The notes beneath the pieces were generated by a model. It did no database searches, was not told the origin of the DNA, and saw nothing but the letters and a program-made list of their open reading frames with translations. A DNA stretch of 64,000 bases, from assembly GCF_000696425.1 (NCBI RefSeq), contig NW_007726576.1, positions 538,522 through 602,521 of the forward strand. The letters run 5' to 3'. A program made the position numbers and the translations under genes. Positions 1 through 64,000 of the stretch are shown piece by piece. How positions within the stretch are numbered: position 1 is the stretch's first letter; each line of letters begins with the position of its first letter. Origin of the DNA: Galeopterus variegatus. Lineage: Eukaryota.

Positions 1-68
1 CCCTCGGCGGGAGCGCCACCACGCTTCCCAAGCGGCACACTATCTAGTGCGCCACCGGGCCGGCCCCC
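1..68 (-). mobile_element. t-SINE trimer, 5' portion (cut by window edge)
   Basis: Reverse complement of GGGCCGGCCCGGTGGCGCACTAG...GCTTGGGAAGCG...GCTCCCGCCGAGGG, the 5' end of the trimer family. Confidence 0.7.
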
Positions 69-150
69 ATAAGTGCCCTGTTTTATCAGATAAACTATAC
101 TAATGTTTTGGAGAGCTATCAGTAAGTTAGGTTTTTAAAAATGACATGCT

Positions 151-246
151 GGGCTGGCCTGTGGCTCACTTGGGTGAGTGTGGTGCTGACACCACCAAGT
201 GAAGGGTTAAGATCACCTTACTGGTCATCTTTAAAAAAAAAAAAAA
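151..246 (+). mobile_element. t-SINE monomer (tRNA-like unit, A14 tail)
   Basis: GGGCTGGCCTGTGGCTCACTTGGGTGAGTGTGGTGCTGACACCACCAAGTGAAGGGTTAAGATCACCTTACTGGTCATCTTT followed by A14. Confidence 0.75.
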
Positions 247-1147
247 GACGTGTTGAATGTTAACAGTTTGCCTTTATGAGAGGTATTATACTTAGTTCTA
301 TAGTGTATAGTATATAGTATATTCTTTTGTGATATAAAAGGAGGGCATTAGACTCAATTCCAAATCTCTTCCTTTTTTTTTTTTCCCCCCCAAATCCTTT
401 CCATTTAAAAAATTCTACAGAATAACAGTTCTCCAGGGATGAGAATGGGCGTTATTAATATTGATACCCTCCAATAGCTAACATGAATTTGTTTCTTAAG
501 TATTGAGAATAGGAAGAATCACAGAGTGAGTCCTCTAGAATAATTCCTGTCTTTGATATTTATATTGCAATCTCACTTTGAATTCACATCTTGTATTATT
601 TGGAAATACTGGGGGGAGAGGGGAAATATGTACTTTATTTACAAACCAAGAAGAATGGAGGCTCTAAGCTATATTTTAGATTAATCTAGGACTTACCAAA
701 GATTTAAAAATAGGTTAAAGTGTTCATTATCAAAGAATTATGGTTTGCTATTCAGTCAATTATGTATGAAAACTTCATAGCAAATGATTTATTAAAAATT
801 TTATATCCAGACCATAACGTTAAGCAATTGTATATACATTGTATGCATATTGTATACCCAGGGACTCGAATGACTTCAATCGCATTTTGCGATTTGAAAA
901 CCAAAAATATCCTTGGTCAGGGTTTTTTTTAATTCCACCTCATATTTCAGTATTCATTGTAACTGTGGAGTGTTACCTCCTCAAGTATGAATGTAGAATG
1001 AACAGTGTTTTGTTTCATCACATACTGTAGTTATTCGAGTTAACTTTATATTTGCCGTGGCTGTACTGGGAACTGTTGTAGGCACTGGGGATACAGCGGG
1101 AGTATACTCGCACGTTATTGTGCATTGGGGAAACAGACACATTCATT

Positions 1148-1402
1148 TTATTTTATTTATTTATTTATTTTTATTTTTTGTCTTTTGTCTTTTTCCGTGT
1201 CCGGCAACGGATCGCAACCCTCAGTGTTGCCCCCGCACCGGACCGGGGACCGGCAACGGGATTGCAACCCTCGGTGTTGCTCCCGCGCCTCGCTCAGCCA
1301 GTGAGCGGGAACCGGTCTGTATGTGGGATCCAAACCCTCGGGCGGGAGCGCCGCCGCGCTTCCCAAGCGGCGCACTTATTCAGTGCGCCACCGGGCCGGC
1401 CC
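1148..1402 (-). mobile_element. t-SINE trimer with target-site duplication
   Basis: Three tRNA-like units (rc of GGGCCGGCCCGGTGGCGCACTG...GGGTTTGGATCCCACATACAGACCGGTTCCCGCTCACTGGCTGAGCGAGG...GGGTTGCAATCCCGTTGCCGG...GGGTTGCGATCCGTTGCCGGACACGGAAAAAGACAAAAG) with an A/T-rich tail. Flanked by direct repeats ACACATTCATTTTA. Confidence 0.9.
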
Positions 1403-1688
1403 GACACATTCATTTTAGATAGGATGGTCAGGGAAGGCCTCTCTGAGGAGACATGAGCTGATACCTGCAAGATCAAAAGGGTAGGATTTGCAAAGTTAGA
1501 GGTATTGTAGGTGAGCCAGTTCCCAGATGAGGGGGTTATGATTTACAGCAAAGATGACAGGAAAATGTCTATGGCAGAAGCATTTCCCAACCTTGTTTTC
1601 ATTACTGCTCCTCCTGCAGAAGCCTTTTTACACGTTTTTTTTCTAATTGACCCCCCTCCATTGAAACCTTGACGACCAGGTAACTTCC

Positions 1689-1904
1689 TATGTCTCCTAA
1701 GTATTTGCTGTGTCTGTGCTTCATACATAAACAGAATAAGATTTTTGTTCTCTCTCTTCCCCCCCCAGCTTGTGGTCTCCCTCTTGGGGGCGATGCCCTA
1801 TGTCTCCTAAGTATTTGCTGTGTCTGTGCTTCATACATAAACAATAAGATTTTTGTTCTCTCTCTTCCCCCCCCAGCTTGTGGTCTCCCTCTTGGGGGCG
1901 ATGC
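1689..1904. repeat. tandem duplication, 2 x ~108 bp
   Basis: TATGTCTCCTAAGTATTTGCTGTGTCTGTGCTTCATACATAAACA(GA)ATAAGATTTTTGTTCTCTCTCTTCCCCCCCCAGCTTGTGGTCTCCCTCTTGGGGGCGATGC occurs twice head-to-tail, differing by a 2-bp indel. The track ORFs 1690..1938 (+) and 1602..1982 (-) show the internal peptide repeat. Confidence 0.85.
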
Positions 1905-3116
1905 TGCCCCGTTGAGAGTGCACGATGTAGAGCAGTGACCACCCAGAGCTGGGACTGTTGCCTGAATGGGATGGGAAGTCACTTGGAGAGTTTGGGCCAG
2001 GTAGTGATGTCATCTAGTTTATGTTTTAGAAAAGGATCATTTTAGGTGTTCACAGAGGACTGACTAGAGGAGAACCAGAATCCAAGCAGCTCGACCAATT
2101 AGATCATTAAGGGGAGATGGGAGGCGGTGGTGGCGTGGGCTGTAAAGATCAGTATTAGTAAACAGATGAATACATAAGAGGAGAGACAGTAAAGTGGATG
2201 TAGCTTTAATGGTCAGAAGTTAAGTATGTCTATGTATAATGTTGGTAAAAGCTCTGATTGAGAGATGCAGTGCGGGGCGGTATCAGGAGCTCTTGCTGAT
2301 GGGAGGAGGTTGCAATTTCAGATGACGAAGAAGCAGAAAAAGTTTGAGACACGAGATTTACTACTATATTTTATGGTTTTTCTTATGCATTGTTTTTGTG
2401 TTTTGTATTAATCTGGCTTGTACAGTCGTACTTTCTCAAATCTTGTAACCAATAAGATGGAATTTTGTACATTTTAATAGTGTGACTTTTTAAAACTCCC
2501 CTTCTGTTTTTAGACTTCAGTTTCTTTTTAGAAAATGTGTTGGCATCCTGTGTTAAGACAAGTCATTAAAGCATTTAACAATCAATATATTTTCATATAA
2601 ATACAGTTGTTGGGATACAGCTCTAATTCAGAAATAGGAGGATGTGCCAGGTGGAAGGACTGAGGTTGATCCTCTTGCCTCAATCACTGATTTCATTTAG
2701 CTCCTGGTTTCTCCTACATTTACATAGGTGATTGACACATAACAGTGCAGATTATACTTGTTTGATATTTGAGTGATTCCCCCCACAATATAACATTCTG
2801 CTGTTATTTAGTGCACGAGTATGTGATGAAACACAAGAAATGTTTTTCTGAATAAACTCATTTACATGTTATCTTCAATCAAGTAACAGTAAGGTAGTTT
2901 TAAGTATATGATGAAAAATAAGCTGTTGTATATTATTTGATAATTTGTTTCCAGTGTCTTTTCATGATAGGTGAACTAGTTGATACATTAAATAACTGTG
3001 GGACTTTGGGATGGGACAGTAATTTACTTGAAATATTGAACTTTTAAAATAGCGGGGAGGGTGTTCAGTTAAGTTAATAATAATCACCTGTTATCTTGAA
3101 CTAAAAAATGCGGTTT

Positions 3117-3306
3117 ATGCGCCGGCTCCGTGGCACACTTGGGAGAGTGCAGCGCTTGGGAGTGCAGCGGCGCTCCTGCCGCGGGTTTGGATCCTATATA
3201 GGGATGGCCGGTGTGCTCACTGGCTGAGCGCGGTGTGGGCAACACCAAGCCAAGGGTTGCGATCCCCTTACCAGTCACAGAAAAAGACAAAAAAAAAAAA
3301 AAAAAT
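3117..3306 (+). mobile_element. t-SINE, CTATATAGGG-class 2-unit variant, A18 tail, TSD
   Basis: GCGCCGGCTCCGTGGCACACTTGGGAGAGTGCAGCGCTTGGGAGTGCAGCGGCGCTCCTGCCGCGGGTTTGGATCCTATATAGGGATGGCCGGTGTGCTCACTGGCTGAGCGCGGTG...GGGTTGCGATCCCCTTACCAGTCACAGAAAAAGAC + A18. Flanking repeat AAAAAATGC(G/A)GTTTA. Confidence 0.8.
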
Positions 3307-3590
3307 GCAGTTTACTTTTACTGTAGTCCAACATAAAAGTACATCCCCCTTGCATCCTCAGTGAAAAAGGGTCTCTCTCTCCTTTCATTCAAAGGCCAGG
3401 AGAATGGTAGGTGTACTGTCACATAGTTAACTATTCTCTTAAGAATGGGGCTTCTGTATCTTTAATGTTCTGTTTTTTAAGACATCAGAAAAGTATATGC
3501 GGTATTGACTTTACATTTCTTACTATATGAAAAATGTCTCTACTCAGTGTTTACAATCTTAATTCAAATGTTTTTTCAATCTTAATTCAC

Positions 3591-3832
3591 GTTTTTTTTT
3601 TTTTTTTTTTTCCTTTTCGTCTTTTTTCGTGTCGGGCAATGGATCGCAACCCTCAGTGTCGCGCCCGTACCGGACCGGGACCGGCAACGGGATCGCAACC
3701 CTTGGTGTTGCGTCCGCACCTCGCTCAGCCAGTGAGCAGGAACCGGTCTGTATGTGGGATCCGAACCCTTGGCGGGAGCGCTGCCGTGCTCCCAAGCGAC
3801 GCACTGTAGCAGTACGCCACCGGGCCGGCCCT
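3591..3832 (-). mobile_element. t-SINE trimer, T23 tail, TSD CTTAATTCACG
   Basis: Full trimer in reverse orientation. Direct repeat CTTAATTCACG(T) at 3580-3590 and 3833-3843. Confidence 0.9.
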
Positions 3833-6046
3833 TAATTCACGTGTTTTGGTTTAAAGCCAAACACTCATGTGTACGAAATTCTTAACAGTTTTATTCTAAA
3901 ATAAAAGACAGACTACTATTGTCAAGGTTATGTCATATAGTCTTCGTTACAATTATGCTTTAAGATTTCAGTTGAGGGAAACTTTTCTTTTAATGCAATT
4001 ATTGGTTGGTCTTTTTTTTCTTATTTGGCAGTGTCACTTGGAGACAGCTGGTTTTCAGAACCAGAAACTATTAAGTTCTTCTGTCTTTGTGTGTCAACTT
4101 TTCGAGTCTTCACAGATTTTTAAATCCATATTATGAGTATCACTGAATGGATATATTTGTGCAGTAGTTCATTGTGATTCTTTTATTAAGGTTGATCACA
4201 ATGCAGTATACAATAAACCTTGTCTTGTTTGTAAGACTACCTCTTTAAACATAACTCTAGTGATTGTTTTTGAATACTGAATATACAGATATTAAGATAG
4301 CCACCCTTTTAAAGACAACTAGAACCTGACTAAATTCTGGAGATTACCTTTCTGGGTTTCAATAAAGTTAATGTTCTACAAATTGCAGATTCACATTTCT
4401 GAAAAGTTGAGAAGGCTTAAGCTTTTTTTTCCTTAAGTTTTTAGTAGACCAGGTGTCATGTCACAGAAAAATTAATTCCTGTTGTCCAAGTTCAGTTTTT
4501 GGTTCCATTTATTTTCCTTGTCTGACTTAACATTACCAAAGGCATACATATAGAATCAATATACTTATGAAACCAATTTAAGAATGCAAATGAGCTTAGA
4601 AGCAGATCCTCAACAAGTATTTTGTGCAGTAGAATGCCAGTTGCTGGTGGAAATATAAAAAATAATTCGTTGATTTATGGGCATGCCTTGTTTCAAAAAT
4701 TATTGTTTTTTTAATGGGACCATGGGCCCTGTTGGATCATGGAGGTGCATTAGTAGATCTATGAATCTCCTTAAATTATATGTAAAATTTTGTGTTCATA
4801 CATTTTGCACGAATATTTTACATACCTTTTTGGGGGGTTGGCCGGAGTTCATACTTCATTCAATTTTCAGGTGAATTTGAGACCCAGATGGGTTTTCAAA
4901 ACAATACTGATTTGTGTAGTGATTTCCAATATCTTGTAATGATGTACCCCTAACAGTTTTTAAAAAACTGAGCACAAATCTTTATGATTGTGTTTATTTC
5001 TAAATTGCAATTGTGTACTTTGTATTAACATTTTAGGTGTGTAATAAAACACATTTTATAAGGATAAGACAACAGTAAACATAAACCTGTTGCCTAGTGA
5101 AAAATCTTGGGCGCACTGTTTGGAAAACACTGATCCAAGGTATTACTAGGGTAAGAGAGTCTTTTTCTGATGGAGCACAACAGACATTTGTATGCCCTGC
5201 CTTAGTCCAAATAGAATAAGATTTTGGGAGGAATTAGGATTCTTTGTAGGGTTTAAAGCTCTGTTGTGCTGAGCGACCAACAATGCATACAAGAGAGCCT
5301 ATGGAAATAATAAAAGGAAGGATTTAGTGAAATAGATGCTTAAGAACATATTTTAAGTCATCATCAGATTTGGAAATTAGGGTATAGGATTCAATAGTGC
5401 CTACCTAATTCCAAAAGATAAAATTAAGCTGACAAGTCGGTTGATGTTCTTTGAGGAAATGGGGAATATTTTGAATTAAAAGGAAGATCCTTACTAAATT
5501 GAAATACATAATCCTTACTCAATGGAAATAGTTAAAACATGGAGCACAAGATGGTATCTTAACCTTGATTCCTGTTAAGAACTTTGAGATGAGTTAACAC
5601 TTGTTTTTTAATTAATCATTGAAAGTTGTTTTTAGAACACTAAATCTGTCTTTATAATGTCCCTAGGATGATAAAAGAAAACATGGGTGAAGCTACCAAA
5701 AGTTCATCTTCCAGTGTAATTCAGAAGAGTTTAAAGACCAGGAATGCTGGAATCATACTTCTTTCAGGTCAGTCAGCATCTGTTCATTAATTTTTGACAG
5801 TTCGAATATTCATTTCTTCTTAGTTTCCTTTAGTCATTCTTACTGATTCTGATTCTGTTGACTATAATGGGAAGGTCCCAGTGTTTTGAGTTAGAGTATT
5901 TGTGAATAGTTTGTGGCTGAAGCAGAAATCGCTATGGCGCTCCACCTGTCCTGATATGGAAACCCTGGGGTCATAGCTAAGGGGATTTTAACTCCAAACT
6001 GCCCTCTTTTGGCATTGGTAGTAATGTGTACACTGATTTGTTTAAA

Positions 6047-6112
6047 TTTTTGGCAGCTGACTGGTACAGGGATCGAACCTTGGACCTTGGTGTTATCAAC
6101 TGGACTAAGGAG
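6047..6112 (-). mobile_element. t-SINE monomer fragment
   Basis: TTTTTGGCAGCTGACTGGTACAGGGATCGAACCTTGGACCTTGGTGTTATCAAC is the rc of the 3' half of the Ile-tRNA-like unit. 5' part missing. Confidence 0.5.
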
Positions 6113-6669
6113 AAATGATATATTAAAGAAGTGTAATTTACAAAGGAAAAAAAAATTCTCAAGTTTTTGGGTTTTTAGTGATCCCAAACTAATTTTAGTC
6201 TTACATTCCTTTGGAAAGTGTGTAATCTTAAAAATGGCATAATTTTATAAAATCAGATCCATGCTAGAAATACTAGTTCCATTCCTCCTTCTCTGCTGTC
6301 TACTCTTTGGATGAAGGGGTCCCAATTTTTCTTTTTCTTTTTTTGTTATGTCAGACATAAAATTTTATAGAAACACATTAATATATTTATGACAAAACCC
6401 AAGTGAGTATATTGTCATCCTAATACATCCAGAAAGTATTATTTTAAGCATTTTTCTTTCCTAGCCACCTTATCTGGTGGTGATAAACATTATTCTGTCT
6501 TGACACGACAGGTGTGGTCCTGGGGGCCAAGAGTGACAGCATTGTCTTAGAGCTTGTTGGAAATGCAGGATTTCCAAGTAGGACACAGAGAACTGCTGAG
6601 TTAGAATGTTCATTTTAACATGACCTTAAGGGATTTCTGTGCACACTGTTTGAGAAGCACTTACGTACC

Positions 6670-6769
6670 TTTTTTAAAAAGATGACCGGTAAGGGGATCT
6701 TAACCCAAGACTTGGTGTTGTCAGCACCACGTTCTCCCAAGTGAGCCATGGGCCAGCCCTGGGATGTTT
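6670..6769 (-). mobile_element. t-SINE monomer
   Basis: rc of GGGCTGGCCCATGGCTCACTTGGGAGAACGTGGTGCTGACAACACCAAGTCTTGGGTTAAGATCCCCTTACCGGTCATCTTTTTAAAAAA. Confidence 0.75.
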
Positions 6770-7640
6770 GTATTCTATGGACATTTTGTTTGGATTAAAT
6801 ATGTAGATCCCTTACTTAAAATTTGAAGGAATAATCTCAGAATCTATGGGTAAGGGAAAAATGTAATGTACATAGGCTATCTACGGCACAAATCAGAGAG
6901 GGGACATTTTATAATTGTCAAGTAGCTCTGTCATTGGAACTTTACGATTTCAAAGTTAATTTTGGTTAAAAATGTGAATGCTGTTATTTTAAAATAGCTG
7001 CTTTTCATTATAGATTTCTAGTAAAGTCAGTGAAAGGAAACACTGGTTGATTCCAAGAAGATATGTAAGGGAAGTTAAATTATTAAAATGCCAAACACAC
7101 ATTTAAAATTCTAACAGATGTGACAAGCACTGAATCTGCTTTTATTACAGTTAAGAAATAGCTATTTCCATGGCAGTTTCCTTAGTTTAAAACATTCAGT
7201 ACCTTCAGGCTCTCCTTTAAAACAAGTAGTTCTCACTTTGAAAAGTGTGGCAGAATCCCTGGAGAGTTTGTTTTAACACTTGACTGTTTAGCCCTTTTGG
7301 ATTTAGGACTGAGAATTTGCATTTCTAACAAGTTTCCAGGTGCAGTTCCCAGGTGGGATCACCTTTGGAGAATCACTGCTTTCTAATGAATTTAACTTTT
7401 CAGGTACTTAGGTAATCTCTATAAAAGTTCACTTAATATCAGGTGTACAAGAAACTGGACTAGAGAAAGAATATTTCTGTAGGTTAAATTTATTAATTCA
7501 TTTCTTGAATTCTTTTTAGGTCTGCTGCTCAGTGATTCTGGTCCAACAGATTATTTTATGACTGAAACCTCTTTCTTCATTCTCTAGAAAAATATATTAT
7601 GGATATTAGTTCTCATTTACCAATGAAGAAAGACCTGTCT

Positions 7641-7867
7641 TTTTTTTTTTTTTCCTTTTTGTCTTTTTTCGTGACCGGCAACGGATCACAACCCTCAGTG
7701 TCGCGCCCGTACCGGACCGGGACCGGCAACGGGATCGCAACCCTCGGTGTCGCGCTCGCACCTCGCTCAGTGAGCGGCCGGTCTGTATGTGGGATCTGAA
7801 CCCTCGGCGGGAGCCCCACCGCGCTCCTAAGCGGTGCACTGTAGCAGTGCGCCACTGGGCCGGCCCC
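7641..7867 (-). mobile_element. t-SINE trimer, TSD AAAGACCTGTCTT
   Basis: Full trimer in reverse orientation. Direct repeat AAAGACCTGTCTT at 7628-7640 and 7868-7880. Confidence 0.9.
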
Positions 7868-9075
7868 AAAGACCTGTCTTTTTCACGTCAAAATTTTCGT
7901 GAGAAAAATGCCTTTGACACAGGAGAAACAAGCTAGAAAACAAGTCTTTTTAATGCATTTATATACACAAGTTATGGATATGTGAGCAAACATAACATTT
8001 TACATTTTAAAACATGCCTCGGGCACATTTTCTGTGGTTAAAATGCTGTCTGGAATAGTAAAATTATTATTTTGTTAGATCACTCATCAGGCAGAAGTTT
8101 CCATTTTTTAGTTAGGGTTTTTGTTTTTGTAAAGGATTTAAGATGTTGTCTACTCTGTGTGGTGGTGGTTTTACTGGTTGAAAAGTATTATGGTAGCAGC
8201 CCACAAATTGAGAATAATCAACCACCTTTCCAATTTCCTGTAACTGGGAACTAGTAGAGGGTTTTTACCATCCTCTACCCCACAATTTTGGGTCATTCCT
8301 CACAATAGGAACTAATAAATGTGGCATTGTTGGGAGAAAAATCATGGTTTTACTAACGCTGTGTGACTTGGCTCAAGGCAAGCAAGTAATGGGGGTCATG
8401 AGCAAAACAGATAGGATGTGCTGTAGTGATTATTTTCTTCTTCCAGCTGGGAATCTGGATACCAGGATGCTCAGGATGACCGTCCAGACGGAAAGATGGT
8501 AACTTCCCGATCTTTAAAAAAAATTGGTCATGATGGAACTGTGCAGCCTCACTGTCATTACGTATTTGCAGTTTAACTAGTAAGTAAGGCTCATCCATAC
8601 TTGGAGGGAGAAGTTGGGTCTAGAAATCCCAGCCTCACTTTTTAAAGGAGCATCATCTGCAGGTCAGAAGACAAGGAGAGAGCAGCATGGATTCCACCAC
8701 TGGTCCTGTCTGAAGTTATGTCACAATAGCTAACAAAGCTTAAACTTTAAACTTTTAACGATGTCAAGGGTTTGTATCTCCGTACTGGCTAACCAACAAA
8801 AAACAAGAAAATTCTTTATCTTATGTTATTTCATCTCATGAATCAGTTTTTTTATACTCTATTTTAGGTGTCCTGCTTTTGCCTCTGTTTTGTGAATCAT
8901 CTTCCTGAGCTTTTTTATATCTCCCAGTTTTTATTCTAAGCAACTATCCTTTCATGTTAAGGGCTTTATCAGGCCCTTTCTGATTGTTAACATTCTGGCT
9001 TAAGTACATTTGAGATGGTGGTTAACTTTGAAGGCTGCCCAGTATGCTGCATATAAACATAGTAAAAAGTAGAAT

Positions 9076-9190
9076 TTTTTTTTTTTTTTGTCCTTTTGAC
9101 CGGCTGTGAGCGCACCGGTCATCCCTATATAGGATCCAAACCCTGCGCTCCCAGCGCTGCACTCTCCCAAGTGTGCCATGGGCTCGGCCC
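9076..9190 (-). mobile_element. t-SINE, CTATATAGGG-class
   Basis: rc of GGGCCGAGCCCATGGCACACTTGGGAGAGTGCAGCGCTGGGAGCGCAGGGTTTGGATCCTATATAGGGATGACCGGTGCGCTCACAGCCGGTCAAAAGGAC + A16. Confidence 0.8.
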
Positions 9191-9639
9191 AAAAAGAATT
9201 TAAAAAGGAGTATCTGAGTCTCAAATTAAAACCTCCTGATCAGTCTACTGAATAAAATTCTACACATTTCAGAATCAAGATAGGATTGACTTAAGATGGT
9301 GAATAAGGTAGAATAATTTTATATTCCTGGACTGAAACCAAACTCCTCATATCTAATCATAGCTATTCAACATTTATTGAGTCCCTCTTTTCAGTACTAG
9401 GCAGGCTTTGCAGATAAAAAACGTGCAATTCTCATATACACTCGAAAGGAATAATGGCAGAGGAAAGATGACAGTTTTAAAGTTAGAATGAAATTGAAGT
9501 AAATTATCTGTGCTAATTGCTTTTTAGTGAATGTGGTTATTTGTGGTGGACTGCTTACTCCTAAGATCATCTGTGAGACAGTAAACCTGTTACATGTGTT
9601 GTACTGTGCACACTTTCTTGACTATGAGGGTACTTCCAA

Positions 9640-9700
9640 CTCCTACTTTTAATTCCATTTTTGCATGAACTTTCTGAAGTACCTTGTACAAGGAGATTGC
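9640..9700. repeat. copy 1 (partial, right arm) of a short palindromic interspersed element
   Basis: TTTTAATTCCATTTTTGCATGAACTTTCTGAAGTACC matches the right arm ...TTTTAATTCTATTTTTCCATGAACTTTTTGAAGTACCCTC of copies at 10440, 12215 and 16535. Confidence 0.4.
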
Positions 9701-10439
9701 TTTGGCCTTGACTTGTAGTTCTAAGCATGTCCATAAATCTTTTAGTAAGGTGCTGCTGGAGAACTGCCTTGTTTCCCAAAGGAATCACTGCTCACTACCC
9801 CCCCCCCAACATTCTATTTATTAATGTGCTAAAGCAGCATTAGCTACAGTGCCTGACAGGGAACCTCCTCACCAGCAAGAAGCCTCTTGAGGGTAGTTTC
9901 TAGCTGATTCGAGTCCTCTTCATCCTTAAGAAACCGGAACTTTTATCATTTACTTATTTTTATTCACCCCCGCAAAAACAAATGGATTTTTTTACGGCTG
10001 TAGAGAAGCTATGGGTTAGAGCGAAACAATGCAAAAATAAAGCTGCATGGCTCATGTCACACTGCTCCTAGAAGGCATATAACTGTGCTTACACAAAGAA
10101 GTTACTGGCACATCTGGTAAAAGCTGACATACAGATAACAGAGATAGTGTTACTCCAAGTTATTGCAAATTTTCATTAATCAGTAATTCTCACCTATTAC
10201 AGATTTCATCCTTGCTGACTTTGCATAGCTTCCATATTTCTCAGCCTAAACTACTAAAGGAACTGTGTGCAGGTTTTGTACTTGATTTCTATCTTACACT
10301 GCTTTGCCTCCTTGATACAACAGCAGGTCACCTTCTGTGTTCCTATTAAGCTGTTCATCATAGGCATGATTTTCAGATAACAGAATTAAAAAAAAAAAAA
10401 AACCTCATTTCTCTATTCAAGAGTACTTGAGAAAACTCA

Positions 10440-10500
10440 TGGAAAGAATGTATTACCTTTTAATTCTATTTTTCCATGAACTTTTTGAAGTACCCTCCTA
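10440..10500. repeat. copy 2 of the short palindromic interspersed element
   Basis: CATGGAAAGAATGTATTACCTTTTAATTCTATTTTTCCATGAACTTTTTGAAGTACCCTCC. The arms GTACTTCAAAAAGTTCATGG / CCATGAACTTTTTGAAGTAC are exact reverse complements. Confidence 0.45.
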
Positions 10501-11084
10501 TGTAGTTGACTACTTGTCTCCTCCCTTTCTGCTCCTACCTGCACTGTTGTTAACTCATCTTATAACTACTACTTCCAGAAAGCTGTGAAGTCAGAGTACT
10601 GGTATGTGACACAATTTAGTTGAAAAAGTCCAATCCCAACCATCATTTAACTGAAAAAACCCCACACGTTTCACGTCCATTTTGTTTTGAAGCCTTGAGA
10701 CTTGACACAAAGGAAAAGTAAAACCAACATCTTCGTGTTTTACTGAGAAAACTACGGGAAAAGGCCGTTTAGGATTTAAAGTAAAAATAGTTCTCTGAAA
10801 TGTCTATACAGTGTATGTGGGCGTATCATTGTAATGTGACATTCTGAAAAACTTTCATTAAAATTGCATTTAATGCACTTATAAGCTATTGAACTAAACA
10901 ACGTCCAGCTTTTCGAATACTCCAGACTGAGCTTGATTTATGAGTGTTTGCCAAATATTTCTTCAGAGCATGTAAGAGTGAGACTTTGCTAGCCAGTGTT
11001 CAAAACAAGGACACAGGATCTGGCTTTTCAAAATTATTTGGTAGTGTTCATAATATCCTGATTTACAATCATGCTACATCTTAG

Positions 11085-11180
11085 ATTTTTATTTATTTAT
11101 TCATTTTTGGCAGCTGGCCAGTAACAGGGATTGAACCCTGTACCTTGGTGTTATAACCCAACTGAGCTAACCAGCCAGCC
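11085..11180 (-). mobile_element. t-SINE monomer (tRNA-Ile-like)
   Basis: rc of GGCTGGCTGGTTAGCTCAGTTGGGTTATAACACCAAGGTACAGGGTTCAATCCCTGTTACTGGCCAGCTGCCAAAAATG; A and B boxes recognisable. Confidence 0.8.
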
Positions 11181-11350
11181 GTCTTGTTACTTTTTGGAAG
11201 GATAATCAATAACTGCATGTTTATAACATTATTGCCAACTCTGCCCTTTCTGCTCAGGGGATGTGTGGCAAGGGCATATTAGAAAAAGATTCAAACTCCT
11301 CTGAAATCACCACATTAATTACTCATCCTTCTAGGGCAGCAAATCCACAC

Positions 11351-11356
11351 TTTATT
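11351..11356 (-). promoter_or_regulatory. MPHOSPH8: candidate polyadenylation signal (AATAAA on minus strand) for MPHOSPH8
   Basis: Plus-strand TTTATT at 11351-11356 gives minus-strand AATAAA about 410 nt downstream of the stop. A second candidate (plus TTTATT near 9967) would give a UTR of about 1.8 kb. Which is used cannot be decided from sequence. Confidence 0.3.
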
Positions 11357-11763
11357 CAGTGCCTGGGTAACCTGAATAGAACGTGGCTCCCTTCCTGTAA
11401 GCACATGCTTTACTCTTGACTTTAAAGACACAAATTCACCAAGGTTAGTAGAAATCTCAAGTTAAGGAGTCTTTCCTTTAGTGTTCTTAAATAATCCTCA
11501 TATGTACCATTCCACATTGTGGAAAAATTGAAATATGCAGTATGGACCCAAGTTGAGATACTGGCACAAATACTTATATTTTATAATATCTTGGAGCCAC
11601 CATATCCCATTTTACAGACTATAACAGATGGCAGGATTAAACTGCAAGAGGTTTACAGATGAAACTTTACATTTGAAAGTTTTAGGTGTGCCAGAAGAAT
11701 TCCAAACTGCTTGGAAGAGAGCATTTAGGAATCGGTCTGAAAATGATTCCACCCATCATTTGG

Positions 11764-11805
11764 TCACTGCAGCTGCACTCTGTATGCACCGATGAGCAGC
11801 TTCAC
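11764..11805 (-). CDS. MPHOSPH8: MPHOSPH8 terminal coding exon (CDS part, including stop)
   Basis: Acceptor CTCTCTCCACAG|GTG (AG at 11807-11806). Translation VKLLIGAYRVQLQ then TGA (11766-11764). The 3' UTR continues to lower coordinates. Confidence 0.85.
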   Translation of the reverse strand: MKLLIGAYRVQLQ

Positions 11806-11993
11806 CTGTGGAGAGAGGACATGCCTGTGTCATTGCAGAAATGTAACTCCCCTTTCTCACGAAGAGGAGGGAAAAACACCCATTGGCCAAGACTGTTTCT
11901 CTTATTTGGCGATATTTTCAATTTATCAATTTACATGGTTAGAGTTATATAAAAAGAACATTATTCTGAGTGCTTATAATCTGATTTTAGGTC

Positions 11994-12120
11994 CTTTTTT
12001 TTGAGACCGGCTGCACCGCGCTCAGCCAGTGAGCGCCGGCCATCCCTATATAGGATCCGAACCCGCGGCAGGAGCGCTCCCAGCACCGCACTCTCCCGAG
12101 TGCGCCGCGGGCTCGGCCCT
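11994..12120 (-). mobile_element. t-SINE, CTATATAGGG-class (in last intron of MPHOSPH8)
   Basis: rc of GGGCCGAGCCCGCGGCGCACTCGGGAGAGTGCGGTGCTGGGAGCGCTCCTGCCGCGGGTTCGGATCCTATATAGGGATGGCCGGCGCTCACTGGCTGAGCGCGGTGCAGCCGGTCTCAAAAAAAAGG. Flanking TTAGGT repeats. Confidence 0.8.
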
Positions 12121-12214
12121 TAGGTTATTTTTAATAATTGCATTATTAGGCTATTTTAGTCCAGCTTTCATTCTCACAGAGGGATTGGTGACTGGCCTAA
12201 AGACATATGAGGGG

Positions 12215-12300
12215 GGCCTTCAAAAAGTTCATGGAAAGATTTATATTATCTTTTAATTCTATTTTTCTACAACCTTTTTGAAGTACCCTCGTACATGTGG
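12215..12300. repeat. copy 3 of the short palindromic interspersed element
   Basis: CCTTCAAAAAGTTCATGGAAAGATTTATATTATCTTTTAATTCTATTTTTCTACAACCTTTTTGAAGTACCCTCGTAC. Confidence 0.45.
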
Positions 12301-12571
12301 CAACTCAACTAGGTACTGTAGAGAGGTGTTCTCACTTTAAATGTAGTCCCTCTCAGCACATTATTTATGTCTAATGATTCATGTTAGATTTAGACAGATG
12401 AGTGCACCTGGTGTCTCTACTGTAGGGAGCGCTCGTCTCTAGGATGGGCACTCAAACTTCAGAGACCAGGGAACACAATGACATACTTGAAAAGTTTTTT
12501 TTCTAATGATGATAAAGTAATCTGGGTAACGATTTGAGTAGAAACACTAACTATGAGAAATGCATTTTCAC

Positions 12572-12618
12572 CTTAGCGGAGGGTGCTTCAGACAACCTTA
12601 TAAAGAGTTTATTCGGAC
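12572..12618 (-). CDS. MPHOSPH8: MPHOSPH8 exon 13 (47 nt)
   Basis: Acceptor CTGCTGCAG|GT (AG at 12620-12619). With the carried A this reads S PNKLFIRLSEAPSAK. Donor AAG|GTGAAA (GT at 12571-12570). Enters in phase 1, leaves in phase 0. Confidence 0.82.
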
Positions 12619-13430
12619 CTGCAGCAGGGCTGAACGAGTAAACGAAATGACTGTCCTAAAGTGGAAAGAGAAAAAAAATAAAGTCAGTATTTTTCAGATA
12701 AACTTCTACATTTAGAAACAAAGTTTTTAAAATAGAGACCAGAAATCTTGAAGACTCCACTGGTGGTAAGCAGTATGAGCAATACGCTGGAATTTATTTT
12801 ACTTTTTTTGATTTCTCCCTTGATTTATTAAAAAGATAAAAGTGACAAAAAACAATATCCACACATATCTTTGGGATGAGGATGCACCCAACCATATATA
12901 CAGCACAAGTGTTAAGAATGCCCATACCCCATTAATTTTGCTTAATTCAGCCCAAGGAAAGAATTTTGATGGCAGCAAAAGAATTATGTACAAAGATTCT
13001 TCGAGAGCATGTTCTATGATGTTAATGAAGAATTTATAGAGCCACCAATAGATTAATTACACATTAAAACTAAGGATAAATATAACCAATGTTGTACAGT
13101 ACTGGGGTATTAGAAACATGAAAATTTCCTACGCTTCTTCCTTAAGCAACATTTTTAATTATAATGGTAGAAAAAGGCATAATATTTTATATCAGGCTGT
13201 ATATACCATAAGAATTTATATGCAGAATAATTGATTATAAGACATTATGATAAGCCTAACATAAGAAAGAAATGAACTTAACATTTAGATTGACAAAATT
13301 TAGGATAATTTTACTTTATGATTATGGGTATTAACATCACTCTCAACAACTGGTTTACTGGATCATTTACTGAATGATCATATTTTATTAAGACAAAGGA
13401 ATTTAAAATTAAGTCATCTGAAGAATGTAC

Positions 13431-13592
13431 TTTTCAGTCCTGAATGAACTACAGAAGATCTTACCAGAAAAACAGGAAGTTGAAATTTATCATTTAAAAC
13501 TACGGCTTGTACACTACATGGTCCACAAAGCCGAGCAATAACTTCTTTACCCAGAAAGTTTGTGTGGAAAATGAACAGCAGGATGCCAGAGC
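13431..13592 (-). CDS. MPHOSPH8: MPHOSPH8 exon 12
   Basis: Acceptor TTATTCAG|GC (AG at 13594-13593). Translation G SGILLFIFHTNFLGKEVIARLCGPCSVQAVVLNDKFQLPVFLVRSSVVHSGLK plus A. Donor A|GTACAT (GT at 13430-13429). 162 nt. Phase and total CDS length (2580 nt) require this weaker donor; an in-frame consensus CTG|GTAAGA at 13464-13463 is read through. The 3' boundary is therefore less certain than for the other exons. Confidence 0.7.
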
Positions 13593-15133
13593 CTGAATAA
13601 AGGAAATGTGACAAGATAGCAACTTCAGACCCCCAAGGGAAGAATGCAGATGGCAGCAGGCCCCTGAGCTGGACCTGGGCGACCCCACCATCCTGCCCCC
13701 ACTGAGGCCTCTAATTGCAAAGTTTGTACATGTTACCCAGCATTTCTCAACCCACAGAACCCTTTTTAATTTTTGTCCAAGTAATCCCTACTGATAGCTC
13801 CTGGAATGGACTTTTAGTATGTGTTTTTTAAAGTTATTTTAGTTTTTTTATTAAAAAAAAAAGTCATGTTTAAATGTTGCTGCTGAATGTACATGCCGCC
13901 TGGGGGCCTGGGGGCAGACAGCTGAGAGCCCCTGCTGGTGCGCATGTGGGGAGACTGCACTCTGCAGAGCAGGGTCAGGAACATCTACCAGGATCTTATA
14001 TATGTGAGGATGACGAGGCACCTTTGTCTAGTAAGATTTCAGATTACTAATAAAAATTTCTGGTGGAGGCAGACACTGCTCACGTGCAGCACAGGTGTGG
14101 ATGTCGGCAGGTTCATGGGCTTGCCTTGAAGCCCATTCAGGTTCCTGTTCGCCAGGGCTCATGCCAGCAATGCATATGGTTCATGTGAACAGTCAAACCT
14201 ACAAACTGTAATTTTTCAGTGCCAAGTTCATTACACACAACTGGCTGGCTGCATTTTCTTTAAAAATTTTTTTGTTAATTTGTTTTTTTAATAAAACTGT
14301 CTATTGTAGGTATTTGACTTTAAAATCATATACTAAATTATTGTAAATTCTTAAATGTAAAAATATCAATTACTGCTTATGCAAGAATTACAATGCACAT
14401 GCAATATTTCCAAAGTAAAAAAAATATTGAGAACTAGTAGAAACTATATAATTCTAGCAAAGTGAAAAACTAATAATCATCCTAAAAGTCTTGAGTACTT
14501 TGTAAAGGATGTTCAGTGGAGCTGTAGAGCTTACTACGTATGACTCAGGGTGAACTGGAGGATAGTGTTGTGAATGTTTTCGGATGATGAGACAGCAGAA
14601 GACCTATGTGTCAGTAGTTGCTGCAACAATAAATATGTATTTTTTAAATGAGGGGTGAGAATTTCCAACAAAACAAGCCAGAGCCTGATTTTCCACCTTC
14701 AGGCAGAGAGAGTATCCTCTCCACTTGTCCATGCCTGAAAAGCAGCTGCTGAGCAGAGAGGCCAGGAAGCAGAACTGGCCCTTTCATCTCTTGCTTTTGA
14801 ACTTTACTATGGAGCTAAGATTAGTAGTAATAAATCCAGGGAAAAAAAGATTCCAGGGTTAGAATCTTGAAGCTAAGTTTTAATAAAACTCAACAAAAAC
14901 TGGTATAATTATTAAGACCTAATCTCTATACTTTCTGAACAAGTCCTGCAGAACCCTCAGTCACCTGGATGGCAGGCATCAATTGGGTCTACTCCTCAAA
15001 GCAGCTCTGCTGTTTACTATTTTACACAATGAAATTCCTTAAGGTTTTGTTCAAAGAAAGGGTTCTGTCCAAAACTCAGTATTTATAGTGTCACACTTCA
15101 AACTGAGAGGTTTGAAGGTGAGCATAGGCTTAC

Positions 15134-15288
15134 CTTCTGGTACATTCTGTGGGGGTTTATAATTGAATTCTGTTGAAAAATCTGGCCCCTCACAGAGTCG
15201 GTGACATGCTATTGGAAAAACTGGCTCAAGGAGAGCGAGACGAGCTTCAAAATAATCCTTTATTGTCTCTTCTGCTACTCTTGAAAGT
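15134..15288 (-). CDS. MPHOSPH8: MPHOSPH8 exon 11
   Basis: Acceptor CTATTAG|A (AG at 15290-15289). Translation T LSRVAEETIKDYFEARLALLEPVFPIACHRLCEGPDFSTEFNYKPPQNVPE plus G. Donor G|GTAAGCC (GT at 15133-15132). 155 nt. Confidence 0.9.
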
Positions 15289-16049
15289 CTAATAGAAAAG
15301 GATAGTAAGAACTGTTAATATTAATGTTGAAAAGCACCACGAGCCCAGAATTGATTATACTGTCCAACACCAGCGAGGCCTTCCCAGATAAACCTTTTTA
15401 AAAAGGAACTGCAGCTCTACCCTCGCCCTGCTCCCCTGCTCTGCTTTTCTTTAGCATTCAGCATCTAACACTGTCTTACTGTTTATCTCCTTTCATGGAA
15501 CCAAAGCTCCAAGAGGGCAAGTCTGTCCCCATATTGCCATCTCCGTATCCCCAGACGGTGCCTGGCACAAAGACTGTGCTTAATACATATTTGTCTAATC
15601 AAAGAATGAATGAAAAATCAGAAATGAGAACCCCTCAGTCCTGGGCAAACAAGGAAGGCTGGGCACCCTTCCTTGCTGGCTTCTAGGACTACCTGCAGCT
15701 GTGACTGGCACTGTGTGCAACAGGCCTGGCCCAGGAGGCCACAGAAGTGACTGGCTATGTGAGGCTCCCAGCAAAGGAGGGAAAAATTTTCCTTATTTTC
15801 TGCTTAGAATGAAGATCCTGTGCCAAGAACTGAAGAAGCCATGCTGCAGGCATGAAGGTGGAAGTCATCCCGAGTATGGTGGGTCAGGAGGAGGTAAGAG
15901 CCGCTGCAGCCCTCGCTACATGAAAATAACTCTTATCGAGTGAGCTGCTGTGTGTGGAGTTCTGATGTGTTGCCAAAGGAACTCTTAAGCGATGAAAACA
16001 TATTAATTTACTTGTGTTATGAAGTGTGAACTTGCACTAAAATACGATT

Positions 16050-16152
16050 TAGCTGGCCGGTTTGCTCAGTTGGTCAGAGTGTGGTGCTGATAACACCAAG
16101 GTCCAGGGTCTGGTACAGGTAAGCAAAAGAAAGAAAGAAAAAGAAAAAGAGA
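16050..16152 (+). mobile_element. t-SINE monomer
   Basis: AGCTGGCCGGTTTGCTCAGTTGGTCAGAGTGTGGTGCTGATAACACCAAGGTCCAGGGTCTGGTACAGG with an A-rich tail. Confidence 0.75.
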
Positions 16153-16534
16153 AACTTTGGATTCTGGGAGATAATGCCGTGTCAATGTAGTTTCAGTGAT
16201 TTCTTTAAAATGTACCAATCTGGTGTGGGATGTTGATAATGGGGGAGGCTGTATGTTGGGGCAGGGGGCATTTGGGAAATCTCTTATCTTCCAATTTTGC
16301 TGTAAACCTAAAACTGCTATAACAAATAAAAGTCTATTTAAAAAAAGAGATGATAAGAAAATACTCCTAGACATGCCAGCATTAAGTTTGAGATTTTCTA
16401 AGACTTCATAACTTGCAGAAAAATAATTCATATCCCACTTACTAAATTCATGACTACTCAGTTTTTTCCTGAGCAGTTGCACACAGGCTGTTCCAATTAC
16501 AGTGTGTCCAAATAAACAGATGTACCACACAAGG

Positions 16535-16600
16535 TACTTCAAAAAGTTCATAGAAAGATTAGCATTACCTTTTTGAAGTACCCTCATACTTTGTTGACTC
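16535..16600. repeat. copy 4 of the short palindromic interspersed element (internally shortened)
   Basis: GGTACTTCAAAAAGTTCATAGAAAGATTAGCATTACCTTTTTGAAGTACCCTCATAC. Confidence 0.45.
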
Positions 16601-16628
16601 AGCCACGGCACGTTCACTTTGTACTTAC

Positions 16629-16783
16629 GTCTCTAAGTGGCTTTTCAGCAAGTCATACACAAGCACATTGTTGCACTGCTTTGCAAAATGCAGTGCGTTA
16701 TTTTGGTGCTTCGACAAAATATTGCAGTCAGCTCCACATTCAATTACAAGTCGTACAATGTCTGAATTTCCTCTTTTACAGGC
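16629..16783 (-). CDS. MPHOSPH8: MPHOSPH8 exon 10 (ankyrin repeats)
   Basis: Acceptor GATGTAG|GCC (AG at 16785-16784). Translation ACKRGNSDIVRLVIECGADCNILSKHQNNALHFAKQCNNVLVYDLLKSHLE plus AC. Donor AC|GTAAGTAC (GT at 16628-16627). 155 nt. Confidence 0.92.
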
Positions 16784-17334
16784 CTACATCAGGAAAAAAG
16801 GCATAATAATTACTTCGCTGTAAACTGTGATAACTATCAAGTCCGTGCTGTTCCCTTTCTCTACACATGCCTGGGAGTTCTTTGTGAGGAGAGAGCAGAG
16901 AACAATGGAGAATGGGCAAGAACACCTGGACCAGGCCTCAGCTGGTAGGAATGCCATTGGGGCGTTCTTGACTCAGTGAACAGCACAGAAATCTGCGTGC
17001 TCCAGTTAAATTTCTTCATTGACTGAATATTTAGGGAACAGACAACTTTGAAAAGGACACTTCAGTCCCAAGACAGGACAAACACCAGACTCACTAAGTA
17101 AGCAGTTCTATGCTCTGCCATGAGCCAACACCTCAGCAGAGGCACAGGGCTCAGCATGCACGGCCTCACAGAGAGGTCAGTACTGCGAATCTCTAAGCAC
17201 TGCTGGGAATCAAAAATAACCCAGCAGCTGCTTTTAAGGGCTGGTGAAGCACAGATACAAATCTGAATTCACAAATCTAAGATGGGGCTGTGACATAGTC
17301 TAAATAAAGCCTATTTCAAGAGTAAGAAGACGTA

Positions 17335-17445
17335 TGTCCCAGGTTCTCTTCCTGTCCATCACTTACCAGTTGCATGACTTCAGCTAAGTCCTTTAATTCT
17401 TCTGGCTGTAGTTTCCACTTATCAAAAGGAAATAACGGCCCTTCT
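17335..17445 (+). repeat. MIR (mammalian-wide interspersed repeat) fragment
   Basis: CACTTACCAGTTGCATGACTTCAGCTAAGTCCTTTAATTCTTCTGGCTGTAGTTTCCACTTATCAAAAGGAAATAAC matches the MIR core ...CTTACCAGCTGTGTGACCTTGGGCAAGTCACTTAACCTCTCTGAGCCTCAGTTTCCTCATCTGTAAAATGGG. Confidence 0.5.
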
Positions 17446-19846
17446 GTCTCACCACCCTGAGGCTATTAAACAGTGGATGGCTGAGAAGCAGGGCCAGGTG
17501 TTCCTACAGATACAGGTCACCTGGCCTGTGCTACTCAGGCCCCGGGTTCCACAGAGCAGGGACCTACAGCATGCTCGCTCATCCCTGGGCAGATGCTCAC
17601 ACACTGCCCTTCAAAGGGTGCTTACCCATGGCTCTCCCAGGATAATCCTGCCCTCAAGGGGCATTACTGGTTGTTACACCGGGAAGCAGATGCTAGTGTA
17701 CCTGGTATAGAGGGCAGGGACACTGCTGAACACCCGGTGGTGCTGGACAGGCCACAGTGTGACAGTGAGGGCAAGAAGCCCCGTTGGAACGACTAGATCC
17801 CAACAATGATGTTCCAGGGCAGTTTCTTGTACCCTTGCGCTCCGGTAATGACCAATTTTACATACTTTCTCCCGAGATGAAAAGGCTTTTATTTTGTTTC
17901 AACTTCTGAAAATCTTTCCCGTTTATTTCTTCTAAACCTCAATAAAACTAATACAATACACAAAATCCTTAAAGCAATTAAAATACTGCTTTTCAGCAAC
18001 AAGTACCTAAATAAGTAAAACAAATTACAGATATCACTAGTCTTATCTAACTTAGACACTAGTTACACAAGCTCTGAGTCTCTTCTCAAGGAAGAAACGA
18101 CCCACTCCCCGAGCACCCTGGCTCCCTCCCAGGCCCCTCTGTGCCCGCTGTGACTTGACACAGACGCCTCCTGCCCCCAGCCCTTGCTTGCCCTTCTGAG
18201 CCACCGCCTCCCCTCATCTTTCTCCTGCTTCTCTTTCCCACGCAGGCTCCTTCCGTCCTTGGCCTTCCCTCTTTCTCGGCCTATGGCTAGAGTCACTGTA
18301 CCCTAGGCTGCCGACCCCCAGATCTGAGTCTCCAGTCCACACCCTCCCCTGAGCTCAACCCCCTAAGTGAGATGCCTCCCGAGCATTCCAGCTCAAAGGC
18401 CACATCTGCACAGCAGAGCACCCAGCTCCCTGCTCAACCTGCTGCTACTCCTTACCTTAGAAACAAGGCGACTGAGCATCAGCTTGGTCGCCACATTTTG
18501 TGAGTTCCACCACCTAAGAAGCCATTGAATCTACCCACTTCTTTCCCTCTGTCACCAATCTAGGCACGGATGACTATAATTTCACTCTATTTTAAGAGCC
18601 TCCCTACACATCTGCAAAGTGCCCTTCTCGCCAGTCCATCCCCCTACTGTACACTAAGGAACATTCAAACGAACCACCCTATAAGCTGATTCTTTGTCCA
18701 GCCTAACCTCTTGGTGGCTCCCAACTGCCCTCAGGACAAGCTCCCGGTTCCTTAGCATGCTGTAGAGAGTTTCTGTGCGCCCCCCTTACGCTCCAGAGGT
18801 AACAAGTGTCTGCTGTTCAGAACGCACCTGTAACTCCTCGCTGAGAGGATGCTCGGAGGTGCCACCTCTGCTCTGAACATGTGGCAATAGCAGAAGCACA
18901 TAAAGGACATTAAAAAAATTTTAAAGTACATTTTAAAGATTCAAAGCTCAGGCTTCTGAACAAAATATTTCCATGAACCAGAAATGAGACAGAAGCATAA
19001 AGCAGTGATGACGGCTTAGACCTGAGTTTGCAGGAATTTGCAGGTCTGGGCCCTCAGAGTGACAGGGAAGAAGGGAGGACCCAGCGCCAGGCCCACGCAG
19101 AGCTGGGCCGCGCCCCTTTGCTTACCCAGGACAGCGGCTGGCAGCAGGAATTGCAGACAAATCCCTGCTGGGGGCAGTGGCTTACATAAAGGTGCATCCT
19201 GGGGGGAAGGTGGGAAGACAGAGCCATGTTACCCCCCGCCCCCCGCCCCATTGCAGCCGAGTGTCTGGATCTGCTGCATCCTAACGGCATCTTGACCCAG
19301 GAACCTGGAACTGCCACAGAGGAATGGGTGGCAAGGCCAGGGCCCCACAAGACAAATGTGAAACTGCTCAACAGGGAGGGGAAATAACAGGGTGCTGGGG
19401 GGGGGGCCTCCAACAACCTTCTCCTCAAAATGTATCTGCAAACCACAATTCCACAACACACACAGAAGTCAGAGTCTAAGGAGACACACGCACCACCATG
19501 AAATGGTAATGAGCACACCAACAGCACTCCGAGGTCTCTGTCCCACTCCAGCTCTGCTGATGCCCCCCTGGCCCCCCACCCCCAAGTGCATGTCCTTTCA
19601 GGACACAGCTCGCCACCTGTTACATCCACTCTCGGACTGGCCCTAGGTGCCCACCCAAGCGCTCCTTGGGCCTTGCTGCCCTGCCTCCCTGGTCTGCGGG
19701 TCGCTGGAGTCCAAGGACCATCTTGGAGCCCAAGGACCATCTTGCCCCACGCTGTGCCCAGTCCCCAGCACGGGGCAGCAGTGGCAGTGCCAACATGAAC
19801 ACCTGCTGAGTGACTGAAGAGACAGGTGACCTGTGGGAGGGTTTAC

Positions 19847-19933
19847 CTTCATCAATGCAGTTTCACCATTGCTCTGCTGGACATTCACAAAAGCTCCTGC
19901 TTCCAAAAGAATAGCCACTGTTGTTAGAAAGTT
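19847..19933 (-). CDS. MPHOSPH8: MPHOSPH8 exon 9 (ankyrin repeats)
   Basis: Acceptor CACTAG|AAC (AG at 19935-19934). Translation NFLTTVAILLEAGAFVNVQQSNGETALMK (29 codons). Donor AAG|GTAAAC (GT at 19846-19845). Confidence 0.92.
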
Positions 19934-20541
19934 CTAGTGAAAAAAAAAAAAAAGCAAATTTAATTGCAAAACTTCTTTAAAAGTAAGATTTTTTAGATGT
20001 TTTGAAATTTTTAGTCATCAGGAAAAACAGCAGATTCTATCCCAGTGGGATGCTGGCCACAGTGTTCACTTGTCCTCACTATGAGGCCTGCGGGAGCCCC
20101 CATGCCCCCACATATATAGCCCCACACTGTTTTGTCTCCAACTGCCGCCTGAGGGTTAGCCACTGGTTTCTACATAAAAGCCTCTGCACATAAATCCTTT
20201 AAAAAGATGATACATGAGAACATTTTAATTAAATTATTAACCAAAAGGAATACTAAGTTCGGCTGGAAAAGATTTTTAGATTATATAAGGTTGAAATCAA
20301 TATTAGCACTTTAATCAGAGGCTCTATTTAATAGAAAGTACTTCCAACTAGATAAAGCACATTTTAAAAATTTGATTACAAAGTAATACTGATAAAATAA
20401 ATCCATTACATGTCATAAATCAACATTATAAAGTAATGTGGCCCATATGACTGTTACATTTCACTACAGAAGCGTCTTCTCTGAGTCCACCAGTGGGAAT
20501 TCCTGCGGGACTCTCACACTGCAGCACATGGAGTCACAAAC

Positions 20542-20682
20542 CTTCTCAGCGGCATGAATGAGGGCAGTGGTCCCGTTCTTCTGCCGACCGTTCACTTTTG
20601 CTCCTTTTGTGATGAGGAGCCGCAGGAGGTCATCCTGCCCACCTGCTGCAGCAAGCATCACTAGTGTCATCCCACTGGAATC
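20542..20682 (-). CDS. MPHOSPH8: MPHOSPH8 exon 8 (ankyrin repeats)
   Basis: Acceptor CAACAAAG|GAT (AG at 20684-20683). Translation DSSGMTLVMLAAAGGQDDLLRLLITKGAKVNGRQKNGTTALIHAAEK (47 codons). Donor AAG|GTTTGT (GT at 20541-20540). Ankyrin consensus G-TALxxAA present. Confidence 0.93.
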
Positions 20683-21896
20683 CTTTGTTGGTTTTGTTAA
20701 AGAAAAAACTTGTTAATCTTTATTTAATTAGAACAATTTTAGAGCTAAGTCTTTTTACCTAAGATGTTTCAATGTGAATCACTAAAGTGCACTGATTTAA
20801 GCATCTACTTAGTTTCTTCACTAAAATATCCTAATAATCAGAAACTAATAACCTTTAGAATTTTTTTTTCCACATATAAGGCTGCCACAGAATTTTACTT
20901 TCATGTATTAAATTCTAAAGGCACATCAACAGTTTGCTTTATATAACATGAACAGTGAATTATTTGGTGGCAGATGATCAAAGTCTCCATCTAGAAAATC
21001 CAAGGTGAGTAAGTTAAAAATGGTCAGACTAAGAGAATTTCATTAAGGAGATATCACACACACACACACACCTGTCCAATAGCAATAGCTATACCACATA
21101 CAAGCAATAACCCGTTAGTAAACAAAATGTACATGAAAAAAGACCCTCATGACCACAGTAAGATAACAAAATATTATAAAACATGTAGAAATACATCTAA
21201 AAGAAATGTGCAAAAAAGACCTACATGAAGAAAAATCCCAGGGAATTTGCTTAAGGGTGTAAATGGCGAGCTGAATGAATGTAGAGACTTTCCATGTTCT
21301 CTGATGAGAGACTCAAGGTGGAAACAAAAATGTCAATTCTCAGACAAATTAATCTATATATTTCATGTAATTTTAATCAAAATCCCAACAATTTTTTGAA
21401 CTATAATCCCAAAGGATTAAACCTAAAAAAAATTTACAACTAAAGCTAAAAAACATAAAAATCTTTTTGAAGCAAGACAAGATATCCAAAAGCCATAAAT
21501 AAAAAACACTGACAGACGTGACTACCTAGAAATAAAAATCCTCTAAGCAAAACAACACTCAAAACACATAACCTAAGATCTAGGAAAAAAGGGCTAATAT
21601 GCTTCCACATAAAAATCTACATCTGTCAGTATGAAGAATCTCTAGCAAACAGCAGAAAAATGGCACTTGCTATAAATGGGCAACCACTGAAGAAACAGAA
21701 ATGGCCACATGAAAACATGAGTCATTTTATACTCCTCAAAGCAGCAGAGAATAAACCACAGACAAAGCCAGATCGATCACAACCAGTCATTTTGGGGGGC
21801 TAGATTAAAGGGACTAAAATTGTACATTTATATAGTTCTACAATGTTGAAGTTTTATAAAGTGAACATTATTTTTGTAATTAAAAAAAAGAAAAGA

Positions 21897-21995
21897 GCTG
21901 GCTGGTTTAGCTCAGTTGGTTAGAGCGTGGTATTAATACCAAAGTCAAGGGGGATCCCTGCACCGGCCAGGCAGTCTACCCCACCCAATAAATAA
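21897..21995 (+). mobile_element. t-SINE monomer
   Basis: GCTGGCTGGTTTAGCTCAGTTGGTTAGAGCGTGGTATTAATACCAAAGTCAAGGGGGATCCCTGCACCGGCCAGGCAG with an AT-rich tail. Confidence 0.7.
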
Positions 21996-22095
21996 ATAAT
22001 TTTTTTAATTTAAAAAAAGAAAAAAATCAAATTGAATTCTTTTAGAAGAGCTACTTTCCACCTTCTTTTAATGAGATTTTTCAAAGATATTTTAC

Positions 22096-22184
22096 CTCTT
22101 GATCTAGGTTATATTCTTCATTCGAATTAAGTGCAACCTTTACTGTAATATAATCCCCATTTTTCACAGCATCCCTTAACACAT
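22096..22184 (-). CDS. MPHOSPH8: MPHOSPH8 exon 7 (start of ankyrin-repeat region)
   Basis: Acceptor ATTTTAG|AT (AG at 22186-22185). Translation N VLRDAVKNGDYITVKVALNSNEEYNLDQE. Donor GAG|GTAAAA (GT at 22095-22094). 89 nt, ends in phase 0. Confidence 0.92.
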
Positions 22185-22265
22185 CTAAAATGAAAAGAAA
22201 AGATAAATTAGGTTTTATATATCTAGATTTGTGAAAGAGATTTCTATAATTCCGAAACTACTCAC

Positions 22266-22391
22266 TACTGGGAACTGCATCTGCTGTAACAAAATTTTCA
22301 TCTTCTCCATCAAGGTGCTTTTGAAAATCTTCTAATTTCATCCATTCCAACTGCAAATCCATGCCCAGACTCAAAATCTGTTGTCTACCAT
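22266..22391 (-). CDS. MPHOSPH8: MPHOSPH8 exon 6
   Basis: Acceptor GTTCCAG|AT (AG at 22393-22392). Translation D GRQQILSLGMDLQLEWMKLEDFQKHLDGEDENFVTADAVPS plus A. Donor A|GTGAGTAG (GT at 22265-22264). 126 nt. Confidence 0.9.
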
Positions 22392-23189
22392 CTGGAACAC
22401 ACAAGAACCTTATCAACATGTTTTTCTGGAGTATTAAAAAAGTGCTGTTTATTAAATTTGTGGTGTCTTAAAATTGTACATATGCTTTTAACATGAGTCA
22501 TTATATAACTGAGTCTTTAATTGATAAAATTTGTGGTTTTCTTTGTGATTAAAAACTAGCCACATGCCATGGTGCTGCAAAGGCATAAAGATAAATAGGT
22601 AATCTATAACTGTAAAATGGTAAGAGATGAATTTTTAGTACAGGACAAAGTAGCTCGACAGAAGGAAAAATCACAGGGATTCAGTAAGAGGACTTGTAAT
22701 TCTAACACAACTTCTTTCTTTGGCCATTATTGGATATACACTGCATAGCTTCCAGCCACTTACACAGTCATTCTGAGTGTGTAAAGACGACCTGCATGTA
22801 AGTAGAAGTCACTGCCTGGTGATCTTTGCAGAATCAGCTCAGTTCCCTCCTTCCACAGCCTGGGCACACCCGCCATCACACCCTAGGGCAATGCGAGGGG
22901 GTGCCTTTACGCTGGGGGTGGAGGGTTCATCCCTTATTACTGCTGCAATCAATTACTGGGATGTCCGCATAGCTCATTTGGCAGTAATTCGAAATGGCAA
23001 TAGGCTATTTTTTAAAATGACAAACAAATATCTGATGGTAAGAGTTAAAGAATTTTCACCTAAAACCAATTTCTCAGACTACATAGATGTTAGACTGATA
23101 ACCTTGCCATAGAAATGAAGTTTGTAAATGATATGCAAATAAATGATCTTTTTCTAAAGCCCTCAACTCAAAGGCTCCTTGCTAACACA

Positions 23190-23340
23190 GAGCATGACAT
23201 CACAGAAACAGCACAGCCTCTGAGCTACACATCCTGGCTCTGTATCCCAGCTCCGTTAGCTGTGTGGCTTAGAGCAAGTCACACCAACTTCCTGTACCTC
23301 AATTTCTGAGTAACAGCAGTGGTAAGAGTAAAAGCAGGTA
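23190..23340 (+). repeat. MIR
   Basis: ...CCTGGCTCTGTATCCCAGCTCCGTTAGCTGTGTGGCTTAGAGCAAGTCACACCAACTTCCTGTACCTCAATTTCTGAGTAACAGCAGTGG matches the MIR core. Confidence 0.6.
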
Positions 23341-23915
23341 ACATACACAAGCAGCATGAACTGACTTATTTACTCCATACACAATAACCTGTAAGGGGAT
23401 ACATGTTACAGGTGAGGAGAGAGAGGCTTAGAGAGGTCTTCCCACTCAGACATGTCTTAGTCCACAGTGGAGCTCCCAGCCCCCACACCCACCACGGAGG
23501 AAGCAATGTCTCAGCACCACGGAAAGACTGTGGGTGCAGGACAGGCGAGGCCCCCGACTGCAATAATGCCATCTGAGTCACAGGACTGCTGCAAGGAACT
23601 GAGAACGTACTCAAACTAAAACTGTCAGAACGGCTTCTGCTGCAGCTCAGACCGTGGTCTCTAACAAAGCCAACTGGTTCAAAACCTGTGTCCACTCCTA
23701 CCAAGTCTTAGGTCTTGCCTCTGGATCTGGTAGGTTTAACTTTCTCTGTATTTAACTTAAAAATCAGATATACCATAAAGAATGTAAGTCATGAAGCAAA
23801 ACAATGAACTGCGCCTGTGACCACCAGGCAACTGGGGTGGGGGTGCCCGTGCACCTTGCACTGCCCCTCTGTGATGACATCTCCACAGGGAGAAGGTGCC
23901 AGGCATACCCTTTCC

Positions 23916-24146
23916 TTTTTTTTTTTTCCTTTTTGTCTTTTTTCGTGACCGGCAACGGATCGCAACCCTCAGTGTCACGCCCGTACCAGACCGGGACCGG
24001 CCACGGGATCGCAACCCTCGGTGTTGTGCCCACACCTCGCTCAGCCAGTGAGCGGCCGGCCTGTATGTGGGATCCGAACCCTCGGCGGGAGCGCCACCAC
24101 ACTTCCCAAGCGGCGCACTGTAGCAGTGTGCCACCGGGCCGGCCCC
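23916..24146 (-). mobile_element. t-SINE trimer, TSD ATACCCTTTCC
   Basis: Full trimer in reverse orientation. Direct repeat ATACCCTTTCC at 23905-23915 and 24147-24157. Confidence 0.9.
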
Positions 24147-25018
24147 ATACCCTTTCCTTTTTAAAATAGTTTTGCCATAAATGCATGTATCCCTAAAAAA
24201 TATATTTAGTTTTGCTTGTTTCTGAGCTTTAACAAGCGTTCTCTATATTTTTTATATACTAGTCCTTTGTCTTTTCACCTTTCTTAGTTCTGATGAATGA
24301 AACTTATTTTGTAGTCAACTTTATCACTTTTTCCTTTATGGTAGGTTCTTTTTGTGTCTTGTTTAAGAAATCTTTCCCTACCACCAAAGTCATAAAGATA
24401 TTACCCTCAATCCTCTAAATACCTAGTATCTAAATATCCTCTTTGTAGGTAGGGCCTTGCTCCACCAGGATTTGATTTTCCTGTGCGGGGTTTGCTCCGT
24501 GTGGATAACCCATCACTCTAACACCTGTGGCGCAGAGCTCATCCTCTCCACATGGACCTGGGACTCACCATCCTTTGTCTGGTTATCATATCTGCACGGG
24601 TATGACTGAAGTCTCTACTCTATTGTGCTAGTTTACCTACCTTCCTTCTGCCAAGTGAATACTGTATTGATTGCTACAGTTTTACACAGTAGGTTTTGAT
24701 TACTACCGGGATAAGTGACTTTGGCTTTTCCTGAGTCATCCACATAAATTTTAGAATCAGTATTTAAAAATTCCATGAAAAACTATGTTGGGAATTTGAT
24801 TGGAACTGCAGTGACACTATAGCAGTTTGAAGAAAAAGACAAATTTATAAAACTGTTTTTCTACTAATAAAAATGGCACATGTAGATTTCAAGAAATCTG
24901 TTAGTTTTTTCTACACAGGCCTTGTTATCTTTTATGAACAATATTGTTAGCAATCTTTTAAAATGTGTTGCTATTGAAAATTATATCTTTTTAAAAGTAC
25001 ATTTATTATTATATAGAA

Positions 25019-25107
25019 ACACAGAAAGAGATGTACATTGTATAGAGATAAATTTGGAAAAAAAATACAGAAAGAGATGTACATTGTATAGAGATAAATT
25101 TGGAAAA
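25019..25107. repeat. tandem duplication, 2 x ~45 bp
   Basis: ACAGAAAGAGATGTACATTGTATAGAGATAAATTTGGAAAA repeated twice with an AAAAT spacer. Confidence 0.8.
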
Positions 25108-26242
25108 TGTATTTGCTTTTTGTACGATGGTCTTAAATCCAGTCATCCTGTAAAACTTCAAAAATTTCTAACAGTTTATTTATAGATTCTTTTGGCTTTT
25201 CTACATAGATCATGCCACCTGACAATGAGGGTTTTTTTTATTTTTTTTGCTTCCTTTCCAATGCTTATACCCTTTTCCTTTGCCTTACTGTGCTGGGTAG
25301 GATCTTTGTAAATGTTGAATAAAAATGATGACAGAAGGCATCTTTGTATTGTTCGTGATTTCAAACAAATGTTCCTAATGTTTCACAGTCACAAAAGACG
25401 TTTGCCGTAGGTTTAATACTCTTCTATCAATCGAGAAAGGCCCCTTTATTGATCGTTTGTTAAGGTTTTTTTTTTTTTTTTTAAATCAAGAATACTGTTA
25501 AATCCACTTCTCCTTTACTCACTGGATTCCTAGGGAAAACCCATCTTGATCGTAAGCGATTATTTTTTTAAACAAGGCTAGATTCAATTTGTTAACGTTT
25601 TGAGATTTTAACATCTGAATTCATGAGTGAGCTTGGCCTGTTGTTCTCCTTTCTTACATAGTTATCTCGTTTTGGTATTGACGTTATAACTGTCTAAGAG
25701 AATAAGTAAGAGTTCTTTGTTTTTAGGAAGACTTTTTCAAGTTTGATATTTTTGCATATAAAACCATCTCAGCCTGGTGTTAAATCTGTGTGGCTGTTTT
25801 AGTTACTATTTCAGGTTCTTTAATAGTTACAAGCCTATTAAGGCTTTCTATTTTTCCTTGGGTCAGTTTGGTTGAATTATATTTTTCCAGGAATTTTTCC
25901 ATGTCATTCAGTTTTCAAATCTATTGGTAAGGAATTGCTCACAGCATTCTTTTACCTTTTTAATCCATGCACACGTCTCTTTTTTATCCAACATATTGTT
26001 TAAGTCTTCATTCTTTCACTCTTTTTAGAGGCTTGTCTATTTTATCAGTCTTTTCTAGGAACCAATGCTGGCTTTACTGATGCTCTCTACTCTATCTTAT
26101 TTGTTGTTTGGCATCCCAAAAGCAATGCTGCTATTTGGCATCTGCCCTCTGGGCAACCTTCTTTCTCCTCCTTGCCCACTAATCCTGGAAATTATCCTGA
26201 TTTTCTGCAAGCTCAGCCAGTGCATCCAAAAACACACGGCAT

Positions 26243-26411
26243 GGGCCAAGCCCGTGGCGCACTCAGGAGAGTGCGGCGCTGGGAGCACAGCAGCGCTCCC
26301 ACCACAGGTTTGGATCCTATATAGGGATGGCCGGTGCACGCACTGGCTGAGCACGGTGCGGCCGGTCTCAAAAAAGACAAAACAAACAAACAAACAAAAC
26401 AAAAACAAAAA
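26243..26411 (+). mobile_element. t-SINE, CTATATAGGG-class with (CAAA)n-like tail
   Basis: GGGCCAAGCCCGTGGCGCACTCAGGAGAGTGCGGCGCTGGGAGCACAGCAGCGCTCCCACCACAGGTTTGGATCCTATATAGGGATGGCCGGTGCACGCACTGGCTGAGCACGGTGCGGCCGGTCTCAAAAAAGACAAAACAAACAAACAAAC. Confidence 0.8.
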
Positions 26412-27462
26412 CACACCGCACACCTAGGTATCCAGGATCTAGTTGCTTTGCAGTAATGGGTCTCCCAGACTATCTACTCTGTCATATATTCTGAATTATT
26501 TAAAAAATTCTCTTCAACTGTTTCTCAAGATTCACAAATTAAAAAAAAAAAAAAAAAAAATTCACAAATTATATGAAGTCTTATCAGATTAATTTCTCAT
26601 TTATATTCTGTCCTAGTTATAAATATATATGCACGATTTTCATTATTTTTCCCTATAGCTGCTGTACTCTATTTCATACAAGGTCCTCCCCTTCTTCTCA
26701 GCCAAGTCTGATAGCCTCAGGCCAGCATTCACAATGCAGCTGGCCCTCCCTATCTGTGGGTTCCATGGGTTGAACCAACCATGGATTGAAAATACTTGAA
26801 CCAACCATGGATGGAAAATATTTGAAAAAAATTGTCTGTGCACTGAACATGCACAGACTTCTTCTCTTGTCATTATTCCCTAAATAATACAGTATAACAA
26901 CTATTTACATAGCATTTGCATTGCGCTGGTTATCATTAAGTAACATAGAGATGACTTAAACAGGAAGATGTGCATAGGTTATATGAAAACACTACACCAT
27001 TTTATATCAGGGACTTGAGTATCCTCAGATTTTGGTATCTGCAGCAAGTCCTGGAACCAATCCTCTTTGGATACTGAGGAACAACTGCATAATCTTATTT
27101 AGTGTTACTACAAAGTTAAAAAGGAATAATACAAATAAATCTGTATTTGATAATTTTCTGAAAGAAATCTAATAAGCTATACAATCAGGCTGCCTGGCAA
27201 GAATAGATAAGGTAGAAAATTAGAAATCTTTATAATTTCTAAATGTGCTGAGCACATTATAAGAACTCAGAAAATACTTGTTTGATCCATTTAAAAGTCA
27301 CTGAATGACTCATCTTCAATATAAAAAGTTACTTATGCAGGAGATCCAAATAAAACCATCTACTGTATTACTTTCTGATTTTGAGATCAGAATCACAGTA
27401 GGAGTAAGAGAGAGAAATAACATGGTGCACTACCCTGACTAAATTCCGCAGAATAAACTCAC

Positions 27463-27720
27463 CCAAATTCTCATCCATCTGGCACATACTGTCTAAAACC
27501 TCCTGATCACCTTCTGCAGCAATGTATGCCCAAGTATCAGTTTCATCTCTTATATTTCTCCTTTCTTTAAGTGACTGCTTATTTTCCTTGGTTTTGTGAT
27601 CTTCTGTGGTTTTACAATCCAGTGGTATTTCTTCTCTTTTCCGATTATTCTCAGGAACATCATTTTTTTCTTCTGGAGTTAATTTAAATAAATCAAACGC
27701 ATTTCCGATTTCCTTAAATG
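27463..27720 (-). CDS. MPHOSPH8: MPHOSPH8 exon 5
   Basis: Acceptor TTTTTTACTAG|CA (AG at 27722-27721). With the carried A this gives T FKEIGNAFDLFKLTPEEKNDVPENNRKREEIPLDCKTTEDHKTKENKQSLKERRNIRDETDTWAYIAAEGDQEVLDSMCQMDENL plus G. Donor G|GTGAGT (GT at 27462-27461). 258 nt. Confidence 0.9.
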
Positions 27721-27969
27721 CTAGTAAAAAAACATTAAAATTGATGGCAAGTATGAGTCACAAATTTCTCTTGTAATCAAAAGAAAATCTGGGTTAGTGT
27801 TAAAGAAATAGGTATCACCTTAATTTTTACTAGTATTTTGCACGATCAGATTTACCATCGAAGCCACAACGTCTGGTCTTTCAACTGGTCTTTTCTGTTG
27901 CTGCTACTCAACATTTAGAAAGGATGTTCACAGTGAATGGCTACTCATCAGGTGTTCTGAATCACTCAC

Positions 27970-28190
27970 CTGTAGTTGTGGCAAAGGCCTGCTGAGGATG
28001 GTGGGCCTCAGAATGAGACCCACCTGGTCATGCCACCCATCTCCTACTGCTAGATACACCAGACTGTCAACCACTGCACACTGTAGTTGTGGCAAAGGCC
28101 TGCTGAGGATGGTGGGCCTCAGAATGATACCCACCTGGTCATGCCACCCATCTCCTACTGCTAGATACACCAGACTGTCAACCACTGCAC
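27970..28190. repeat. tandem duplication, 2 x 111 bp (MPHOSPH8 intron 4)
   Basis: CTGTAGTTGTGGCAAAGGCCTGCTGAGGATGGTGGGCCTCAGAATGA(G/T)ACCCACCTGGTCATGCCACCCATCTCCTACTGCTAGATACACCAGACTGTCAACCACTGCAC twice, about 98 percent identical. Confidence 0.85.
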
Positions 28191-29379
28191 CCTTAGTTTG
28201 TATAGATGTGATTTCTGGTGGTGAGGGGGAGAAATAGCAGGTGCCTGAGCACCAACAATGCACCTGGTAAAACTGTACCTGATGCCACCAGCTTTTAAGT
28301 GAATAATAGTGGGAAGAAAACTGGCAAAGCTCCAGACTTGTCATAGGAAATAATCCAAAAAAGAAAACGCTATTAGGAAGAATTGTATTATAAACTCCAG
28401 GTACATAGTAGACAGATTTTATTAGCAAGGGATATTGAAAACCGGACTCCCAGTGAGTACCATTATAAATGGGACAAACAGTAGTTCCATTTAAGGCATA
28501 CTGGGTCACAGTAAAAGTGTGCCTTCAATTGACATACGAGACGCCAGGAATAAGAAAAAGTTAACGAACCAGGTCCAATTTTGCAATATTTTGAATCACT
28601 CTTTGAAGAATAGCAGGGGTTTAAAATGTTTGTATTATTTTGAACAGATATGCTCTTTCACTTACAGTAACTTACGCACGACCCACTGGAACAGCAACTG
28701 TTCCTTCCCAGCTTCAACTACCTGCTTCTACCTTCAAGCCTCGCTCAGCTGAGAAATAAAATCTACTATCAGTATTACTTCAAATACATACAGCTTTTGG
28801 GAGAAAACCCAGGGGAAATTATCCACCTCTTAGAAACACTGCTTCCAAGAGAATGTGTGTTCCAAGTACTTTTGGTACATAAACTATTTATCTACTGGAG
28901 CTTATTCAAACACCATACGGTGATTTTTGAAATGAAGCAGTTGTTTCAGTACTGACATGTGTTATGGATTCTCAATTATGGTATATCTTGAAGTGATCCA
29001 AAATGTGTATTCAACATTATACTTGTGTTGGTACAAATGACACAGAGTAAAATACAATGAATATATTAAGCAAGTCTGTTTTATTTAGCATGCACTATAA
29101 AAAAGACACATTTACTTTTCTGCCATAACTAATTTCTTGTCTAATTCTAACTTACTCCATCAGCATACTGAAAAGGAGGAAAAACTAATTACATAATTAC
29201 ATAAGTTGTTATATAATAAATTTACATAACTGGTTAAACAAAGGCTCTAAATTCCCCAGTGAATAAAATTTTCCAGTTCTATGACATAGCAGGTTAGAAA
29301 AGACTGTCTTATAGTAAATTAATTTCTTTGCATAAAAGATGGTACTGTAAATGGTTAAAATGTTAGTATTTACACTCAC

Positions 29380-29479
29380 TCTTTAATCCCTTTGGCTCTT
29401 TTCGGCCTTTTTCTTCCTTCTCTGAATCATGCCTTTTCTGATATTTTTCTTTGGGTTCATTTTTTTTGGTCTCTTTCTC
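29380..29479 (-). CDS. MPHOSPH8: MPHOSPH8 exon 4
   Basis: Acceptor TTTTTCAG|GAG (AG at 29481-29480). Translation EKETKKNEPKEKYQKRHDSEKEEKGRKEPKGLK plus 1 nt. Donor A|GTGAGT (GT at 29379-29378). 100 nt, ends in phase 1. Confidence 0.9.
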
Positions 29480-30739
29480 CTGAAAAAGACATATGTAAGA
29501 CCCTGAACGAGAATGGATAAAAGGCTGGTATTGTCTATTTGAAAACTGGAAAACACCGGTTCCTGGTGTCAATGACTGCCTTTATAAACTGTGGCACATG
29601 GCCAGAGATCATTAAGTTTTTTCGCATAAACTGCTTCCTCAATCAAGGTTATCCTTCAATCACATGATAATTTCTAAAACATCAAATCCAATTTAATATA
29701 AAAAATAATCTCCCCCCAAATCTCACCTATAGTCTTACTGATCACACACGACTATTTTTATTTCTCCATGCTCCCCCTTCTGAACTTGTCACTTTGCATA
29801 CATAATTTTTAAAAATTCATTTTCTTTATTTACACTGCATAGATATTTTTACATGGCAGTGTTCATATGTATGTATGGTATTCTTCTCCACCCCATTTTC
29901 TAAACTTTCCTGGTTTTGCTACAATGATGTCATAATTAATATTTCAATGGCTATAACAGTCCCCAGGTTGCCACATCAATATTTTCTTAACCATCTCCCC
30001 CATGGCTAGAGGGTTAGACTGTCATCAGCTGTTCACTACTGAAGATAATACTGCCAAATCCATCTTTGTATACACAACTTTTTTCATCCTTTTAAAATGG
30101 TTTACTTAAGAAAAATTCCCAAAACTGGGAATAATGGATGAAAAAAAAATTATCTTTTCTTATGGTCTGGTCCTTGATAAACAATGCATATAAGAATACT
30201 TTCATAATTTGAAAAATATTTCCATTTTGAAAAAACACATACCAGTGTTTTTATAATAATGAGAGAAACTATTAAATATGCTTTTGTAAGAATTAAAAGA
30301 CTTGTAATGTTAATGCATTTTGTATAATATTAAGTAAAAAGTGGTTTATTCTTAAGACAATGGAGGGAACATACCAAGAACAATGTGAAAACCTAATAAA
30401 ATATGCTGATGAAGCAATAAGCCTGAGTACACAACGCTGCAGATCACCTGAGTAACCCTAAAAGGACATGCTGACTTTTGCACATAAATTAGCCCTCAAT
30501 TTTCTAGTTGTAGTCAGTGTAAAAGGCAACCAGCTGCAGGCAGAGAGAAGCTGGTAGTCCCCTGGCTGAGGAGCTCAGCCTTTACAGCTGTCCACGCTTA
30601 GCCACACTATTCAGCACCCCCCTGATGATGCAAACACTGTCAGTTTGACCGTTTCCTTTTCATCGCTTGTGACACTTGTGGCCCACTCAGAACAGCACTA
30701 GCCCGCCGCACCCTGCGAGGCTGCCCCCGCGGCCCTTAC

Positions 30740-31591
30740 CTCCTCCGTGCAGCCACCGGACCTGAGCCCGAGGCCCCTCTCTTCCCCGCCCGGTCGCCAG
30801 CCCTTCTGCGGCGTCTGGGCAGACACAGGTGTCGGCTTATCTACCTCGGGGGTGTTTCCGCCTCTGTCTTGACCCCTTTGCTTTTTAGGCACAGTTTTCC
30901 TCTCTAAGAAAGAGTTCTTGTTTCCCAGCTTCCTGCCCTCCTTGGGGTCCTCGGGCTTCCTCGGCGCCTTCTTCTTCCTCTTGGCTCTGAGGTGCGCAGG
31001 CTCCTCCGCACCCGCGCCCGCCGGCGGCTCCTCAGCTGCGCGGTCCTCGCGGGCCTCCTGCCCGGCTCGCTCTTCTGCGCTTTGAACTTTCTGTTGCTCT
31101 TCTCGGATATCAGAGTGTAAGTCTTCACTGTCATCTTCTTGAAAAGGGGAATCATTAAGCACACTTGATTCAGATTCCAACTGAGAGTCAACGCATTTCT
31201 CTTTTTTTGTTTTTCTGTTTTCTTTGGGATCTTCTCTTTTAATCTTTAAATCTCTTATTTCACCCTTTTTAACTTTCTTTAATTCCTTACTTTCTTTTAT
31301 TTCATCTTTCTTGGGCTTTTTGGATTCCTTTAATTCTTCTTTGGCTTCCAAAATTCTTTTCTTTGTCCTTAGATCAAAAACTAAGCTTTCGGAGGTGCCT
31401 TCCAGGTCTGGTTTGGACTTATCTTTTGGCTTCCCAGTCTTTGCTTTTTTCTTTTTCAGATCATCTGGGCTTTTCTCTTCTCTATGCCTCAATTTTTTCT
31501 TTTTCTTCTTTGGAGAAGTATCTTCTTTTGTCTCACTTTGCTGATCACTATCAGAGTTTGCCTCAAATATGTCATTATTTAAGGATAGTCT
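30740..31591 (-). CDS. MPHOSPH8: MPHOSPH8 exon 3: large K/E/S-rich low-complexity exon (852 nt)
   Basis: Acceptor TATAG|AGA (AG at 31593-31592). Translation RLSLNNDIFEANSDSDQQSETKEDTSPKKKKKKLRHREEKSPDDLKKKKAKTGKPKDKSKPDLEGTSESLVFDLRTKKRILEAKEELKESKKPKKDEIKESKELKKVKKGEIRDLKIKREDPKENRKTKKEK...KTVPKKQRGQDRGG...PVSAQTPQKGWRPGGEERGLGLRSGGCTEE. Donor GAG|GTAAGG (GT at 30739-30738). 284 codons in phase 0, same frame as the 264-aa track ORF 30698..31492. Near-identical to the MPP8 disordered region as recalled. Confidence 0.9.
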
Positions 31592-32462
31592 CTATAAAAT
31601 ATAAAAAATGTTAAATACTCATTAACATAGTAATTTTAAAGGCTCTGAAAACTAGCACTAATGAAATTTGGTAGAAATTTTTTTCCCAAGCAGATCCTCA
31701 ACTCCTTAAAATTACTTACCTAAATTGAAGTTGTATAGTATATTACTTATATCTATGTTTTGGCAAATAGATCTTGGTGGTGATAATGAGCATCAATTTT
31801 AAAAAGCCGACAGACATAATATTAATAAAATTACATTTTCCTTAAAAAATAAATAAATAAATAAAAAGCAGACAGAGAGGGACAGGAAATGTCAGTGCTA
31901 CTGAAGGTCCCAAACTTCAAGTCGGAGTAAATAATAATAGCCTCATATATGGTGGGTTATAAATGATTTGAATTTCAAAATTTCCAAAAACACCAGGGAA
32001 GTAATTTTTACAGACTTTGTTGGTTGCCAACAAAGTAGTTAATAATCCAAAGACAGATTTTTTAAGACCTTGTATCCCGGAATGTCCTTAAACTTGCTGT
32101 TAATATTTTGGTTATGTATGGAACAAGCAAGATTGTACACAAGTCTTACCTCCCCAATTGATTTGTTATATAGTCTGAAATATTCCCTATGGAAAATATT
32201 CTGAAAGTTGTAAAATTCAAAACAGAGTCACCTGTGTCAAACCATGGCAAACAGTCGGTGAAAGCTGTAAAGAGAGGGCTCTCACACACAATTTGCCTGA
32301 TAACAGTAACTATCACAAGAAATTTTCCAAACTGCAGCTTCCTACACAAATCACACAAGACAGCAAACTGCTTATATAGGAACACTTGCCTGACATACTG
32401 TCTCACAAGCCTAATCCAAATCTGTAAGGGCCTAACTCCAAGATTACAAGTTCGACCTAGTA

Positions 32463-34745
32463 CCTTACAGGCATACCATGTGCATTCCTCTTCACTGATA
32501 GTGAGTTTTTACACATCGAAGGTTTGTGGCAACCCTGTGTAGAACTAATCTACCAGCATTATTTTCCCAACAGCATGTGCTCACTTCGTGTTTCTGTGTC
32601 ATATTTTGGTAATTCTTGCAATAGTTTTCACTTTTCCATTATTATTACATCTGTTACGGTGCTCTGTGATCAGTGATCTGTGATGCTGCTACCATAATTG
32701 TTTTGGGCACCACAAGCCACACCCACACAATACGCAAACTTCATAAATGATGTGCGTGTTCTGACTGCTGCACCGACCGGTTGTTCATCTCTCCCCCTCT
32801 CCTCAGGCCTCCCTATTCCCAAATACAATACTGAAATTGGGCCAATTAATCCTACAATGGCCTTTAAGTGTTCAAGTGATTTTAAGACAAAGCTGGAAAT
32901 GATTAAGCTCAGTGCTGAAGGCATGTCAGAAGCCAAGACAGGCCAAAAGCAAGGCCTCTTGCTCCAAACAGCCAAGTTATGAGTGCAAAGGGAAAGTTCT
33001 CGAAGGAAATTAGAAGTGCTCCCCAGGAAACACACGAATGACAAGAAGCCAAGCAGCCTCATTGCTGATGTGGAGAAAGGGCTAGCAGTCTGGACAGAGA
33101 TCAAACCAGCCACAACATTCCCTTAAGCCAAAGCCAGACCCAGGGCACGGGTCCCAGCTCCCTTCAATTCTGCAAAGGCTGAGAGAGGCGAGGAGGCTGC
33201 AGAAGAAAAGTCTGAAGCCAGCAGAGGTTGGCATATGAGGTCTAAGGAAAGAGGCTGTGTCCATAGCATAAAAGCTCAAGGTGGGGCCGGCCCGGTGGCG
33301 CACTGCGCTAGTGTGCCGCTTGGGAAGCACGGAGGCGCTCCCGCCGAGGGTTCGGATCCCACATGCAGACCGGTTCCCGCTCACTGGCTGAGCGAGGCGT
33401 GGGGGCAACACCGAGGGTTGCAATCCCGTTGCCGGTCCCGGTCCGGTACGGGGGCGACACTGAGGGTTGCGATCCGTTGCAGGAAATTAGAAGTGCTGCC
33501 CCAGGAAACACATCAAGGACAAGAAGCCAAGCAGCCTCATTGCTGATGTTGAGAAAGTGCTAGCGGTCTAGAGAGATCAAACCAGCCACAACATTCCCTT
33601 AAGCCAAAGCCTGACCCAGGGCACAGGCCTCAGCTCCCTTCAATTCTGTGAAGGCTGAGAGAGGCGAGGAGGCTGCAGAAGAAAAGTCTGAAGCCAGCAG
33701 AGGTTGGCGCATGAGGTCTAAGGAAAGAGGCTGTGTCTATAGCACAAAAGCTCAAGGTGGAGAGTGGATGCCGATGTGGAAGCCACAGCAGGTTATCCAG
33801 GATCTAGCTAAGCTCAACCACAGATTTGCAGTGTAGACCTAACAGCCTTCTATTGGAAGAAGATCTGGGCAGAGAAAACTGAAAACCTTCTGGAAAGGAT
33901 GCACCACTCTAGATGCCGTTAAGAACATTTGTGAGTCATGGGAGAAGGTCGAAATATGAACATTAACAGGAGTTTAGAAGAATTTGATTCCAACCCTTGC
34001 AGATGACTTTGAAGGGCTCAAGACTTTCGTAGAGGAAGTAACTGCTGATGTGGCGGAAACAGCAAGAGAATCAGAATTAGAAGTGGAGCCTGGAGATGGG
34101 ACCGAACTGCTGCAATCTCGTGATAAAACTTTAACAGATGAGGAGTTGCTTCTTCTAGAGGAGCAAAGAAGGTGGTTTCTTGATGTGGAATCTACTCCTG
34201 CTGAAGATGCTGTGAACAATGTTGAAATGACAGCAAAAGATTTAAGGTATTACATAAACAGTTGATAAAGCAGCAGCAGGGTTGGAGAGAACTGATTGCA
34301 ATTTTGCAAGAAGTTCTCCTGTGGGTAAAACACCATCAAACAACACTGTATGCATCAGAGAAATCTTTTGTTAAACCAAGAGTCCATTGATGTGGCAAAC
34401 TTCACTGTTGTCTTATTTTAAGAAACTGCCACAGCCACCCCAGCCTTCAGCAACCACCACCCTGATCAGTCAGCAGCCAGGGGCACCAAGGCAAGACCCT
34501 CCACCAGCAAAAAGATTACGACTTGCTGAAGGCTCAGCTGATTGTTAGCATTTTTAAGCAATAAAGTATTTTCTAATTAAGGTATGTGCATTATGTTTTT
34601 AGACATAATCCTATTGCACATTTTAATAGACTACAGTAAACATAACTTTTATATGCACTGGGAAACAGAAAAATTTGTGTGGCTTCCTTTATGGTGGTGG
34701 TCTGAAACTGAACCTGCAATCTCTGGGGTATGCCTGTACTTGTTG
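32463..34745 (+). mobile_element. Tigger1-like (pogo/Tc1-mariner superfamily) DNA transposon remnant, internally deleted, carrying a secondary SINE insertion
   Basis: Decayed transposase reading frames: ...KCSSDFKTKLEMIKLSAEGMSEAKTGQKQGLLLQTAKL..., [30 protein letters not shown]..., LYWKK..., FWKGCTTLDAVKNICESWEKV..., [91 protein letters not shown]..., [45 protein letters not shown]. Terminal CAGGCATACC-like ends at about 32463 and 34745 (rc). The middle of the transposase is missing. Confidence 0.65.
33284..33480 (+). mobile_element. t-SINE trimer, 3'-truncated, no poly-A, flanked by a 280-bp duplication
   Basis: GGCCGGCCCGGTGGCGCACTGCGCTAGTGTGCCGCTTGGGAAGCACGGAGGCGCTCCCGCCGAGGGTTCGGATCCCACATGCAGACCGGTTCCCGCTCACTGGCTGAGCGAGGCGTGGGGGCAACACCGAGGGTTGCAATCCCGTTGCCGGTCCCGGTCCGGTACGGGGGCGACACTGAGGGTTGCGATCCGTTGC, then an abrupt junction with no A-tail. 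Confidence 0.8.
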
Positions 34746-35239
34746 ACATGTTAGGATTGAGAAGTAAATAAAACAGTCCCTGCTCTCATGAAACTTACAT
34801 TCTGGGGAGGAGGGAGAAGGAGAGACAAACGATAACTAAATAAATGAATGTGTGTGGTATCAGGCAGTGATGAGTGCTAAGATGGAGCGGGGGAGCTCTC
34901 CGGATAGGAAAGCCTCACGGATAAGGGCCAGCCGAGCAGAGAGGGAGTGCATCCTACAGACATCTGGGGGAAGAGGAAACATCAAGAGTGAGGCCTGGGG
35001 GGTCACTCAGGTGCCATGGCTGATGTGGGAAGGGGCATCGTCAGTACTCACTAGCCACCACATGATAAGGTTGGTTCGTTATGCCCATCGAAAACTAGAG
35101 CCCATGGAACTTTTTGTTTCGAAGACCAAAGTAGTACACAATGGCACAGGAGTTTCAGCAAATTCAGAAAGGCACAAGAAGCAAGTAACCATTGCCTACT
35201 TTCCTACCACCCAGAGATAATTCGACCCATGCACTGCTT

Positions 35240-35450
35240 TAAATAAAAGTCACATTGAATTACACTGTGCCTACTTCATTCATTCAACAGAAATTTATCG
35301 AGCACCTGTTATGTGCCGGGAACTATTTTTCTCATGGGGGATATATCAGTAAATAAAACAGACAAAAAATCTGCCCTTAGGGAGCTCACATTGGAAGAGG
35401 GAGAAATGGACAACCCAGCAAATAAACACAATACATAAATTGTCAGATGG
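35240..35450 (+). repeat. ancient SINE-like interspersed repeat (CATTCATTCAACA..TTTATTGAGCACCTACTATGTGCCAGGCACTG family)
   Basis: CATTCATTCAACAGAAATTTATCGAGCACCTGTTATGTGCCGGGAACTATTTTTCTCATGGGGGATATATCAGTAAATAAAACAGACAAAAAATCTGCCCTTAGGGAGCTCACATTGGAAGAGGGAGAAATGGACAACCCAGCAAATAAACA. A second, weaker copy lies at about 54790-54930. Confidence 0.4.
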
Positions 35451-36181
35451 TGATAAATAGTAAAGAAAAAAATGGAATTGGGAAGGAGGACAGTGTGTTG
35501 GGGGGAAGGTGCAGTTTCTGAGAGGAAGGCTGTAGAAAGAAGTCCTCACTGAAAAGGCATTATTTGAGTAAATCTGATGAAGGTGAAGTAGGGAGTCATG
35601 TAATTCTGGGAAAGAGCAGGGGAGTGCCAGTGCAAAGGCCCTGAGGTGGGACTGTGCCTGGCTCTTCAAAGACCAGCAAGGAAGACAGTGTGGCTGGAAA
35701 GCAGGGAGGAAGGGGAAGAATAGGAGAAGGTGAAATCAGTGAGCTTATGCAGAGCCAGGCCACAAAGGGCCTTCCAGGCCATGGTAAAGACCCTCACAGC
35801 CATTCTGAGTGAGTGGGGAGCCTTTGCAAAATATAAAGCAGGGGAGGGACGTGGGACAACTTGTGTTTTAGAAGGGGCCACCCTGGCTGTTGTGTGGGAA
35901 CCACAGGAACGGCTGCTGGGTACAGTAGTGCAGGTTGATCCTGCTCGAGGGCTGGAGTCGAGGCTGGAGGAGGTGTCAAGATGTGGTGTTCAGATTTGTC
36001 AGAGGGGAGCATCTTTCTCAAAGTCGTCCAAGGTGCCCTAAGGCTAATAGTGACCCACTAGTCTTGTAAATGGCTTCTTCCTCTTAAGAACATGTCAGGA
36101 ACATTTTTCCTATGTCTTTAAATAGTCTTCAACAACATGCTTTTTAAAGAAATGCTCAACCGGTATGTATTCTGCAAATAT

Positions 36182-36230
36182 TCTGAAATCCGAAAAAATC
36201 TGAAATCCGAAAAAATCTGAAATCCGAAAC
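36182..36230. repeat. 17-bp minisatellite x3
   Basis: TCTGAAATCCGAAAAAA TCTGAAATCCGAAAAAA TCTGAAATCCGAAAC. Confidence 0.8.
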
Positions 36231-36888
36231 ACTTCTGGTCCCAACCACTTTGAATCAGGGATACTGAGCCTGTATAAAGGCTGACAACAAACTGTTAGGA
36301 AATACAAGTACTCAGAGAATATTGTTCTCAAGAGCCCTCTACTACAGACTCAAGAGCCCTTCTACTACAGAGACAGTTCTCAAATTCTAGCATGCACCAT
36401 GGTGTTCAGGGCTTCCCAAAACATTGCTGGCTGGCCTCGCCCCAGGGAAGGGGTGGGGGGCTTCCAAAATGGGGATGACTGATGCTCCTAGCCAGGATTC
36501 CACACTGTGAGAATGCCTGTACTAAAAAATGAGCTCTGGATAACCAAAAATGACTGGACAGACATCAACATAAAGACTGGTGGAAAGCATTATATATCTG
36601 CTTCTAGAATTAATTCTAGAATAGTTCTAATTAGAATCAATTAATAATTAATAATTCTAATAGAACTAATTCTAAAACTAATTCTAGACTGAATGTTGGT
36701 TATAAGAGAAAGAGTGTGGTATGTAATGACTAAATACTCTAACAATGTACAGTACATCTGCCAAAATAACAGAGAGGAATGTTGAGAAAATATTAAATGC
36801 ATAATATGCCGTTAGACAACAGGTATCACATTATATTAAGGAATTAATATTAACTTTTAAAAAACAACAACAAAAAAATCACAAGAAG

Positions 36889-37108
36889 GGCCGGCCTGGT
36901 GGCGCACTGGATAGTGCGCCGCTTGGGAAGCGCGGCAGCGCTCCCGCCCGAGGGTTCAGATCCCACATGCAGACCGGTTCCCGCTCCCTGGCTGAGCGAG
37001 GCGCGGGAGCAACACCGAGGGTTGCGATCCCGTTGCCGGTCCCCGGTCCGGTACGGGGGCAACACTGAGGGTTGCGATCCGTTGCCGGACACGGAAAAAG
37101 ACAAAAGA

Positions 37109-37145
<37 letters not shown>
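36889..37145 (+). mobile_element. t-SINE trimer, young: about 48-nt pure A tail, TSD CACAAGAAG
   Basis: Full-length trimer, nearly free of CpG decay. Uninterrupted A tract 37098-37145. Direct repeat (A)CACAAGAAG at 36878-36888 and 37146-37155. Confidence 0.92.
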
Positions 37146-37146
<1 letters not shown>

Positions 37147-37913
37147 ACAAGAAGTAAAATCACACATACCACAGTCTGAGTACTTTTAGTACACTGGCAA
37201 CCTGTCGTCTTACTCATTTTAATGGTCTCACAGGTAAAATAAACATATTATTTATTATCCAAAATTAGGACAACTTTGAAAATGAAACAGGATGCTAATA
37301 ATTACACCAAGACAACAGGTGTAAACCAGGACTGAGCCAGGCCAATCAACATATACAGTCCTCCTACTCTGTTTAAGTAACACCACAGTCTAGGGGAACA
37401 CTTACTGAAGCATACCTAACAGCTTTATCTTCACACCTTGTATATAATAGTTCAAAAGTGACTGATGATAACATTTGCCAAACAAGTATATATATGTAAA
37501 TGCACATATATACACTGATGAAGGAAAGAGGCCAGAAAAGGAGAACAAAAGAAAAAAGAACCACAGTGACTCCATTCTTTTTGAACTTGACTGACTTGTT
37601 CTCTTCTAGCCCAAGAAACGGACCTTCCATTAGAATTTATTGCTTGACAAACTCTTTACAGGGAATTTGTTGTCACCAACGTACCCATTACTTAGATAAA
37701 CACAGATGACACTGTTAGAGAAATCCTGGGATGGTTGTCAACCTGCTGTATTTTAAATAAATGGGAATTACTTAGGAGTTGAGTAACTTAGAGTATAAAT
37801 ACTGTAAAAGGCCTGAGAAACCATTACTCAAATCTCATAGTCAGATATCCGTTCCATCTTTATACAATGTTTAAATTTGTTTACTGCTTAGACTTTCCTG
37901 AACTCACACTATA

Positions 37914-38083
37914 TCTTTTTTTTTTTTTTAAAAGATGACCGGTAAGGGGATCTCAACCCTTGGCTTGGTGTTGTCAGCACCACGCTCAGCCAGTGAGCAA
38001 ACCGGCCATCCCTATATAGGATCCGAACCCGTGGCCTTGGTGTTATCAGCACTGCACTCTACCGAGTGAGCCACGGGCCGGCC
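37914..38083 (-). mobile_element. t-SINE dimer, young: perfect 17-bp TSD
   Basis: rc of GGCCGGCCCGTGGCTCACTCGGTAGAGTGCAGTGCTGATAACACCAAGGCCACGGGTTCGGATCCTATATAGGGATGGCCGGTTTGCTCACTGGCTGAGCGTGGTGCTGACAACACCAAGCCAAGGGTTGAGATCCCCTTACCGGTCATCTTTTAAAAAAA. Direct repeat TCTGAACTCACACTATA at 37896-37913 and 38084-38100. Confidence 0.92.
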
Positions 38084-38593
38084 TCTGAACTCACACTATA
38101 AAACCTCCTGGCCTTTTCTGCTTGTTGGGCAGACTTACTTCTCACATTGAGAGGTAGTCTCCCTGGTTTGCAAATCTAAATAAAAGCCTCATTTAAATTT
38201 CCTTACAGACAAAGGTGTTTACTTCGACAATATGTACAACACACACACATACCCAGTGTCACCTCCTTCCAGTGATCACCAGTGGAAACTACAAGGTTTC
38301 CCATAGTGCAACCATTATCAAAACACTTTTGGGAGGTTCACTCTTGCACTTTCAGAACCTATTTTGAGTCAAAAAGGAGGTGCCAATACAAATTATTTTC
38401 TTGTATGACATTACAAATTCCTATGAAGAAAATTCCAAAAGAAAAATTTCAAAACCATTTTGGGCCATGGCACTGTGGGAATAAATGCTTACTTCACAAA
38501 ATGTACACTCTTAAAAACAGCTATCCTGAGACAAACTTTAGAGGCAAAACTATGTCTTACCTGAGTAGTAGGTACAGGTGACTATTTTATAAC

Positions 38594-39014
38594 TTTTTTT
38601 TTTTTTTTTAAAGATGACCGGTAAGGGGATCTTAACCCTTGACTTGGTGCCCTTTTGTCTTTTTTACTGACCGGTAACGGGATTGCAACCCTCGGTGTCG
38701 CACCGGCACCGCGCTCAGCCAGTGAGCGGGAACCGGTCTCCACATGGGATCCGAACCCTCGGCCGGCCCAAATTTTTTTTTTGTCCTTTTCGAGACCGGC
38801 CGCACTGCGCTCAGCCAGTGAGCGGGAACCGGTCTCCACATGGGATCCGAACCCTCGGCCGGCCCAAATTTTTTTTTTGTCCTTTTCGAGACCGGCCGCA
38901 CTGCGCTCAGCCAGTGAGCTCACTGGCCATCCCTATATAGGATCCGAACCCACAGCGGGAGCGCTGCTGCGCTCCCAGTGCTGCACTCTCCCGAGTGCGC
39001 TATGGGCTCGGCCC
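38594..39014 (-). mobile_element. t-SINE pile-up: at least 3 head-to-tail elements with an internally duplicated ~110-bp unit
   Basis: Same-orientation array. It comprises a dimer 3' unit (38594-38653), a 2-unit element lacking the box-A region (38654-38770), a 110-bp monomer-like copy (38771-38880) and a CTATATAGGG-class element (38881-39014). The last two share an identical 55-bp 3' end including the tail AAATTTTTTTTTTTGTCCTTTTCGAGACCGGCCGCACTGCGCTCAGCCAGTGAGC. Outer TSD ATTTTATAA(C/T)TTTTT. Confidence 0.85.
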
Positions 39015-39966
39015 ATATTTTATAATTTTTTAAAAAACATACGTGTTTTCTGGATAAAATATCTATTAATAAAAAAAATTTTTTAAATTATTTTAAAAGA
39101 AAGTGAAAGGGCAAAATTCTTAGTATATGATACTAACTTTAAAAGATATACATCTATGTACAACCTGAAAGGCACCTCAAAAGCAGAAAATAGATTTTAC
39201 CTATCATTCTGTAACTGTAACCACTAAAGGATCTGGCCCATATAAGGCACTCTACGTTTACCTAAAAAAAAAAAAGGCTAAAAATTGTAAAATGTTGATG
39301 TACTAACACAGTAGAGGTTCATTTGTCTTACACAGCATTGATCATCAAAGCTCAAAGCAGACTATTAGTTGCCTTACTTTTAGATTTTCAGTCCATTAAA
39401 AATGAAGGGTGAGACCCTATCACACACATGGATATTAAACAGCTCTTCATTTTTTTTTTTTTTTTTTGGTTTGAAATAACCCATGATCAGCAAAGATTTT
39501 CGGTATCAAAGTGCTAAATGATAAAAAGTACTTTAATGAACAAATAACATTCTTGCATCATGTATATTTTCTGGTTAAGTAGTATTAGAACCATTCTTTT
39601 GGTTATTTTAGAACCATTTCTAACTTCTGTGATGTGTAATATTTGCAATATATATTTGGTTTGTGCCTCAAAGTCGCATCCTCCCCCTACCACCAAGAAA
39701 AACATATGCTAGGACAACATAAAGTACCTCTCAGACCTTCTTAAATAAAAGTTATGGGAGGCCATTGATTTGCAGCCAGCTCTTGCACTAGGCCCCAAGA
39801 GACCAAAACAAAATGGAGCCACTCATGCTAAGTGCCATGTAATCAAATTGAAAGTTTAAAAAAACCCAAAACATCCCCATACCAGCAGGCAACAAAACAA
39901 AACAAAACAAAAAAACAGAAAATCCCCAAACAGGCCAGTTTTCCAGAAAATAAAAATAAATACAGG

Positions 39967-40067
39967 GGTGGCAGGTAAGCTCAGCTGATTAGAGCGTGGT
40001 GTTATAACACCAAGGTCAAGGGTTCAGATCCCATAACTGCCAGCCAACCAAAAAAAAAAAAAAAAAC
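39967..40067 (+). mobile_element. t-SINE monomer (tRNA-Ile-like), A18 tail
   Basis: GGTGGCAGGTAAGCTCAGCTGATTAGAGCGTGGTGTTATAACACCAAGGTCAAGGGTTCAGATCCCATAACTGCCAGCCAACC followed by A18. Confidence 0.8.
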
Positions 40068-42934
40068 CAGTAGATTTATGGTAACCAAAAGGGGCCCAGT
40101 CAACCTGACCCAGCATAACAGGTAAGTCCCTCTTGCTGAAACCCATACAAGGAAAGCAACCTGATGATAACCAATGTGCTTTGTGTACTATGATGTTTCC
40201 TTGTTCATGCTAGTGTTGCCTTATGAAAGCCAACGGTTCTCCCACACCAAGTGAACTCCCTTCTGTTTTGTAAGTTGGATGCTGCCCAATTCATGAATCA
40301 ATAATAAAAGCCAATTAGATCTTTAAAACTCAACTTGTTGAATTTGTTGACAACCTCTGGTCTCCAAGAAGGTGGTCAACAAGGGCAGAGGGCAGAACCA
40401 ACCATCTGCTGAAACCAGGGGATACAGAGTGAAGGAGAGTTTTCATTTTTGTAGGTCAGTATCATCAACTCCCTGAGGAACCTCTACTAAAATGGACTTT
40501 GTTCTGAATGCTGCAGAATGTTAGAGTGTGTCTGAGTTGATGCAGGACCCACAGGTCACTATGGAACAAGCACAGATGGCTATATGTGATCCTGACACAC
40601 ATAAGGTTGTTCCCAGGGGAGCGGTCAGCTAGTGGACTGGGTAAAAGCCACTGTAAGGTCTGTTTACCCTAAAAAGGGGGACTGTCAACTCCCCCTATAA
40701 AAGCTGAGTGGAACACTCCAGATGAAGCAGTTGATATGCTTTGTATGCAAGCCATGTGGGCCTGGCTTCATGATAATCAGGATATTCACTTGCTGAATAT
40801 ATTCATTACCAACAGCAAGGTAAACACTGTAGTTAAGTGGGCCCCTTTTGCATAGACATCCCACATAATCTTACTACTGCAAAATGGAGCAACAGTCAGG
40901 AAGCTGGGTGCTAATAAAACCATTAGATTAATTAATAAGGGAATGGCAGAAGGAAGAGTCAAGGGACTGTTCCCAAAAATGTGAAAAAAATTTTAAAGGT
41001 TATTATAAATAAGGTAGATAGAGGAAACACTGATGGGGCAAAAAAAAGGTGAGAGTCACAGAACTTGTCCAATAAGAAATGGGATGAATAAAAGGGGCAC
41101 TGACAGCTTAAAACAAAGGTCTTAATCCAGCACTAGGAAAGGTTGGGCAGGCCAGTGGTAATCCTGACTTATCCTACAACATTAAAGGGCCTTAAACAAG
41201 TTCACACTAGGCCAGTTTGGAGAAATTGGCTAAGATTACAAAGAAAAACCTGACCTGCAACTGCCTGGAACAATGGTCAAGCAGATTAATGAAGACAGAC
41301 TGACAGGAAGAGCAGGGTCCCTGGGCTCAATCCCTTGCTGGGGATCCAGAGCCTTTTGCACTTGAGTAGGTAAAACAGTGAGAGGGCAGAGAGGTTCCAG
41401 GACCCTTTTACACCAAAGCCGCACGCACTCAGGTACGAAAACTGGTTTGTGAAACCCTACCCTGGGCTACCATTAGATTGAAAGAACTTAATTGTGGTGA
41501 AAGTTTATATGAAAACTGGAATGTTTAAACAGGTTTTATATAAAGTTGTGTCTCCTTTACAGGAATGGGTATTATATCTGGCCAGGGAACACATCCTCTA
41601 CCTTGTATTGTAAACCCTACTGAAGTCCTAACAGGGGCTACAGTTAGTGGTTTTACCTGACTGTTTTACAGGGATGGACCTTGTATTTGACTGGGGAATG
41701 TTTCCCCTACGTAGGACTGTAAAACAGAAGGCATAAAAAATTGCCCTCCAAGCAACATTAACTGGACATGCTAAATGGGAACCAGTAAGAATGTCTGAGC
41801 CCACACAGTGTAGACTAGAAGCTGGAGTGCTGACAGGGACAGCTTCTTGGTAGGAGAGCCCTGTGTGGAGCACAGACTGGGGCTTACGGCAAAAGCCCAT
41901 GAGTGCCTCCCAGTGGTGAGTACTGGGACTTTGGACCAGAGAATTTCCATTTGAGGGATTTACTAGCTTGCTGTTGAACATCAATTGAAGCTACTCCTAT
42001 GACTGAAGGACATAAAACAATCTTGAAACCAGAAATACTCGTAATATCTAGGATGTGAGAGAATCACTCTATGGGAATGGCCGTGCCCAGAAAAGTTCCA
42101 TAATAAAATAGAAATGGTTTATACAGGATCATGCTGCCTAGGGAATATAAAGCAGAGATACTAACGAGCAGGGTGCCTCCTTTCCCCTAGGACTGAATTT
42201 GGAACTTCATGAGAAGCCACCAGATTCTATTACCTCAAGTCCCTACCACATCCCTTATCTGAAGCAGTGGTTACAAGACCAGGGCTATATTCCTAAGCAA
42301 GAAACTGGAACTACATTTTTAAACCTTAGGTCAGAACTCCTCAGGGTGTGAGGGGGGGAGCTGTCCTTCACCCCATCTGGAAAACTTGGGGCTAACAGTA
42401 AATGCAGATATACTACCTGTGGTAAAAACAGCCCACTAGCTCTGCACCTGTGTGACCCTCGGATGGGAGCGGACTGAAGGAGAAGCACTTACTAGACCAG
42501 CACAGTGAATGAACCTGATGTTCCTTCCGCAGGTGAAAAAGTTTGGGCATAAATGGAGAGCAGGAAGTAGCTGAGTGTAAAGGAATGAACAAAGGGGCTA
42601 TATAATGAGGGAAATCCAATATTACATTAACACCTTGAAAGAGACTCAGAGCAAAAGATGATATTGTTTCTCAGCTCAATTATACCAGAGGCCTGAAAGG
42701 GTAAAGCCATATAATGGTAAGCCATATATTGCTTTCAGAATCTGATGTGACAGAATGGAAGCTTGTGAATCTAAATGGCCTCACCCTGGCAAACAATTTC
42801 ATAGGATATGATGATGGACTGGACTAATTATAAATGACTGAATGGGATTCTATTAATGTGGTAGTATCTTGACTTTTATGACTGTTTTACTGTAACGGGT
42901 CTGTGGCCAGAGACTAGGGGATGAACTGTGACAT

Positions 42935-43020
42935 ACTATATACATATATGTAAATAAATATATATACATATGCATATATAAACACATCTACATATATATA
43001 CACAGATATATATATATAGT
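42935..43020. repeat. TA-rich low-complexity / cryptic (TATA/CATA)n tract
   Basis: TATATACATATATGTAAATAAATATATATACATATGCATATATAAACACATCTACATATATATACACAGATATATATATATAG. Confidence 0.7.
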
Positions 43021-43780
43021 CTAGTCTCTGCCCCAGGGCTCCTGAACAGAGCTTTTAAAACCCTTGAAATTTCCTAAGTGATAAGAGTGATACAGGAACA
43101 TCTTTATTTGGTCTCTTGTCCTTAGTTCCTGAAACAGCTTTGGAGCCACAAAGGTGAAAGCATCATCTTTGGTTACTCATAACAAGCCTCTACCAACCAC
43201 ACCTGAGTATGTGTTAATGCAGTGACTTTTGGAAAGCCCCTGCAGATGGAGGGCTGGTTATCAGCAGATGTAATTAGAAGGCTGGGACTTTCAGCTCCCC
43301 CCACCCCAGAGAGGAGAGAGTTAATCACCAATAGCTAATGACTTAATCAATCGTGCTAGGAAGGGGTCTGGAGAATTTCCAGGTTGGTGAACTCGTGAAG
43401 GTGCTAGGAGAGGTGACAGAAGTTCCATGGCCCCTTCCCAAACCTTGCCCTGTGCACCTCTTCCACTCGGCTCTTCCTGAGTTGTATCCTTTGTATTAAA
43501 GTGGTAAACATAAGTAAAGTGTTTCCCTGAGTTCTGTGAGCTAATCTAGCAAATTACTGAACCTGAGGAGGTGGGAACCCCAATTTACAGCCAGGTGGTC
43601 AGAAGTACAGGAGACCTGGCGATGCCATTGGTACCTGAAGCGGAGGCAGTCTTGTGGGACTGAGCCCTTAACTTGTGCCAACTCCAGGTAGACAGTGTCA
43701 GAACTGAATTTTCTTACTAAGCTAGGAAAGTTAAGAAATGTACTCTAGGAAGATTTCAATGAAAAAGTCTAAACTTTGTT

Positions 43781-43885
43781 TGGTATGGCCAGTTAGCTAT
43801 GTTGGTTAGAGGGCAGTGTTGTAACACCAAGGTCAAGGGTTCAGATCTCCATACTAGCCAGCCACCAAAAAAAATAAAAATAAAA
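43781..43885 (+). mobile_element. t-SINE monomer
   Basis: GGCCAGTTAGCTATGTTGGTTAGAGGGCAGTGTTGTAACACCAAGGTCAAGGGTTCAGATCTCCATACTAGCCAGCCACC with an A-rich tail. Confidence 0.75.
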
Positions 43886-44204
43886 AAGAAGTCCAAATGT
43901 TGAAAGCAGTATTAACCAATCACTTAGTAAAAACAGGTGTACTTGTATGTATGAGTATGTTTAGGAAAAGAAATAGGGAAGGTGGAAGTAGGTATCTATT
44001 CTAGAAAAGTGAAATGTAACTAAAACCAAAGAACTGAGGGTAAAAGTCTCTAATCTGAACTCATTTTGTAGAGGTATTTTGCTTAGTAATTTAAAAACTG
44101 TACCATTAAAGGCCGTGCCACTACAGCATAAGTAAAAAACGTTGGCAATTCTACCCTTCAGTTTTCAAGCTACAGCCCCAAACTAAAAGGCAACCTAGCA
44201 TGGA

Positions 44205-44295
44205 GTTGTAGCTGCCTGGCTGTGTCATTTCTAAGTGGGTGAATTTGGGCTAGTTAACTTACCTATCTCAGTTTCCCATCTTAATCCATATGAAG
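44205..44295 (+). repeat. MIR-like fragment
   Basis: GCTGCCTGGCTGTGTCATTTCTAAGTGGGTGAATTTGGGCTAGTTAACTTACCTATCTCAGTTTCCCATCTTAATCC. Confidence 0.4.
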
Positions 44296-45268
44296 CGTTG
44301 ACCCAGTCAGTGTTTGGCACATATGTGGTATACATGCTTAGCAAATACCAGCTGCTTCTGTTATTGCTATTATTATTATTAACAACCACTATACATAGTC
44401 AAACTGGGTCCTAATACTGCTTTGATCGTTTGTTGTTCAAATTCAAATAGTAGGGAGAAAGCAGACCAGTGTTTAGTCCTTAGAATAAAAAATAAGAATC
44501 AATTTCTAACATAAAAACTCTTCACTATATAGTTTTAAGTTCAAGACCCCATGCCAATATTCTAAGAAATGATAATTATTTCTAATAAAAGAGAAAAGAA
44601 AACTCTAAAGGCAAAAGCAACAAGTCAAGTAGGAGTTGGTTCAATGTATAAACAAGAAGCCATAAATGAAATTTGAAAAAGGTTAAATGGGAAAATTCTT
44701 ACAAGATTCATAAATAAAGCTAGCTCAATTATTCATGGAATAAGAGAATCAGGAATAAAACAACAGACAAATCCACAGAGGAAAACCCCAAACCAAATTT
44801 GCACATTAGTTTAACATTACCACACTCTAAACCACATCGAATCTATCCCCAAACTGTTGATGATAGAAATTTGACTTATCTGAATTCTTTTGATCCCTCT
44901 ATTTTTGCCTACTATCAGGAAAAGCTACTAAAAAGCTAAAAATTGAAGTGCAAAAAGGCCAAAAAAAAAAAAAAAAAAAGACCTGGACAATCAGCCTGTG
45001 AATAATTTGAATTGGATTATAATTTATAACTTTATAAAGTGATCTAAGAATGTTTATTTTAACTTGCAGAATGACATAAGACATATATGAATAATGCAGA
45101 TTAAATATAAAATATGTGTTGTACCTGTAGTAGTAACATTGTTAATTGAAAAAAAAAAAAAAAAAGAAAAGAAAGAAAGAAAAAAGTGGTGGTGGGGGTG
45201 CAATATTCTTCAAATGTACAAAAATACACAAAAACAAGTTGCTTACACATCATGGATGAACAAGTGAA

Positions 45269-45436
45269 GTGTGTTTTTTTTTTTTTTTTTTGTCCTTTTT
45301 GAGACCTGCCGCACCGCTCTCAGCCAGTGAGGGCTGTGAGCGCACCGGTCATCCCTATATAGGATCCAAACCTGCGGCGGGAGTGCTGCTGCACTCCCAG
45401 CGCCACACTCTCCCGAGTGCACCACGGGCTCGGCCC
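45269..45436 (-). mobile_element. t-SINE, CTATATAGGG-class, TSD CAAGTGAAGTGT(G)TTT
   Basis: rc of GGGCCGAGCCCGTGGTGCACTCGGGAGAGTGTGGCGCTGGGAGTGCAGCAGCACTCCCGCCGCAGGTTTGGATCCTATATAGGGATGACCGGTGCGCTCACAGCCCTCACTGGCTGAGAGCGGTGCGGCAGGTCTCAAAAAGGAC + A17. Direct repeat AAGTGAAGTGT flanks both sides. Confidence 0.9.
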
Positions 45437-45753
45437 AAGTGAAGTGTTTTGACATATGCCTTTTTTTTTCCCCTTTCATCTTACTCTTAACTTAAAGGAA
45501 AATATTATCCAACATTCATGTCCAAACTATACTTGTCTGTCAGCTGCATTGTAGGTTGGTTGCAGAAAGAAGAGTTGGGCAAAAATCACTGAAAAGTATT
45601 GTATGAAAACTCAATTGGCGATATGGATTTTACACAAAGAAATACTACATATTTTATTACTTGTAAATTATTTACTACAACATGCTTTATAACAATAAGA
45701 TTTATAACAAACTCATGTACATAAAAAAATAAGTATGAGATAAAACATGATAC

Positions 45754-45909
45754 CTGAATATCCTTCTTGATTGCTTTAGCTTTGTTCTCTGCCACTTTCT
45801 TTCTAAATTCCAGAAGAACTTCTTTACAGTCCTCCAGATGAACCTCAGGCTCCCAGGTGTCATCATCTGATGTATATCCTTTCCATCGAACTTTGTAAAG
45901 GATTTTACC
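45754..45909 (-). CDS. MPHOSPH8: MPHOSPH8 exon 2: chromodomain
   Basis: Acceptor cAG|GGT (AG at 45911-45910). 156 nt in phase 0: GKILYKVRWKGYTSDDDTWEPEVHLEDCKEVLLEFRKKVAENKAKAIKKDIQ, a canonical chromo domain. Donor CAG|GTATCA (GT at 45753-45752). Confidence 0.93.
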
Positions 45910-46182
45910 CTGTGATATGAATTAAAAACAGGCAAATAAAAGATATTACTGACATGATTAAATTTCCAAAAACACACACCTGCTGATAATATATGAAAGA
46001 ACCTGAGAAGTGCTTCTAAATGGAAATTCATATCACATGATAATGTATGTTCATTTCCTAAGGCAAGTAGCATAAGAAAAAACAGTATCACTGATCTATT
46101 TTTCATAAACTGAAGACTGAGGTCTTTTTCTGACTATATAAAGCAATATCCAAAAAGTAATGAAACACAGGAAGAAATAAGG

Positions 46183-46272
46183 GCTGGCTGGTTAGCTCAC
46201 TCGGTTAGAACACGGTGCTGATAACAGTAGGGTCAAGTATTTGGAACCCCATACCAGCCAGAGGCCAAAAAA
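46183..46272 (+). mobile_element. t-SINE monomer
   Basis: GGGCTGGCTGGTTAGCTCACTCGGTTAGAACACGGTGCTGATAACAGTAGGGTCAAGTATTTGGAACCCCATACCAGCCAGAGGCC followed by A7. Confidence 0.75.
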
Positions 46273-46689
46273 AGGAAGAACCAAATAAAAGTCACTCAAA
46301 GACACTGGTAACAATTTGATCTATTTCCTTCACCTACTACACTAATTTATTAACAGATAAGTAACATTTTTTAAAACACTGGGATAATACTATAATTTTT
46401 AAGTTTGCTTTTTCACTTATATATATCAAGCTCTTCGTTTTCAATATTTTTCAAAAACATGATTTTTAATGACTGAAGATTATTCCATCATATATTCTCT
46501 TTGTTAACTCTCCCTTTGTTAACCAGCAAATTACAGAAGGGCCTGCCCCCTGTTTTTGCTCATCCTGTGAGCTAAGAATGGTTTTATATTTTCAAATGAT
46601 TGAAAACAAATCAAAAGAAGAATTATATTTATAAAGTGCTTTACAATGTGTCACATAATATCTAAATCTTTGTATTTATTAGCTCATTT

Positions 46690-46860
46690 AATCCTTATAA
46701 TAACCCCGTGAAGTAGGTACTATTACTCATTTTATAAATGAGGAAACTGAAGCTTTTAGATAGATTAAGTAACTAGTCAAAGATTACACAGCTAATGAGT
46801 AGTTCAGCTGACTGAATTCAAACCCAGAGTCTTATCCTGAGCCTGTGCTCTTAACCTGCT
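46690..46860 (-). repeat. MIR (reverse orientation)
   Basis: TTTTATAAATGAGGAAACTGAAGCTTTTAGATAGATTAAGTAACTAGTCAAAGATTACACAGCTAATGAGTAGTTCAGCTGACTGAATTCAAACCCAGAGTC matches rc MIR: TTTTACAGATGAGGAAACTGAGGC.CAGAGAGGTTAAGTAACTTGCCCAAGGTCACACAGCTAGTAAGTGGCAGAGC.GGGATTCGAACCCAGG. Confidence 0.6.
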
Positions 46861-47240
46861 TATACATGAAAAGTTATTTAACACTGCTCTATACATGTGC
46901 ACTTACAGAATTATCATTAACTATTTACATTTTTTCTTTACAAAATAACCTGTTATGTGCTCATTTTCATCACTGCTATTGAACACTGTACTGAAGTTCC
47001 AGCCACAGCAATTAGATAAGAAAAAGAAATAAAAGACATCCAGTTTGAAAAGGAAGAAGCACAACTGTTGAGTATTCACAGATGACATGATCCTGCACAT
47101 AGAAAATCCCAAAGAATTCCACAAGAAAGCTACTTGAGCTAATAAATGAATTCAACAAAGATGTAGGGTACAAAACAAACACACAGAAATCGGTTGTGTT
47201 TCTAAACACCTGCAATGAACAATCTGACAAGAAAATTAAG

Positions 47241-47430
47241 GGCCGGCCCGGTGGCGCACTGGAGAGTGTGCCGCTTGGGAGCGTGGCGGCGCTCCCGCCA
47301 AGGGTTCGGATCCCATGTGGAGACCGGTTCCCGCTCGCTGGCTGAGTGTGGTGCGGGTGCGGCACCGAGGGTTGCGATCCCATTGCCAGCCATGAAAAAA
47401 AAGACAAAAAGGAAAAAAAAAAAAAAGAAA
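47241..47430 (+). mobile_element. t-SINE trimer inserted in L1, TSD (A)GAAAATTAAG
   Basis: GGGCCGGCCCGGTGGCGCACTGGAGAGTGTGCCGCTTGGGAGCGTGGCGGCGCTCCCGCCAAGGGTTCGGATCCCATGTGGAGACCGGTTCCCGCTCGCTGGCTGAGTGTGGTGCGGGTGCGGCACCGAGGGTTGCGATCCCATTGCCAGCCATGAAAAAAAAGAC... Direct repeat GAAAATTAAG on both sides, interrupting L1 ORF2-homologous sequence. Confidence 0.9.
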
Positions 47431-47821
47431 ATTAAGCATTTCCATTTACAATAGCATCTAAAAGAATAAAATACCTAGGAATAAATTTAACCAAGGAGGT
47501 GGAAGACATAAACTAAAAACTATAAAACACTGCTAAAAGAAATTAAATAAATGGAAAGATATCCTGTGTTCTTAGGTAGGAAGACTTAATGTTGTTAATA
47601 TGTCAACACCATCCAAAGTGATCTACAGATTCAATGCAATCCCTATCGAAATTCCAATAGCCTTATTTCCAGAAATAGAAAAGCCAATCCTTAAATTCAT
47701 ATGGAATTGCAAGAGGCCCTGAATAGCCAAAACAATCTTGAAAAAGAACAAAGCTGGAAGAGTCAAACTTCCTGATTTCAAAACTTACTACAAAGCTGCA
47801 GTAATTAAAACATTGTGGTAC

Positions 47822-48002
47822 TGGGCCGGTCCGTGGCTCACTCGGGAGAGTGTGGTGCTGATAACACCAAGGCCACAGGTTCGGATCCCATATAGGGATG
47901 GCCAGTTCGCTCACTGGGTGAGCGTGGTGCTGACAAACACCAAGTCAAGGGTTAAGATCCCCACACCGGTCATCTTTAAAAAACAACAACAACAACAAAA
48001 AA
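47822..48002 (+). mobile_element. t-SINE dimer inserted in L1, TSD GTGTGGTACTG
   Basis: GGGCCGGTCCGTGGCTCACTCGGGAGAGTGTGGTGCTGATAACACCAAGGCCACAGGTTCGGATCCCATATAGGGATGGCCAGTTCGCTCACTGGGTGAGCGTGGTGCTGACAAACACCAAGTCAAGGGTTAAGATCCCCACACCGGTCATCTTTAAAAAA(CAA)n. Flanked by (T/A)GTGTGGTACTG repeats. Confidence 0.9.
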
Positions 48003-48453
48003 ACAGTGTGGTACTGAAAAACACCGATATAGAGAGTCCAGAGATAAACCCATACATCTAAGGCCAATTGATTTTTGAAAATGGTTCGAAGTCCACTCAA
48101 TAGGGAAACAAACTGTGCTGGGACAACCGGACTTCCAACATGCAAACAAACAAAGTTGGACCCCAACTTCATACCATGTAAAAATAATTGACTAAAAAAG
48201 GATCAAAGAGTTAAATTTAAGAGCTAAACCCATAAAATTCTTAAAAGAAAACACTGGAGTAAATCTTTAGACTTTGGATGGCTATGGATTCTTGGATGTG
48301 ATATCAAAAGCACAAACAAAAGAAAAAAAAAAGATAAATTGTACTTTATCAAAATTAAAAACGTATGTGCATCAAAGGACGTTACCAACAAAGTAAACAG
48401 ATAACCCACAGAATGGGAGAAAATATTTGCACATTAAAAATATCTGATAAAGC

Positions 48454-48524
48454 CGGTCCGGTACGGGGGCAACACTGAGGGTTGCGATCCGTTGCCGGAC
48501 ACGGAAAAAGACAAAAAAAAAAAA
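48454..48524 (+). mobile_element. 5'-truncated t-SINE (third unit of trimer only), with TSD
   Basis: GCCGGTCCGGTACGGGGGCAACACTGAGGGTTGCGATCCGTTGCCGGACACGGAAAAAGAC + A14. Direct repeat ATCTGATAAAG at 48443-48453 and 48525-48535. Confidence 0.8.
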
Positions 48525-48535
48525 AATCTGATAAA

Positions 48536-48620
48536 GGGTTAAAGCACAGCCTTATAATAACAAGGTCAAGGGTTCACCTCCCTGTGTGGTAGGCCAGCCA
48601 CCAAAACAAAACAAAAGAAC
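48536..48620 (+). mobile_element. t-SINE monomer, 5'-truncated
   Basis: GGTTAAAGCACAGCCTTATAATAACAAGGTCAAGGGTTCACCTCCCTGTGTGGTAGGCCAGCCACC with a (CAAAA)n-like tail. Confidence 0.6.
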
Positions 48621-48629
48621 AAAAAGAGC

Positions 48630-48712
48630 AGGTTGGCTGTTTAGCTCAGTTGGTTCTAACTGAGAACCTTAGAACACCAAGGTCAGCCACCTTCAAAAAA
48701 AACAAAAAACAA
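48630..48712 (+). mobile_element. t-SINE monomer (degenerate)
   Basis: GCAGGTTGGCTGTTTAGCTCAGTTGGTTCTAACTGAGAACCTTAGAACACCAAGGTCAGCCACC with an A-rich tail. Confidence 0.6.
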
Positions 48713-50762
48713 GTATCTAATAAGGGATTAATATCCAGAATATATGAACAACTACAATTCACCAACAAGACAGACAATCGAATTCAAAAGTGGGCAAAGG
48801 ACTTGAACAGACATTTCTTCAGAGAAGATACACAAACTGCCAATAAGCACATGAAAAGATGCTCAACATCATTACTCCTTAGGGAAATGCAAATCAAATC
48901 ACAAAATGAGATACCACTCTTCGCCTGTTACATGGCTATTAAAAAAACGCCAATGGAAAACAATAACAGTTGGTAACGATGTGGAGAAACTGGAACCTTC
49001 TTACATTGGTGCTAGGAATGTAAAATGGCACAGCTACTGTGGAAAACTGTCAGGCAGTTCCTCAAAAAGTTAAACATAAAATCAACCTATGACCCAGCAA
49101 TTCCACACGGAGGTATATACCCCCAAAGAATTGAAAACACAGACTCAAACAGGTATCTGTATACCAATGTTCACTGCAGCATTATTCACAATAGCCAAAA
49201 GGTGAAAGCAACCCAAGTGCCCATAAGTGGATAAACCAATAAAATGTGATATATACATACAATGAAATATTATTCAGCCTTGAAAAGAAAGAAAATCCTT
49301 ACGCATGTCACAACATAGATGAAACTTAAAAGTATTACGCTAAGTGAAATAAGCCAGACACAAAACACATATTTATGATTCCACTTAGACGAGGTGCCTA
49401 GAACAGGCAAATTTACTGAGACAAAGTAGATTAGAGGTTATCAGGGACTGGGGGGAGAGGTGAAATGGGGAGTTACTGTTTCATGGTTACAAAGTCTGTG
49501 CAATGATTTTAAAAAAGGTTTTGGATATGGTAATGGTTGCACAACATTGCGAATGTAATTAATGCCACTGAATTTTACATTTAAAAATGATTAAAATGGC
49601 TAATTTTATGATATATGTATAATTATAATAAAAATATCCTTTACCTATTGTGTCTTTTGCCCATTTCATTGCTCATTTATGAGACTTTTTCTTTTTCATA
49701 CTTATGGCTATTAAATCTTTGTCATATATATTCCAAATTTTTGCTTAAATCCCAACAAGCAAGAACATATCTGCAACATGGTTGTCTGCATGAACTGCAG
49801 AGCACCATTCCAGCTATACACTTAACATCTGCCTGATTTTATTCATACTTCTACCATGGCAATAAACCTTCCCAGCTGAGTGCCAAGAACTGCTGCCTCC
49901 CACTTTACCCTTCAGTCATACCTACACCGCCCTCCAATCATTCTGCAGTGTGTAGAATGACCAAGTATCAATATTTAGTAGTATTAGGAACAAAGAAATA
50001 ATGGAAAATCTTAAAATCTTAACTTTTAAAGATACTCCTGAAAATCCTTAAAATTTAAAAATAACACTCGTACAGTCATGCACCCCACAACAACTCTTCA
50101 GTCAATGATGAAACACATATACAATGGTGGTCCCATAAGATTATAATGGAGCTGGAGGTGTGTAGTGGGCTATACCACCATTTAGGTTTGTGAAAGTACA
50201 CTCCATGATGTTCACATAAATATGAAATCACCTAAGGACGTGTTTATCAGAAAGTCATTAAGCAACACAAAACTGTAGTTTAAGAGGACATCAATACAGT
50301 TTTACGGCTCAGCTACATTAATTGGGTCAGGGATCAGTTGATTATATCAGTTAAGAATAAATGCATATTCTTTTTAGCAAAACTGTGTACAAAAGGAAAA
50401 CTATCATGTACAACTTTGTAAGAGCTTCTACGACGGTATAGTTTAAACCGAAGAAATTAAACAAAGGTGAGACAGCATAGTTGTTTTCTTAAACAACTAT
50501 GCTTCTTAGCCTGAATGAATGCGGGAAGAAAGAAAAAGAAATCTTAGTCGATAATATGCAGTATTGCCTGAAAGAGAGTAATATGCTTGGTCTTGGTAGA
50601 AACATCACATGAAGAGTTATATGTTTGTAGGAGAGTGTAGGAATATGCTAATTTCATCAATAACAGGTCACGAGAACAAATGACCCTTGTTTGTATGTGT
50701 TTATAAAAATAGTGGTAAATCTGTCATTCAATACACTGCTTTTAAAATAAACACTATTTTGT

Positions 50763-50838
50763 GGCCGGCCCATGGCTCACTTGAGAGAGTGTGGTGCTAA
50801 CAACACCAAGCCAAGGGTTAAGATCCCCTTTCCAGTCA

Positions 50839-50870
<32 letters not shown>
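50763..50870 (+). mobile_element. t-SINE monomer, A34 tail
   Basis: GGCCGGCCCATGGCTCACTTGAGAGAGTGTGGTGCTAACAACACCAAGCCAAGGGTTAAGATCCCCTTTCCAGTCATCTTT + A34. Confidence 0.8.
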
Positions 50871-50874
<4 letters not shown>

Positions 50875-51595
50875 CCAAAAACCTCCACTGTTTATTCTCA
50901 AATGGGCCAAAAAATTTTGTTTATAAACAGAGAAAAAAAAAGATAAGGCAAATATAAATTATTAACAACTGAGGAATCAGGGTGAAGGTATATGAGATTC
51001 TATACAGTTCTCACAACCTTCCTGATGATTAAAAAAAAAAACTAGTTGATTTAGTAAATTTTACTTCTACATTAACAGTTATAAATTTAATGCTTCTTGT
51101 CAATGAAATTTAATCTATTTAATGAGAATGAGGGTATTAACATCAATTCTCAAGTATTAAGGACATCTCAATTCTAGCTCCAGATTTAATTTACTGGTAA
51201 TTGTTCACAAGCCTTTGTTTCAGCAGTTTTGCTTCATTCATTCACTCAACAAACATGTACTGAATGTGGTCACAATGTGTCAGGAACCTTTAAGTTCTAG
51301 GGACATAACAGTACACAAAATCAGATAAAGTCCCTGAATTAAAAGTCCTTTTATAGAAGAGTCATGTAAATCCAAATATTGCCCAAGACTTCACCATATG
51401 TTAAGAAATTTATGATAGCCCCGGGATTTATAAATGTCTTCAAAATTCCAGGAATAGTCTATTTTCTTCATCACAAAAGTTTTCTTTTAGCTTAACCAGT
51501 GAGCCAAACTAAAAGGTGAGAGATGGTACTCCTATCCTACCAGATCATATACACTAAGATCACTAGTTTAATATTTTGTTTTAAAAAAAAATCTC

Positions 51596-51706
51596 GGGGC
51601 TAGCCAGTTAGCTCAGTTGGTTAGAGTGCAGTATTATAATACCAAGGTCAAGGGTTCAGATCCTCATACTGGCCAGCCACCAAAAAAAAAAAAAAAAAAA
51701 AAAAAC
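51596..51706 (+). mobile_element. t-SINE monomer (tRNA-Ile-like), A28 tail
   Basis: GGGGCTAGCCAGTTAGCTCAGTTGGTTAGAGTGCAGTATTATAATACCAAGGTCAAGGGTTCAGATCCTCATACTGGCCAGCCACC + A28. Confidence 0.85.
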
Positions 51707-52199
51707 CTCAAGGCCAACAAGTCTGAGTGCATTATGAATACAAAATGTTTAGGAAAAAGGTGAAAGTAGATTAAGGATTTCAATGGATTTCTATTAGCTT
51801 GGGGTTTTTTCTAAAACCTGCTTAATGGAACAACTTAAGCAGTTTTCCACCGTACACAAAGGTTACAGATTATTATCCTTTCTAGAAGTGTGTTAATAAT
51901 AGAAGTAAAAATATCTGGTCTGTTTTAGCACCACTTTAAGATCAACAAGAATCACATAAGAAACAATCAATATTCAATGAAAAACAATACATGAATATAT
52001 GTCAGTTAAAGTCAAAAGTTCTTTTTAAGTATCACTGGAAACAAATCTTTGTCATGCAGATACAAATTTACACATTCCTTCCTAAAGGATCTCATAGGAA
52101 CTAAACCTTAGTGTATTCCCTTAAATTAAAGGACCATATAATTTAGGAAAAAGCCAAGCAAGACAAAAATAATTCATAGATAAAATGTTCTTTTTAAAA

Positions 52200-54160
52200 C
52201 AGAGGAAACAGAAAACAGAAGAGATGACAGATTTAAACCCAAATATTAACAGCAATGGCAGCAAACTAAAAAACACATACAAACAAACAAAAACCAGCAA
52301 TGGCAACAAATGTAAATAGATCAGATATTTCAGTTCTAAAACAAGATTATCAGACTAGATTAAAAACCAAAGCCAAAACAAACAAACAAACAAAAAGTTA
52401 ACTTTACCAGGAAGATTTAATGATTCCAAATCAAAACTAAAAAAAAAAAAAAAAAAAAAAAAAAGCGAAAACATGGTTAGCTCCATTGCTTAGAGCATGG
52501 TGCTGATAACACCAAGGTTCAGGGTTCCATCCCCCGAAAAAAGCAAAAATTATGTAATTACAGAAAGACTAATTTCCAACCAAAATGGGAGATTTGAACA
52601 CCTTTCCCCAGTAAAACTGATAGAAAATGCAGCCAAAAGAAAAAAAAAGAAGGAAAGGATACAGACTATCTGAACAGCACAATTAGCAAACCTGACCTAT
52701 TTGACCAGGCACTAAACAACTGTGGAACATACATTTTCCAGTGTACTTTGAAACACTAAAAATAAAAGTGACAGCCGCATTTTTAATTTGCTTTTAACTT
52801 TCAGAGGAAAAATGTATAAGTGCGTTTTGCTCAGCTTAAGAATGATCCTGTAGCCACTAAGGCAGTTAAGCACATAAAGCTTAATAAGCAAGTGTGGGAA
52901 CTTGCAACACGGTCAAAATTAGTTTAAAAAATGTTTTGTTTATCTTAAAGAAAAATATAGTCAGTTAAACATAAAATAATAATAGTTTAAACAATAATCA
53001 TGAGTGATTTAGAGTCACCAGATGCTTGCTTCTACTTTTGCTTCACAGATATGTTGTTTTTTGCAGATTTTGAGACTGGGGTGGCCTCAACCATGTAGAT
53101 CATCTGATAGCCAGACAAGCTGACACCAAGAACCAAAACAGATCAAGATCAGGGAAGATGCTGAAACATGCACAAGAGCCAACCAACCAGAGATGTCCAT
53201 AACCTATTCACAAGCCCTAACTCCCTACCTTAACTTTTGCTTTTGAAAACCCATGACTGAAAGCCAACATGGAGTTCTGGTTTAAAGTGACAGCTTCTCG
53301 TTCTCTTTGCTTGGCCGTGCAATAAAGTCTGCACTTTCTTCACTGCAAATCTCAGTGTTCACTGATGGGCTTAGCTGAGTATGAGGCAGGTGGACCTCCC
53401 TTGTTTGGCAACAAAAATGACCACTGCTGGACCATAAAGCATGTTTCAACAAATTTCAGACTACAACAATGTAGAGACTATTCTCTGACCAAAAAGCAAT
53501 TAAACTAGAAATCATTTTTAAAAAGATAAATAAAATATTCCCAAATGTTTGGAAATGAATATACTTGTATAAAAATTCATGGAAATTGGAAAATATTTTT
53601 ATCTGAACGATAACAAACACATTACATAACACAACTTATGAGCTGCAGCTAAACTAAGATTAGAGGGTAGTCTTAAAGGCATATAATTTGAAGGAAAATA
53701 AAAGGCTGAAATACAATGAGCTAAGGCCAGTAAATTAAGGGACAAAGATAATAAAGATAAAGCAGAAATTAATGAAATAAAAAAATAACCGTATAAATAA
53801 GAAAACCAACAAAACTTGGTTCTTAAAATCAACAAAAGTACTAAACCTTGGGTAGAACAATGAAGAAAAACAGAGAAGGCACAAATAATCTCACTTCATA
53901 TCAGACATTCAAAGATCATTAAGAGGACATCACGAAGAACCTTACACCTATAAATTTAAAAATGTACCTAAAATGTGCACATCCTTAGAAAATATAACTT
54001 TTTAAAACATCGGAATAAGCCTATAACTATAAAAGATAACAGTTTCTAATTTAAAAACTTTTCCAAAAGTAAATTTGAGATGGCATCATGGTCAAATTCT
54101 ACCAGACATTCACAAGAAAATCCCTGAGAACTAGAATTTGAACCCAACTTCCATCACTAA
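52200..54160 (+). mobile_element. LINE-1 fragment (ORF2 5' half), in MPHOSPH8 intron 1
   Basis: Recognisable L1 ORF2 segments, e.g. GGGAGATTTGAACACCTTTCCCCAGTAAAACTGATAGAAAATGCAGCCAAAAG, CTCTGACCAAAAAGCAATTAAACTAGAAATCA, GCAGAAATTAATGAAATAAAAAAATAACCGTATAAATAAGAAAACCAACAAAACTTGGTTCTTAAAATCAACAAAAGTACTAAACC and CAGACATTCAAAGATCATTAAGAGGA. Boundaries are approximate. Confidence 0.6.
52465..52548 (+). mobile_element. t-SINE monomer (degenerate) adjacent to an A26 tract
   Basis: GCGAAAACATGGTTAGCTCCATTGCTTAGAGCATGGTGCTGATAACACCAAGGTTCAGGGTTCCATCCCCCGAAAAAAGC. Confidence 0.6.
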
Positions 54161-55099
54161 AGTCTAACTCTCCTTTACTGACTTACACATGTAAGTTTCT
54201 TAGTTTCATCCACTTCAGACTAAAATATGAAGCTTTAGATACCGTGCCTACAATTCTTTGAGACCGGCAAAATCAAATACTGACCGAATGAATGGCTGAA
54301 TCATCTTAACTTTCTAAATATCTTCTATGTGCCAAGCACTGTGTTAAATGCCGGCAATATAAAACAGTCTAAGATTGACTTCTCTCACCTCAGGTGCTTA
54401 CAATATATTTGGGGAAATTACACTTAAAAAAATTCTATCTTTACTGTACTGCAACTAACAACAATATTAATGACACTGGACTTCGATTACTTAACTCCCC
54501 TGGACAGGAGAACTTTACAGTATCAGCAACTATGTATGTTTGAATTAATCTCTATACAGTCCAGATCTCACAAAGCATCTGGCACATGGTAGCTGCTGAA
54601 TGAATGGACAATAAAATTAACACAGGCAGCATACATGACAAATGAGAAATAATAGATAATGAAAAGAATACAACACAGAGAACGACCACTGCATGAGACC
54701 TTTGGTCACCTCACCCCATCTTCTAAAACAGATTTTCCTATTGTCCACGATTTCCCGCTTTTCCCTCCCCTAACCTCCAGCCCACAACTCATTCGCTCAT
54801 TTAATAATCTGGTACTAAGAAGTCACTGCATGCCAGGCACTGGACTAAGTACCAGTAATGCAAAAATTAATAAAAATCACATCCCCTGGAGTAAAGGAGC
54901 CCACAATCTAGTGGGAGAGACGAACGTAACGGACGATACTGCCTTAAACGCCCTACAGAAGTCTACAGTACGTGGAATAAAGCAGAGATGAGAAAGCACT
55001 CTGCAGGGATCAGGATCAACAACTACTCTCACAGAGAAATGGGCCCAGAGGCTTTGAAAGACTTAGTAGGATTTCACCAGAAGAGACGGAAGAGAACAG

Positions 55100-56120
55100 G
55101 GCAGACGGGAGAACGGTTAGCGCCGAGGCGCGGCGTGACGACGAACCTCACGTGTGGCCGCGCGGCTACAATCATCTAACGCGCAGGGGAGAGACGGACA
55201 ACGGGAATTCCGCAAGATTTCAGAGCAGAGAACTGACCACGGTGTCGGGAAACACCGTCAGTGACGGCCGCGGAAGTCCTGCACAGCTGCCTGCACGCTC
55301 GCGCCATCCTCACACGCACGCCGCACACTGCTTCGTCCCTTCTGCCGAAGGGTCCTCTCTAACTTCTGGACGTGTCCTCCACAGACGCCGACCTAGGAGT
55401 CCACTGGGAAGCATCGTCCCGCCTCTCCCGAGACCCGCGCCAACGGTCGCGTCCACAATCGCGGGCGTTCCCAGCTCGGCCCTCCCCTCCCGCCCCCCCG
55501 CTCCAGGACCCCCGCGGACCCCCGCGCTTCACGTCCAGGACCTTCGCCGCCGCACACACGCCCTCGCCGGAAAACCCACGTACCCCCTCAGTCTTCACGT
55601 CCAGGATCTTCTCCACCTCGAATACGTTCTCCTCGTCCTCCTCGCTGTCCCTCACGGCCTCCGCTCCTTTTGCGGCTGCATCCTTTCGCCCCGATTCCTC
55701 TTCGGCTTCGGGCAACTCATCATTGCCGTCGCCACCTGACACAAGAACTGCGGTCACACTCGTTGCCTCCGCAACGGGAGCCACTGCCGCCATCGTAGGA
55801 GCTCCGCAAACTGCCAAAAAAAGCAGCTGCGACACACACTACGGCGGCGTGACCGGGCTGGGAGGGATACCGGCCAATGGCGGGCCCGAGATCGTGGAGT
55901 GACACGCACAGGAACCAATCATGTAAAGGCTGGCACGGCGGAGCCTACGGGAAGCGGGTGGGCGGGCCCCAGGACGCCTGGGGCGGAAGAACGTCGTCTG
56001 GGGGCGGGTGGAAGGGGTCGCGGGGTGGCGGGGCTGCCGGTCGCTCTGGAGAAGGGAGGAGAGCCCGGGAAGTCCTGGAGGGGCGGAGCGGGGCTCAGGC
56101 GCGCAGGGCGGAATGACAGG
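55100..56120 (-). promoter_or_regulatory. MPHOSPH8: CpG island / putative MPHOSPH8 core promoter and 5' UTR
   Basis: About 1 kb of very high GC with dense CpG dinucleotides, in contrast to the AT-rich flanks. It contains the exon-1 ATG. The TSS cannot be fixed from sequence alone but should lie within about 55800-56000. Confidence 0.6.
55584..55793 (-). CDS. MPHOSPH8: MPHOSPH8 exon 1 (coding part): acidic N-terminus
   Basis: Minus-strand ATG at 55793-55791. Translation MAAVAPVAEATSVTAVLVSGGDGNDELPEAEEESGRKDAAAKGAEAVRDSEEDEENVFEVEKILDVKTEG (70 codons), ending at donor GTACGTGGG (GT at 55583-55582). Lies inside a CpG island. The EDxxVFEVEKILDxKTEG motif matches the MPP8 N-terminus just before the chromodomain. 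Confidence 0.88.
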
Positions 56121-56127
56121 GCCACAT

Positions 56128-56243
56128 CCGCATTACATTTTTATTTTTATTATTTTTTGGTGGCTGGCAAGTACAGGGACAGAACCCGTACACTTGATAT
56201 CATAAGGCTGTGCTCTAACCAACTGGGTAACCGGCCAGCCCTC
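56128..56243 (-). mobile_element. t-SINE monomer immediately upstream of the MPHOSPH8 CpG island
   Basis: rc of GGGCTGGCCGGTTACCCAGTTGGTTAGAGCACAGCCTTATGATATCAAGTGTACGGGTTCTGTCCCTGTACTTGCCAGCCACCAAAAAATAAT. Confidence 0.75.
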
Positions 56244-56465
56244 ACATGCGTTTTAGGAGAATCATTCTGCGTACACTAAGGAGACTAGATTGTATGCCAG
56301 TAAGTCAGATAACTGGAAGAAATGAATAAATACCTGGAAATATACAATGTACCACTACTGAGTCATGAAGAAATAACTGAAGCAGTGGTCAAAAATTTCA
56401 AAAAAGAAAAGCTCAAGACCAGATGGCTTCACTGGGGAATTCTACCAAATATTTAAAGAAGAACT

Positions 56466-56645
56466 GGGCCGGCCCGTGGCTCACTCGGGAGAGTGTGGTG
56501 CTGATAACACCAAGGCCCCGGGTTCAGATCCCATATAGGGATGGCCGGTTCGCTCACTGGCTGAGTGTGGTGCTGACAACACCAAGTCAAGGGTTAAGAT
56601 CCCCTTACCGGTCATCTTTAAAAATAAATAAATAAATAAAAATAA
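56466..56645 (+). mobile_element. t-SINE dimer inserted in L1
   Basis: GGGCCGGCCCGTGGCTCACTCGGGAGAGTGTGGTGCTGATAACACCAAGGCCCCGGGTTCAGATCCCATATAGGGATGGCCGGTTCGCTCACTGGCTGAGTGTGGTGCTGACAACACCAAGTCAAGGGTTAAGATCCCCTTACCGGTCATCTTTAAAAATAAATAAATAAATAAAAATAAAG. Flanking AAGAAGAA repeats. Splits L1 ORF2 homology. Confidence 0.9.
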
Positions 56646-57037
56646 AGAAGAATTAAGACCAGTATTCTTCAAGCTCTCCCAAAAAGTTGGAGAGGAGGGA
56701 ACACTTCCAAACTGATACTATGAGGCCAATATTACCCTGATACCAATGCTAGATGCTACAAGAAAACTATAGACCATATTCCTGATGAGTATTACAAAAA
56801 TCCTCAATAAAATACTAGAAAACAGGATTCAATAGCACGTTAAAAGGATTATATATCATGAAGTGATATTTATTCCTGAAATGTAAGAATGATTCACCAT
56901 ATGCAAATCAATGAATGTAATACACCTCATTTACAGAATGACAAGAAAAACAAGGTGTAATTATTTCAGTTGATGCAGAAATGCATTTGACAAAGTTCAA
57001 CACCCTTTCATGATAAAAACATTCAGCAGGGCTGGCT

Positions 57038-57125
57038 GGTTAGCTCAGCTGGCTAGAATGCAGCCTTATAACACCAAGGTCACAGGTTTGACCCCCATAC
57101 CAACCAGCTGGCAAAAAAGAAAAAA
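57038..57125 (+). mobile_element. t-SINE monomer in L1
   Basis: GGGCTGGCTGGTTAGCTCAGCTGGCTAGAATGCAGCCTTATAACACCAAGGTCACAGGTTTGACCCCCATACCAACCAGCTGGC followed by A-rich tail. Confidence 0.8.
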
Positions 57126-58094
57126 AGAATTGCAACAAACTAGGAAAAGAAGGAAACTACTTCAACATAATAAAGGCCATGTATGAAAAGCTCACATGGA
57201 GCATCATATTCAAGGAAAAATTGAAAGCCTGTCTATGATGAGGAATAAGGCAAGAATGTACACTCTTGCCACTTCTATGCTACATAGTACTGTAAGTCCT
57301 AGCCAGAGCAATTAGGCAAGAAAAAGAAATAAAAGCCATCCAAGTTGGAAAGGAAGAAGTGAAATTATCTCTATTAGCAGGTGACATGATCTTATAAGCA
57401 GAAAACCCTAAAGATTTCACCGAAAAACTGTTAGCACCAATAAATGAATTCAGCAAACTTGCAGGATACAAAATCAAGACACCCCCCCCAAAAAAAGTTG
57501 TGTTTCTATACACCAACAATGAACATTCCAAAAGGAAAATTAAGAAAACAATCCATCTACAATAACATCACAAAGAATAAAATATGAGAGGGAGGGGACC
57601 TGCTGGGGTGGGGAAACGTTGGTCATATGATACAAAATTTCAGTTAGATAGGATGAATAAGTTCAAGAGATCTATTGCACAACATGGGGACTATACTTAA
57701 TAACAATGTACTATAGTCTGGAAAATTGCTGAGAGTAGATTTTAAGTGTTCTCACCACAAAAAAATGACAAGTATGTGAAGTAATGCATATGTTAGTTAG
57801 CTCTATTTAGCCATTCCACAATGTATACATATTTCAAAACATTATATACAATAAATATAATAAATATATGCAATTTTTATTTGTCAATTAAAAATAAAAT
57901 GCTTAGGGATAAACTTAACCATGGGGGTGAAAGGACTGAAAACTACAAAACAATGCTGAAAGAAATGAAAGGATGCAAATAAATGAAAAGACATCCTGTG
58001 TTCATGGATTGGGAGACTTAACATTGTAAAAATGTCCATGCTACCCAAAGTGATGAATAGTTCATTGCAATCCCTATCAAAATCCCAATGGTGG

Positions 58095-58135
58095 GCTGGC
58101 CGGTTAGCTCAGTTGGTTATAGCATGGCCCTGATA
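58095..58135 (+). mobile_element. t-SINE monomer, 3'-truncated
   Basis: GGGCTGGCCGGTTAGCTCAGTTGGTTATAGCATGGCCCTGATAAAAATC. Confidence 0.5.
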
Positions 58136-58547
58136 AAAATCACAAAGGCCTTATTTGTAGAAATTTAATAAAAGATCCTAAAATTCATATAGAATATCAA
58201 AGGACCACCCTGAATATCCAAGCCAATCTTGAAAAAGAACAAAATTGGAGACCTCAACACTTCCTGATTTCAAAACAAATGACAAAGGTATGGTAATCAA
58301 AATAGTGTGTTGCTGTCTTAAAGACTGACATATAGACCAATGGAACAGATTGGAGGGCCCAGAAATAAACCCTCATGAAAACAGTCAAGTGATCTCTGAG
58401 AAGGTTGCCACACAATTGGGAAAGGACAGCTTCTTTAACAAATGGTGATAAGAAAACGGGATATCCCAATGGAAAAAATAGATATCCACCATACAAAAAA
58501 ATATGGATATCCATCATGTAAAAAAATTAGCTCAAAATGCATTGAAG

Positions 58548-58635
58548 GCTGGCAGTTTAGTTCAGTTGGTTAGAGTACAGTGTTATAACACTAAGGTCAA
58601 GGGTTTGGATACCCTTACCAGCCAGCCACAAAAGG
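58548..58635 (+). mobile_element. t-SINE monomer in L1
   Basis: GGCTGGCAGTTTAGTTCAGTTGGTTAGAGTACAGTGTTATAACACTAAGGTCAAGGGTTTGGATACCCTTACCAGCCAGCCAC. Confidence 0.75.
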
Positions 58636-58739
58636 ATCAAAGACCTGAACATAAGATGGAAAACTATAAAACTCCTAGAAGAAACAACATCGGGGAAAAC
58701 TTCTCTTCCAGGAAGAGATCCGTTGCAGGGGCAGAGTCA

Positions 58740-59720
58740 CTACATAGAACCTTCACTAGAGCAATGCAAAGCATTTCCTCTCAGAGGAAATGTGGGGTCT
58801 GAGTTGCAGCAGAAAAATGCCATCAGCACCATGCCTAATGGAGCCCTGAGAGTGGGACCACCATGGAGACCCCAGATCTATAGAGCTACCAGCATACAAC
58901 GCCAGCCTGTGAGACCTAAAGCATGGCCTCAGACCAGGAAAGCCACAGGAGTGGAGCTGCCCAAAGACTTGGGGACCCAACCCCCACACCAGCGTGCAGA
59001 GGATATGAAACATGGAGTCAAGGTACATGATTTGCCAGCTTTGCGATCTAATCCCTGCCCTGCTGAGTTTCTGACTTGCTTAGGGACCTGTCACCCCTTT
59101 GTTTTGGCCTATTTCTCTCTTTTTAGATGCGAATGTGTACCCTATGTTTGTTCCACCATTGTATCTTGGAAGTAGATAACTTGCTTTGATTTCACAGATG
59201 GAACTTTGAGACTTTGGACTTTTGAGCTGAAACAAGTTAAGACTTTGGAGATGAAATGAATGTATTTGTGTGTGAAAAGGACATGAGTTTTGGGGGACCA
59301 GAGGCAGAATGCGGTGGATTGTATGGCCCTCTATAGTCATTGAAACTTAATCCTCATTGTAACTGTTGAGGGTGGGAAATCCTATTATGGTTATTGAAAG
59401 GTGGGGCCTTAAAGAGGTGATTAGATTGTAGGACATGCAATAGTGAGTGGATTAGTAAATTGGTGATTTGATGGTGGACATGGTGTGGTTCTGAGGGCTT
59501 TAAAAGGCGGAGTGAAGAGTCAGCTCACTCTCTGCTTCTGCCATCTGCCATGTGACACCCTGCCTTGCTGTGAAGTCGTTACCTACCAATAAGGCTTGAA
59601 ATAGAGCTCCCCACACCGTCATAACTACGCTATCTGCTTCTGTAGAATTGCTTGCTTAACCTAAGTAACTCCATTTTGCCCCCGTCTGACCTGCAGACTA
59701 CCCCCCTTCTGCTTGAGAAA
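58740..59720 (+). repeat. unclassified interspersed repeat, probably MaLR/ERVL-type LTR-derived
   Basis: Contains the hallmark motif ...GGTGGGAAATCCTATTATGGTTATTGAAAGGTGGGGCCTTAAAGAGGTGATTAGATTGTAGGACATGCAATAG...CTCTCTGCTTCTGCCATCTGCCATGTGACACCCTGCCTTGCTGTGAAGTCGTTACCTACCAATAAGGC, which resembles mammalian MaLR-type LTR consensus. Class assigned from memory only. Confidence 0.35.
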
Positions 59721-62452
59721 CCATTGACCTTTTCATAGAAACAAAAAACAATTGCATAGAAACTGGAGCCATTAAGAGTGAATCATTACATGGGAACGGG
59801 AACCATACACAATGAAAACTTGTATGCTTGATCGCTCGAACGGTTCATTCTTGGCTTCTGTGACCGAGCTCCCTAGCTTGCTTTGTGCACCTGGACAAAC
59901 CCATGTGCCAATGGGATGTAGTTTTTGCCTTTAAAAACCCTACACGACCAAGGCCTGGGGCCACTCTTGGTTGCTCCTTGGGAGCCGGTTGCTGGCCAGC
60001 TGGAGTGAATAAACTGCCCTTTTCTGCACGAGCAGCGTGTAAGTGCATTTCTTGTGGGAGGGGGCCTCACAACAGGCCCTCACCAGGTGTGTTCCCTCCA
60101 CTGTGGCTTCCCGGCCTCTGACCTGTAAGCAACAAGTATTGTTTCTCTATCCATTACCCAGTTTCAGGTATTTCTATTATAAGCAACAGAAATACAAGCC
60201 CCAAACTAGAAAGGACCCCGATGCCCATCCACATGATAGAATTCCACATAATATTCACACAATAGAATTCCACACTGAGTTGGATACGAGTAACTGACAA
60301 TATGATTGAATGACAGAAACATAATGTTAAGCAAAACTTTCCAGATACAAAAGAGCACATATTGTTATGATTTCACTAATACCAAGTACAAAACAGGCAA
60401 AAGTAAACTTGGGGGAAGGGTTGGTTGGAAGGAGGCAGGAATCTTCTGCAGTGCAGGGTTCTATTTCTTGACCTGGATGCCAGTTATATATGTTTAATTT
60501 ATGAAAAAAACCATCAATCTGTATACTTACATCATATACACTCTGCTGTGTGCATGTTATACTTCAATAGAAAAGTGTTTTGACAATAGAGACAGCTACT
60601 GAGAGGTATAGAAAGATAAGGACTAAGTGCTCTCTGGATGTGAACGCTGGGATAGCACTAGACAGAAGAGCCAGGTGAGAGTACCAGTGGGCCACAGACT
60701 GCAGGATGGGATAGGAACGTGAGCCGACCTGGGAAGTCCAGAAGGGTTAAGAGTGAACCTCAGTGACAGCTGAAGGGAAGGTGACAAGGTGAGGCCGAGG
60801 GATGCCTTTTTCTTTTTTTGAGATGGGGACTGACACCAATTGCTCAGTTGCTTCTTCCCTCCCCCCAGCCTCAGGTCCAGGTACAATTCTTAGGTCTGAG
60901 GGGTCTGCAGTGTGGGCTTTATCTTTTTGTCATGCTGGGGAGGAGGGAACGAGTAGCATGGGTACCAGGAGGGTGTCATCCTTGTAAGACAGATATAATG
61001 CTGTTTATTTACAATATGGCTAAGCTGCTGCCACGAAAACACTCCAAATATACATAGCTCAAACAAGATAAACTGTGTTTCTTCCTCATTTAGCAGCCTA
61101 GAAATGAGCAGGTAGTTTGGGGGTGAGTAGGTGATTTTGTCCATTTCATCCAGGAACAGAGGTTCTTTCTACCTCGTGGCCCATAGCCCCGACTGCATAC
61201 CCTCAGCTGCAGAGTGGAATCTGACTAAAGCCCATGCGTAGGGAAAACAGAAAGATATAGTAAGATAGCAGCTTCCTTTTTTAAGGACCTGACCTGGAAG
61301 TTACAAACATCAATTCTTCTCACACCCTGTTGGCTAGAAATTAGTCTCATGGCTTACCCACAGATGCAAGGGAAGCTAGGATGGCTGCCAGAATCAGATC
61401 CTGTGAACTGATACAGAAGGACAAGCAGCAATCTTTGCTTCACAACCAACCACAGCAATATCTTTCCAGAGCTGAGACATGTCGTGGCATGTAGGACGAG
61501 TATCTGGCAGATACAAATGATATTAGCAAATCAGTTGTTGACAGCTGGTGTCCCTTCTGATTGGGCCAACATCCGTCTAACTGGTCAGGCCTATGCTGCA
61601 AATATTGCAAGACATCTCAACTATCCCCCTGCCTCACCCCTGTCTAGCATGGCAGAAGCAGATTTGTCTTGTTTATTTTTCCTGATGGCTATGATAATCT
61701 AAAATAGGGAGGTCTTCTTCTTTGGGTTTATTTCTTCATAAGACCCAGGCAGAGTTCTCTTAGTTTGTCTTTCTTCATTTTATCATCACTACAAACAGAA
61801 CTTTTAAAAAGGTTACTAGAGATGGCCCAGGAAATTAGGCTAGGCCATACCACAGGATACTGGAGGTCACTGAAGGCAGGACGAGAAGTAGATAGGAAAA
61901 CCCTGGGCCATGTGACTGAGGGGAGGTCCTGGCGTTTGGTGAATGGCAGCGATGAGAACAGGTAGGGTACGGCCTCACACCTTTCACAAAACACAACTCC
62001 AAATGCATCACAGACTTAATCATAAAATGCAAAACTAGAAAACTTCTAGAAGATAATGTAGCACAAAATCTAGATGATCTTGGGTTTGGCAATGAGTTTT
62101 TAGATGTAACATCAAAAGCCAGATCCAGGAAAGGATTCTTAGGCCACCTAGTTTCTCTAAGCAACAAGAAATGTATGCAGGGCTCTGCAGACCCAGGAGC
62201 CACACACACTAAGCACACAAGGGCCACGGTCTGGGAATGCTGACAGAGCCCACGACCTGGCTTCTTGCCAGCTTGCTCAGTCTGGCTGGTCTGGCTCTCC
62301 ACTGGACTCCTGAACAGAAGGAAACAAGCCTCCAGGACCATCCAGAGGTGTCTCTCATCATCTTAAAACACTGAAACACAGAAAAGTCTGCAAGATTGTA
62401 ATTTTGATTTTATTATTCCTTGTGAGCTGATTAATCAATTCTGCTTCCAATT

Positions 62453-62517
62453 ACTTTTTTTGGTGGCTGGCTGGTATGGGGATCTGCACTGTAACCAACT
62501 GAGTTAACCGGCCAGCC
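62453..62517 (-). mobile_element. t-SINE monomer with internal deletion
   Basis: TTTTTTTGGTGGCTGGCTGGTATGGGGATCTGCACTGTAACCAACTGAGTTAACCGGCCAGCCC. Confidence 0.65.
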
Positions 62518-63591
62518 CTCATTTACTTTATTTTAAAGGGACTGATTGCTACACTGAATAAAATCATAATTAAATTACATTATGGGTCCTATTAATATTT
62601 GATTATTTTCTACATAGAAACATGAGAAAAGTTTAAAATACAATTTCATTTGATTCAGCCTTGACTGTAATTGAGAACTCTGTAAAGAGGAGAAGCGGTG
62701 TCTATGGGTTGACTTCCCAGCAGCTGCTTAGTGGCAGAGTCCCAGTCTTTACCCAGCTCGAGCCGCTGGCAGACAGAAGGATACTGTGCTTCAGTTCTTC
62801 TCACCCATTCACTTGCTTTCTTTATTTCCTCAAAAGCCCAGGGAATGTTCCTAGATTTAAAAAATAAATATTTTCATTGGTTTCAGACTATAATTACACG
62901 TGAAATGAAATGTGGTACTAAATCTATCACATATCACACAGACTGATTTTATCAAAAATTAAGATATTTAATAAATATCTTGACATCCATGAATGCTCTT
63001 CTACCAGTCTGACGTGGAGCTTTGCTTATTCCATACATGTCGAGCGCCCTTCCGCTTGCCCTGTGCTTCACAGGCTGCCCTGCAGCTCCAGGACAACTTG
63101 GGCTTCTTCTAGTCTCTGTGTATTTGTTTATGTTAGCCCTTTCCACTCTCCTCCATATAAATCCTATCCATCTTCAAGCACAAACTTGAGTATTAATTTA
63201 CAATCCAGGCTTCTGTTTCCCTCTCCTTTCCACTACCGGGAATTCTCACCCTGGTTAGTTCCTTGCAGAATACCTGAGAGTCACCCATGAAACGGGCATA
63301 TACTTAATTGTGTCACATAAACCAGGAACAACTTACTAGTAAAATGTGCATAACATAAAAACTTCAAGTTTGTATCCACAAAATGATGTCGAATATTCAA
63401 GACTATTCGAGACTCAGAAAATTCTGAGATTTTTCATTGATATTAATTAGCTACCCCATTAGTTTTGTCACCTGCTAGAACTAGTTATTGAACAACTGGC
63501 AGCATACGACAAAGCTTTTAGGGGCATTTTGGGAGGGAAGGACAACATTATGAAAATTCTCTTCATCTTCCTGATCTTTTTCTTACTTTCA

Positions 63592-63685
63592 TTTTTTGGC
63601 GGCTGGCCGGTACAGGGATTGAACCCTGGACCTTGGCGTTATCAGCACCACGCTCTAACCAACTCAGCTCACTGGCCGTCCATGC
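63592..63685 (-). mobile_element. t-SINE monomer
   Basis: rc of GGACGGCCAGTGAGCTGAGTTGGTTAGAGCGTGGTGCTGATAACGCCAAGGTCCAGGGTTCAATCCCTGTACCGGCCAGCCGCCAAAAAATG. Confidence 0.75.
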
Positions 63686-64000
63686 CAGATCTTCCTGTGA
63701 ACTGGGAAAGAACCTCAGTACAGCGTGGTTGCTGGGAGCGGGGTCCCAGTCCCCGCTCTGCAATCACCAGTGTTGGCTGTGATATTGTGCAACTCTCATT
63801 CAACACTGGAAGTCTGTTTCCTCAATTATGATAATAATATGAGGTCTATGGGTTTATTGTGGGGATTAACGAACTCATGAATTTAACATGCTTACCAGTC
63901 CCTGGCACAGAGCAGGCACTCAGTAAACGTCAGGAGAATATTGTGATGAGATGAACACACTAAATGGTGAGCAGTCCCAAAGCGGTTAAAATACTCATGT

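What the first reader, a model, noticed from the sequence alone, without database searches (positions are those of the whole stretch)
1..64000. Repeat content identifies the host lineage: colugo-type t-SINEs (tRNA-Ile-derived monomers, dimers and trimers with no tRNA-unrelated region)
At least 38 SINE copies are built only from tRNA-like units in one, two or three tandem copies, ending in A tails. Example units: GGGCTGGCTGGTTAGCTCAGTTGGTTAGAGC...ACACCAAGGTCAAGGGTTCAGATCCC, or GGGCCGGCCCGGTGGCGCACTG...GGGTTCGGATCCCACATG.... Monomer/dimer/trimer t-SINEs of this structure were described for Dermoptera (CYN family). The window is therefore most likely from Galeopterus variegatus or Cynocephalus volans. 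This is an inference from memory of the literature, not a database hit.
Basis: inference. Interest (0 to 1): 0.55.

Follow-up and report, generated by a model that had tools for sequence, protein, structure and literature searches.

The report
Colugo-type tRNA-Ile SINEs in MPHOSPH8
The window is an ordinary mammalian gene region (MPHOSPH8) peppered with about 40 copies of one family of small tRNA-derived jumping elements whose structure matches the family described for colugos, so the colugo origin is likely but could not be checked directly here.

Summary
They comprise about 21 monomers, 11 dimers and 9 trimer-lineage copies. All end in A-rich tails, and most dimers and trimers have 10-18 bp target-site duplications.

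A homology chain built inside the window links human tRNA-Ile(AAT) to the old monomer (86% over 74 nt), then to a variant monomer, two dimer types and the CpG-rich trimer. No tRNA-unrelated body is present.

Two corrections apply. The trimer's third unit is only a duplicated 3' half-unit. The GC-rich units are not recognisably tRNA-Ile on their own.

After masking, no other multi-copy repeat family remains. No Alu, B1, 7SL, rabbit C-repeat or Tupaia SINE is detectable. MPHOSPH8 exons 1-3 place the host next to primates (NJ bootstrap 0.85, few taxa).

This fits Dermoptera (CYN/t-SINE) by elimination. No colugo SINE consensus or colugo genome was reachable, so the host assignment stays inference (about 0.8). 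The family is already known and interest is low.

The parts
2..65 (-). Trimer-lineage SINE, 5' 64 nt only (rest lies beyond the window start)
   Evidence: nhmmer trimer HMM E=1.5e-13; motif hit
145..243 (+). Variant monomer (mono2) ending CCGGTCATCTTT(A)n
   Evidence: E=5.7e-31; sequence
1168..1402 (-). Full trimer with tail GAAAAAGACAAAAGAC(A)n; target-site duplication AAAATGAATGTGTC
   Evidence: E=3.9e-78; TSD
3121..3302 (+). Dimer, intermediate between the older and the GC-rich dimer types; TSD AAAAAATGCRGTTTA
3600..3831 (-). Full trimer with tail; TSD ACGTGAATTAA
   Evidence: E=1.7e-78
6047..6100 (-). tRNA-Ile-like monomer (mono1), 3' fragment
   Evidence: E=4.5e-11
6668..6760 (-). Variant monomer (mono2)
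   Evidence: E=8.7e-31
7642..7866 (-). Full trimer with tail; TSD AAAAAGACAGGTCTTT
   Evidence: E=6.4e-73
8761..8803 (+). mono1 3' fragment (weakest call)
   Evidence: E=7.6e-4
9104..9189 (-). GC-rich dimer (dimer2) fragment
   Evidence: E=6.5e-21
11104..11181 (-). mono1 with internal deletion
   Evidence: E=8.9e-18; alignment
11993..12118 (-). GC-rich dimer (dimer2) ending GGCCGGTCTC(A)n
   Evidence: E=2.6e-37
16052..16121 (+). mono1, 3'-truncated or decayed
   Evidence: E=5.8e-18
21896..21978 (+). mono1
   Evidence: E=2.7e-18
23916..24145 (-). Full trimer with tail; TSD AAAAAGGAAAGGGTATG
   Evidence: E=1.2e-77
26244..26380 (+). GC-rich dimer (dimer2); TSD CAAAAACACACSGCA
   Evidence: E=2.8e-44
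33284..33495 (+). Trimer without A tail, sitting exactly between two copies of a ~277-bp tandem duplication (33007-33284 and 33483-33760)
   Evidence: E=4.9e-70; duplication
36888..37121 (+). Full trimer with a long A tail; TSD CACAAGAA
   Evidence: E=4.8e-77
37920..38083 (-). Older dimer (dimer1). Unit B scores as a tRNA. TSD TATAGTGTGAGTTCAG
   Evidence: E=8e-60; ARAGORN; Rfam tRNA 40.6 bits
38596..39013 (-). Cluster of at least 3 nested or recombined SINE copies (dimer2, internally deleted young dimer, old 3' end), with a 96-bp x2.2 tandem duplication at 99% identity
39960..40057 (+). mono1 with A17 tail; scores as a tRNA
   Evidence: E=5.7e-24; Rfam tRNA 37.3 bits
43781..43875 (+). mono1
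   Evidence: E=1.5e-24
45290..45435 (-). GC-rich dimer (dimer2); TSD ACACTTCACTTG. About 300 bp from MPHOSPH8 exon 2, in the intron
   Evidence: E=2.7e-43
46180..46275 (+). mono1
   Evidence: E=5e-21
47240..47402 (+). Young dimer of the trimer lineage (units 1 and 2 only); TSD AGAAAATTAA
   Evidence: E=1.1e-36
47824..47987 (+). Older dimer (dimer1); TSD AAAACAKTGTGGTACTG
   Evidence: E=1.4e-58
48453..48525 (+). 5'-truncated trimer (unit 3 plus tail only); TSD ATCTGATAAAG
   Evidence: E=6.7e-20, model positions 155-227
48537..48608 (+). mono1 fragment
   Evidence: E=8.5e-10
48631..48685 (+). mono1 fragment
   Evidence: E=1.6e-6
50762..50853 (+). Variant monomer (mono2) with a long A tail
   Evidence: E=2.1e-30
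51597..51689 (+). mono1 with A24 tail
   Evidence: E=2e-26; sequence
52475..52535 (+). mono1 fragment
   Evidence: E=1.7e-12; Rfam tRNA 28.9 bits
56152..56241 (-). mono1
   Evidence: E=3.2e-21
56466..56630 (+). Older dimer (dimer1). Unit B scores as a tRNA. TSD TAAAGAAGAAYT
   Evidence: E=2.2e-60; ARAGORN; Rfam 42.4 bits
57028..57118 (+). mono1
   Evidence: E=8.8e-24
58093..58147 (+). mono1, 5' half only
   Evidence: E=2.5e-9; sequence
58541..58634 (+). mono1; scores as a tRNA
   Evidence: E=3.2e-24; Rfam 30.1 bits
62455..62518 (-). mono1 with internal deletion
   Evidence: E=2.9e-11
63589..63683 (-). mono1, the most tRNA-like copy (ARAGORN tRNA-Ile, anticodon GAT)
   Evidence: (42.9 bits)
30734..31591 (-). 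Context used for host placement: MPHOSPH8 exon 3. Exon 1 is at 55584-55787 and exon 2 at about 45757-45909; further exons run down to about 16.7 kb, all on the minus strand

Best explanation
The window is a mammalian MPHOSPH8 locus, with the gene on the minus strand. It has been colonised repeatedly by one lineage-specific family of non-autonomous retrotransposons that consist only of tRNA-related units plus an A-rich tail.

Proposed history of the family (inferred order):
- It began as a retroposed tRNA-Ile(AAT)-like monomer of about 80 nt. This is the oldest layer, about 15% diverged from its consensus.
- A variant monomer followed, then a head-to-tail dimer of about 148 nt.
- Next came a GC-rich dimer in which the D and anticodon arms were remodelled into long perfect hairpins.
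- The youngest form is a CpG-rich 'trimer' of about 205 nt, whose third unit is a duplicated half-unit.

[quoted passage not shown] It would then be copied into the genome by LINE-1 target-primed reverse transcription through its A-rich 3' end.

Shown here: the A tails, the 10-18 bp target-site duplications that begin with AAAA, and one 5'-truncated copy.

Inferred host: the architecture matches what was published for the CYN/t-SINE family of Dermoptera, so the host is most probably a colugo (Galeopterus or Cynocephalus).
For: Presence and abundance:
- The motifs occur far above chance.
- There are 41 segments, 7.7% of the window.
- After masking, no other repeat family has 3 or more copies.

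tRNA origin:
- ARAGORN and Rfam copies as tRNA-like.
- The monomer consensus is 86% identical to human tRNA-Ile(AAT) over all 74 nt, z=38. The tRNA sequence was taken from PMC13439101.
- Every link of the chain monomer, variant monomer, dimer1, dimer2, trimer is 74-90% identical with z of 17-57.
- Dimer1 folds as two cloverleaf-like units (z=-4.0).

Mobilisation:
- Target-site duplications were found for 14 of 16 dimer and trimer insertions. There is one 5'-truncated copy, and all have A tails.
- Divergence falls from monomers to dimers and trimers.

Host:
- MIR is present, so the host is a mammal.
- There is no 7SL-like sequence at Rfam E<=1.
- Consensuses recalled from memory for Alu, B1, ID, B2, CAN, PRE1 and C-repeat give no hits.
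- Published examples of a rabbit C-repeat, a Tupaia SINE and a primate Alu give no hits.
- 7SL SINEs are restricted to primates, rodents and tree shrews (PMC13023118).
- MPHOSPH8 exons 1-3 fall as sister to two primate sequences, bootstrap 0.85 on 218 columns.
- The literature titles place a tRNA-derived t-SINE/CYN family in dermopterans.
Against: - No sequence comparison with a published CYN/t-SINE consensus or with a colugo genome was possible.
- The details of the family description (tRNA-Ile origin, monomer/dimer/trimer forms, no unrelated region) come from my memory of the 2003 abstracts, not from a text I could read.
- Eighteen known Galeopterus sequences in PMC9141288 Supplement S1 showed none of about 29 diagnostic motifs. 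At the window's density 5-9 hits were expected. However, the same loci show only 3 Alu-core motif hits, roughly 2 to 3 Alus, in 26 primate sequences, so they are pre-selected clean loci and the test is weak.
- The MPHOSPH8 tree has only 9 taxa, with no tree shrew, lagomorph, afrotherian, xenarthran or bat.
- 't-SINEs' have also been reported in cetaceans, as a reference title only, so the architecture alone is not unique to colugos.
- Pol III transcription and L1 dependence are inferred from sequence, not shown.
Confidence: 0.8

Rival explanations
1. The elements are what they appear to be, tRNA-Ile-derived simple, dimeric and trimeric SINEs. The host, however, is a non-dermopteran mammal carrying an undescribed or little-known convergent family, for example another euarchontan or an order whose SINEs I could not test.
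For: - Host identity was never tested directly.
- Simple and complex tRNA-only SINEs arose independently in several orders: ID, vic-1 and DAS-I (SINEBase paper), and cetacean t-SINEs as a reference title.
- Known Galeopterus sequences showed no motif hits.
Against: - The MPHOSPH8 exons group with primates rather than with carnivore or cetacean sequences.
- Primates, rodents, tree shrews and rabbit are excluded by the absence of their SINEs.
- As far as I recall from the literature, the other known simple SINEs derive from tRNA-Ala rather than tRNA-Ile.
- The missing motif hits are explained by locus selection.
Confidence: 0.14
2. The GC-rich elements are a separate family unrelated to tRNA-Ile, for example 7SL-derived like Alu, B1 or Tu, or related to horse ERE or bat VES. 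On this view the reader merged two families.
For: - The head GGGCCGGCCCGGTGGCGCAC resembles the heads of Alu, B1, ERE and the rabbit C-repeat.
- Trimer units compared directly with tRNA-Ile match only at the B box (z 2-3).
- Weak nhmmer hits were found with ERE1 and VES consensuses recalled from memory (E about 2e-3).
Against: - An unbroken chain of intermediates inside the window links trimer to dimer2 (80%, z=39), dimer2 to dimer1 (82%, z=49), and dimer1 unit B to tRNA-Ile (79% over 74 nt, z=23.5).
- There is no Rfam SRP hit at E<=1.
- Alu and B1 models give no hit.
- The ERE and VES hits cover only the tRNA-like head, and their 3' bodies are absent.
Confidence: 0.04
3. The tRNA-like hits are genuine tRNA genes or ordinary tRNA pseudogenes, not a SINE family.
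For: Six copies reach or approach Rfam's tRNA gathering score, and ARAGORN calls three tRNAs.
Against: - The copies share diagnostic differences from tRNA-Ile, including a 5' GGGCT extension paired with a 3' AGCC and an A/G change at the anticodon.
- They carry A tails and target-site duplications, occur 41 times in 64 kb, and form dimers and trimers.
- The predicted anticodons GAT and GAC are not the standard mammalian Ile and Val isoacceptors (established knowledge).
Confidence: 0.01

Closest known systems
CYN / t-SINE family of Dermoptera (Piskurek et al. 2003, Mol Biol Evol 20:1659; Schmitz & Zischler 2003, Mol Phylogenet Evol 28:341). Only the titles could be read here; the details are from memory.
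   Same: The elements are tRNA-derived (tRNA-Ile). They are built only of tRNA-related units with no tRNA-unrelated or LINE-derived body. They occur as monomers, dimers and trimers, and several subfamilies of different age coexist.
   Different: Nothing contradictory was found, but sequence identity to the published consensuses could not be checked. In this window the third 'unit' of the trimer is a half-unit duplication. The youngest subfamilies are so remodelled (GC-rich hairpins) that they are no longer recognisably tRNA-Ile by direct comparison.
Other simple tRNA-only SINEs: rodent ID, camelid vic-1, armadillo DAS-I, with DAS-II and DAS-III as dimer-like derivatives (SINEBase paper)
   Same: Head-plus-tail architecture, an A-rich tail, L1-type target-site duplications, and the later emergence of dimeric descendants.
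   Different: These families arose independently. From memory they derive from tRNA-Ala-type sources, not tRNA-Ile. The recalled ID consensus gives no hit in the window.
Primate Alu, rodent B1 and tree-shrew Tu types II/III (7SL-derived dimeric and trimeric SINEs; PMC13023118)
   Same: L1-mobilised, CpG-rich and multimerised from monomers. They fill the same genomic niche, that of the dominant lineage-specific SINE at about 8-10% of the sequence.
   Different: Those families derive from 7SL RNA. There is no 7SL similarity anywhere in the window.

Membership tests
CYN / t-SINE (Dermoptera) | Derived from tRNA-Ile | tested here: met
   The monomer consensus is 86% identical to human tRNA-Ile(AAT) over 74 nt, z=38 (tRNA sequence). 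ARAGORN calls tRNA-Ile at 63604-63677. Later subfamilies are linked by a chain of significant alignments.
CYN / t-SINE (Dermoptera) | Only tRNA-related units plus a tail; no tRNA-unrelated, CORE or LINE-derived body | tested here: met
   The whole length of the monomer, dimer and trimer consensuses is accounted for by tRNA-like units, a linker of about 10 nt and the tail.
CYN / t-SINE (Dermoptera) | Occurs as monomers, dimers and trimers | tested here: met
   About 21 monomers, 11 dimers and 9 trimer-lineage copies. Caveat: unit 3 is a duplicate of the 3' half of unit 2.
CYN / t-SINE (Dermoptera) | Sequence identity to the published CYN/t-SINE consensus sequences | not testable with these tools
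   The founding papers are not held. No repeat library is available. Full-text sequence searches found nothing.
CYN / t-SINE (Dermoptera) | Host is a dermopteran | tested here: inconclusive
   Indirect support comes from the primate-sister placement of MPHOSPH8 and the exclusion of primates, rodents, tree shrew and rabbit by their SINEs. The direct test against 18 published Galeopterus sequences found no copies, but those loci are pre-selected to be free of insertions.
SINE in the sense of SINEBase (Vassetzky & Kramerov 2013) | Short interspersed repeat with at least 60% identity to a tRNA over at least 60 nt | tested here: met
   The criterion is quoted. The observed value is 86% over 74 nt. 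Copies are interspersed on both strands.
SINE in the sense of SINEBase (Vassetzky & Kramerov 2013) | [quoted passage not shown] | not testable with these tools
   Only 64 kb is available. A count of 41 segments in 64 kb makes a high genomic copy number very likely.
L1-mobilised (A-tailed) SINE | A-rich 3' tail, variable target-site duplications of 7-20 bp starting at an AAAA-type L1 endonuclease site, and occasional 5' truncation | tested here: met
   Target-site duplications of 10-18 bp were found for 14 of 16 dimers and trimers, nearly all starting with AAAA. There is a 5'-truncated copy at 48453-48525.
L1-mobilised (A-tailed) SINE | Internal Pol III promoter (A box and B box) in the first unit | tested here: met
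   In the monomer the A box is TAGCTCAGTTGG and the B box GGTTCGATCCC. In the trimer they are TGGCGCACTG and GGTTCGGATCC. These are near-consensus by eye on the consensuses. Transcription itself was not tested.
7SL-derived SINEs (Alu, B1, Tu) | Similarity to 7SL RNA | tested here: not met
   There is no Metazoa_SRP hit at E<=1. The Alu and B1 consensuses and a published Alu copy give no hit.
Functional tRNA genes | Canonical tRNA with a standard anticodon, and no retroposition hallmarks | tested here: not met
   The anticodons are GAT and GAC. The copies carry A tails, flanking duplications and 5' and 3' extensions shared among copies.

The most novel reading that the evidence does not exclude
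The window is not from a colugo but from another mammal that carries an undescribed tRNA-Ile-only SINE family. That family would have gone independently through the same monomer, dimer, trimer evolution. This would be a second, convergent origin of the t-SINE architecture.
Probability: 0.1. Interest if true: 0.4.

Novelty: already known. Interest (0 to 1): 0.12.

Why it matters
The finding is mainly a provenance label. The dominant lineage-specific SINE says which mammalian order a stretch of anonymous sequence comes from, and here it points to Dermoptera. That helps in annotating the window: the tRNA hits are SINEs and not genes, and 7.7% of the sequence is one repeat family.

It is not a discovery, because the family was described in 2003. 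A small bonus is that this one 64-kb window holds every stage of the family's evolution, from a tRNA-Ile retrocopy to a CpG-rich multimer. That makes it a compact illustration of how simple SINEs become complex ones.

Tried and rejected
1. Host identification through proteins. MPHOSPH8 exon 3 searched against 5.8 billion protein clusters gave at best 74% identity (titi monkey) and no near-identical hit. Exact look-up of 7 window ORFs found none in the collection. A translated trimer consensus gave no hit at all. The host genome is therefore not in those collections.

2. A metagenome scan for a trimer 19-mer returned 7 loci. All were chance matches with no SINE by nhmmer.

3. Literature. The two founding papers are not held, and a guessed PMC id for a review was wrong. 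Term searches returned only reference-list mentions. Full-text searches for SINE sequence strings returned only tRNA-Ile oligonucleotides and one irrelevant paper. No supplements are held for PMC3531059, PMC4980104 or PMC1395351. The supplements of the colugo lentivirus paper contain no genomic flanks.

4. Positive control in known colugo DNA. Eighteen Galeopterus sequences in PMC9141288 Supplement S1 were searched with about 29 motifs in both orientations, with 0 hits. I first read this as evidence against a colugo origin, since 5-9 hits were expected. Calibration then showed only 3 Alu-core motif hits (roughly 2 to 3 Alus) in 26 primate sequences of the same file. The loci are selected to be free of insertions, so the result is inconclusive.

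5. I rejected the idea that the GC-rich family is 7SL-, ERE- or VES-related.

6. I rejected the idea that these are real tRNA genes.

Only the rabbit, Tupaia and Alu copies come from a published file.
Full report
**What is in the window**

The sequence is AT-rich mammalian DNA (GC 0.35-0.48). It carries MPHOSPH8 on the minus strand:
- exon 1, with the start of the chromodomain, lies at 55584-55787;
- exon 2 lies at about 45757-45909;
- the large exon 3 lies at 30734-31591;
- further exons run down to about 16.7 kb.

Four MIR copies confirm a mammalian host.

**Checking the observation**

Both example motifs are strongly over-represented, with 10 and 8 matches at three mismatches or fewer against 0 in shuffles. 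ARAGORN finds three tRNA-like genes, and Rfam finds six tRNA hits at or near threshold.

I built HMMs from copies in the window and iterated by subfamily. This gave 41 segments at E<=1e-3, covering 4.9 kb or 7.7% of the window, on both strands. After masking them, self-BLAST finds no other family with three or more copies. Only old L1 pairs and a few local duplications remain.

**Anatomy: five subfamilies**

1. mono1 is about 80 nt: GGGCTGGCCGGTTAGCTCAGTTGGTTAGAGC...GGGTTCGATCCCCATACCAGCCAGCC, then ACC(A)n.
2. mono2 ends in CCGGTCATCTTT(A)n.
3. dimer1 is about 148 nt and consists of two tRNA-like units joined by ATATAGGGAT. Its unit B is 90% identical to mono2.
4. dimer2 is GC-rich. The anticodon arm is replaced by the hairpin GGGAGCGC...GCGCTCCC, the second unit is truncated, and the tail is CTC(A)nGGAC(A)n.
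5. The trimer is about 205 nt with 30 CpG sites in its consensus. Its tail is (A)nGAC(A)nGG(A)n.

**The homology chain**

Using the human tRNA-Ile(AAT) sequence printed in PMC13439101, one search gave these results:

| Comparison | Identity | z-score |
|---|---|---|
| mono1 vs tRNA-Ile | 86% over all 74 nt | 38 |
| mono2 vs tRNA-Ile | 77% | not noted |
| dimer1 unit A vs tRNA-Ile | 80% | not noted |
| dimer1 unit B vs tRNA-Ile | 79% | 23.5 |
| dimer1 vs dimer2 | 82% | 49 |
| dimer2 vs trimer | 80% | 39 |
| trimer unit 3 vs 3' half of unit 2 | 89% | 15.7 |

Taken alone, the trimer units match tRNA-Ile only at the B box (z 2-3). The tRNA-Ile origin of the GC-rich elements is therefore real but visible only through the intermediates. 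No tRNA-unrelated or LINE-derived body exists in any subfamily.

Predicted folds show two cloverleaf-like domains for dimer1 (z=-4.0) and long GC hairpins for the trimer (z=-3.2).

**How the elements move**

Fourteen of 16 dimer or trimer insertions have flanking direct repeats of 10-18 bp. Nearly all of these begin with AAAA, which is the LINE-1 endonuclease target type. All copies with an intact 3' end have A-rich tails. One trimer is 5'-truncated, to unit 3 plus the tail, and still has a perfect target-site duplication.

The first unit keeps near-consensus A and B boxes. The most likely mechanism is therefore Pol III transcription followed by L1-mediated target-primed reverse transcription. 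The hallmarks are shown here; the enzymology is inferred.

Mean divergence from the subfamily consensuses:
- mono1: about 15%
- mono2: 7%
- dimer1: 4%
- dimer2: 7% (1.5% outside CpG)
- trimers: 6% (3.6% outside CpG)

Successive waves have been active. The last waves are of an age similar to the published split of the two colugo genera, 11-18 Myr. The genus therefore cannot be inferred.

**Whose genome is it?**

Direct identification failed:
- The protein collections contain no near-identical MPHOSPH8 exon; the best hit is 74%.
- None of seven window ORFs is present.
- There is no translated-SINE match.
- A metagenome scan gave only chance hits.
- The founding CYN/t-SINE papers are not in the library, and only their titles are available.

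The indirect evidence is consistent with Dermoptera:
1. An alignment of MPHOSPH8 exons 1-3 with the few available orthologues places the window as sister to two primate sequences. The bootstrap value is 0.85 on 218 columns. Several apparently derived states are shared with these two sequences, namely ERAGQE, QDR, and a one-residue insertion relative to the laurasiatherian sequences that is also present in the rodent-like and platypus sequences.
2. 7SL-derived SINEs characterise primates, rodents and tree shrews (PMC13023118). None is present here (Rfam SRP at E<=1; Alu and B1; a published Alu copy).
3. Published copies of a rabbit C-repeat and a Tupaia SINE find nothing in the window. Recalled consensuses for ID, B2, CAN, PRE1, ERE and VES give nothing beyond weak similarity at the tRNA-like head.

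By elimination, a close relative of primates whose only abundant lineage-specific SINE is a tRNA-Ile-only element in monomer, dimer and trimer forms is a colugo.

**An adverse-looking control that turned out uninformative**

PMC9141288 Supplement S1 prints 18 Galeopterus variegatus sequences. None of about 29 diagnostic motifs, tested in both orientations, occurs in that file. At the window's SINE density 5-9 hits were expected.

The same file holds 26 primate sequences and shows only 3 Alu-core motif hits, corresponding to roughly 2 to 3 Alus. That is several-fold below the genomic Alu density. These loci were evidently chosen to be free of insertions, and the absence carries little weight.

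**Verdict**

The structural interpretation is supported. The host assignment to Dermoptera is the best inference at about 0.8 but remains unverified.

The family is a known kind (CYN/t-SINE, 2003). The finding is therefore a useful provenance and annotation note rather than a discovery.

Noticed in passing
window 33007-33760: A trimer SINE without an A tail (33284-~33482, + strand) sits exactly at the junction of a ~277-bp tandem duplication (33007-33284 and 33483-33760, 90-95% identical). The duplicated sequence gives sub-threshold Rfam mir-1261 hits at 33064-33147 and 33542-33623. From memory, mir-1261 is Tigger-derived in human. This is either an insertion with an unusually long target-site duplication or SINE cDNA captured at a duplication or repair junction.
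   Followed up: partly
window 38596-39013 (- strand): A nested and recombined cluster of at least three SINE copies. It contains a 96-bp x2.2 tandem duplication that is 99% identical (38706-38919). The likely cause is unequal recombination between adjacent homologous SINE units.
   Followed up: partly
trimer consensus, units 1-2 (for example 36888-37093): In the youngest subfamilies the former D arm and anticodon arm have become long perfect GC hairpins: GGCGCACTG-loop-CAGTGCGCC and GGGAGCGC...GCGCTCCC. The loop of the first hairpin differs between copies (CTA, AATA, GAT, GAG, CGC) while the stem is kept. This hints at selection on RNA structure in the source genes.
   Followed up: partly
window 55300-56300: A GC-rich, CpG-island-like region surrounds MPHOSPH8 exon 1. 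It has long open frames on both strands, which are artefacts of composition. An old SINE monomer lies at 56152-56241 and a dimer at 56466-56630, immediately upstream of the gene.
   Followed up: no
window 46988-47784, 48593-48973 and 57287-58276: Old LINE-1 fragments lie here. The two fragments at 46988-47784 and 57287-58276 are about 75% identical to each other, and 48593-48973 carries an ORF2-like open frame. Several SINE copies have inserted into or next to them.
   Followed up: no
window 1687-1904, 27963-28198, 25017-25107: Local tandem duplications of 108 bp x2 (98% identical), 111 bp x2.1 (95%) and 46 bp x2 (97%), all unrelated to the SINE family.
   Followed up: no
window 42937-43003 and 36602-36689: Sub-threshold Rfam miRNA hits (mir-297, MIR8706). 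They are most likely simple-repeat or palindromic sequence rather than genes.
   Followed up: no
monomer consensus (for example 51597-51689): The monomer extends the tRNA acceptor stem by a 5' GGCT paired with a 3' AGCC. It then reads ACC(A)n, reminiscent of a CCA end. This suggests that the founder was a retrocopy of a processed or extended tRNA-Ile transcript.
   Followed up: no

Follow-up and report, generated by a model that had tools for sequence, protein, structure and literature searches.

Does a 64,000-nucleotide stretch of the colugo Galeopterus variegatus genome (contig NW_007726576.1, positions 538,522 to 602,521; hereafter the window) hold a complete, working copy of MPHOSPH8, or a duplicate or decayed relative of that gene, and what exactly is its product? 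An earlier note had read the stretch as a complete minus-strand orthologue with 14 coding exons between positions 11764 and 55793. That reading is correct: the minus strand of the window encodes a complete MPHOSPH8/MPP8 orthologue in 14 coding exons, and both end points were exact, the gene extending from the ATG at 55793 to the end of the TGA at 11764. We regard it as nearly certain that this interval is the single-copy, functional colugo MPHOSPH8. The Galeopterus draft assembly has 20-kb contigs (PMC4980104); the window is free of N runs.

Exons were located with tblastn using a human MPP8 sequence that served for nothing else, and the conclusions on MPHOSPH8 were drawn from database sequences and not from that query. 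Per-exon E-values lay between 1e-10 and 3e-96 in 12 of 13 matches, and the last exon (16 residues) gave 0.008. The spliced 860-residue product equals RefSeq XP_008567315.1, M-phase phosphoprotein 8 [Galeopterus variegatus], at every residue, so that no protein-level difference separates the window from the annotation of G_variegatus-3.0.2. Because of these E-values and the exact RefSeq identity of the spliced product, a chance origin of the exon matches is excluded. Junctions, UTRs and promoter are based on homology and on the NCBI gene model, which is backed by Galeopterus RNA-seq libraries (SAMN02736899 and SAMN02736900; PMC4980104).

As had been proposed, every junction carries a canonical AG acceptor and GT donor: all 13 introns are GT..AG, the phases agree, and the spliced model has no internal stop. 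Coding exon 1 (55584..55793, minus strand like all that follow; 210 nt, residues 1-70) covers the acidic N-terminal part and the first portion of the chromodomain, with F58; its start codon (55793-55791; Kozak context acgATGG) is the first ATG in frame downstream of a stop, and its donor is gtacgt. Exon 2 (45754..45909; 156 nt, residues 71-122) contributes the chromodomain body with W79, Y82, T88 and E90. The assignment of the chromodomain to exon 2 in the earlier note thus holds for the body of the domain but not for its start and the cage residue F58. Introns 1 and 2 measure 9,674 and 14,162 nt, in line with the prior estimates of about 9.7 and 14.2 kb, and exon 3 (30740..31591; residues 123-406) is the predicted K/E/S-rich exon of 852 nt, a K/E-rich low-complexity linker with 18% K, 14% E and 8% S.

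Exon 4 (29380..29479; 100 nt) opens at a tandem acceptor, and exon 5 (27463..27720; 258 nt) is followed by exon 6 (22266..22391; 126 nt), which ends at a tandem donor and is separated from exon 7 (22096..22184; 89 nt) by an intron of just 81 nt. The Pfam ankyrin match begins in exon 7, the repeats continue through exons 8 (20542..20682; 141 nt) and 9 (19847..19933; 87 nt), and the final one lies in exon 10 (16629..16783; 155 nt). The exon 8 acceptor has a weak polypyrimidine tract (aaccaacaaag), and its AG is conserved in the other colugo genus, Cynocephalus. A PINIT-like beta-sandwich begins in exon 11 (15134..15288; 155 nt; domain limits from PMC7618375) and extends into exon 12 (13465..13592; 128 nt). 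The earlier doubt over the exon 12 junctions was unfounded, the exon being 100% identical in Cynocephalus with no competing in-frame site. Exon 13 (12572..12655; 84 nt) leads to exon 14 (11764..11805; 42 nt including the TGA at 11766-11764), which encodes VKLLIGAYRVQLQ followed by the stop; this peptide and the one previously quoted from the chromodomain were both recovered on the minus strand, at 11805-11767 and 45909-45844, respectively.

The length of the product calls for a correction. With junctions as in RefSeq the CDS comprises 2,583 nt (860 residues plus stop), one codon more than the 2580 nt and 859 residues first counted. One codon could be dropped at either of two in-frame tandem splice sites: CAG|GAG at the acceptor of exon 4 (29479/29476) or GTAGTGAGT at the donor of exon 6 (22266/22269). 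An 859-residue protein (2,580-nt CDS) might conceivably be the main product through the distal AG of exon 4 or the proximal GT of exon 6. Both motifs are present in the sequence, and the serine lost in the exon 6 variant is exactly that absent from Nycticebus coucang isoform X2. Nevertheless, both colugo RefSeq models have 860 residues, residue 407 is E or D in 106 of 108 orthologues, and the usual NAGNAG and donor preferences disfavour the shorter form, GAG being the least used among NAGNAG acceptors and GTGAGT a stronger donor than GTAGTG. An 859-residue main product is therefore very unlikely, although minor 859-residue isoforms could arise from the tandem sites. The canonical human protein also has 860 residues.

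The domain content of the 860-residue protein is that of MPP8. Pfam places a Chromo domain at residues 58-108 (E 2.5e-15) and ankyrin families at residues 572-707; the human MPP8 chromodomain structures 3QO2 and 3LWE are matched at E about 3e-33, and residues 544-860 align end to end with 8QFB chain B, the human MPP8 C-terminal domain, with few substitutions (E 4e-203). Colugo F58, W79, Y82, T88 and E90 are identical to their human counterparts F59, W80, Y83, T89 and E91, as is the DDD acidic stretch. With F58, W79 and Y82 as cage residues, the methyl-lysine cage of the colugo chromodomain is intact. The MPP8 cage, built from three aromatic residues and an acidic one, has been described together with Thr89 and Glu91, and the same work defines the ankyrin repeats and the PINIT-like C-terminal domain and their binding of TASOR in human MPP8 (PMC7618375).

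All 120 named proteins among the best matches listed are MPP8/MPHOSPH8, from across mammals, with 72-85% full-length identity and mostly 94-100% coverage. A bacterial 51-residue protein sharing the 90% cluster has no visible similarity to MPP8 and was set aside as a clustering artefact. The closest comparison is with Cynocephalus volans, whose XP_062959348.1 is 98% identical to the window product, with 17 ungapped amino-acid substitutions. Its locus (CM050033.1) aligns collinearly with the window, the DNA identity being 93-98%, and all 14 exons correspond one-to-one, ungapped and with equal lengths and identical splice dinucleotides; the exon structure is presumably kept relative to human MPHOSPH8 as well. 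The two coding sequences differ at 40 nucleotides, which gives dN 0.008, dS 0.044 and dN/dS 0.19, dS being near the 2-7% divergence of the aligned, mostly non-coding DNA blocks. Based on this ratio and the intact reading frame, MPHOSPH8 is under purifying selection and is a functional gene. The last coding exon of PARP4 (62850-62655) lies 6.9 kb upstream, as in C. volans, so that the window represents the colugo PARP4-MPHOSPH8 region; the two genes are adjacent in mouse, as in the two colugos, but are not known to be so in human. Human MPP8 (UniProt Q99549) has the same order of chromodomain, K/E-rich linker, five ankyrin repeats and PINIT-like domain, at about 84-85% overall identity, with near-identical chromodomain and C-terminal domain, whereas the first 50 residues and some of the linker have diverged, with small insertions and deletions. 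Human isoform 2 (867 residues) ends in an alternative exon, Alu-derived in appearance, that lacks a counterpart in the window.

A second Galeopterus RefSeq protein in the same 90% cluster, XP_008561901.1 ('MPP8-like', 754 residues), raises the possibility that the window carries a non-functional duplicate or paralogue instead of the orthologue. However, the sequence of that protein matches exons 3-14 of the window gene without any difference, and its 16-residue N-terminus is encoded within the window's own intron 2 (32469-32516). Since its contig, moreover, is of 29 kb, these features point to a redundant scaffold of the same MPHOSPH8 locus. The window copy, for its part, is full length and intact, with the low dN/dS, a CpG-island promoter and PARP4 synteny, and a duplicate or paralogue is an extremely improbable reading of it. 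That the exon-like matches might instead be a processed pseudogene or chance reading frames, for which we found no support, is refuted to the point of negligible probability by the thirteen intervening introns with canonical splice sites, the per-exon E-values down to 3e-96 and the exact match of the spliced product to a RefSeq protein.

Outside the coding sequence of this functional orthologue, a CpG island at 54801..56500 (1.7 kb; GC 0.57; CpG observed/expected 0.92; 128 CpGs) spans exon 1 and the putative promoter. Beyond the stop, the first candidate polyadenylation hexamers AATAAA (11093..11361, minus strand; identified by motif) occur at 407, 662 and 670 nt, with coordinates 11356, 11101 and 11093. 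The GC-rich block of intron 9 (18000-20000), which contains a 262-residue stop-free stretch, was considered as a CpG island or hidden exon and rejected, its CpG observed/expected being 0.24-0.37 and the block lying within a Cynocephalus alignment block of 5%, that is, neutral-level, divergence. Rfam at gathering thresholds revealed no intronic snoRNA or miRNA in the window; its three matches were tRNA-like and all t-SINE units.

Introns 1 and 2 had been described as heavily loaded with L1 and t-SINE insertions. This is correct for t-SINEs, of which intron 1 contains 5 segments totalling 432 nt and intron 2 contains 9 totalling 993 nt, but overstated for L1. One L1 ORF2-derived stretch of about 2.4 kb lies in intron 1 (46958-49369, plus strand, antisense to MPHOSPH8), whereas tblastn with L1 ORF1p and ORF2p queries, relaxed to E<=5, detected no recognisable L1 coding sequence in intron 2. 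One L1 match was cross-checked in PDB and hit LINE-1 ORF2p (E 3e-49). Despite this remnant, a Pfam scan of the three plus-strand frames of intron 1 gave no matches; with stops written as X, such a scan is insensitive to frame-shifted relics. Compared with the Cynocephalus locus, about 14 t-SINE segments are present in the window only, while a young, sense-oriented 4.3-kb L1 with near-complete ORF2 occupies intron 1 in Cynocephalus only. A Galeopterus-lineage-specific t-SINE is located 670-830 nt upstream of the MPHOSPH8 ATG, at the edge of the CpG island. The gene of a subunit of the L1-silencing HUSH complex thus itself carries retroelements near regulatory regions. That such insertions would turn MPHOSPH8 into a target of HUSH itself, in an autoregulatory loop differing between the colugo genera, seems to us highly doubtful.

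RefSeq already lists both MPHOSPH8 and its protein: this is an ordinary, known gene, and the biology of MPP8 has been well characterised in human and mouse. The value of the exercise is mostly one of quality control, in that a 14-exon mammalian gene was rebuilt from raw sequence and missed by one codon. The CpG-island promoter would drive minus-strand transcription of MPHOSPH8, whose 14 coding exons are joined into the 2,583-nt CDS for the 860-residue MPP8. In the literature searched we found no experiments on colugo MPP8 or HUSH, and the following scheme draws on human and mouse work. Through its cage, the chromodomain would read H3K9me3 and ARK[S/T]-type trimethyl-lysine peptides, while the ankyrin repeats and the PINIT-like C-terminal domain would bind TASOR. 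Together with Periphilin these proteins would form the HUSH complex, which would recruit SETDB1 and MORC2 and silence transcribed retroelements that lack introns, young L1s among them. Because the domains studied in human are conserved (PMC7618375, PMC7532188), we infer that colugo MPP8 may likewise serve as a HUSH subunit that binds H3K9me3, assembles with TASOR and Periphilin, and contributes to retroelement silencing.

When a human MPP8 sequence was used, purely as a probe, in a tblastn search, 13 collinear matches were obtained on the minus strand between 55775 and 11767, one of them spanning two exons; E-values ran from 1e-10 to 3e-96, except for the last exon, of 16 residues, at 0.008. 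Inspection of each junction directly in the sequence placed the coding exons of MPHOSPH8, 1 to 14 and all on the minus strand, at 55793-55584, 45909-45754, 31591-30740, 29479-29380, 27720-27463, 22391-22266, 22184-22096, 20682-20542, 19933-19847, 16783-16629, 15288-15134, 13592-13465, 12655-12572 and 11805-11764. All 13 introns are of the GT..AG type with consistent phases, and the spliced CDS contains no internal stop. The 14-exon structure of the earlier note is thereby confirmed, as are its end points, its 852-nt exon 3 and its lengths for introns 1 and 2 (9,674 and 14,162 nt), and the two peptides that it quoted, GKILYKVRWKGYTSDDDTWEPE and VKLLIGAYRVQLQ, are encoded on the minus strand at 45909-45844 and 11805-11767, respectively. 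Its CDS of 2,580 nt (859 aa) has to be corrected to 2,583 nt, that is, 860 codons and TGA.

An exact-sequence look-up found the 860-aa product to be identical at every residue to XP_008567315.1, 'PREDICTED: M-phase phosphoprotein 8 [Galeopterus variegatus]', which identifies the window as Sunda colugo DNA; the gene is already known as the annotated MPHOSPH8 of this species, in an NCBI annotation made with colugo RNA-seq support (PMC4980104). In a large protein collection every named entry among the 120 best matches listed, which come from across mammals, was likewise MPHOSPH8, the top match being Cynocephalus volans (98% identity, 100% coverage), so that the proposed orthology is borne out. 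As far as sequence can show, all the features that define the MPP8 group were found, and there is nothing unusual about the gene. A second RefSeq entry, XP_008561901.1, of 754 aa, is named 'MPP8-like', comes from a contig of 29 kb and could be read as a paralogue, but its N-terminus, MCKNSLSVKRNAHGMP, is encoded within intron 2 of the window gene (32469-32516, minus strand) and its remainder is identical to exons 3-14, so that the entry most likely represents this same locus, as a truncated model annotated on a redundant scaffold. A 51-aa 'hypothetical protein' of the bacterium Cereibacter changlensis, PZX46887.1, shares a 90%-identity cluster with the colugo MPP8 proteins; no similarity to them is visible, and its placement is probably a clustering artefact.

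A difference of one residue, 860 against 859, could arise at either of two in-frame tandem splice sites (29476-29481 and 22264-22269, minus strand), each of which could drop exactly three nucleotides: an acceptor at exon 4 (tttttCAG/GAG/AAA, 29479 vs. 29476) and a donor at exon 6 (CCCA/GTA/GTGAGT, 22269 vs. 22266). The longer form is favoured by both colugo RefSeq models and by nearly all orthologues; of 108 full-length orthologues, 106 have an acidic residue (E or D) at the first codon of exon 4. Given these sites and the annotated Nycticebus isoform X2, an exon 6-type variant with one serine fewer, it is plausible that an 859-aa MPP8 occurs as a minor isoform.

The C. volans locus (CM050033.1) aligns collinearly over the full length of the window, with 93-98% identity at the DNA level. 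All 14 exons map to it with equal lengths and the same AG and GT dinucleotides, and when joined they translate exactly to XP_062959348.1, which differs from the Galeopterus protein by 17 substitutions, with no gaps and no change at an exon boundary. The doubt raised previously over exon 12 was not substantiated, as this exon is 100% identical between the genera and offers no alternative in-frame site. The CDSs differ at 40 nt (dS 0.044, dN 0.008); dS agrees with the 2-7% divergence of the aligned, mostly non-coding blocks, and the dN/dS of 0.19 indicates that MPHOSPH8 is under purifying selection.

A 1.7-kb CpG island (54801-56500, GC 0.57, observed/expected 0.92) covers exon 1, the ATG lies in a good Kozak context (acgATGG), and candidate poly(A) hexamers occur 407 to 670 nt past the stop. 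Upstream in C. volans, a gene for a 1,758-aa protein with the PARP4 domain set (BRCT, PARP, VIT and VWA) ends 6.7 kb ahead of the MPHOSPH8 start; since its last coding exon is conserved at 62850-62655 (minus strand; C-terminus ...PLYRVLNYSQG/...NIPWAFEEIKKASEWVRRTEAQYPSVCQRLELGKDWDSATKQLLGSQPIDTASPLYRVLNYSQG, followed by a stop), the window spans the PARP4-MPHOSPH8 intergenic region of about 6.9 kb. No gene was called within 10 kb downstream of MPHOSPH8 in C. volans.

Introns 1 and 2 had been described as heavily loaded with L1 and t-SINE insertions, which holds for t-SINEs and only partly for L1. The tRNA-like matches (Rfam, ARAGORN) represent units of the t-SINE family of dermopterans, for which PMC3531059 cites Piskurek et al. 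2003 and Schmitz & Zischler 2003. Copies are monomers and dimers of these units, some of the copies being dimers that carry A-rich tails and target-site duplications. A similarity census counted 32 segments (e.g. 47823-47978, plus strand), with five in intron 1 (432 nt) and nine in intron 2 (993 nt). About 14 of the 32 lack a counterpart at the orthologous C. volans site and their insertion therefore postdates the divergence of the two colugo genera. One copy, at 37931-38083 (minus strand), is flanked by a perfect target-site duplication of 15 bp, ATAGTGTGAGTTCAG, and another, at 56466-56620 (plus strand), is nested in an older L1 and lies at the CpG island edge, 670-830 nt upstream of the ATG.

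With L1 ORF1p and ORF2p sequences as queries, L1 ORF2 remnants were found in intron 1 (46958-49369, plus strand, antisense to MPHOSPH8; residues 661-1264) and, in decayed form, in intron 5 (25522-26073, minus strand; 362-571) and the 5' intergenic flank (56313-58466 and 61974-62132, plus strand; 426-942 and 953-1005), whereas intron 2 yielded none with these queries, not even at E<=5. One match was backed by the PDB LINE-1 ORF2p (E 3e-49). The intergenic remnants are common to both genera. A 4.3-kb L1 in sense orientation in intron 1 of C. volans (14522-18846 of the locus sequence used here) is absent from the window at the equivalent position, about 51290; as its ORF2 matches human ORF2p residues 1-1275 in three segments at 61-73% identity, it is a young element.

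Three near-perfect two-copy tandem duplications (95-99% identity) lie at 1687-1904, 27963-28198 and 38706-38919, with units of 108, 111 and 96 nt; the last is composed of t-SINE sequence, and the second, which lies in intron 4, falls where the alignment to Cynocephalus overlaps itself, suggesting a copy-number difference. The intron 9 block at 18000-20000 (GC 0.53-0.58; CpG-poor, observed/expected 0.24-0.37) contains, immediately downstream of exon 9, a minus-strand stretch of 262 aa that is free of stops; the block falls in an alignment segment whose divergence from Cynocephalus, 5%, is at the neutral level, and it is probably just GC-rich intron.

Within the 860-aa product, Pfam assigned residues 58-108 to a chromodomain and residues 572-707 to ankyrin families. 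The chromodomain of the earlier note is thus present, although, with a match opening at residue 58, it begins in exon 1 and not in exon 2. Among PDB entries, 3QO2 and 3LWE, structures of the human MPP8 chromodomain, were matched at E about 3e-33, and 8QFB, the C-terminal domain of human MPP8, was matched over residues 544-860 with very few substitutions (E 4e-203). The colugo protein has F58, W79, Y82, T88 and E90 where human MPP8 has the same residues as F59, W80, Y83, T89 and E91, the first three of which are the human cage residues. The numbering was anchored on the database human sequence by Thr89 and Glu91 of PMC7618375, which describes for human MPP8 a chromodomain at residues 59-118 whose cage of three aromatics and one acidic residue grips trimethyl-lysine, five ankyrin repeats (548-728) and a PINIT-like beta-sandwich (741-860), residues 528-860 sufficing for HUSH assembly via TASOR. 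By analogy with the human protein, colugo MPP8 would read H3K9me3 and, by bridging to TASOR and Periphilin, SETDB1 and MORC2, would silence transcribed retroelements.

What the first reader, a model, noticed from the sequence alone, without database searches (positions are those of the whole stretch)
30700..31100. Intragenic CpG-rich island at the 3' end of the K/E-rich exon 3 and start of intron 3, with lineage-specific GC-driven protein divergence
The last ~350 nt of exon 3 and the adjacent intron are strongly GC- and CpG-rich (for example GCCCGCCGCACCCTGCGAGGCTGCCCCCGCGGCCC, CGCACCCGCGCCCGCCGGCGGCTCCTCAGCTGCGCGGTCCTCGCGGGCC), unlike the AT-rich lysine codons of the rest of the exon. The encoded stretch here (EERAGQEAREDRAAEEPPAGAGAEEPAHLRAKRKKKAPRKPEDPKEGRK...GWRPGGEERGLGLRSGGCTEE) is Ala/Gly/Pro/Arg-rich. 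The human sequence as I recall it is S/T/D/K-rich at the same positions, while flanking residues are nearly identical. This suggests local GC-biased gene conversion or emergence of an intragenic CpG island (a possible alternative promoter or regulatory element) in this lineage.
Basis: partly seen in the sequence, partly recalled or inferred. Interest (0 to 1): 0.5.

Follow-up and report, generated by a model that had tools for sequence, protein, structure and literature searches.

The report
GC-biased substitution hotspot in MPHOSPH8 exon 3
A 650-base stretch across the end of exon 3 and the start of intron 3 of the chromatin-silencing gene MPHOSPH8 has become GC- and CpG-rich in this mammal through a local burst of A/T-to-G/C substitutions, which is the known signature of GC-biased gene conversion and an ordinary kind of event, although two other mammals show the same thing at the same spot.

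Summary
Window 30561-31210 (minus-strand MPHOSPH8: the last ~370 nt of exon 3 plus the first ~180 nt of intron 3) has GC 0.58 and CpG o/e 0.72, against flanks with GC 0.24-0.37. It is the only CpG-island-like segment in the 64 kb that is neither a SINE copy nor the gene's promoter.

Aligned DNA from seven other mammals (human, titi monkey, felid, bat, guinea pig, bovine, murid-like) shows the state is derived:
- 47 weak-to-strong against 8 strong-to-weak substitutions on the window lineage.
- The W>S rate is 4.6 times that of the flanks (p=3e-12), while the S>W rate is unchanged.
- All three codon positions and the intron are hit.
- 29 of 38 CpGs are absent from all seven species.
- 17 gains against 3 losses of Gly/Ala/Arg/Pro.

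The reading frame, the splice donor and the basic KRKKK run are intact.

The best reading is a local episode of GC-biased gene conversion in a weakly constrained, domain-free linker of MPP8. A function as an intragenic CpG island or promoter was not tested.

"Lineage-specific" is only partly right. Pig and an unnamed mammal carry independent GC peaks at the same exon-intron junction.

This is a new example of a known kind, of modest interest.

The parts
30740..31591 (-). MPHOSPH8 exon 3 (852 nt, 284 codons). It encodes a Lys/Glu-rich linker with no Pfam domain.
   Evidence: Acceptor ...ttttatag|AGA and donor GAG|gtaagg read. 72-74% identity to proteins named M-phase phosphoprotein 8. No Pfam family.
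30740..31110 (-). GC-enriched 3' part of exon 3 (GC 0.636, 29 CpG; GC1/2/3 = 0.67/0.52/0.72).
   Evidence: On the window lineage 29 W>S against 3 S>W. 35 nonsynonymous against 14 synonymous codon changes, with 17 gains against 3 losses of G/A/R/P.
30560..30739 (-). GC-enriched first ~180 nt of intron 3, including the donor GT at 30739-30738 (GC 0.589, 8 CpG).
   Evidence: Collinear with human and titi intron 3, so not an insertion. 18 W>S against 5 S>W. The window branch is about twice as long as the human or felid branch here.
30561..31210 (.). The whole block meeting CpG-island sequence criteria (650 bp, GC 0.58, o/e 0.72).
   Evidence: Unique within the window, with no similarity to the SINE families. 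29 of 38 CpGs are absent from all 7 comparison species.
31111..31591 (-). Unaffected Lys-rich 5' part of exon 3 (GC 0.343, 2 CpG), used as an internal control.
   Evidence: Only 9 W>S and 2 S>W, and the changes are mostly at third codon positions.
54931..56280 (-). Promoter CpG island and exon 1 of MPHOSPH8 (context: the only other non-repeat CpG island in the window).
   Evidence: GC 0.61, 122 CpG, o/e 0.96. Exon 1 match at 55584-55679.
45727..45909 (-). Exon 2, chromodomain (context: gene identity).
   Evidence: Pfam Chromo E=7.7e-12. tblastn match.
29378..29482 (-). Exon 4 (context). It is conserved and AT-rich, which shows the enrichment ends within intron 3.
   Evidence: tblastn 83% identity. 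GC 0.3-0.37 in this area.

Best explanation
[quoted passage not shown] In heteroduplex repair G/C alleles are transmitted preferentially, so A/T-to-G/C mutations fix at a raised rate whatever their effect. Here this acted on a segment coding for a weakly constrained, domain-free linker between the chromodomain and the ankyrin repeats of MPP8, and on the adjoining intron. Lys/Asp/Ser/Thr/Asn codons were passively converted to Gly/Ala/Arg/Pro codons. The high CpG observed/expected ratio is a by-product: new CpGs were created, and CpG decay (a strong-to-weak change) was opposed. Shown here: the derived state, its direction, its localisation, its indifference to coding, and the amino-acid consequence. 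Inferred: that recombination and gene conversion, rather than a mutational bias, caused the fixation bias.
For: (1) Direction: polarised against the consensus of seven mammals, the block has 47 W>S against 8 S>W (binomial p=8e-8). (2) Localisation: W>S per ancestral A/T site is 0.27 in the block against 0.058 outside (Fisher p=2.9e-12), while S>W per ancestral G/C site is 0.059 against 0.041 (p=0.6). In 100-bp bins the excess runs from ~31100 to ~30400. (3) Independence from coding: the intron part is affected as strongly as the exon (18:5), and exonic W>S changes fall on codon positions 1/2/3 as 13/8/8. GC1, GC2 and GC3 are all raised. (4) Not an artefact of CpG decay in the other species: only 7 of the 47 W>S changes are transitions inside CpGs, 33 are outside CpGs, and 18 are transversions. 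(5) Not an insertion or repeat: the block is collinear with orthologous exon and intron in human and titi and unique in the window. (6) The gene stays intact: open frame, GTAAGG donor and the basic KRKKK run are kept. (7) The segment evolves fast in every lineage (branch lengths 0.13-0.16 against 0.03-0.06 in the 5' part) and has no Pfam domain, so there is little constraint to oppose gBGC. [quoted passage not shown]
Against: No recombination, polymorphism or methylation data exist for this species, so the link to recombination is inferred from pattern only. The W>S to S>W ratio is also skewed outside the block (28:8), and the ratio itself does not differ significantly (Fisher p=0.40). What is local is the W>S rate, not the bias as such. 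Ancestral states come from a majority or near-unanimous consensus of seven species (27 of the 47 W>S sites have one dissenting species), not from a model-based reconstruction. The species is unidentified and no close relative was available to date the episode. The total branch length in the exonic part (0.157) is only slightly above human (0.127) or felid (0.146).
Confidence: 0.7

Rival explanations
1. The block is a functional intragenic ('orphan') CpG island, meaning a germline-hypomethylated alternative promoter or regulatory element that arose in this lineage. Its CpG richness is maintained because unmethylated CpGs do not decay. This could coexist with gBGC if hotspots are directed to such sites.
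For: The block meets strict sequence criteria for a CpG island (650 bp, GC 0.58, o/e 0.72). Only the gene's own promoter island matches it among non-repeat sequence in the window. Independent GC/CpG peaks at the same junction in pig and an unnamed mammal would fit a shared underlying chromatin feature.
Against: Hypomethylation preserves CpGs but cannot turn A/T into G/C. 33 of the 47 W>S changes are outside CpGs and 29 of the 38 CpGs are newly created. No island exists at the orthologous site in human, titi, felid, bat, guinea pig, bovine or murid (CpG o/e 0.0-0.38). CpG o/e (0.72) is below that of the true promoter island (0.96), and CpA is not depleted (o/e 1.22, TpG 0.99). No transcription or methylation evidence is available.
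Confidence: 0.15
2. A local mutational bias produced the excess of A/T-to-G/C changes without any fixation bias. Candidate sources are error-prone repair, R-loop or transcription-associated mutagenesis, or a replication origin.
For: The substitution pattern alone cannot separate biased mutation from biased fixation.
Against: Known mammalian mutational spectra are AT-biased, and no described local process gives a 4.6-fold rise in W>S with unchanged S>W over ~0.7 kb (background knowledge). Both transitions (29) and transversions (18) towards G/C are raised.
Confidence: 0.08
3. Positive selection on the MPP8 linker favoured Gly/Ala/Pro/Arg replacements, for example through an arms race involving HUSH-complex silencing of retroelements.
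For: 35 nonsynonymous against 14 synonymous codon changes in the 3' part of exon 3, compared with 8 against 12 in the 5' part.
Against: The same directional change occurs in the adjoining intron and at synonymous sites. Replacements are those predicted by GC pressure (17 gains against 3 losses of GARP). The segment is fast-evolving in all mammals. Excess nonsynonymous change with W>S clustering is the documented false-positive signature of gBGC (PMC2631073).
Confidence: 0.04
4. The block is an artefact or foreign sequence: an assembly chimera, contamination, or a CpG-rich transposable-element insertion.
For: Every other CpG-rich segment in the gene body is a SINE copy.
Against: The block aligns base-for-base with orthologous exon 3 and intron 3 in seven or more mammals, keeps the reading frame and splice donor, and has no similarity to any repeat in the window.
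Confidence: 0.02

Closest known systems
[quoted passage not shown]
   Same: Clustered weak-to-strong substitutions confined to one exon on one branch. There is an excess of nonsynonymous W>S changes, and the bias also appears in flanking non-coding sequence.
   Different: Those studies tie the pattern to measured recombination rates or to many-species phylogenies. Here neither recombination data nor close relatives are available. The tract covers only part of the exon and crosses the exon-intron boundary.
Fxy (Mid1) in Mus musculus: the 3' part of the gene, moved into the pseudoautosomal region, gained GC in exons and introns and many amino-acid changes (background knowledge; the gene is mentioned in PMC2631073)
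   Same: A sharp intragenic boundary between an unaffected part and a part with GC gain at all codon positions and in introns, plus GC-driven amino-acid replacement.
   Different: Fxy is explained by a known translocation into a region of extreme recombination and affects several kilobases and several exons. Here the tract is ~0.65 kb with AT-rich sequence on both sides, so it is a point hotspot rather than a regional change.
Orphan or intragenic CpG islands (Gardiner-Garden & Frommer and Takai & Jones sequence criteria)
   Same: Length, GC content and CpG o/e criteria are met.
   Different: The island is not conserved at the orthologous position in most mammals. No methylation or transcription evidence exists. 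The composition is explained by newly created G/C and CpG rather than by preservation of old CpGs.

Membership tests
gBGC tract (recombination-associated W>S substitution cluster) | Excess of weak-to-strong over strong-to-weak substitutions on the focal branch | tested here: met
   47 W>S against 8 S>W in the block. Robust to CpG-decay misinference, since only 7 of the 47 are CpG transitions.
gBGC tract (recombination-associated W>S substitution cluster) | Spatial clustering at hotspot scale (about 1-2 kb or less) with unaffected flanks | tested here: met
   W>S rate 0.27 inside against 0.058 outside, p=2.9e-12, with S>W unchanged. GC profile relative to the donor site.
gBGC tract (recombination-associated W>S substitution cluster) | Acts regardless of function: intron, synonymous and nonsynonymous sites are all affected | tested here: met
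   Intron 18:5. Codon positions 13/8/8. GC1, GC2 and GC3 all raised.
gBGC tract (recombination-associated W>S substitution cluster) | Coincides with elevated meiotic recombination or a DSB hotspot | not testable with these tools
   No recombination map, DMC1 or PRDM9 data. The species is not identified with certainty.
gBGC tract (recombination-associated W>S substitution cluster) | W>S derived alleles segregate at higher frequency than S>W alleles | not testable with these tools
   No polymorphism data.
CpG island (functional, hypomethylated promoter or regulatory element) | Sequence criteria: at least 500 bp, GC at least 0.55, CpG o/e at least 0.65 | tested here: met
   650 bp, GC 0.58, o/e 0.72.
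CpG island (functional, hypomethylated promoter or regulatory element) | Germline hypomethylation | not testable with these tools
   No methylation data. CpA is not depleted (o/e 1.22, TpG 0.99), which is only weakly informative.
CpG island (functional, hypomethylated promoter or regulatory element) | Transcription start activity or promoter chromatin | not testable with these tools
   No CAGE, RNA-seq or ChIP data.
CpG island (functional, hypomethylated promoter or regulatory element) | Presence at the orthologous position in other mammals | tested here: not met
   CpG o/e 0.0-0.38 and 0-8 CpGs in human, titi, felid, bat, guinea pig, bovine and murid. Present only in pig and one unnamed mammal, independently.
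MPHOSPH8 (MPP8) gene | N-terminal chromodomain, C-terminal ankyrin repeats, and exons collinear with named orthologues | tested here: met
   Chromo and Ank Pfam hits. 12 collinear exon matches to cat, cattle, guinea pig, bat and pig MPHOSPH8. Named hits.
CpG-rich SINE/transposable-element insertion | Similarity to other repeat copies, and absence from the orthologous site | tested here: not met
   No other match in the window. Collinear with orthologous exon and intron.

The most novel reading that the evidence does not exclude
The exon 3/intron 3 junction of MPHOSPH8 may be a recurrently used gBGC or recombination hotspot across mammals. Three independent lineages (the window species, pig, and an unnamed mammal) each built a sharp GC/CpG peak from about -400 to +200 nt around the same splice donor, at different nucleotide sites. 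All other mammals show a low-amplitude version of the same GC profile there. That would imply a conserved local determinant, such as a PRDM9-independent 'default' hotspot at a latent H3K4me3-marked or unmethylated intragenic element of this HUSH-complex gene, rather than three chance events.
Probability: 0.2. Interest if true: 0.5.

Novelty: new member of a known kind. Interest (0 to 1): 0.3.

Why it matters
This is a clean, small-scale example of how biased gene conversion can rewrite about 120 residues of a protein. G/A/R/P content rises from ~0.2-0.3 to 0.43, and the segment comes to look like a CpG island without any evidence of adaptation or regulatory function. It is a caution for anyone scanning MPHOSPH8/HUSH genes for positive selection, or annotating orphan CpG islands from sequence alone. 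The one point that goes beyond the ordinary is that the same ~600-bp spot was hit independently in pig and another mammal. If that holds on a dense phylogeny, it would give a tractable locus for asking what makes a recombination or gBGC hotspot recur over deep time.

Tried and rejected
1. Species identification was not achieved.
- No exact or near-exact protein is in the database; the best hit is 74% identical.
- NJ trees from the 481-nt unaffected exon part were unresolved, and the GC-rich lineages attracted each other.
- Identity over conserved exons does not discriminate: cat 0.850 against recalled human 0.853.
- The upstream intron is nearer to felid (0.137) than to human (0.203), but a three-taxon comparison gives no grouping.
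- Absence of Alu/B1, multimeric tRNA-Ile/Val-like SINEs, and the primate-like motifs RERAGQ and TVPKKQ suggest a colugo. Papers found gave no SINE consensus to test this.

2. A literature search for MPHOSPH8 together with GC-biased gene conversion found nothing.

3. A second, profile-based protein search, meant to widen the species sample, added only five sequences, all of normal composition.

4. Amino-acid counts for L009 and L010 taken from DNA slices used a wrong frame and were discarded. The protein-level values replace them.

5. The apparent 65%-identity 'divergent exon' at 22096-22392 is two exons joined across a short intron of roughly 80 nt, not a divergent region.

6. The identity of the unnamed GC-rich lineage (P0024/L009/L011) could not be established. 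It has no carnivore SINE and is only 71-73% identical to felid introns.

7. A search of solved structures was abandoned after a coordinate error because the region has no structured domain.

Full report
**What is there**

The window carries MPHOSPH8 (MPP8, a chromodomain and ankyrin subunit of the HUSH silencing complex) on the minus strand.
- Exon 1 and a promoter CpG island lie at about 54.9-56.3 kb, and the chromodomain exon at 45727-45909.
- Exon 3 is 31591..30740 and exon 4 is 29482-29378. Further exons run down to about 12.5 kb.
- Exon 3 starts after ...ttttatag and ends GAG|gtaagg, with the donor GT at 30739-30738.
- Database hits to its translation are named M-phase phosphoprotein 8.
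- Exon 3 has no Pfam domain, whereas exon 2 hits Chromo and a later exon hits Ank.

**Checking the observation**

- The interval 30700-31100 has GC 0.658, 33 CpGs and CpG o/e 0.80. Only 0.8% of 401-bp windows in the 64 kb reach that GC, and all the others lie in the promoter island.
- A scan with standard CpG-island criteria delimits a block at 30561-31210 (650 bp, GC 0.58, 38 CpG, o/e 0.72). Its flanks have GC 0.24-0.37 and 0-3 CpGs per 200 bp.
- All other island-like segments in the gene body are copies of a CpG-rich tRNA-derived SINE. The block has no similarity to anything else in the window.

The block reaches about 180 nt into intron 3. Part of the contrast within the exon is ancestral, because the 3' part of exon 3 is GC-richer than the Lys-rich 5' part in all mammals (0.40-0.52 against 0.33-0.36).

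**Comparative data**

Orthologous DNA covering exon 3 and its flanks came from contigs that encode database hits. Species labels come from named members of the same 90% clusters or from record names.

| Locus | Source |
|---|---|
| L001 | human (host DNA in an oral metagenome) |
| L002 | titi monkey |
| L003 | felid |
| L008 | Miniopterus-like bat |
| L006 | guinea pig |
| L005 | bovine |
| L007 | murid-like |
| L010 | pig |
| L009/L011 | unnamed mammal |

The window aligns collinearly with human and titi through the exon and well into intron 3, so the GC-rich intron part is not an insertion.

**The state is derived, directional and local**

In the 3' 371 nt of exon 3 the window has GC 0.636 and 29 CpGs. 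The seven 'ordinary' mammals have GC 0.40-0.52 and 0-8 CpGs. In the first 180 nt of the intron the window has GC 0.589 against 0.37-0.52 in six of the seven, with guinea pig at 0.645.

GC by codon position:

| Segment | GC1 / GC2 / GC3 |
|---|---|
| Window, 3' part of exon 3 | 0.67 / 0.52 / 0.72 |
| Seven other mammals, 3' part (ranges) | 0.46-0.56 / 0.33-0.50 / 0.38-0.60 |
| Window, 5' part of exon 3 | 0.42 / 0.29 / 0.32, the same as the others |

Substitutions were polarised against the near-unanimous consensus of the seven species.
- The window lineage has 29 W>S and 3 S>W in the exonic part, and 18 against 5 in the intronic part.
- Per ancestral A/T site the W>S rate is 0.27 in the block and 0.058 outside it (p=2.9e-12). 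The S>W rate per G/C site is 0.059 against 0.041 (p=0.6).
- In 100-bp bins the excess runs from about 31100 to about 30400.
- Exonic W>S changes fall on codon positions 1/2/3 as 13/8/8. In the unaffected 5' part, six of nine are at third positions.
- Only 7 of the 47 W>S changes are transitions within CpGs, which is the one class that parallel CpG decay in the other species could mimic. 33 are outside CpGs and 18 are transversions.
- 29 of the 38 CpGs are absent from all seven species.

**Consequence for the protein**

The 3' part shows 35 nonsynonymous and 14 synonymous codon changes, against 8 and 12 in the 5' part. There are 17 gains and 3 losses of Gly/Ala/Arg/Pro, for example K209A, D191A, N240G, T248P, S219G and D280G.

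The G/A/R/P fraction of the segment is 0.43. Apart from pig (0.40) and the unnamed mammal (0.48), the MPP8 sequences compared have 0.20-0.33.

The frame, the donor and the basic KRKKK run are kept. The segment evolves fast in every lineage, with branch lengths of 0.13-0.16 against 0.03-0.06 for the 5' part. This is consistent with a weakly constrained linker.

**Interpretation**

A clustered, one-directional W>S excess that ignores the exon-intron boundary and codon position, with AT-rich sequence on both sides, is the published signature of an exon-scale episode of GC-biased gene conversion. Its published features are clusters of W>S changes in fast exons, the same bias in flanking non-coding sequence, excess amino-acid replacement, and exon-specific, lineage-specific episodes (PMC2631073; PMC12290510).

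Hypomethylation alone cannot account for the data because it does not convert A/T into G/C. Selection on the protein does not explain the intron and the synonymous sites. An artefact or transposable element is excluded by collinearity.

A local mutational bias cannot be separated from a fixation bias without polymorphism data. I put gBGC at about 0.7. A functional CpG island as the primary cause is about 0.15, and it could coexist with gBGC.

The enrichment is not unique to this lineage.
- Pig has GC 0.62 and 26 CpGs in the same exon part. The unnamed mammal has GC 0.75 and 39 CpGs, with GC3 0.92.
- Measured from the splice donor, all three lineages peak between about -400 and +200 nt. In the window and the unnamed mammal, GC falls back to 0.2-0.4 within a few hundred bases.
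- Bovine, which is pig's fellow artiodactyl, lacks the peak.
- The sites changed in the window are not associated with those changed in the other two lineages (odds ratios 1.2-1.3, p=0.55-0.70). The episodes are therefore independent.
- All mammals show a low-amplitude GC bump at the same place.

This may only mean that a moderately GC-rich, unconstrained segment is an easy target. It may instead point to a recurrent hotspot determinant. Three of roughly twenty-five lineages is suggestive but not compelling.

**Limits**

- Ancestral states come from a consensus, not from a likelihood model.
- No close relative of the window species was found, and the species itself is not identified. It is probably a colugo: there are no 7SL-derived SINEs, it has multimeric tRNA-Ile/Val-like SINEs, and it shares primate-like residues. 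This was not tested.
- No recombination, methylation or expression data could be consulted.
- The W>S to S>W ratio is also skewed outside the block (28:8). The local signal is the rate of W>S change, not the ratio.

**Verdict**

The gBGC reading is supported, while the CpG-island-function reading is untested and less likely. It is a new instance of a well-known process in a gene where no paper in the searched library links it to gBGC. Interest is modest at 0.3, raised slightly by the independent recurrence at the same junction in other mammals.

Noticed in passing
L010 (pig) ~800-1700; L009 500-1094 and L011 800-1400 (unnamed mammal, P0024 cluster): Independent, sharply localised GC/CpG peaks at the same MPHOSPH8 exon 3/intron 3 junction. 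L011 reaches GC 0.80 and CpG o/e 0.99, then drops to 0.30 within 200 nt. The changed sites are not shared with the window lineage.
   Followed up: yes
window 152-246, 1146-1376, 3157-3306, 3592-3811, 7634-7790, 23908-24064, 26241-26386, 33323-33483, 36913-37143, 37912-38083, 38653-39030, 45336-45450, 47265-47407, 47820-48000, 50739-50867, 56463-56643, 63604-63677: There are many copies of CpG-rich SINEs built of one to three tRNA-like units (ARAGORN calls tRNA-Ile/Val; Rfam tRNA hits) ending in A-runs. No Alu or B1 match was found. Together with primate-like residues in MPP8, this suggests the window comes from a colugo (Dermoptera), but that was not verified.
   Followed up: partly
L006 (guinea pig), first ~100-140 nt of intron 3: The start of guinea-pig intron 3 is also GC-rich (0.65-0.66, 24 W>S against 5 S>W), although its exon 3 is not.
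   Followed up: partly
window 17400-19800: A unique ~2.4-kb intronic stretch is GC-rich (0.5-0.65) but CpG-poor (o/e 0.15-0.40). The part at 18.0-18.8 kb is strongly C-skewed on the + strand. It is a contrast to the exon 3 block, and its origin was not examined.
   Followed up: no
window 27970-28191 and 38706-38897: Two near-perfect tandem duplications were found: 2 x 111 nt at 98% identity, and 2 x 96 nt at 99% identity. The second lies inside a SINE cluster.
   Followed up: no
window 33096-33284 and 33572-33760: A 189-nt direct repeat pair (95% identical, 476 nt apart) flanks SINE sequence. It may be a duplication or a composite element.
   Followed up: no
window 22096-22392: Two MPHOSPH8 coding exons are separated by a very short intron of roughly 80 nt. 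tblastn reads it through as a 27-residue gap containing one stop codon, so it first looked like a divergent exon.
   Followed up: yes
window 46668-46856: An ancient MIR element (76% identical to a recalled MIR consensus) sits in intron 1, just upstream of the chromodomain exon.
   Followed up: no

Follow-up and report, generated by a model that had tools for sequence, protein, structure and literature searches.

Two well-preserved tRNA-derived SINE insertions in an intron of MPHOSPH8 of the colugo Galeopterus variegatus, and their probable age

The stretch of Galeopterus variegatus DNA analysed here (64,000 nt of contig NW_007726576.1, positions 538,522 to 602,521; hereafter the window) has the composition of mammalian genomic DNA, with 40% GC and a CpG observed/expected ratio of 0.36. 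Searches by tblastn with MPHOSPH8 (M-phase phosphoprotein 8) proteins place this gene on the minus strand, its exons 1, 2 and 3 lying at about 55572-55835, 45727-45918 and 30698-31591, respectively. A 264-aa exon ORF of the gene shows at best 76% full-query identity to the M-phase phosphoprotein 8 of other mammals, and an exact-sequence look-up with it returned no identical record. An ankyrin-repeat exon ORF near 19643-19918 also lies in the MPHOSPH8 region of the window, and the GC-rich stretch at 54-56 kb may be the promoter CpG island. The two elements of interest, a trimer of tRNA-like units on the plus strand (E1, 36889-37145) and a dimer on the minus strand (E2, 37914-38084), are both located within MPHOSPH8 intron 2, E1 being antisense to the gene and E2 sense.

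A search with E1 and E2 as queries recovered about 30 related tRNA-like loci, which together make up 5.7% of the 64-kb window. Monomers, dimers and trimers coexist among them, as do several diverged subfamilies. E1 and E2 are separated by 768 bp, in line with the 770 bp given in the earlier note on this DNA. For two given copies out of about 30 in 64 kb, the probability of being within 768 bp of each other is ~2.4%; as the pair was chosen after the fact, its proximity was given no weight as meaningful clustering. Exact 25-mers of both element types had no match in metagenome, prokaryote-genome or viral contigs. MPHOSPH8, whose product is a subunit of the HUSH complex and a silencer of L1, is a curious host for some 30 L1-dependent SINE copies.

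E1 is GC-rich and consists of three units, and its description as a trimer at 36889-37145 is borne out. Unit 1 (36889-36975) is a diverged tRNA-like head that aligns at 52 of 75 positions with unit 1 of E2. It carries an A box, TGGCGCACTGG (36900-36910), with one mismatch to TRGCNNAGTGG, and a B box, GGTTCAGATCC (36953-36963), with one mismatch to GGTTCRANNCC. Unit 2 (36976-37038) is homologous to unit 2 of E2, the one that forms a cloverleaf in the dimer, with 51 of 59 positions identical (z = 14 against shuffles). Unit 3 (37039-37094) arose by duplication of unit 2 and is shorter by a 12-nt deletion; the two agree at 43 of 49 positions (z = 9.6). The Rfam tRNA model gives no match to E1 at E<=10, so that the tRNA ancestry of this element rests on its homology to E2-type units. 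The body of E1 (36889-37094) has a GC content of 0.70 and contains 25 CpGs, for a CpG observed/expected ratio of 0.99. No internal T4 was found in E1, and the first TTTT downstream (37184-37187, plus strand) lies 38 nt beyond the tail; if E1 is transcribed, Pol III would likely terminate there.

The A-rich tail of E1 totals 51 nt (37095-37145). It begins with a 15-nt interrupted stretch, AAAAAGACAAAAGAC (37095-37109), which is conserved in the subfamily, identical in the copy at 1192-1401 and approximate in the other trimers. The uninterrupted run that follows is 36 nt long (A36, 37110-37145), not the ~48 nt of pure A reported before, and is nonetheless the longest homopolymer in the window. 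The target-site duplication, CACAAGAAG, is found at 36880-36888 and 37146-37154 as a 9-bp repeat with no mismatch, and is thus perfect, as had been said. Since this 9-mer has three occurrences in the window, where 0.85 are expected, its count alone is uninformative, and the evidence for a duplication is its exact position at both junctions. The duplication may be extendable to 17 bp with one mismatch, as AAAAAAAT (36872-36879) resembles the end of the tail. The reconstructed empty site reads AACAACAAAAAAATCACAAGAAGTAAAATCACACATACC.

The proposed dimer at 37914-38083 likewise proved to hold two tRNA-like units, which score 40.6 and 18.1 bits with the Rfam tRNA model. Unit 1 of E2 (38008-38083), the tRNA-like head, accounts for the lower score, which is below threshold, and contains an A box, TGGCTCACTCG (38063-38073), with two mismatches and a B box, GGTTCGGATCC (38019-38029), with one. 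Unit 2 (37930-38007) is a complete tRNA-like cloverleaf according to Rfam (40.6 bits, for a gathering score of 29), to its predicted fold and to ARAGORN, which calls it tRNA-Val(GAC). Its 3' end is TCTTTT, with four T immediately ahead of the A tail, and two dimers related to E2 have TCTTT at that place. On the element strand, the tail (37914-37929) is composed of A14 (37916-37929) followed by GA (37914-37915). The body of E2 (37930-38083) contains 8 CpGs, with an observed/expected ratio of 0.62; with 25 CpGs in E1 and a ratio of 0.36 for the whole window, it is correct that both copies have kept many CpGs.

E2 is flanked by a perfect 16-bp duplication, CTGAACTCACACTATA, one copy of which (37898-37913, TATAGTGTGAGTTCAG on the element strand) is beside the tail and the other (38085-38100) beside the head; these are two matches in the window versus 0.01 expected. 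The earlier description of a perfect 17-bp duplication was therefore right about its perfection and one base too long, the T at 38084 facing a C at 37897. Position 38084, an A on the element strand, is an extra nucleotide between the duplication and the head. The reconstructed empty site reads GCTTAGACTTTCCTGAACTCACACTATAAAACCTCCTGGCC. Other low-threshold Rfam matches in the analysis, to non-tRNA models, were dismissed as chance matches, and a bacterial promoter/terminator scan was set aside as irrelevant to a mammalian Pol III element.

Internal Pol III boxes, together with an A tail and with duplications of 9-17 bp that abut the element exactly, are the signature of target-primed reverse transcription by the L1 ORF2 protein. 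Each of these marks is present here: the Pol III boxes are internal to both elements, and the A36 of E1 is associated with a 9-bp duplication and the A14 of E2 with one of 16 bp, both exact at the junctions. On the model of Alu and other SINEs that depend on L1, the L1 ORF2 protein would nick a T/A-rich target, the A tail would prime reverse transcription, and a staggered cleavage of the second strand would then give rise to the duplication, which measures 16 bp at E2 and 9 bp, or perhaps as much as 17, at E1. Among the 10 copies of the window for which a duplication was detected, the duplication mostly starts with an A-rich sequence, often after T/C (for example TATTTT/AAAAAG, GACGTG/AAAAAG or TCTGAC/AAGAAA), and most insertion sites resemble TT/AAAA, the consensus of the L1 endonuclease. 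The site of E1 fits this consensus if the duplication reaches into AAAAAAAT, and that of E2, TTT/TATAGT, is a weaker match. Tails, duplications, Pol III boxes and sites uphold the L1-mediated mobilisation of the earlier proposal; that this mobilisation is "recent or ongoing" is not supported as stated.

As judged from its sequence, E1 looks structurally able to serve as a source of new copies, with its two boxes, the lack of an internal T4 and its A36. Pol III transcripts initiated at E2 itself would probably lack a tail, because TCTTTT sits between the body and the tail of this element. Elsewhere in the window, ORFs 47738-48061 and 48650-48976 (plus strand) look like fragments of L1 ORF2, and a dimer t-SINE (47824-47977) is inserted in the former, with the duplication AAAACA(T/G)TGTGGTACTG. 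The L1 ORF2 sequence at about 47.7-49 kb is fragmentary, and the window showed no L1 ORF that is both long and intact.

The architecture of E1 and E2 matches that of the t-SINE/CYN family of dermopterans (colugos). Members of the family have bodies made of tRNA units only, occur as monomers, dimers and trimers in coexisting subfamilies, and have an Ile-like anticodon region. Likewise, the bodies of E1 and E2 are composed of tRNA-related units only, with no tRNA-unrelated region, and are followed by an A-rich tail; and the same three arrangements and several diverged subfamilies are found together in the window. Derivation from tRNA-Ile, another trait of the family, is possible for the window elements, whose anticodon-loop region reads Ile(GAT) or Val(GAC); the ARAGORN assignments of E2 unit 2, Val(GAC), and of a related monomer at 63604-63677, Ile(GAT), are one base apart. 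Within this comparison, the high GC content and divergence of the E1 units put them beyond the reach of the Rfam tRNA model. The defining papers on the family are those of Piskurek et al. (2003, Mol Biol Evol 20:1659) and of Schmitz and Zischler (2003, Mol Phylogenet Evol 28:341). The sequence of the SINE head had no match in literature full text, and the colugo genome paper makes no mention of these SINEs.

The closest functional analogue of E1 and E2 is Alu, which is similarly multimeric, rich in CpGs (about 25), dependent on L1 and transcribed by Pol III, and which has an A tail and 7-22 bp duplications. The length and purity of the tail, the decay of CpGs and the distance to a downstream T4 are shared criteria for the age of a copy or its capacity as a source. 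In contrast, Alu originates from 7SL RNA and not from a tRNA, and has no sequence similarity to either element. Another class to consider was that of the T+ SINEs (e.g., rodent B2), in which a Pol III terminator and AAUAAA are found ahead of the tail. While E2-type dimers do end in TCTTT(T) right before the A tail, AATAAA is absent from both E1 and E2; the signal pair is incomplete and this class was excluded. E1 and E2 are genuine and well preserved, but otherwise ordinary insertions of a SINE type that has been described before.

How long ago they were inserted was addressed by comparison with the other copies of the window. Its six full-length trimers are 85-95% identical to E1, the nearest relative being the copy at 1192-1401 (95.2%), which has the diagnostic insertions and the tail stretch in common with E1. 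Among the full-length copies of the window, E1 shows the least divergence of the trimers and E2 that of the dimers of its type. Private changes were polarised using the other window copies as outgroups, with subfamily ancestors inferred from two or three close copies and more distant ones, all from a single 64-kb window. E1 then has three private CpG transitions, C9T, G49A and G70A, and one transversion, A99C, a count that leaves out a small D-loop difference (36909-36912) that is not polarisable, and it retains 25 of the approximately 28 CpGs of its subfamily. The private changes of E2 are a transversion, G23T, and two CpG transitions, and 8 of about 10 CpGs are retained. E2 is 93.5% and 90.9% identical to the two other TCATCTTT dimers and is of a slightly different subfamily from these two; at three sites it has the same state as older dimers.

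Each copy thus has about 3-4 private substitutions, or ~2%, and the non-CpG private divergence is below 1% in both. With a colugo substitution rate of 2.2-4.5e-9 per site per year (PMC4198772), and CpG sites mutating 6-10 times faster (PMC4607524), E1 would be roughly 1-4 Myr old and E2 2-8 Myr old, provided that all the changes are post-insertion, these figures coming from tiny counts with a wide Poisson error and a several-fold uncertainty. Changes inherited from the source copy would lower these ages. In addition, because few copies define the ancestors, some of the private changes may instead mark a source lineage not represented here, in which case the copies would be younger. Both estimates are below the date of the split between Galeopterus and Cynocephalus, 11.3 Myr (PMC4980104).

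The marks from which the two insertions had been considered "very young" turned out to be common in the window. Perfect duplications of 12-17 bp are also present on more diverged copies. Those of copies that are 85-88% identical to E1 measure 16-17 bp, as at the trimers at 23940-24144 and 7666-7865, which are 85-86% identical to E1. The six trimers have kept 21-26 of 30 consensus CpGs (70-87%), with observed/expected ratios of 0.94-1.09; E1 is at the good end of this range and does not stand apart from the others. The three E2-type dimers have 7-8 CpGs each. As for the tails, two tRNA-like monomer SINEs that are devoid of CpGs end in uninterrupted runs of A29 (50844-50872, for the element at 50762-50872) and A24 (51682-51705, for the element at 51598-51705), and slippage may be what keeps these runs long. 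The tails of polymorphic human Alus are 13-62 bp in length, with a mean of about 29, and mostly uninterrupted (PMC4607524); the A36 of E1 is compatible with a very recent insertion, without being proof of one, and the A14 then GA of E2 falls at the low end of that range. Since duplications, CpGs and pure A tails each occur on older copies of the window, they are not specific to very young ones. With such non-discriminating markers and ~2% of private substitutions in each copy, neither "very young" nor "recent or ongoing" is supported as stated. Two loci that the earlier note had put forward as older copies for comparison, 6047-6112 and 48630-48712, are tRNA-like monomers too weak and degenerate to be used as yardsticks: the best local alignment of the first is to E2, with a score of 40, and the second has none. 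Full-length trimers and dimers were used as comparators instead.

We therefore favour, with a probability of about 0.8, the reading in which E1 and E2 are independent retrotransposed copies of tRNA-derived SINEs, made of tRNA-like units and an A-rich tail only, that are recent and not demonstrably new. That both copies, or at least E1, are much younger than 0.5 Myr, come from an active source and are possibly polymorphic, their differences having been present already in that source, seems unlikely to us. Such an age would fit with an A36 that is the longest homopolymer of the window and is within the 13-62 bp range of Alu (PMC4607524), with the perfect duplications of both elements, and with the 25 CpGs of E1 (observed/expected 0.99), its intact Pol III boxes and its lack of an internal terminator; the subfamily consensus is also thinly sampled, so that private changes could be inherited. 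However, CpG transitions represent three of the four private changes of E1 and two of the three of E2, which is what post-insertion decay predicts, E2 has a tail of merely A14 then GA, and the same marks (duplications, CpGs and runs of A24-A29) are borne by clearly older copies of the window. The related proposal that E1 is an active or very recently active GC-rich trimer source, whose insertion may vary among colugo individuals or lineages, is similarly doubtful. If true, a polymorphic source of this kind would be direct evidence of ongoing t-SINE retrotransposition, and the position of E1 inside MPHOSPH8 would be a coincidence.

At the other extreme, both copies could be old and predate the split of the colugo genera (>~11 Myr), with slow CpG loss, due for example to low germline methylation or to gene conversion between copies, and A runs maintained by slippage giving them a deceptively fresh appearance. 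The retention of 70-87% of consensus CpGs by six trimers at 85-95% identity to E1 and the survival of long pure A runs on CpG-free monomers both go in this direction. Nevertheless, we regard so great an age as very improbable: CpG decay is operating, as in every trimer the loss per CpG dinucleotide (13-30%) exceeds non-CpG substitution (2.7-6.3%); E1 and its nearest relative have derived subfamily characters in common, which places them at a tip of the family; and, in both elements, non-CpG private divergence stays under 1%. The wider significance of the two insertions is slight. SINE insertions that are restricted to a lineage and have clean duplications are used routinely as presence/absence markers, and E1 and E2 could be such markers within colugos. 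There is also a lesson of method in this SINE-dense window, namely that duplications, CpGs and A tails alone cannot identify very young insertions.

Several other repeats of the window deserve mention. About 600 bp beyond E2, within a cluster of minus-strand elements (38594-39013), are 2.2 tandem copies of a 96-bp unit with 99% identity (38706-38919). In this unit the end of one t-SINE, with its short A tail, is joined to the beginning of the following one, and the repeat seems to reflect a very recent tandem duplication in a nest of t-SINE fragments. Three tRNA-like monomers score above the gathering score of the Rfam tRNA model: 39970-40042 (plus strand, 37.3 bits), 58551-58624 (plus strand, 30.1 bits) and 63604-63677 (minus strand, 42.9 bits), the last being the one called tRNA-Ile(GAT) by ARAGORN. 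All three are followed by GCCA(C/A)C, and two of them then by a clear A run, which points to retroposed monomer SINEs or retro-copies of tRNAs and not to working tRNA genes.

In the region of about 32.6-34.3 kb, a further trimer (33285-33488, plus strand), 92% identical to E1, is without tail and duplication and ends in GCAGGAAATT; truncation or rearrangement may have affected this insertion. The adjoining ORF at 33984-34265 resembles the C-terminus of a Tigger/pogo-type transposase. Finally, the translation of the minus-strand ORF at 27928-28509 contains AVVDSLVYLAVGDGWHDQVG...LRPTILSRPLPQLQ twice and that of the minus-strand ORF at 1602-1982 contains ASPPRGRPQAGGGRERTKIL twice, so that each of these ORFs probably holds a tandem DNA duplication of about 100 bp.

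Follow-up and report, generated by a model that had tools for sequence, protein, structure and literature searches.

Short-homology tandem duplications and unequal recombination between Alu elements are known in primates. In colugos, the t-SINE family was reportedly described by Piskurek et al. in 2003 and the CYN family by Schmitz and Zischler in 2003. Dermopteran t-SINE and CYN families are cited in the passages of PMC3531059 that concern them. In the Gobi jerboa, extreme tandem multimers of Dip and B1 SINEs, formed by insertion next to or into existing copies, are described in the corresponding part of PMC10702118, which cites PMC8466645 on this point. Vassetzky et al. (2023) proposed that SINE-derived satellites start with unequal homologous recombination between copies of a SINE, and noted that none had been seen in mammals (PMC10702118). 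Our search of literature text with diagnostic SINE sequence strings gave no match, and nothing directly useful was found in the literature on SINE insertion into existing tails.

The window, by which we mean the whole 64,000-nucleotide stretch of Galeopterus variegatus DNA analysed here, is free of N and of soft-masking. With the element as query, BLAST against the window gave 66 segments, which represent at least 25 related copies, or about one per 2.5 kb. The elements are made of tRNA-like monomers and an A-rich tail only, and most copies have clear target-site duplications of 9–15 nt. In structure they match the t-SINE/CYN family of colugos, of which they are probably members. A head with box A and box B (in segment 1, described below), an A-rich tail with target-site duplication and an interspersed, multi-copy distribution were all found, as in tRNA-derived SINEs mobilised by LINE-1. 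The following names are working labels for the four structural types that reading and alignment of the window copies distinguished.

Monomers, and type A: dimer ending in ...AAGGGTTAAGATCCCCTTACCGGTCATCTTT(A)n
Type B: GC-rich trimer
B2: two-monomer version of type B, with an intact copy at about 47240-47425
Type C: internally deleted dimer, ending in ...GCGGCCGGTCTCAAAAAGGAC(A)n

Other type C copies lie at 9080-9191, 11998-12119, 26242-26386 and 45282-45437, and a full dimer for comparison is at 3133-3297. In alignment, type C elements look like derivatives of the full dimer through an internal deletion that joined GGTGCGG to CCGGTC. The copy at 45282-45437 has an added short internal duplication (GCTCACAGCCCTCAC). 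Internal deletions and duplications seem to be frequent in this SINE family. After the type B copy at about 36890-37107 there is an unusually long A-rich run at 37095-37145 (TRF: 51 nt, 84% A), which suggests a young insertion or an expansion of the tail.

Several sibling copies were called tRNA by ARAGORN or Rfam. Three old monomer copies, at 63604-63677 (minus strand), 39970-40042 (plus strand) and 58551-58624 (plus strand), pass the Rfam tRNA gathering score. The first of these has an A-rich tail and was called tRNA-Ile (gat) by ARAGORN, and the type A copies at 37934-38008 and 56542-56616 were called tRNA-Val (gac). These are SINE monomers and not functional tRNA genes, which automatic tRNA annotation would over-call. 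Within 38594-39015 no Rfam tRNA match was found at E<=1, and none was called by ARAGORN.

Reading of the sequence showed GC-rich, SINE-like DNA at 38594-39015 with AT-rich flanks on both sides. The SINE-derived pieces across this interval all lie on the minus strand, head-to-tail, each adjoining an A-rich tail. As read from the sequence, the interval holds three tRNA-derived SINE copies in an ordinary tail-to-head stack. Its features, in the order of the sense strand, are as follows.

39016-39031, minus strand: 5′ copy of the outer target-site duplication, sense AAAAAATTATAAAATA, with TTTTTT preceding it on the sense strand
39015, minus strand: single extra T between the 5′ target-site copy and segment 1
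38869-39014, minus strand: segment 1, a full-length type C tRNA-derived SINE, aligned with the four other type C copies in the window
At 39002, minus strand: box-A-like TAGCGCACTCGGG of segment 1 (motif scan)
Within 38869-39014, minus strand: box-B-like GGTTCGGATCC of segment 1 (motif scan)
Ending at 38869, minus strand: own tail of segment 1, GGTCTCGAAAAGGAC+A10 (GGAC+A10; sequence read)
38866-38868, minus strand: TTT linker from the type C tail to the next head, recurring as TTT at 38770-38772
38706-38919, minus strand: tandem duplication, period 96, 2.2 copies (TRF and direct-repeat search)
38770-38865, minus strand: extra chimeric 96-nt unit, sense register GGGCCGGCC...TTT (alignments)
38651-38769, minus strand: B-prime, a SINE of the B2 dimer type (aligned pairwise to the intact B2 at 47240-47425; BLAST 85.7% over 119 nt)
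38610-38649, minus strand: segment 4, a 5′-truncated type A 3′ end, last 40 nt (CACCAAGTCAAGGGTTAAGATCCCCTTACCGGTCATCTTT; BLAST 94–95% against other type A ends)
38594-38609, minus strand: terminal A16 tail, a T16 run on the plus strand (sequence read, TRF)
38583-38598, minus strand: outer target-site duplication, 3′ copy (sense AAAAAGTTATAAAATA), with the first five A lying within the A16 run
From 38593, minus strand: GTTATAAAATA on the sense strand beyond A16, then unique DNA

By these alignments, the block before duplication is made of three pieces: the type C SINE, a box-A-deleted B2 dimer, and the truncated type A end with A16. The earlier note had described four SINE segments in head-to-tail order. 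Their single orientation and their adjoining A-tails were borne out, and the four segments turned out to be three independent pieces plus one duplicated chimeric unit. A segment boundary that it had placed at 38880/38881 lies about 14 nt off: 38869 is the last position of the type C tail and 38865 the first of the following head.

Alignment of B-prime with the intact B2 copy showed that 51 nt of the first monomer are missing, corresponding to the box-A and anticodon-arm region. The deletion joins GGGCCGGCC to GAGGGTTCGG, and the breakpoint sequences GGGCCGGCC and CTCCCGCC resemble each other. In a MAFFT alignment, a 5′ truncation together with a smaller deletion could instead account for the gap of about 51 nt. 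The B-prime tail AAAAAAGACAAAAGG ends at the point where the usual (A)n starts. A motif scan found a box-A-like motif of the composite in segment 1 only, and within the block it detected no sense-strand stretch of at least four T, the first Pol III T4 terminator being at 38549.

TRF reported a tandem repeat at 38706-38919 with a period of 96, 2.2 copies, 99% matches, no indels and a score of 421. In the direct-repeat search, 38706-38801 and 38802-38897 were identical at 95 of 96 positions, and a third, partial copy of 22 nt follows at 38898-38919, giving a length of 214 nt (2x96+22). The exactly duplicated unit of about 110 bp reported earlier is thus a real duplication with a unit of 96 bp, well in excess of what chance would give. 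The repeated 22 nt, here called X, have the sequence GCTCACTGGCTGAGCGC(A/G)GTGC and form the conserved start of the second monomer. The layout is X1 (38898-38919), 74 nt, Xrec (38802-38823), 74 nt and X2 (38706-38727). Each interval of 74 nt consists of 31 nt (L, the type C tail plus TT) followed by 43 nt (H, a T plus the box-A-deleted head), and the two intervals are identical (L1 and L2, 31/31; Ha and Hb, 43/43). The identical tail region of about 55 bp noticed before corresponds to X (22 nt) and L (31 nt), and its identity was confirmed.

The only mismatch of the array is at 38710 versus 38806 and 38902, where X1 and Xrec carry A and X2 carries G (position 18 of X). The exchange therefore falls somewhere in positions 1–17 of X. 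Xrec has B-type sequence before it, C-type sequence after it, and the type C variant A at position 18. In the extra unit the 5′ 43 nt match the B2-type neighbour and the 3′ 53 nt match the type C neighbour. The extra unit also carries the private variants GCGCAGTGC and CTCGAAAA of segment 1, with the same A10 and TTT; in the remaining type C copies GCGCAGTGC is replaced by GCGCGGTGC or something close to it, and CTCGAAAA by CTCAAAAA. The H-X-L junction in the extra unit reads GGTTCCC-GCTCACTGGCTGAGCGCAGTGC-GGCCGGTCTCG, with GGTTCCCGCTCACTGGCTGAGCGCAGTGCGGCCGGTCTCG as its diagnostic string; the tail-head junction string is AAAAAAAAAATTTGGGCCGGCC and the box-A deletion string is GGGCCGGCCGAGGGTTCGGATCC. 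On this alignment the extra unit is a chimera of both neighbours, with a B2 head and a type C tail, and not a separate insertion, although which copy of a perfect tandem duplicate is called extra is an arbitrary choice.

X was found in all other type B and type C copies of the window. This indicates that the homology predates the duplication, with one X in segment 1 and one in B-prime, 96 bp apart. Direct repeats existing beforehand at the boundaries, n+1 copies of the repeat and a recombinant middle copy, which characterise homology-mediated tandem duplication, were all found here. The X-74-X-74-X structure fits exactly what would be produced by unequal crossover or slippage between X2 and X1. 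Unequal crossing-over, one of the two origins put forward in the earlier note, therefore agrees with the layout, and the accompanying term "nascent array" was too strong for 2.2 copies. From these features we infer a recombination mechanism and a biological duplication rather than an assembly error.

The other origin put forward was serial insertion into existing poly-A tails from one deletion-bearing source gene. The fusion of GGGCCGGCC to GAGGGTTCGGATCCCATGTGGAGACCGGTTCCCGC on which it was founded (GGGCCGGCC joined to GAGGGTTCGGATCC...) does occur twice on the minus strand, as a 23-mer at 38747-38769 and 38843-38865. This 23-mer has no further occurrence in the 64 kb, with zero expected by chance. 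With up to three mismatches allowed, the box-A-deleted form was found in the 64-kb window only in the two duplicated units; two other matches, with three mismatches, are the normal undeleted GCTCCCGCC-GAGGG of intact copies. Separate retropositions of the two identical units from such a source gene would explain their common orientation, the A-run before each and the unusual head shared by both. However, the 3′ half of the extra unit is type C with type C private variants and not B2, the A10 and the TTT after it are identical in both units, and the spacing exactly equals the distance between X1 and X2. Neither the tail length nor the flank would be reproduced by two independent retropositions, which cannot produce the shared private variants, A10 and TTT. 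No other such copy is present in 64 kb despite at least 25 family members, and within the window there are no dispersed box-A-deleted copies with differing flanks, as a transposing subfamily would have. We consider this origin extremely unlikely. A head without box A has also lost half of the internal Pol III promoter, which again speaks against a source gene of this kind. As far as the alignments go, the box-A deletion is an event that arose once and was then copied with the rest of the unit. The source gene is thus not supported, and serial insertion, which lacks support for the two identical units because the extra one is chimeric, probably holds for the three-piece composite. Two adjacent identical copies are insufficient ground for inferring a "box-A-deleted subfamily".

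Each 96-nt unit contains nine CpGs; none of the 18 has been lost, and the copies do not differ at any of them. Compared with a window-derived type C consensus, segment 1 is changed at 11 of 38 CpG positions and at one of 86 non-CpG positions, and its siblings are similar. With nine of nine CpGs intact in both copies and 11 of 38 changed in segment 1, the duplication would be the most recent event of the locus, unless it is an artefact of assembly. Under assumed rates of 1–2.2e-9 per site per year and a 6–15-fold CpG excess, the zero differences between copies give a 95% bound of roughly 2–8 Myr. Gene conversion could be another way of keeping both copies identical.

If the duplicate is an artefact, the true locus is X1-74-X2, and a false join was made through the 17–22-nt X match during assembly or gap closing. 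A perfect duplicate inside repeats, with copies 100% identical including 18 CpGs, is what a mis-join at a short overlap is expected to produce. It is the sole perfect long-period tandem repeat of the window, other duplicates of about 100 bp being 95–98% identical, and its period is near short-read length. One published colugo draft was built with SOAPdenovo2 and then gap-filled (PMC4980104), and this is not necessarily the assembly of the present window. On the other hand, neither an N nor a visible gap scar is present in the window, and an error at k > 23 needs reads that hold the H-X-L junction. Nearby in the window, in non-SINE DNA, there are also real duplications of comparable size, each in two copies: 1687-1904 (period 108, 98%, one indel) and 27963-28198 (period 111, 95%). 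Such events are therefore background here, and small tandem duplications of differing ages appear to be common in this window. A 46-bp tandem repeat in two copies (97%) is also present at 25017-25107. We regard an artefact as rather unlikely. The bound of roughly 2–8 Myr compares with a split of Galeopterus and Cynocephalus at about 11 Ma (PMC4980104). If the duplicate is real and as young as the CpGs suggest, the Philippine colugo is expected to lack it and lineages of the Sunda colugo may be polymorphic for it, which would give a simple 96-bp length marker.

A direct repeat matching at 15 of 16 positions (38583-38598 and 39016-39031) brackets the whole block, a feature absent from the earlier note, and the 10-nt exact core of this outer target-site duplication adjoins both block ends. 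The probability of a match this long anywhere in the 25-nt flanks is about 0.003–0.007 in AT-rich controls, the positional constraint not being counted. The bottom-strand nick inferred at the outer site is TTTTTT/AAAAAA, and TTTT/AA is a nick site of the LINE-1 endonuclease type. Flanking repeats were then sought for each piece and combination on the de-duplicated sequence. The whole block is flanked by TTATAAAATA. For segment 1 alone the repeat is AAAAAATT, that is A6+TT, the first 8 nt of the outer target site, which stands directly after its A10; ATAAAATA comes after the last tail. No convincing target-site duplication was found on the de-duplicated sequence for B-prime alone or for segment 4 alone.

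Some further readings were discarded. AAAAAAG as a target-site match of segment 4 is 9 nt away from the 5′ end of that segment and requires an extra deletion. Insertion of type C upstream of a pre-existing B-prime conflicts with the outer duplication, which pairs the type C head with the last tail. Relative ages based on divergence from window-derived consensuses rest on too few non-CpG differences to put the three insertions in order.

The best explanation of the locus, which we hold with slightly better than even confidence, would be a neutral retroposon fossil made by nested insertions and then by an X-mediated 96-bp duplication. In a first step, a full type C SINE would have inserted by LINE-1-type target-primed reverse transcription at TTTTTT/AAAAAATTATAAAATA, making a 16-bp duplication. 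A B2 dimer, already carrying the deletion of about 51 nt in the box-A region or acquiring it later, may then have inserted in the same orientation into an A-run made up of the tail of type C and of A6TT, with which the 3′ target-site copy begins. This insertion, of B-prime with or before segment 4, would duplicate A(n)TT and leave ATAAAATA after the last tail. Third, a 5′-truncated type A end would have inserted at, or joined to, the start of the A-run of the B2 element. Much later, misaligned 22-nt copies of X would have duplicated the 96 bp between them by unequal crossover or replication slippage, copying the box-A-deleted head as well.

We infer the order of the first three steps. The location of AAAAAATT directly after the type C tail favours nesting and accounts for the odd TT between an A-tail and the next head, with only two or three informative bases (TT) making up this evidence. 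Nested insertion into A-rich tails, with type C first, probably built the three-piece composite. Truncated insertions like segment 4 do occur in this family, as shown by 48459-48516, where the 5′-truncated last monomer and the tail of a type B SINE lie within a perfect target-site duplication of 11 nt (ATCTGATAAAG).

The composite may instead have come in one retroposition, through a long composite Pol III transcript or template switching of the reverse transcriptase, with the 96-bp duplication following. There is one clear target-site duplication around the whole block, the sense strand of the composite has no T4 Pol III terminator, and B-prime and segment 4 have no recognisable target-site duplications of their own, all of which agree with a single event. 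The SINE family is also known in dimer and trimer forms, which counts in the same direction. However, a single event leaves the TTT unexplained, while nesting predicts that AAAAAATT after the type C tail should equal the start of the outer duplication, as it does. Full A-rich tails connect the segments, in contrast to the direct monomer junctions in the dimers and trimers of the window, and the B-prime tail ends before (A)n, which fits poorly with a switch onto the 3′ end of an RNA. The composite has no second copy within the 64-kb window. Taken together, one retroposition is a rather unlikely origin.

Nothing suggests that the locus has a function. The two ORFs with repeated peptides pointed out earlier are present, at 38582..38923 and 38655..39086, and the peptide repeat is a trivial one, because 96 nt equal 32 codons. 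Neither of them contains a Pfam domain, no homologue of the 113-aa ORF was found among 5.8 billion clusters, and exact matches to the two repeat-bearing ORFs in public assemblies are not on record.

The 96-bp chimeric unit could also be viewed as the seed or a dispersed outlier of a mammalian SINE-derived tandem array family, in which case longer arrays of the unit would exist elsewhere in the genome. SINE-derived satellites have many units, usually at several loci, and here there are 2.2 copies at a single locus in the window; we find this view very improbable. In a milder version of it, the duplicate may be a segregating 96-bp indel and a population marker among colugo lineages. The locus shows only the proposed first step toward SINE-derived tandem repeats and has little importance beyond annotation.

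Compared with the dermopteran t-SINE and CYN families, the window SINEs are alike in their tRNA-like monomers with an A-rich tail, their monomer, dimer and trimer forms and their high copy number, and the oldest monomers of the window still score as tRNA. The block differs from these families in that it is not a regular multimer; complete A-rich tails link its pieces, and one unit is a local duplicate at the DNA level. With the jerboa Dip and B1 multimers it shares the same-orientation, head-to-tail stacking, at a single locus, of whole SINEs with tails that belong to different families. Unlike those multimers, it has three pieces, two of them defective (one by internal deletion, one by 5′ truncation), plus a later segmental duplicate. 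The squamate sSat (PMC10702118) similarly has a SINE part in tandem with a longer SINE-like unit at the end, and the initial duplication by unequal homologous recombination that is proposed for sSat corresponds to what is seen here. However, sSat reaches up to about 1000 units at many loci, whereas the colugo locus has 2.2 copies at one locus with no sign of amplification or homogenisation, and its unit spans the junction of two different SINEs.

As in primate Alu-Alu recombination, direct repeats in neighbouring SINEs would have been the substrate for misalignment, and the product has n+1 copies of the homology. The homology here differs in being only 22 nt long (21/22 identical), which makes replication slippage or microhomology-type repair as likely as a meiotic crossover. 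Stacked same-orientation SINEs and dimer-amplifying SINEs are well known, and the locus is an ordinary one of an already known kind. It offers a worked example of how short homologies between neighbouring SINEs of different subfamilies cause small tandem duplications.
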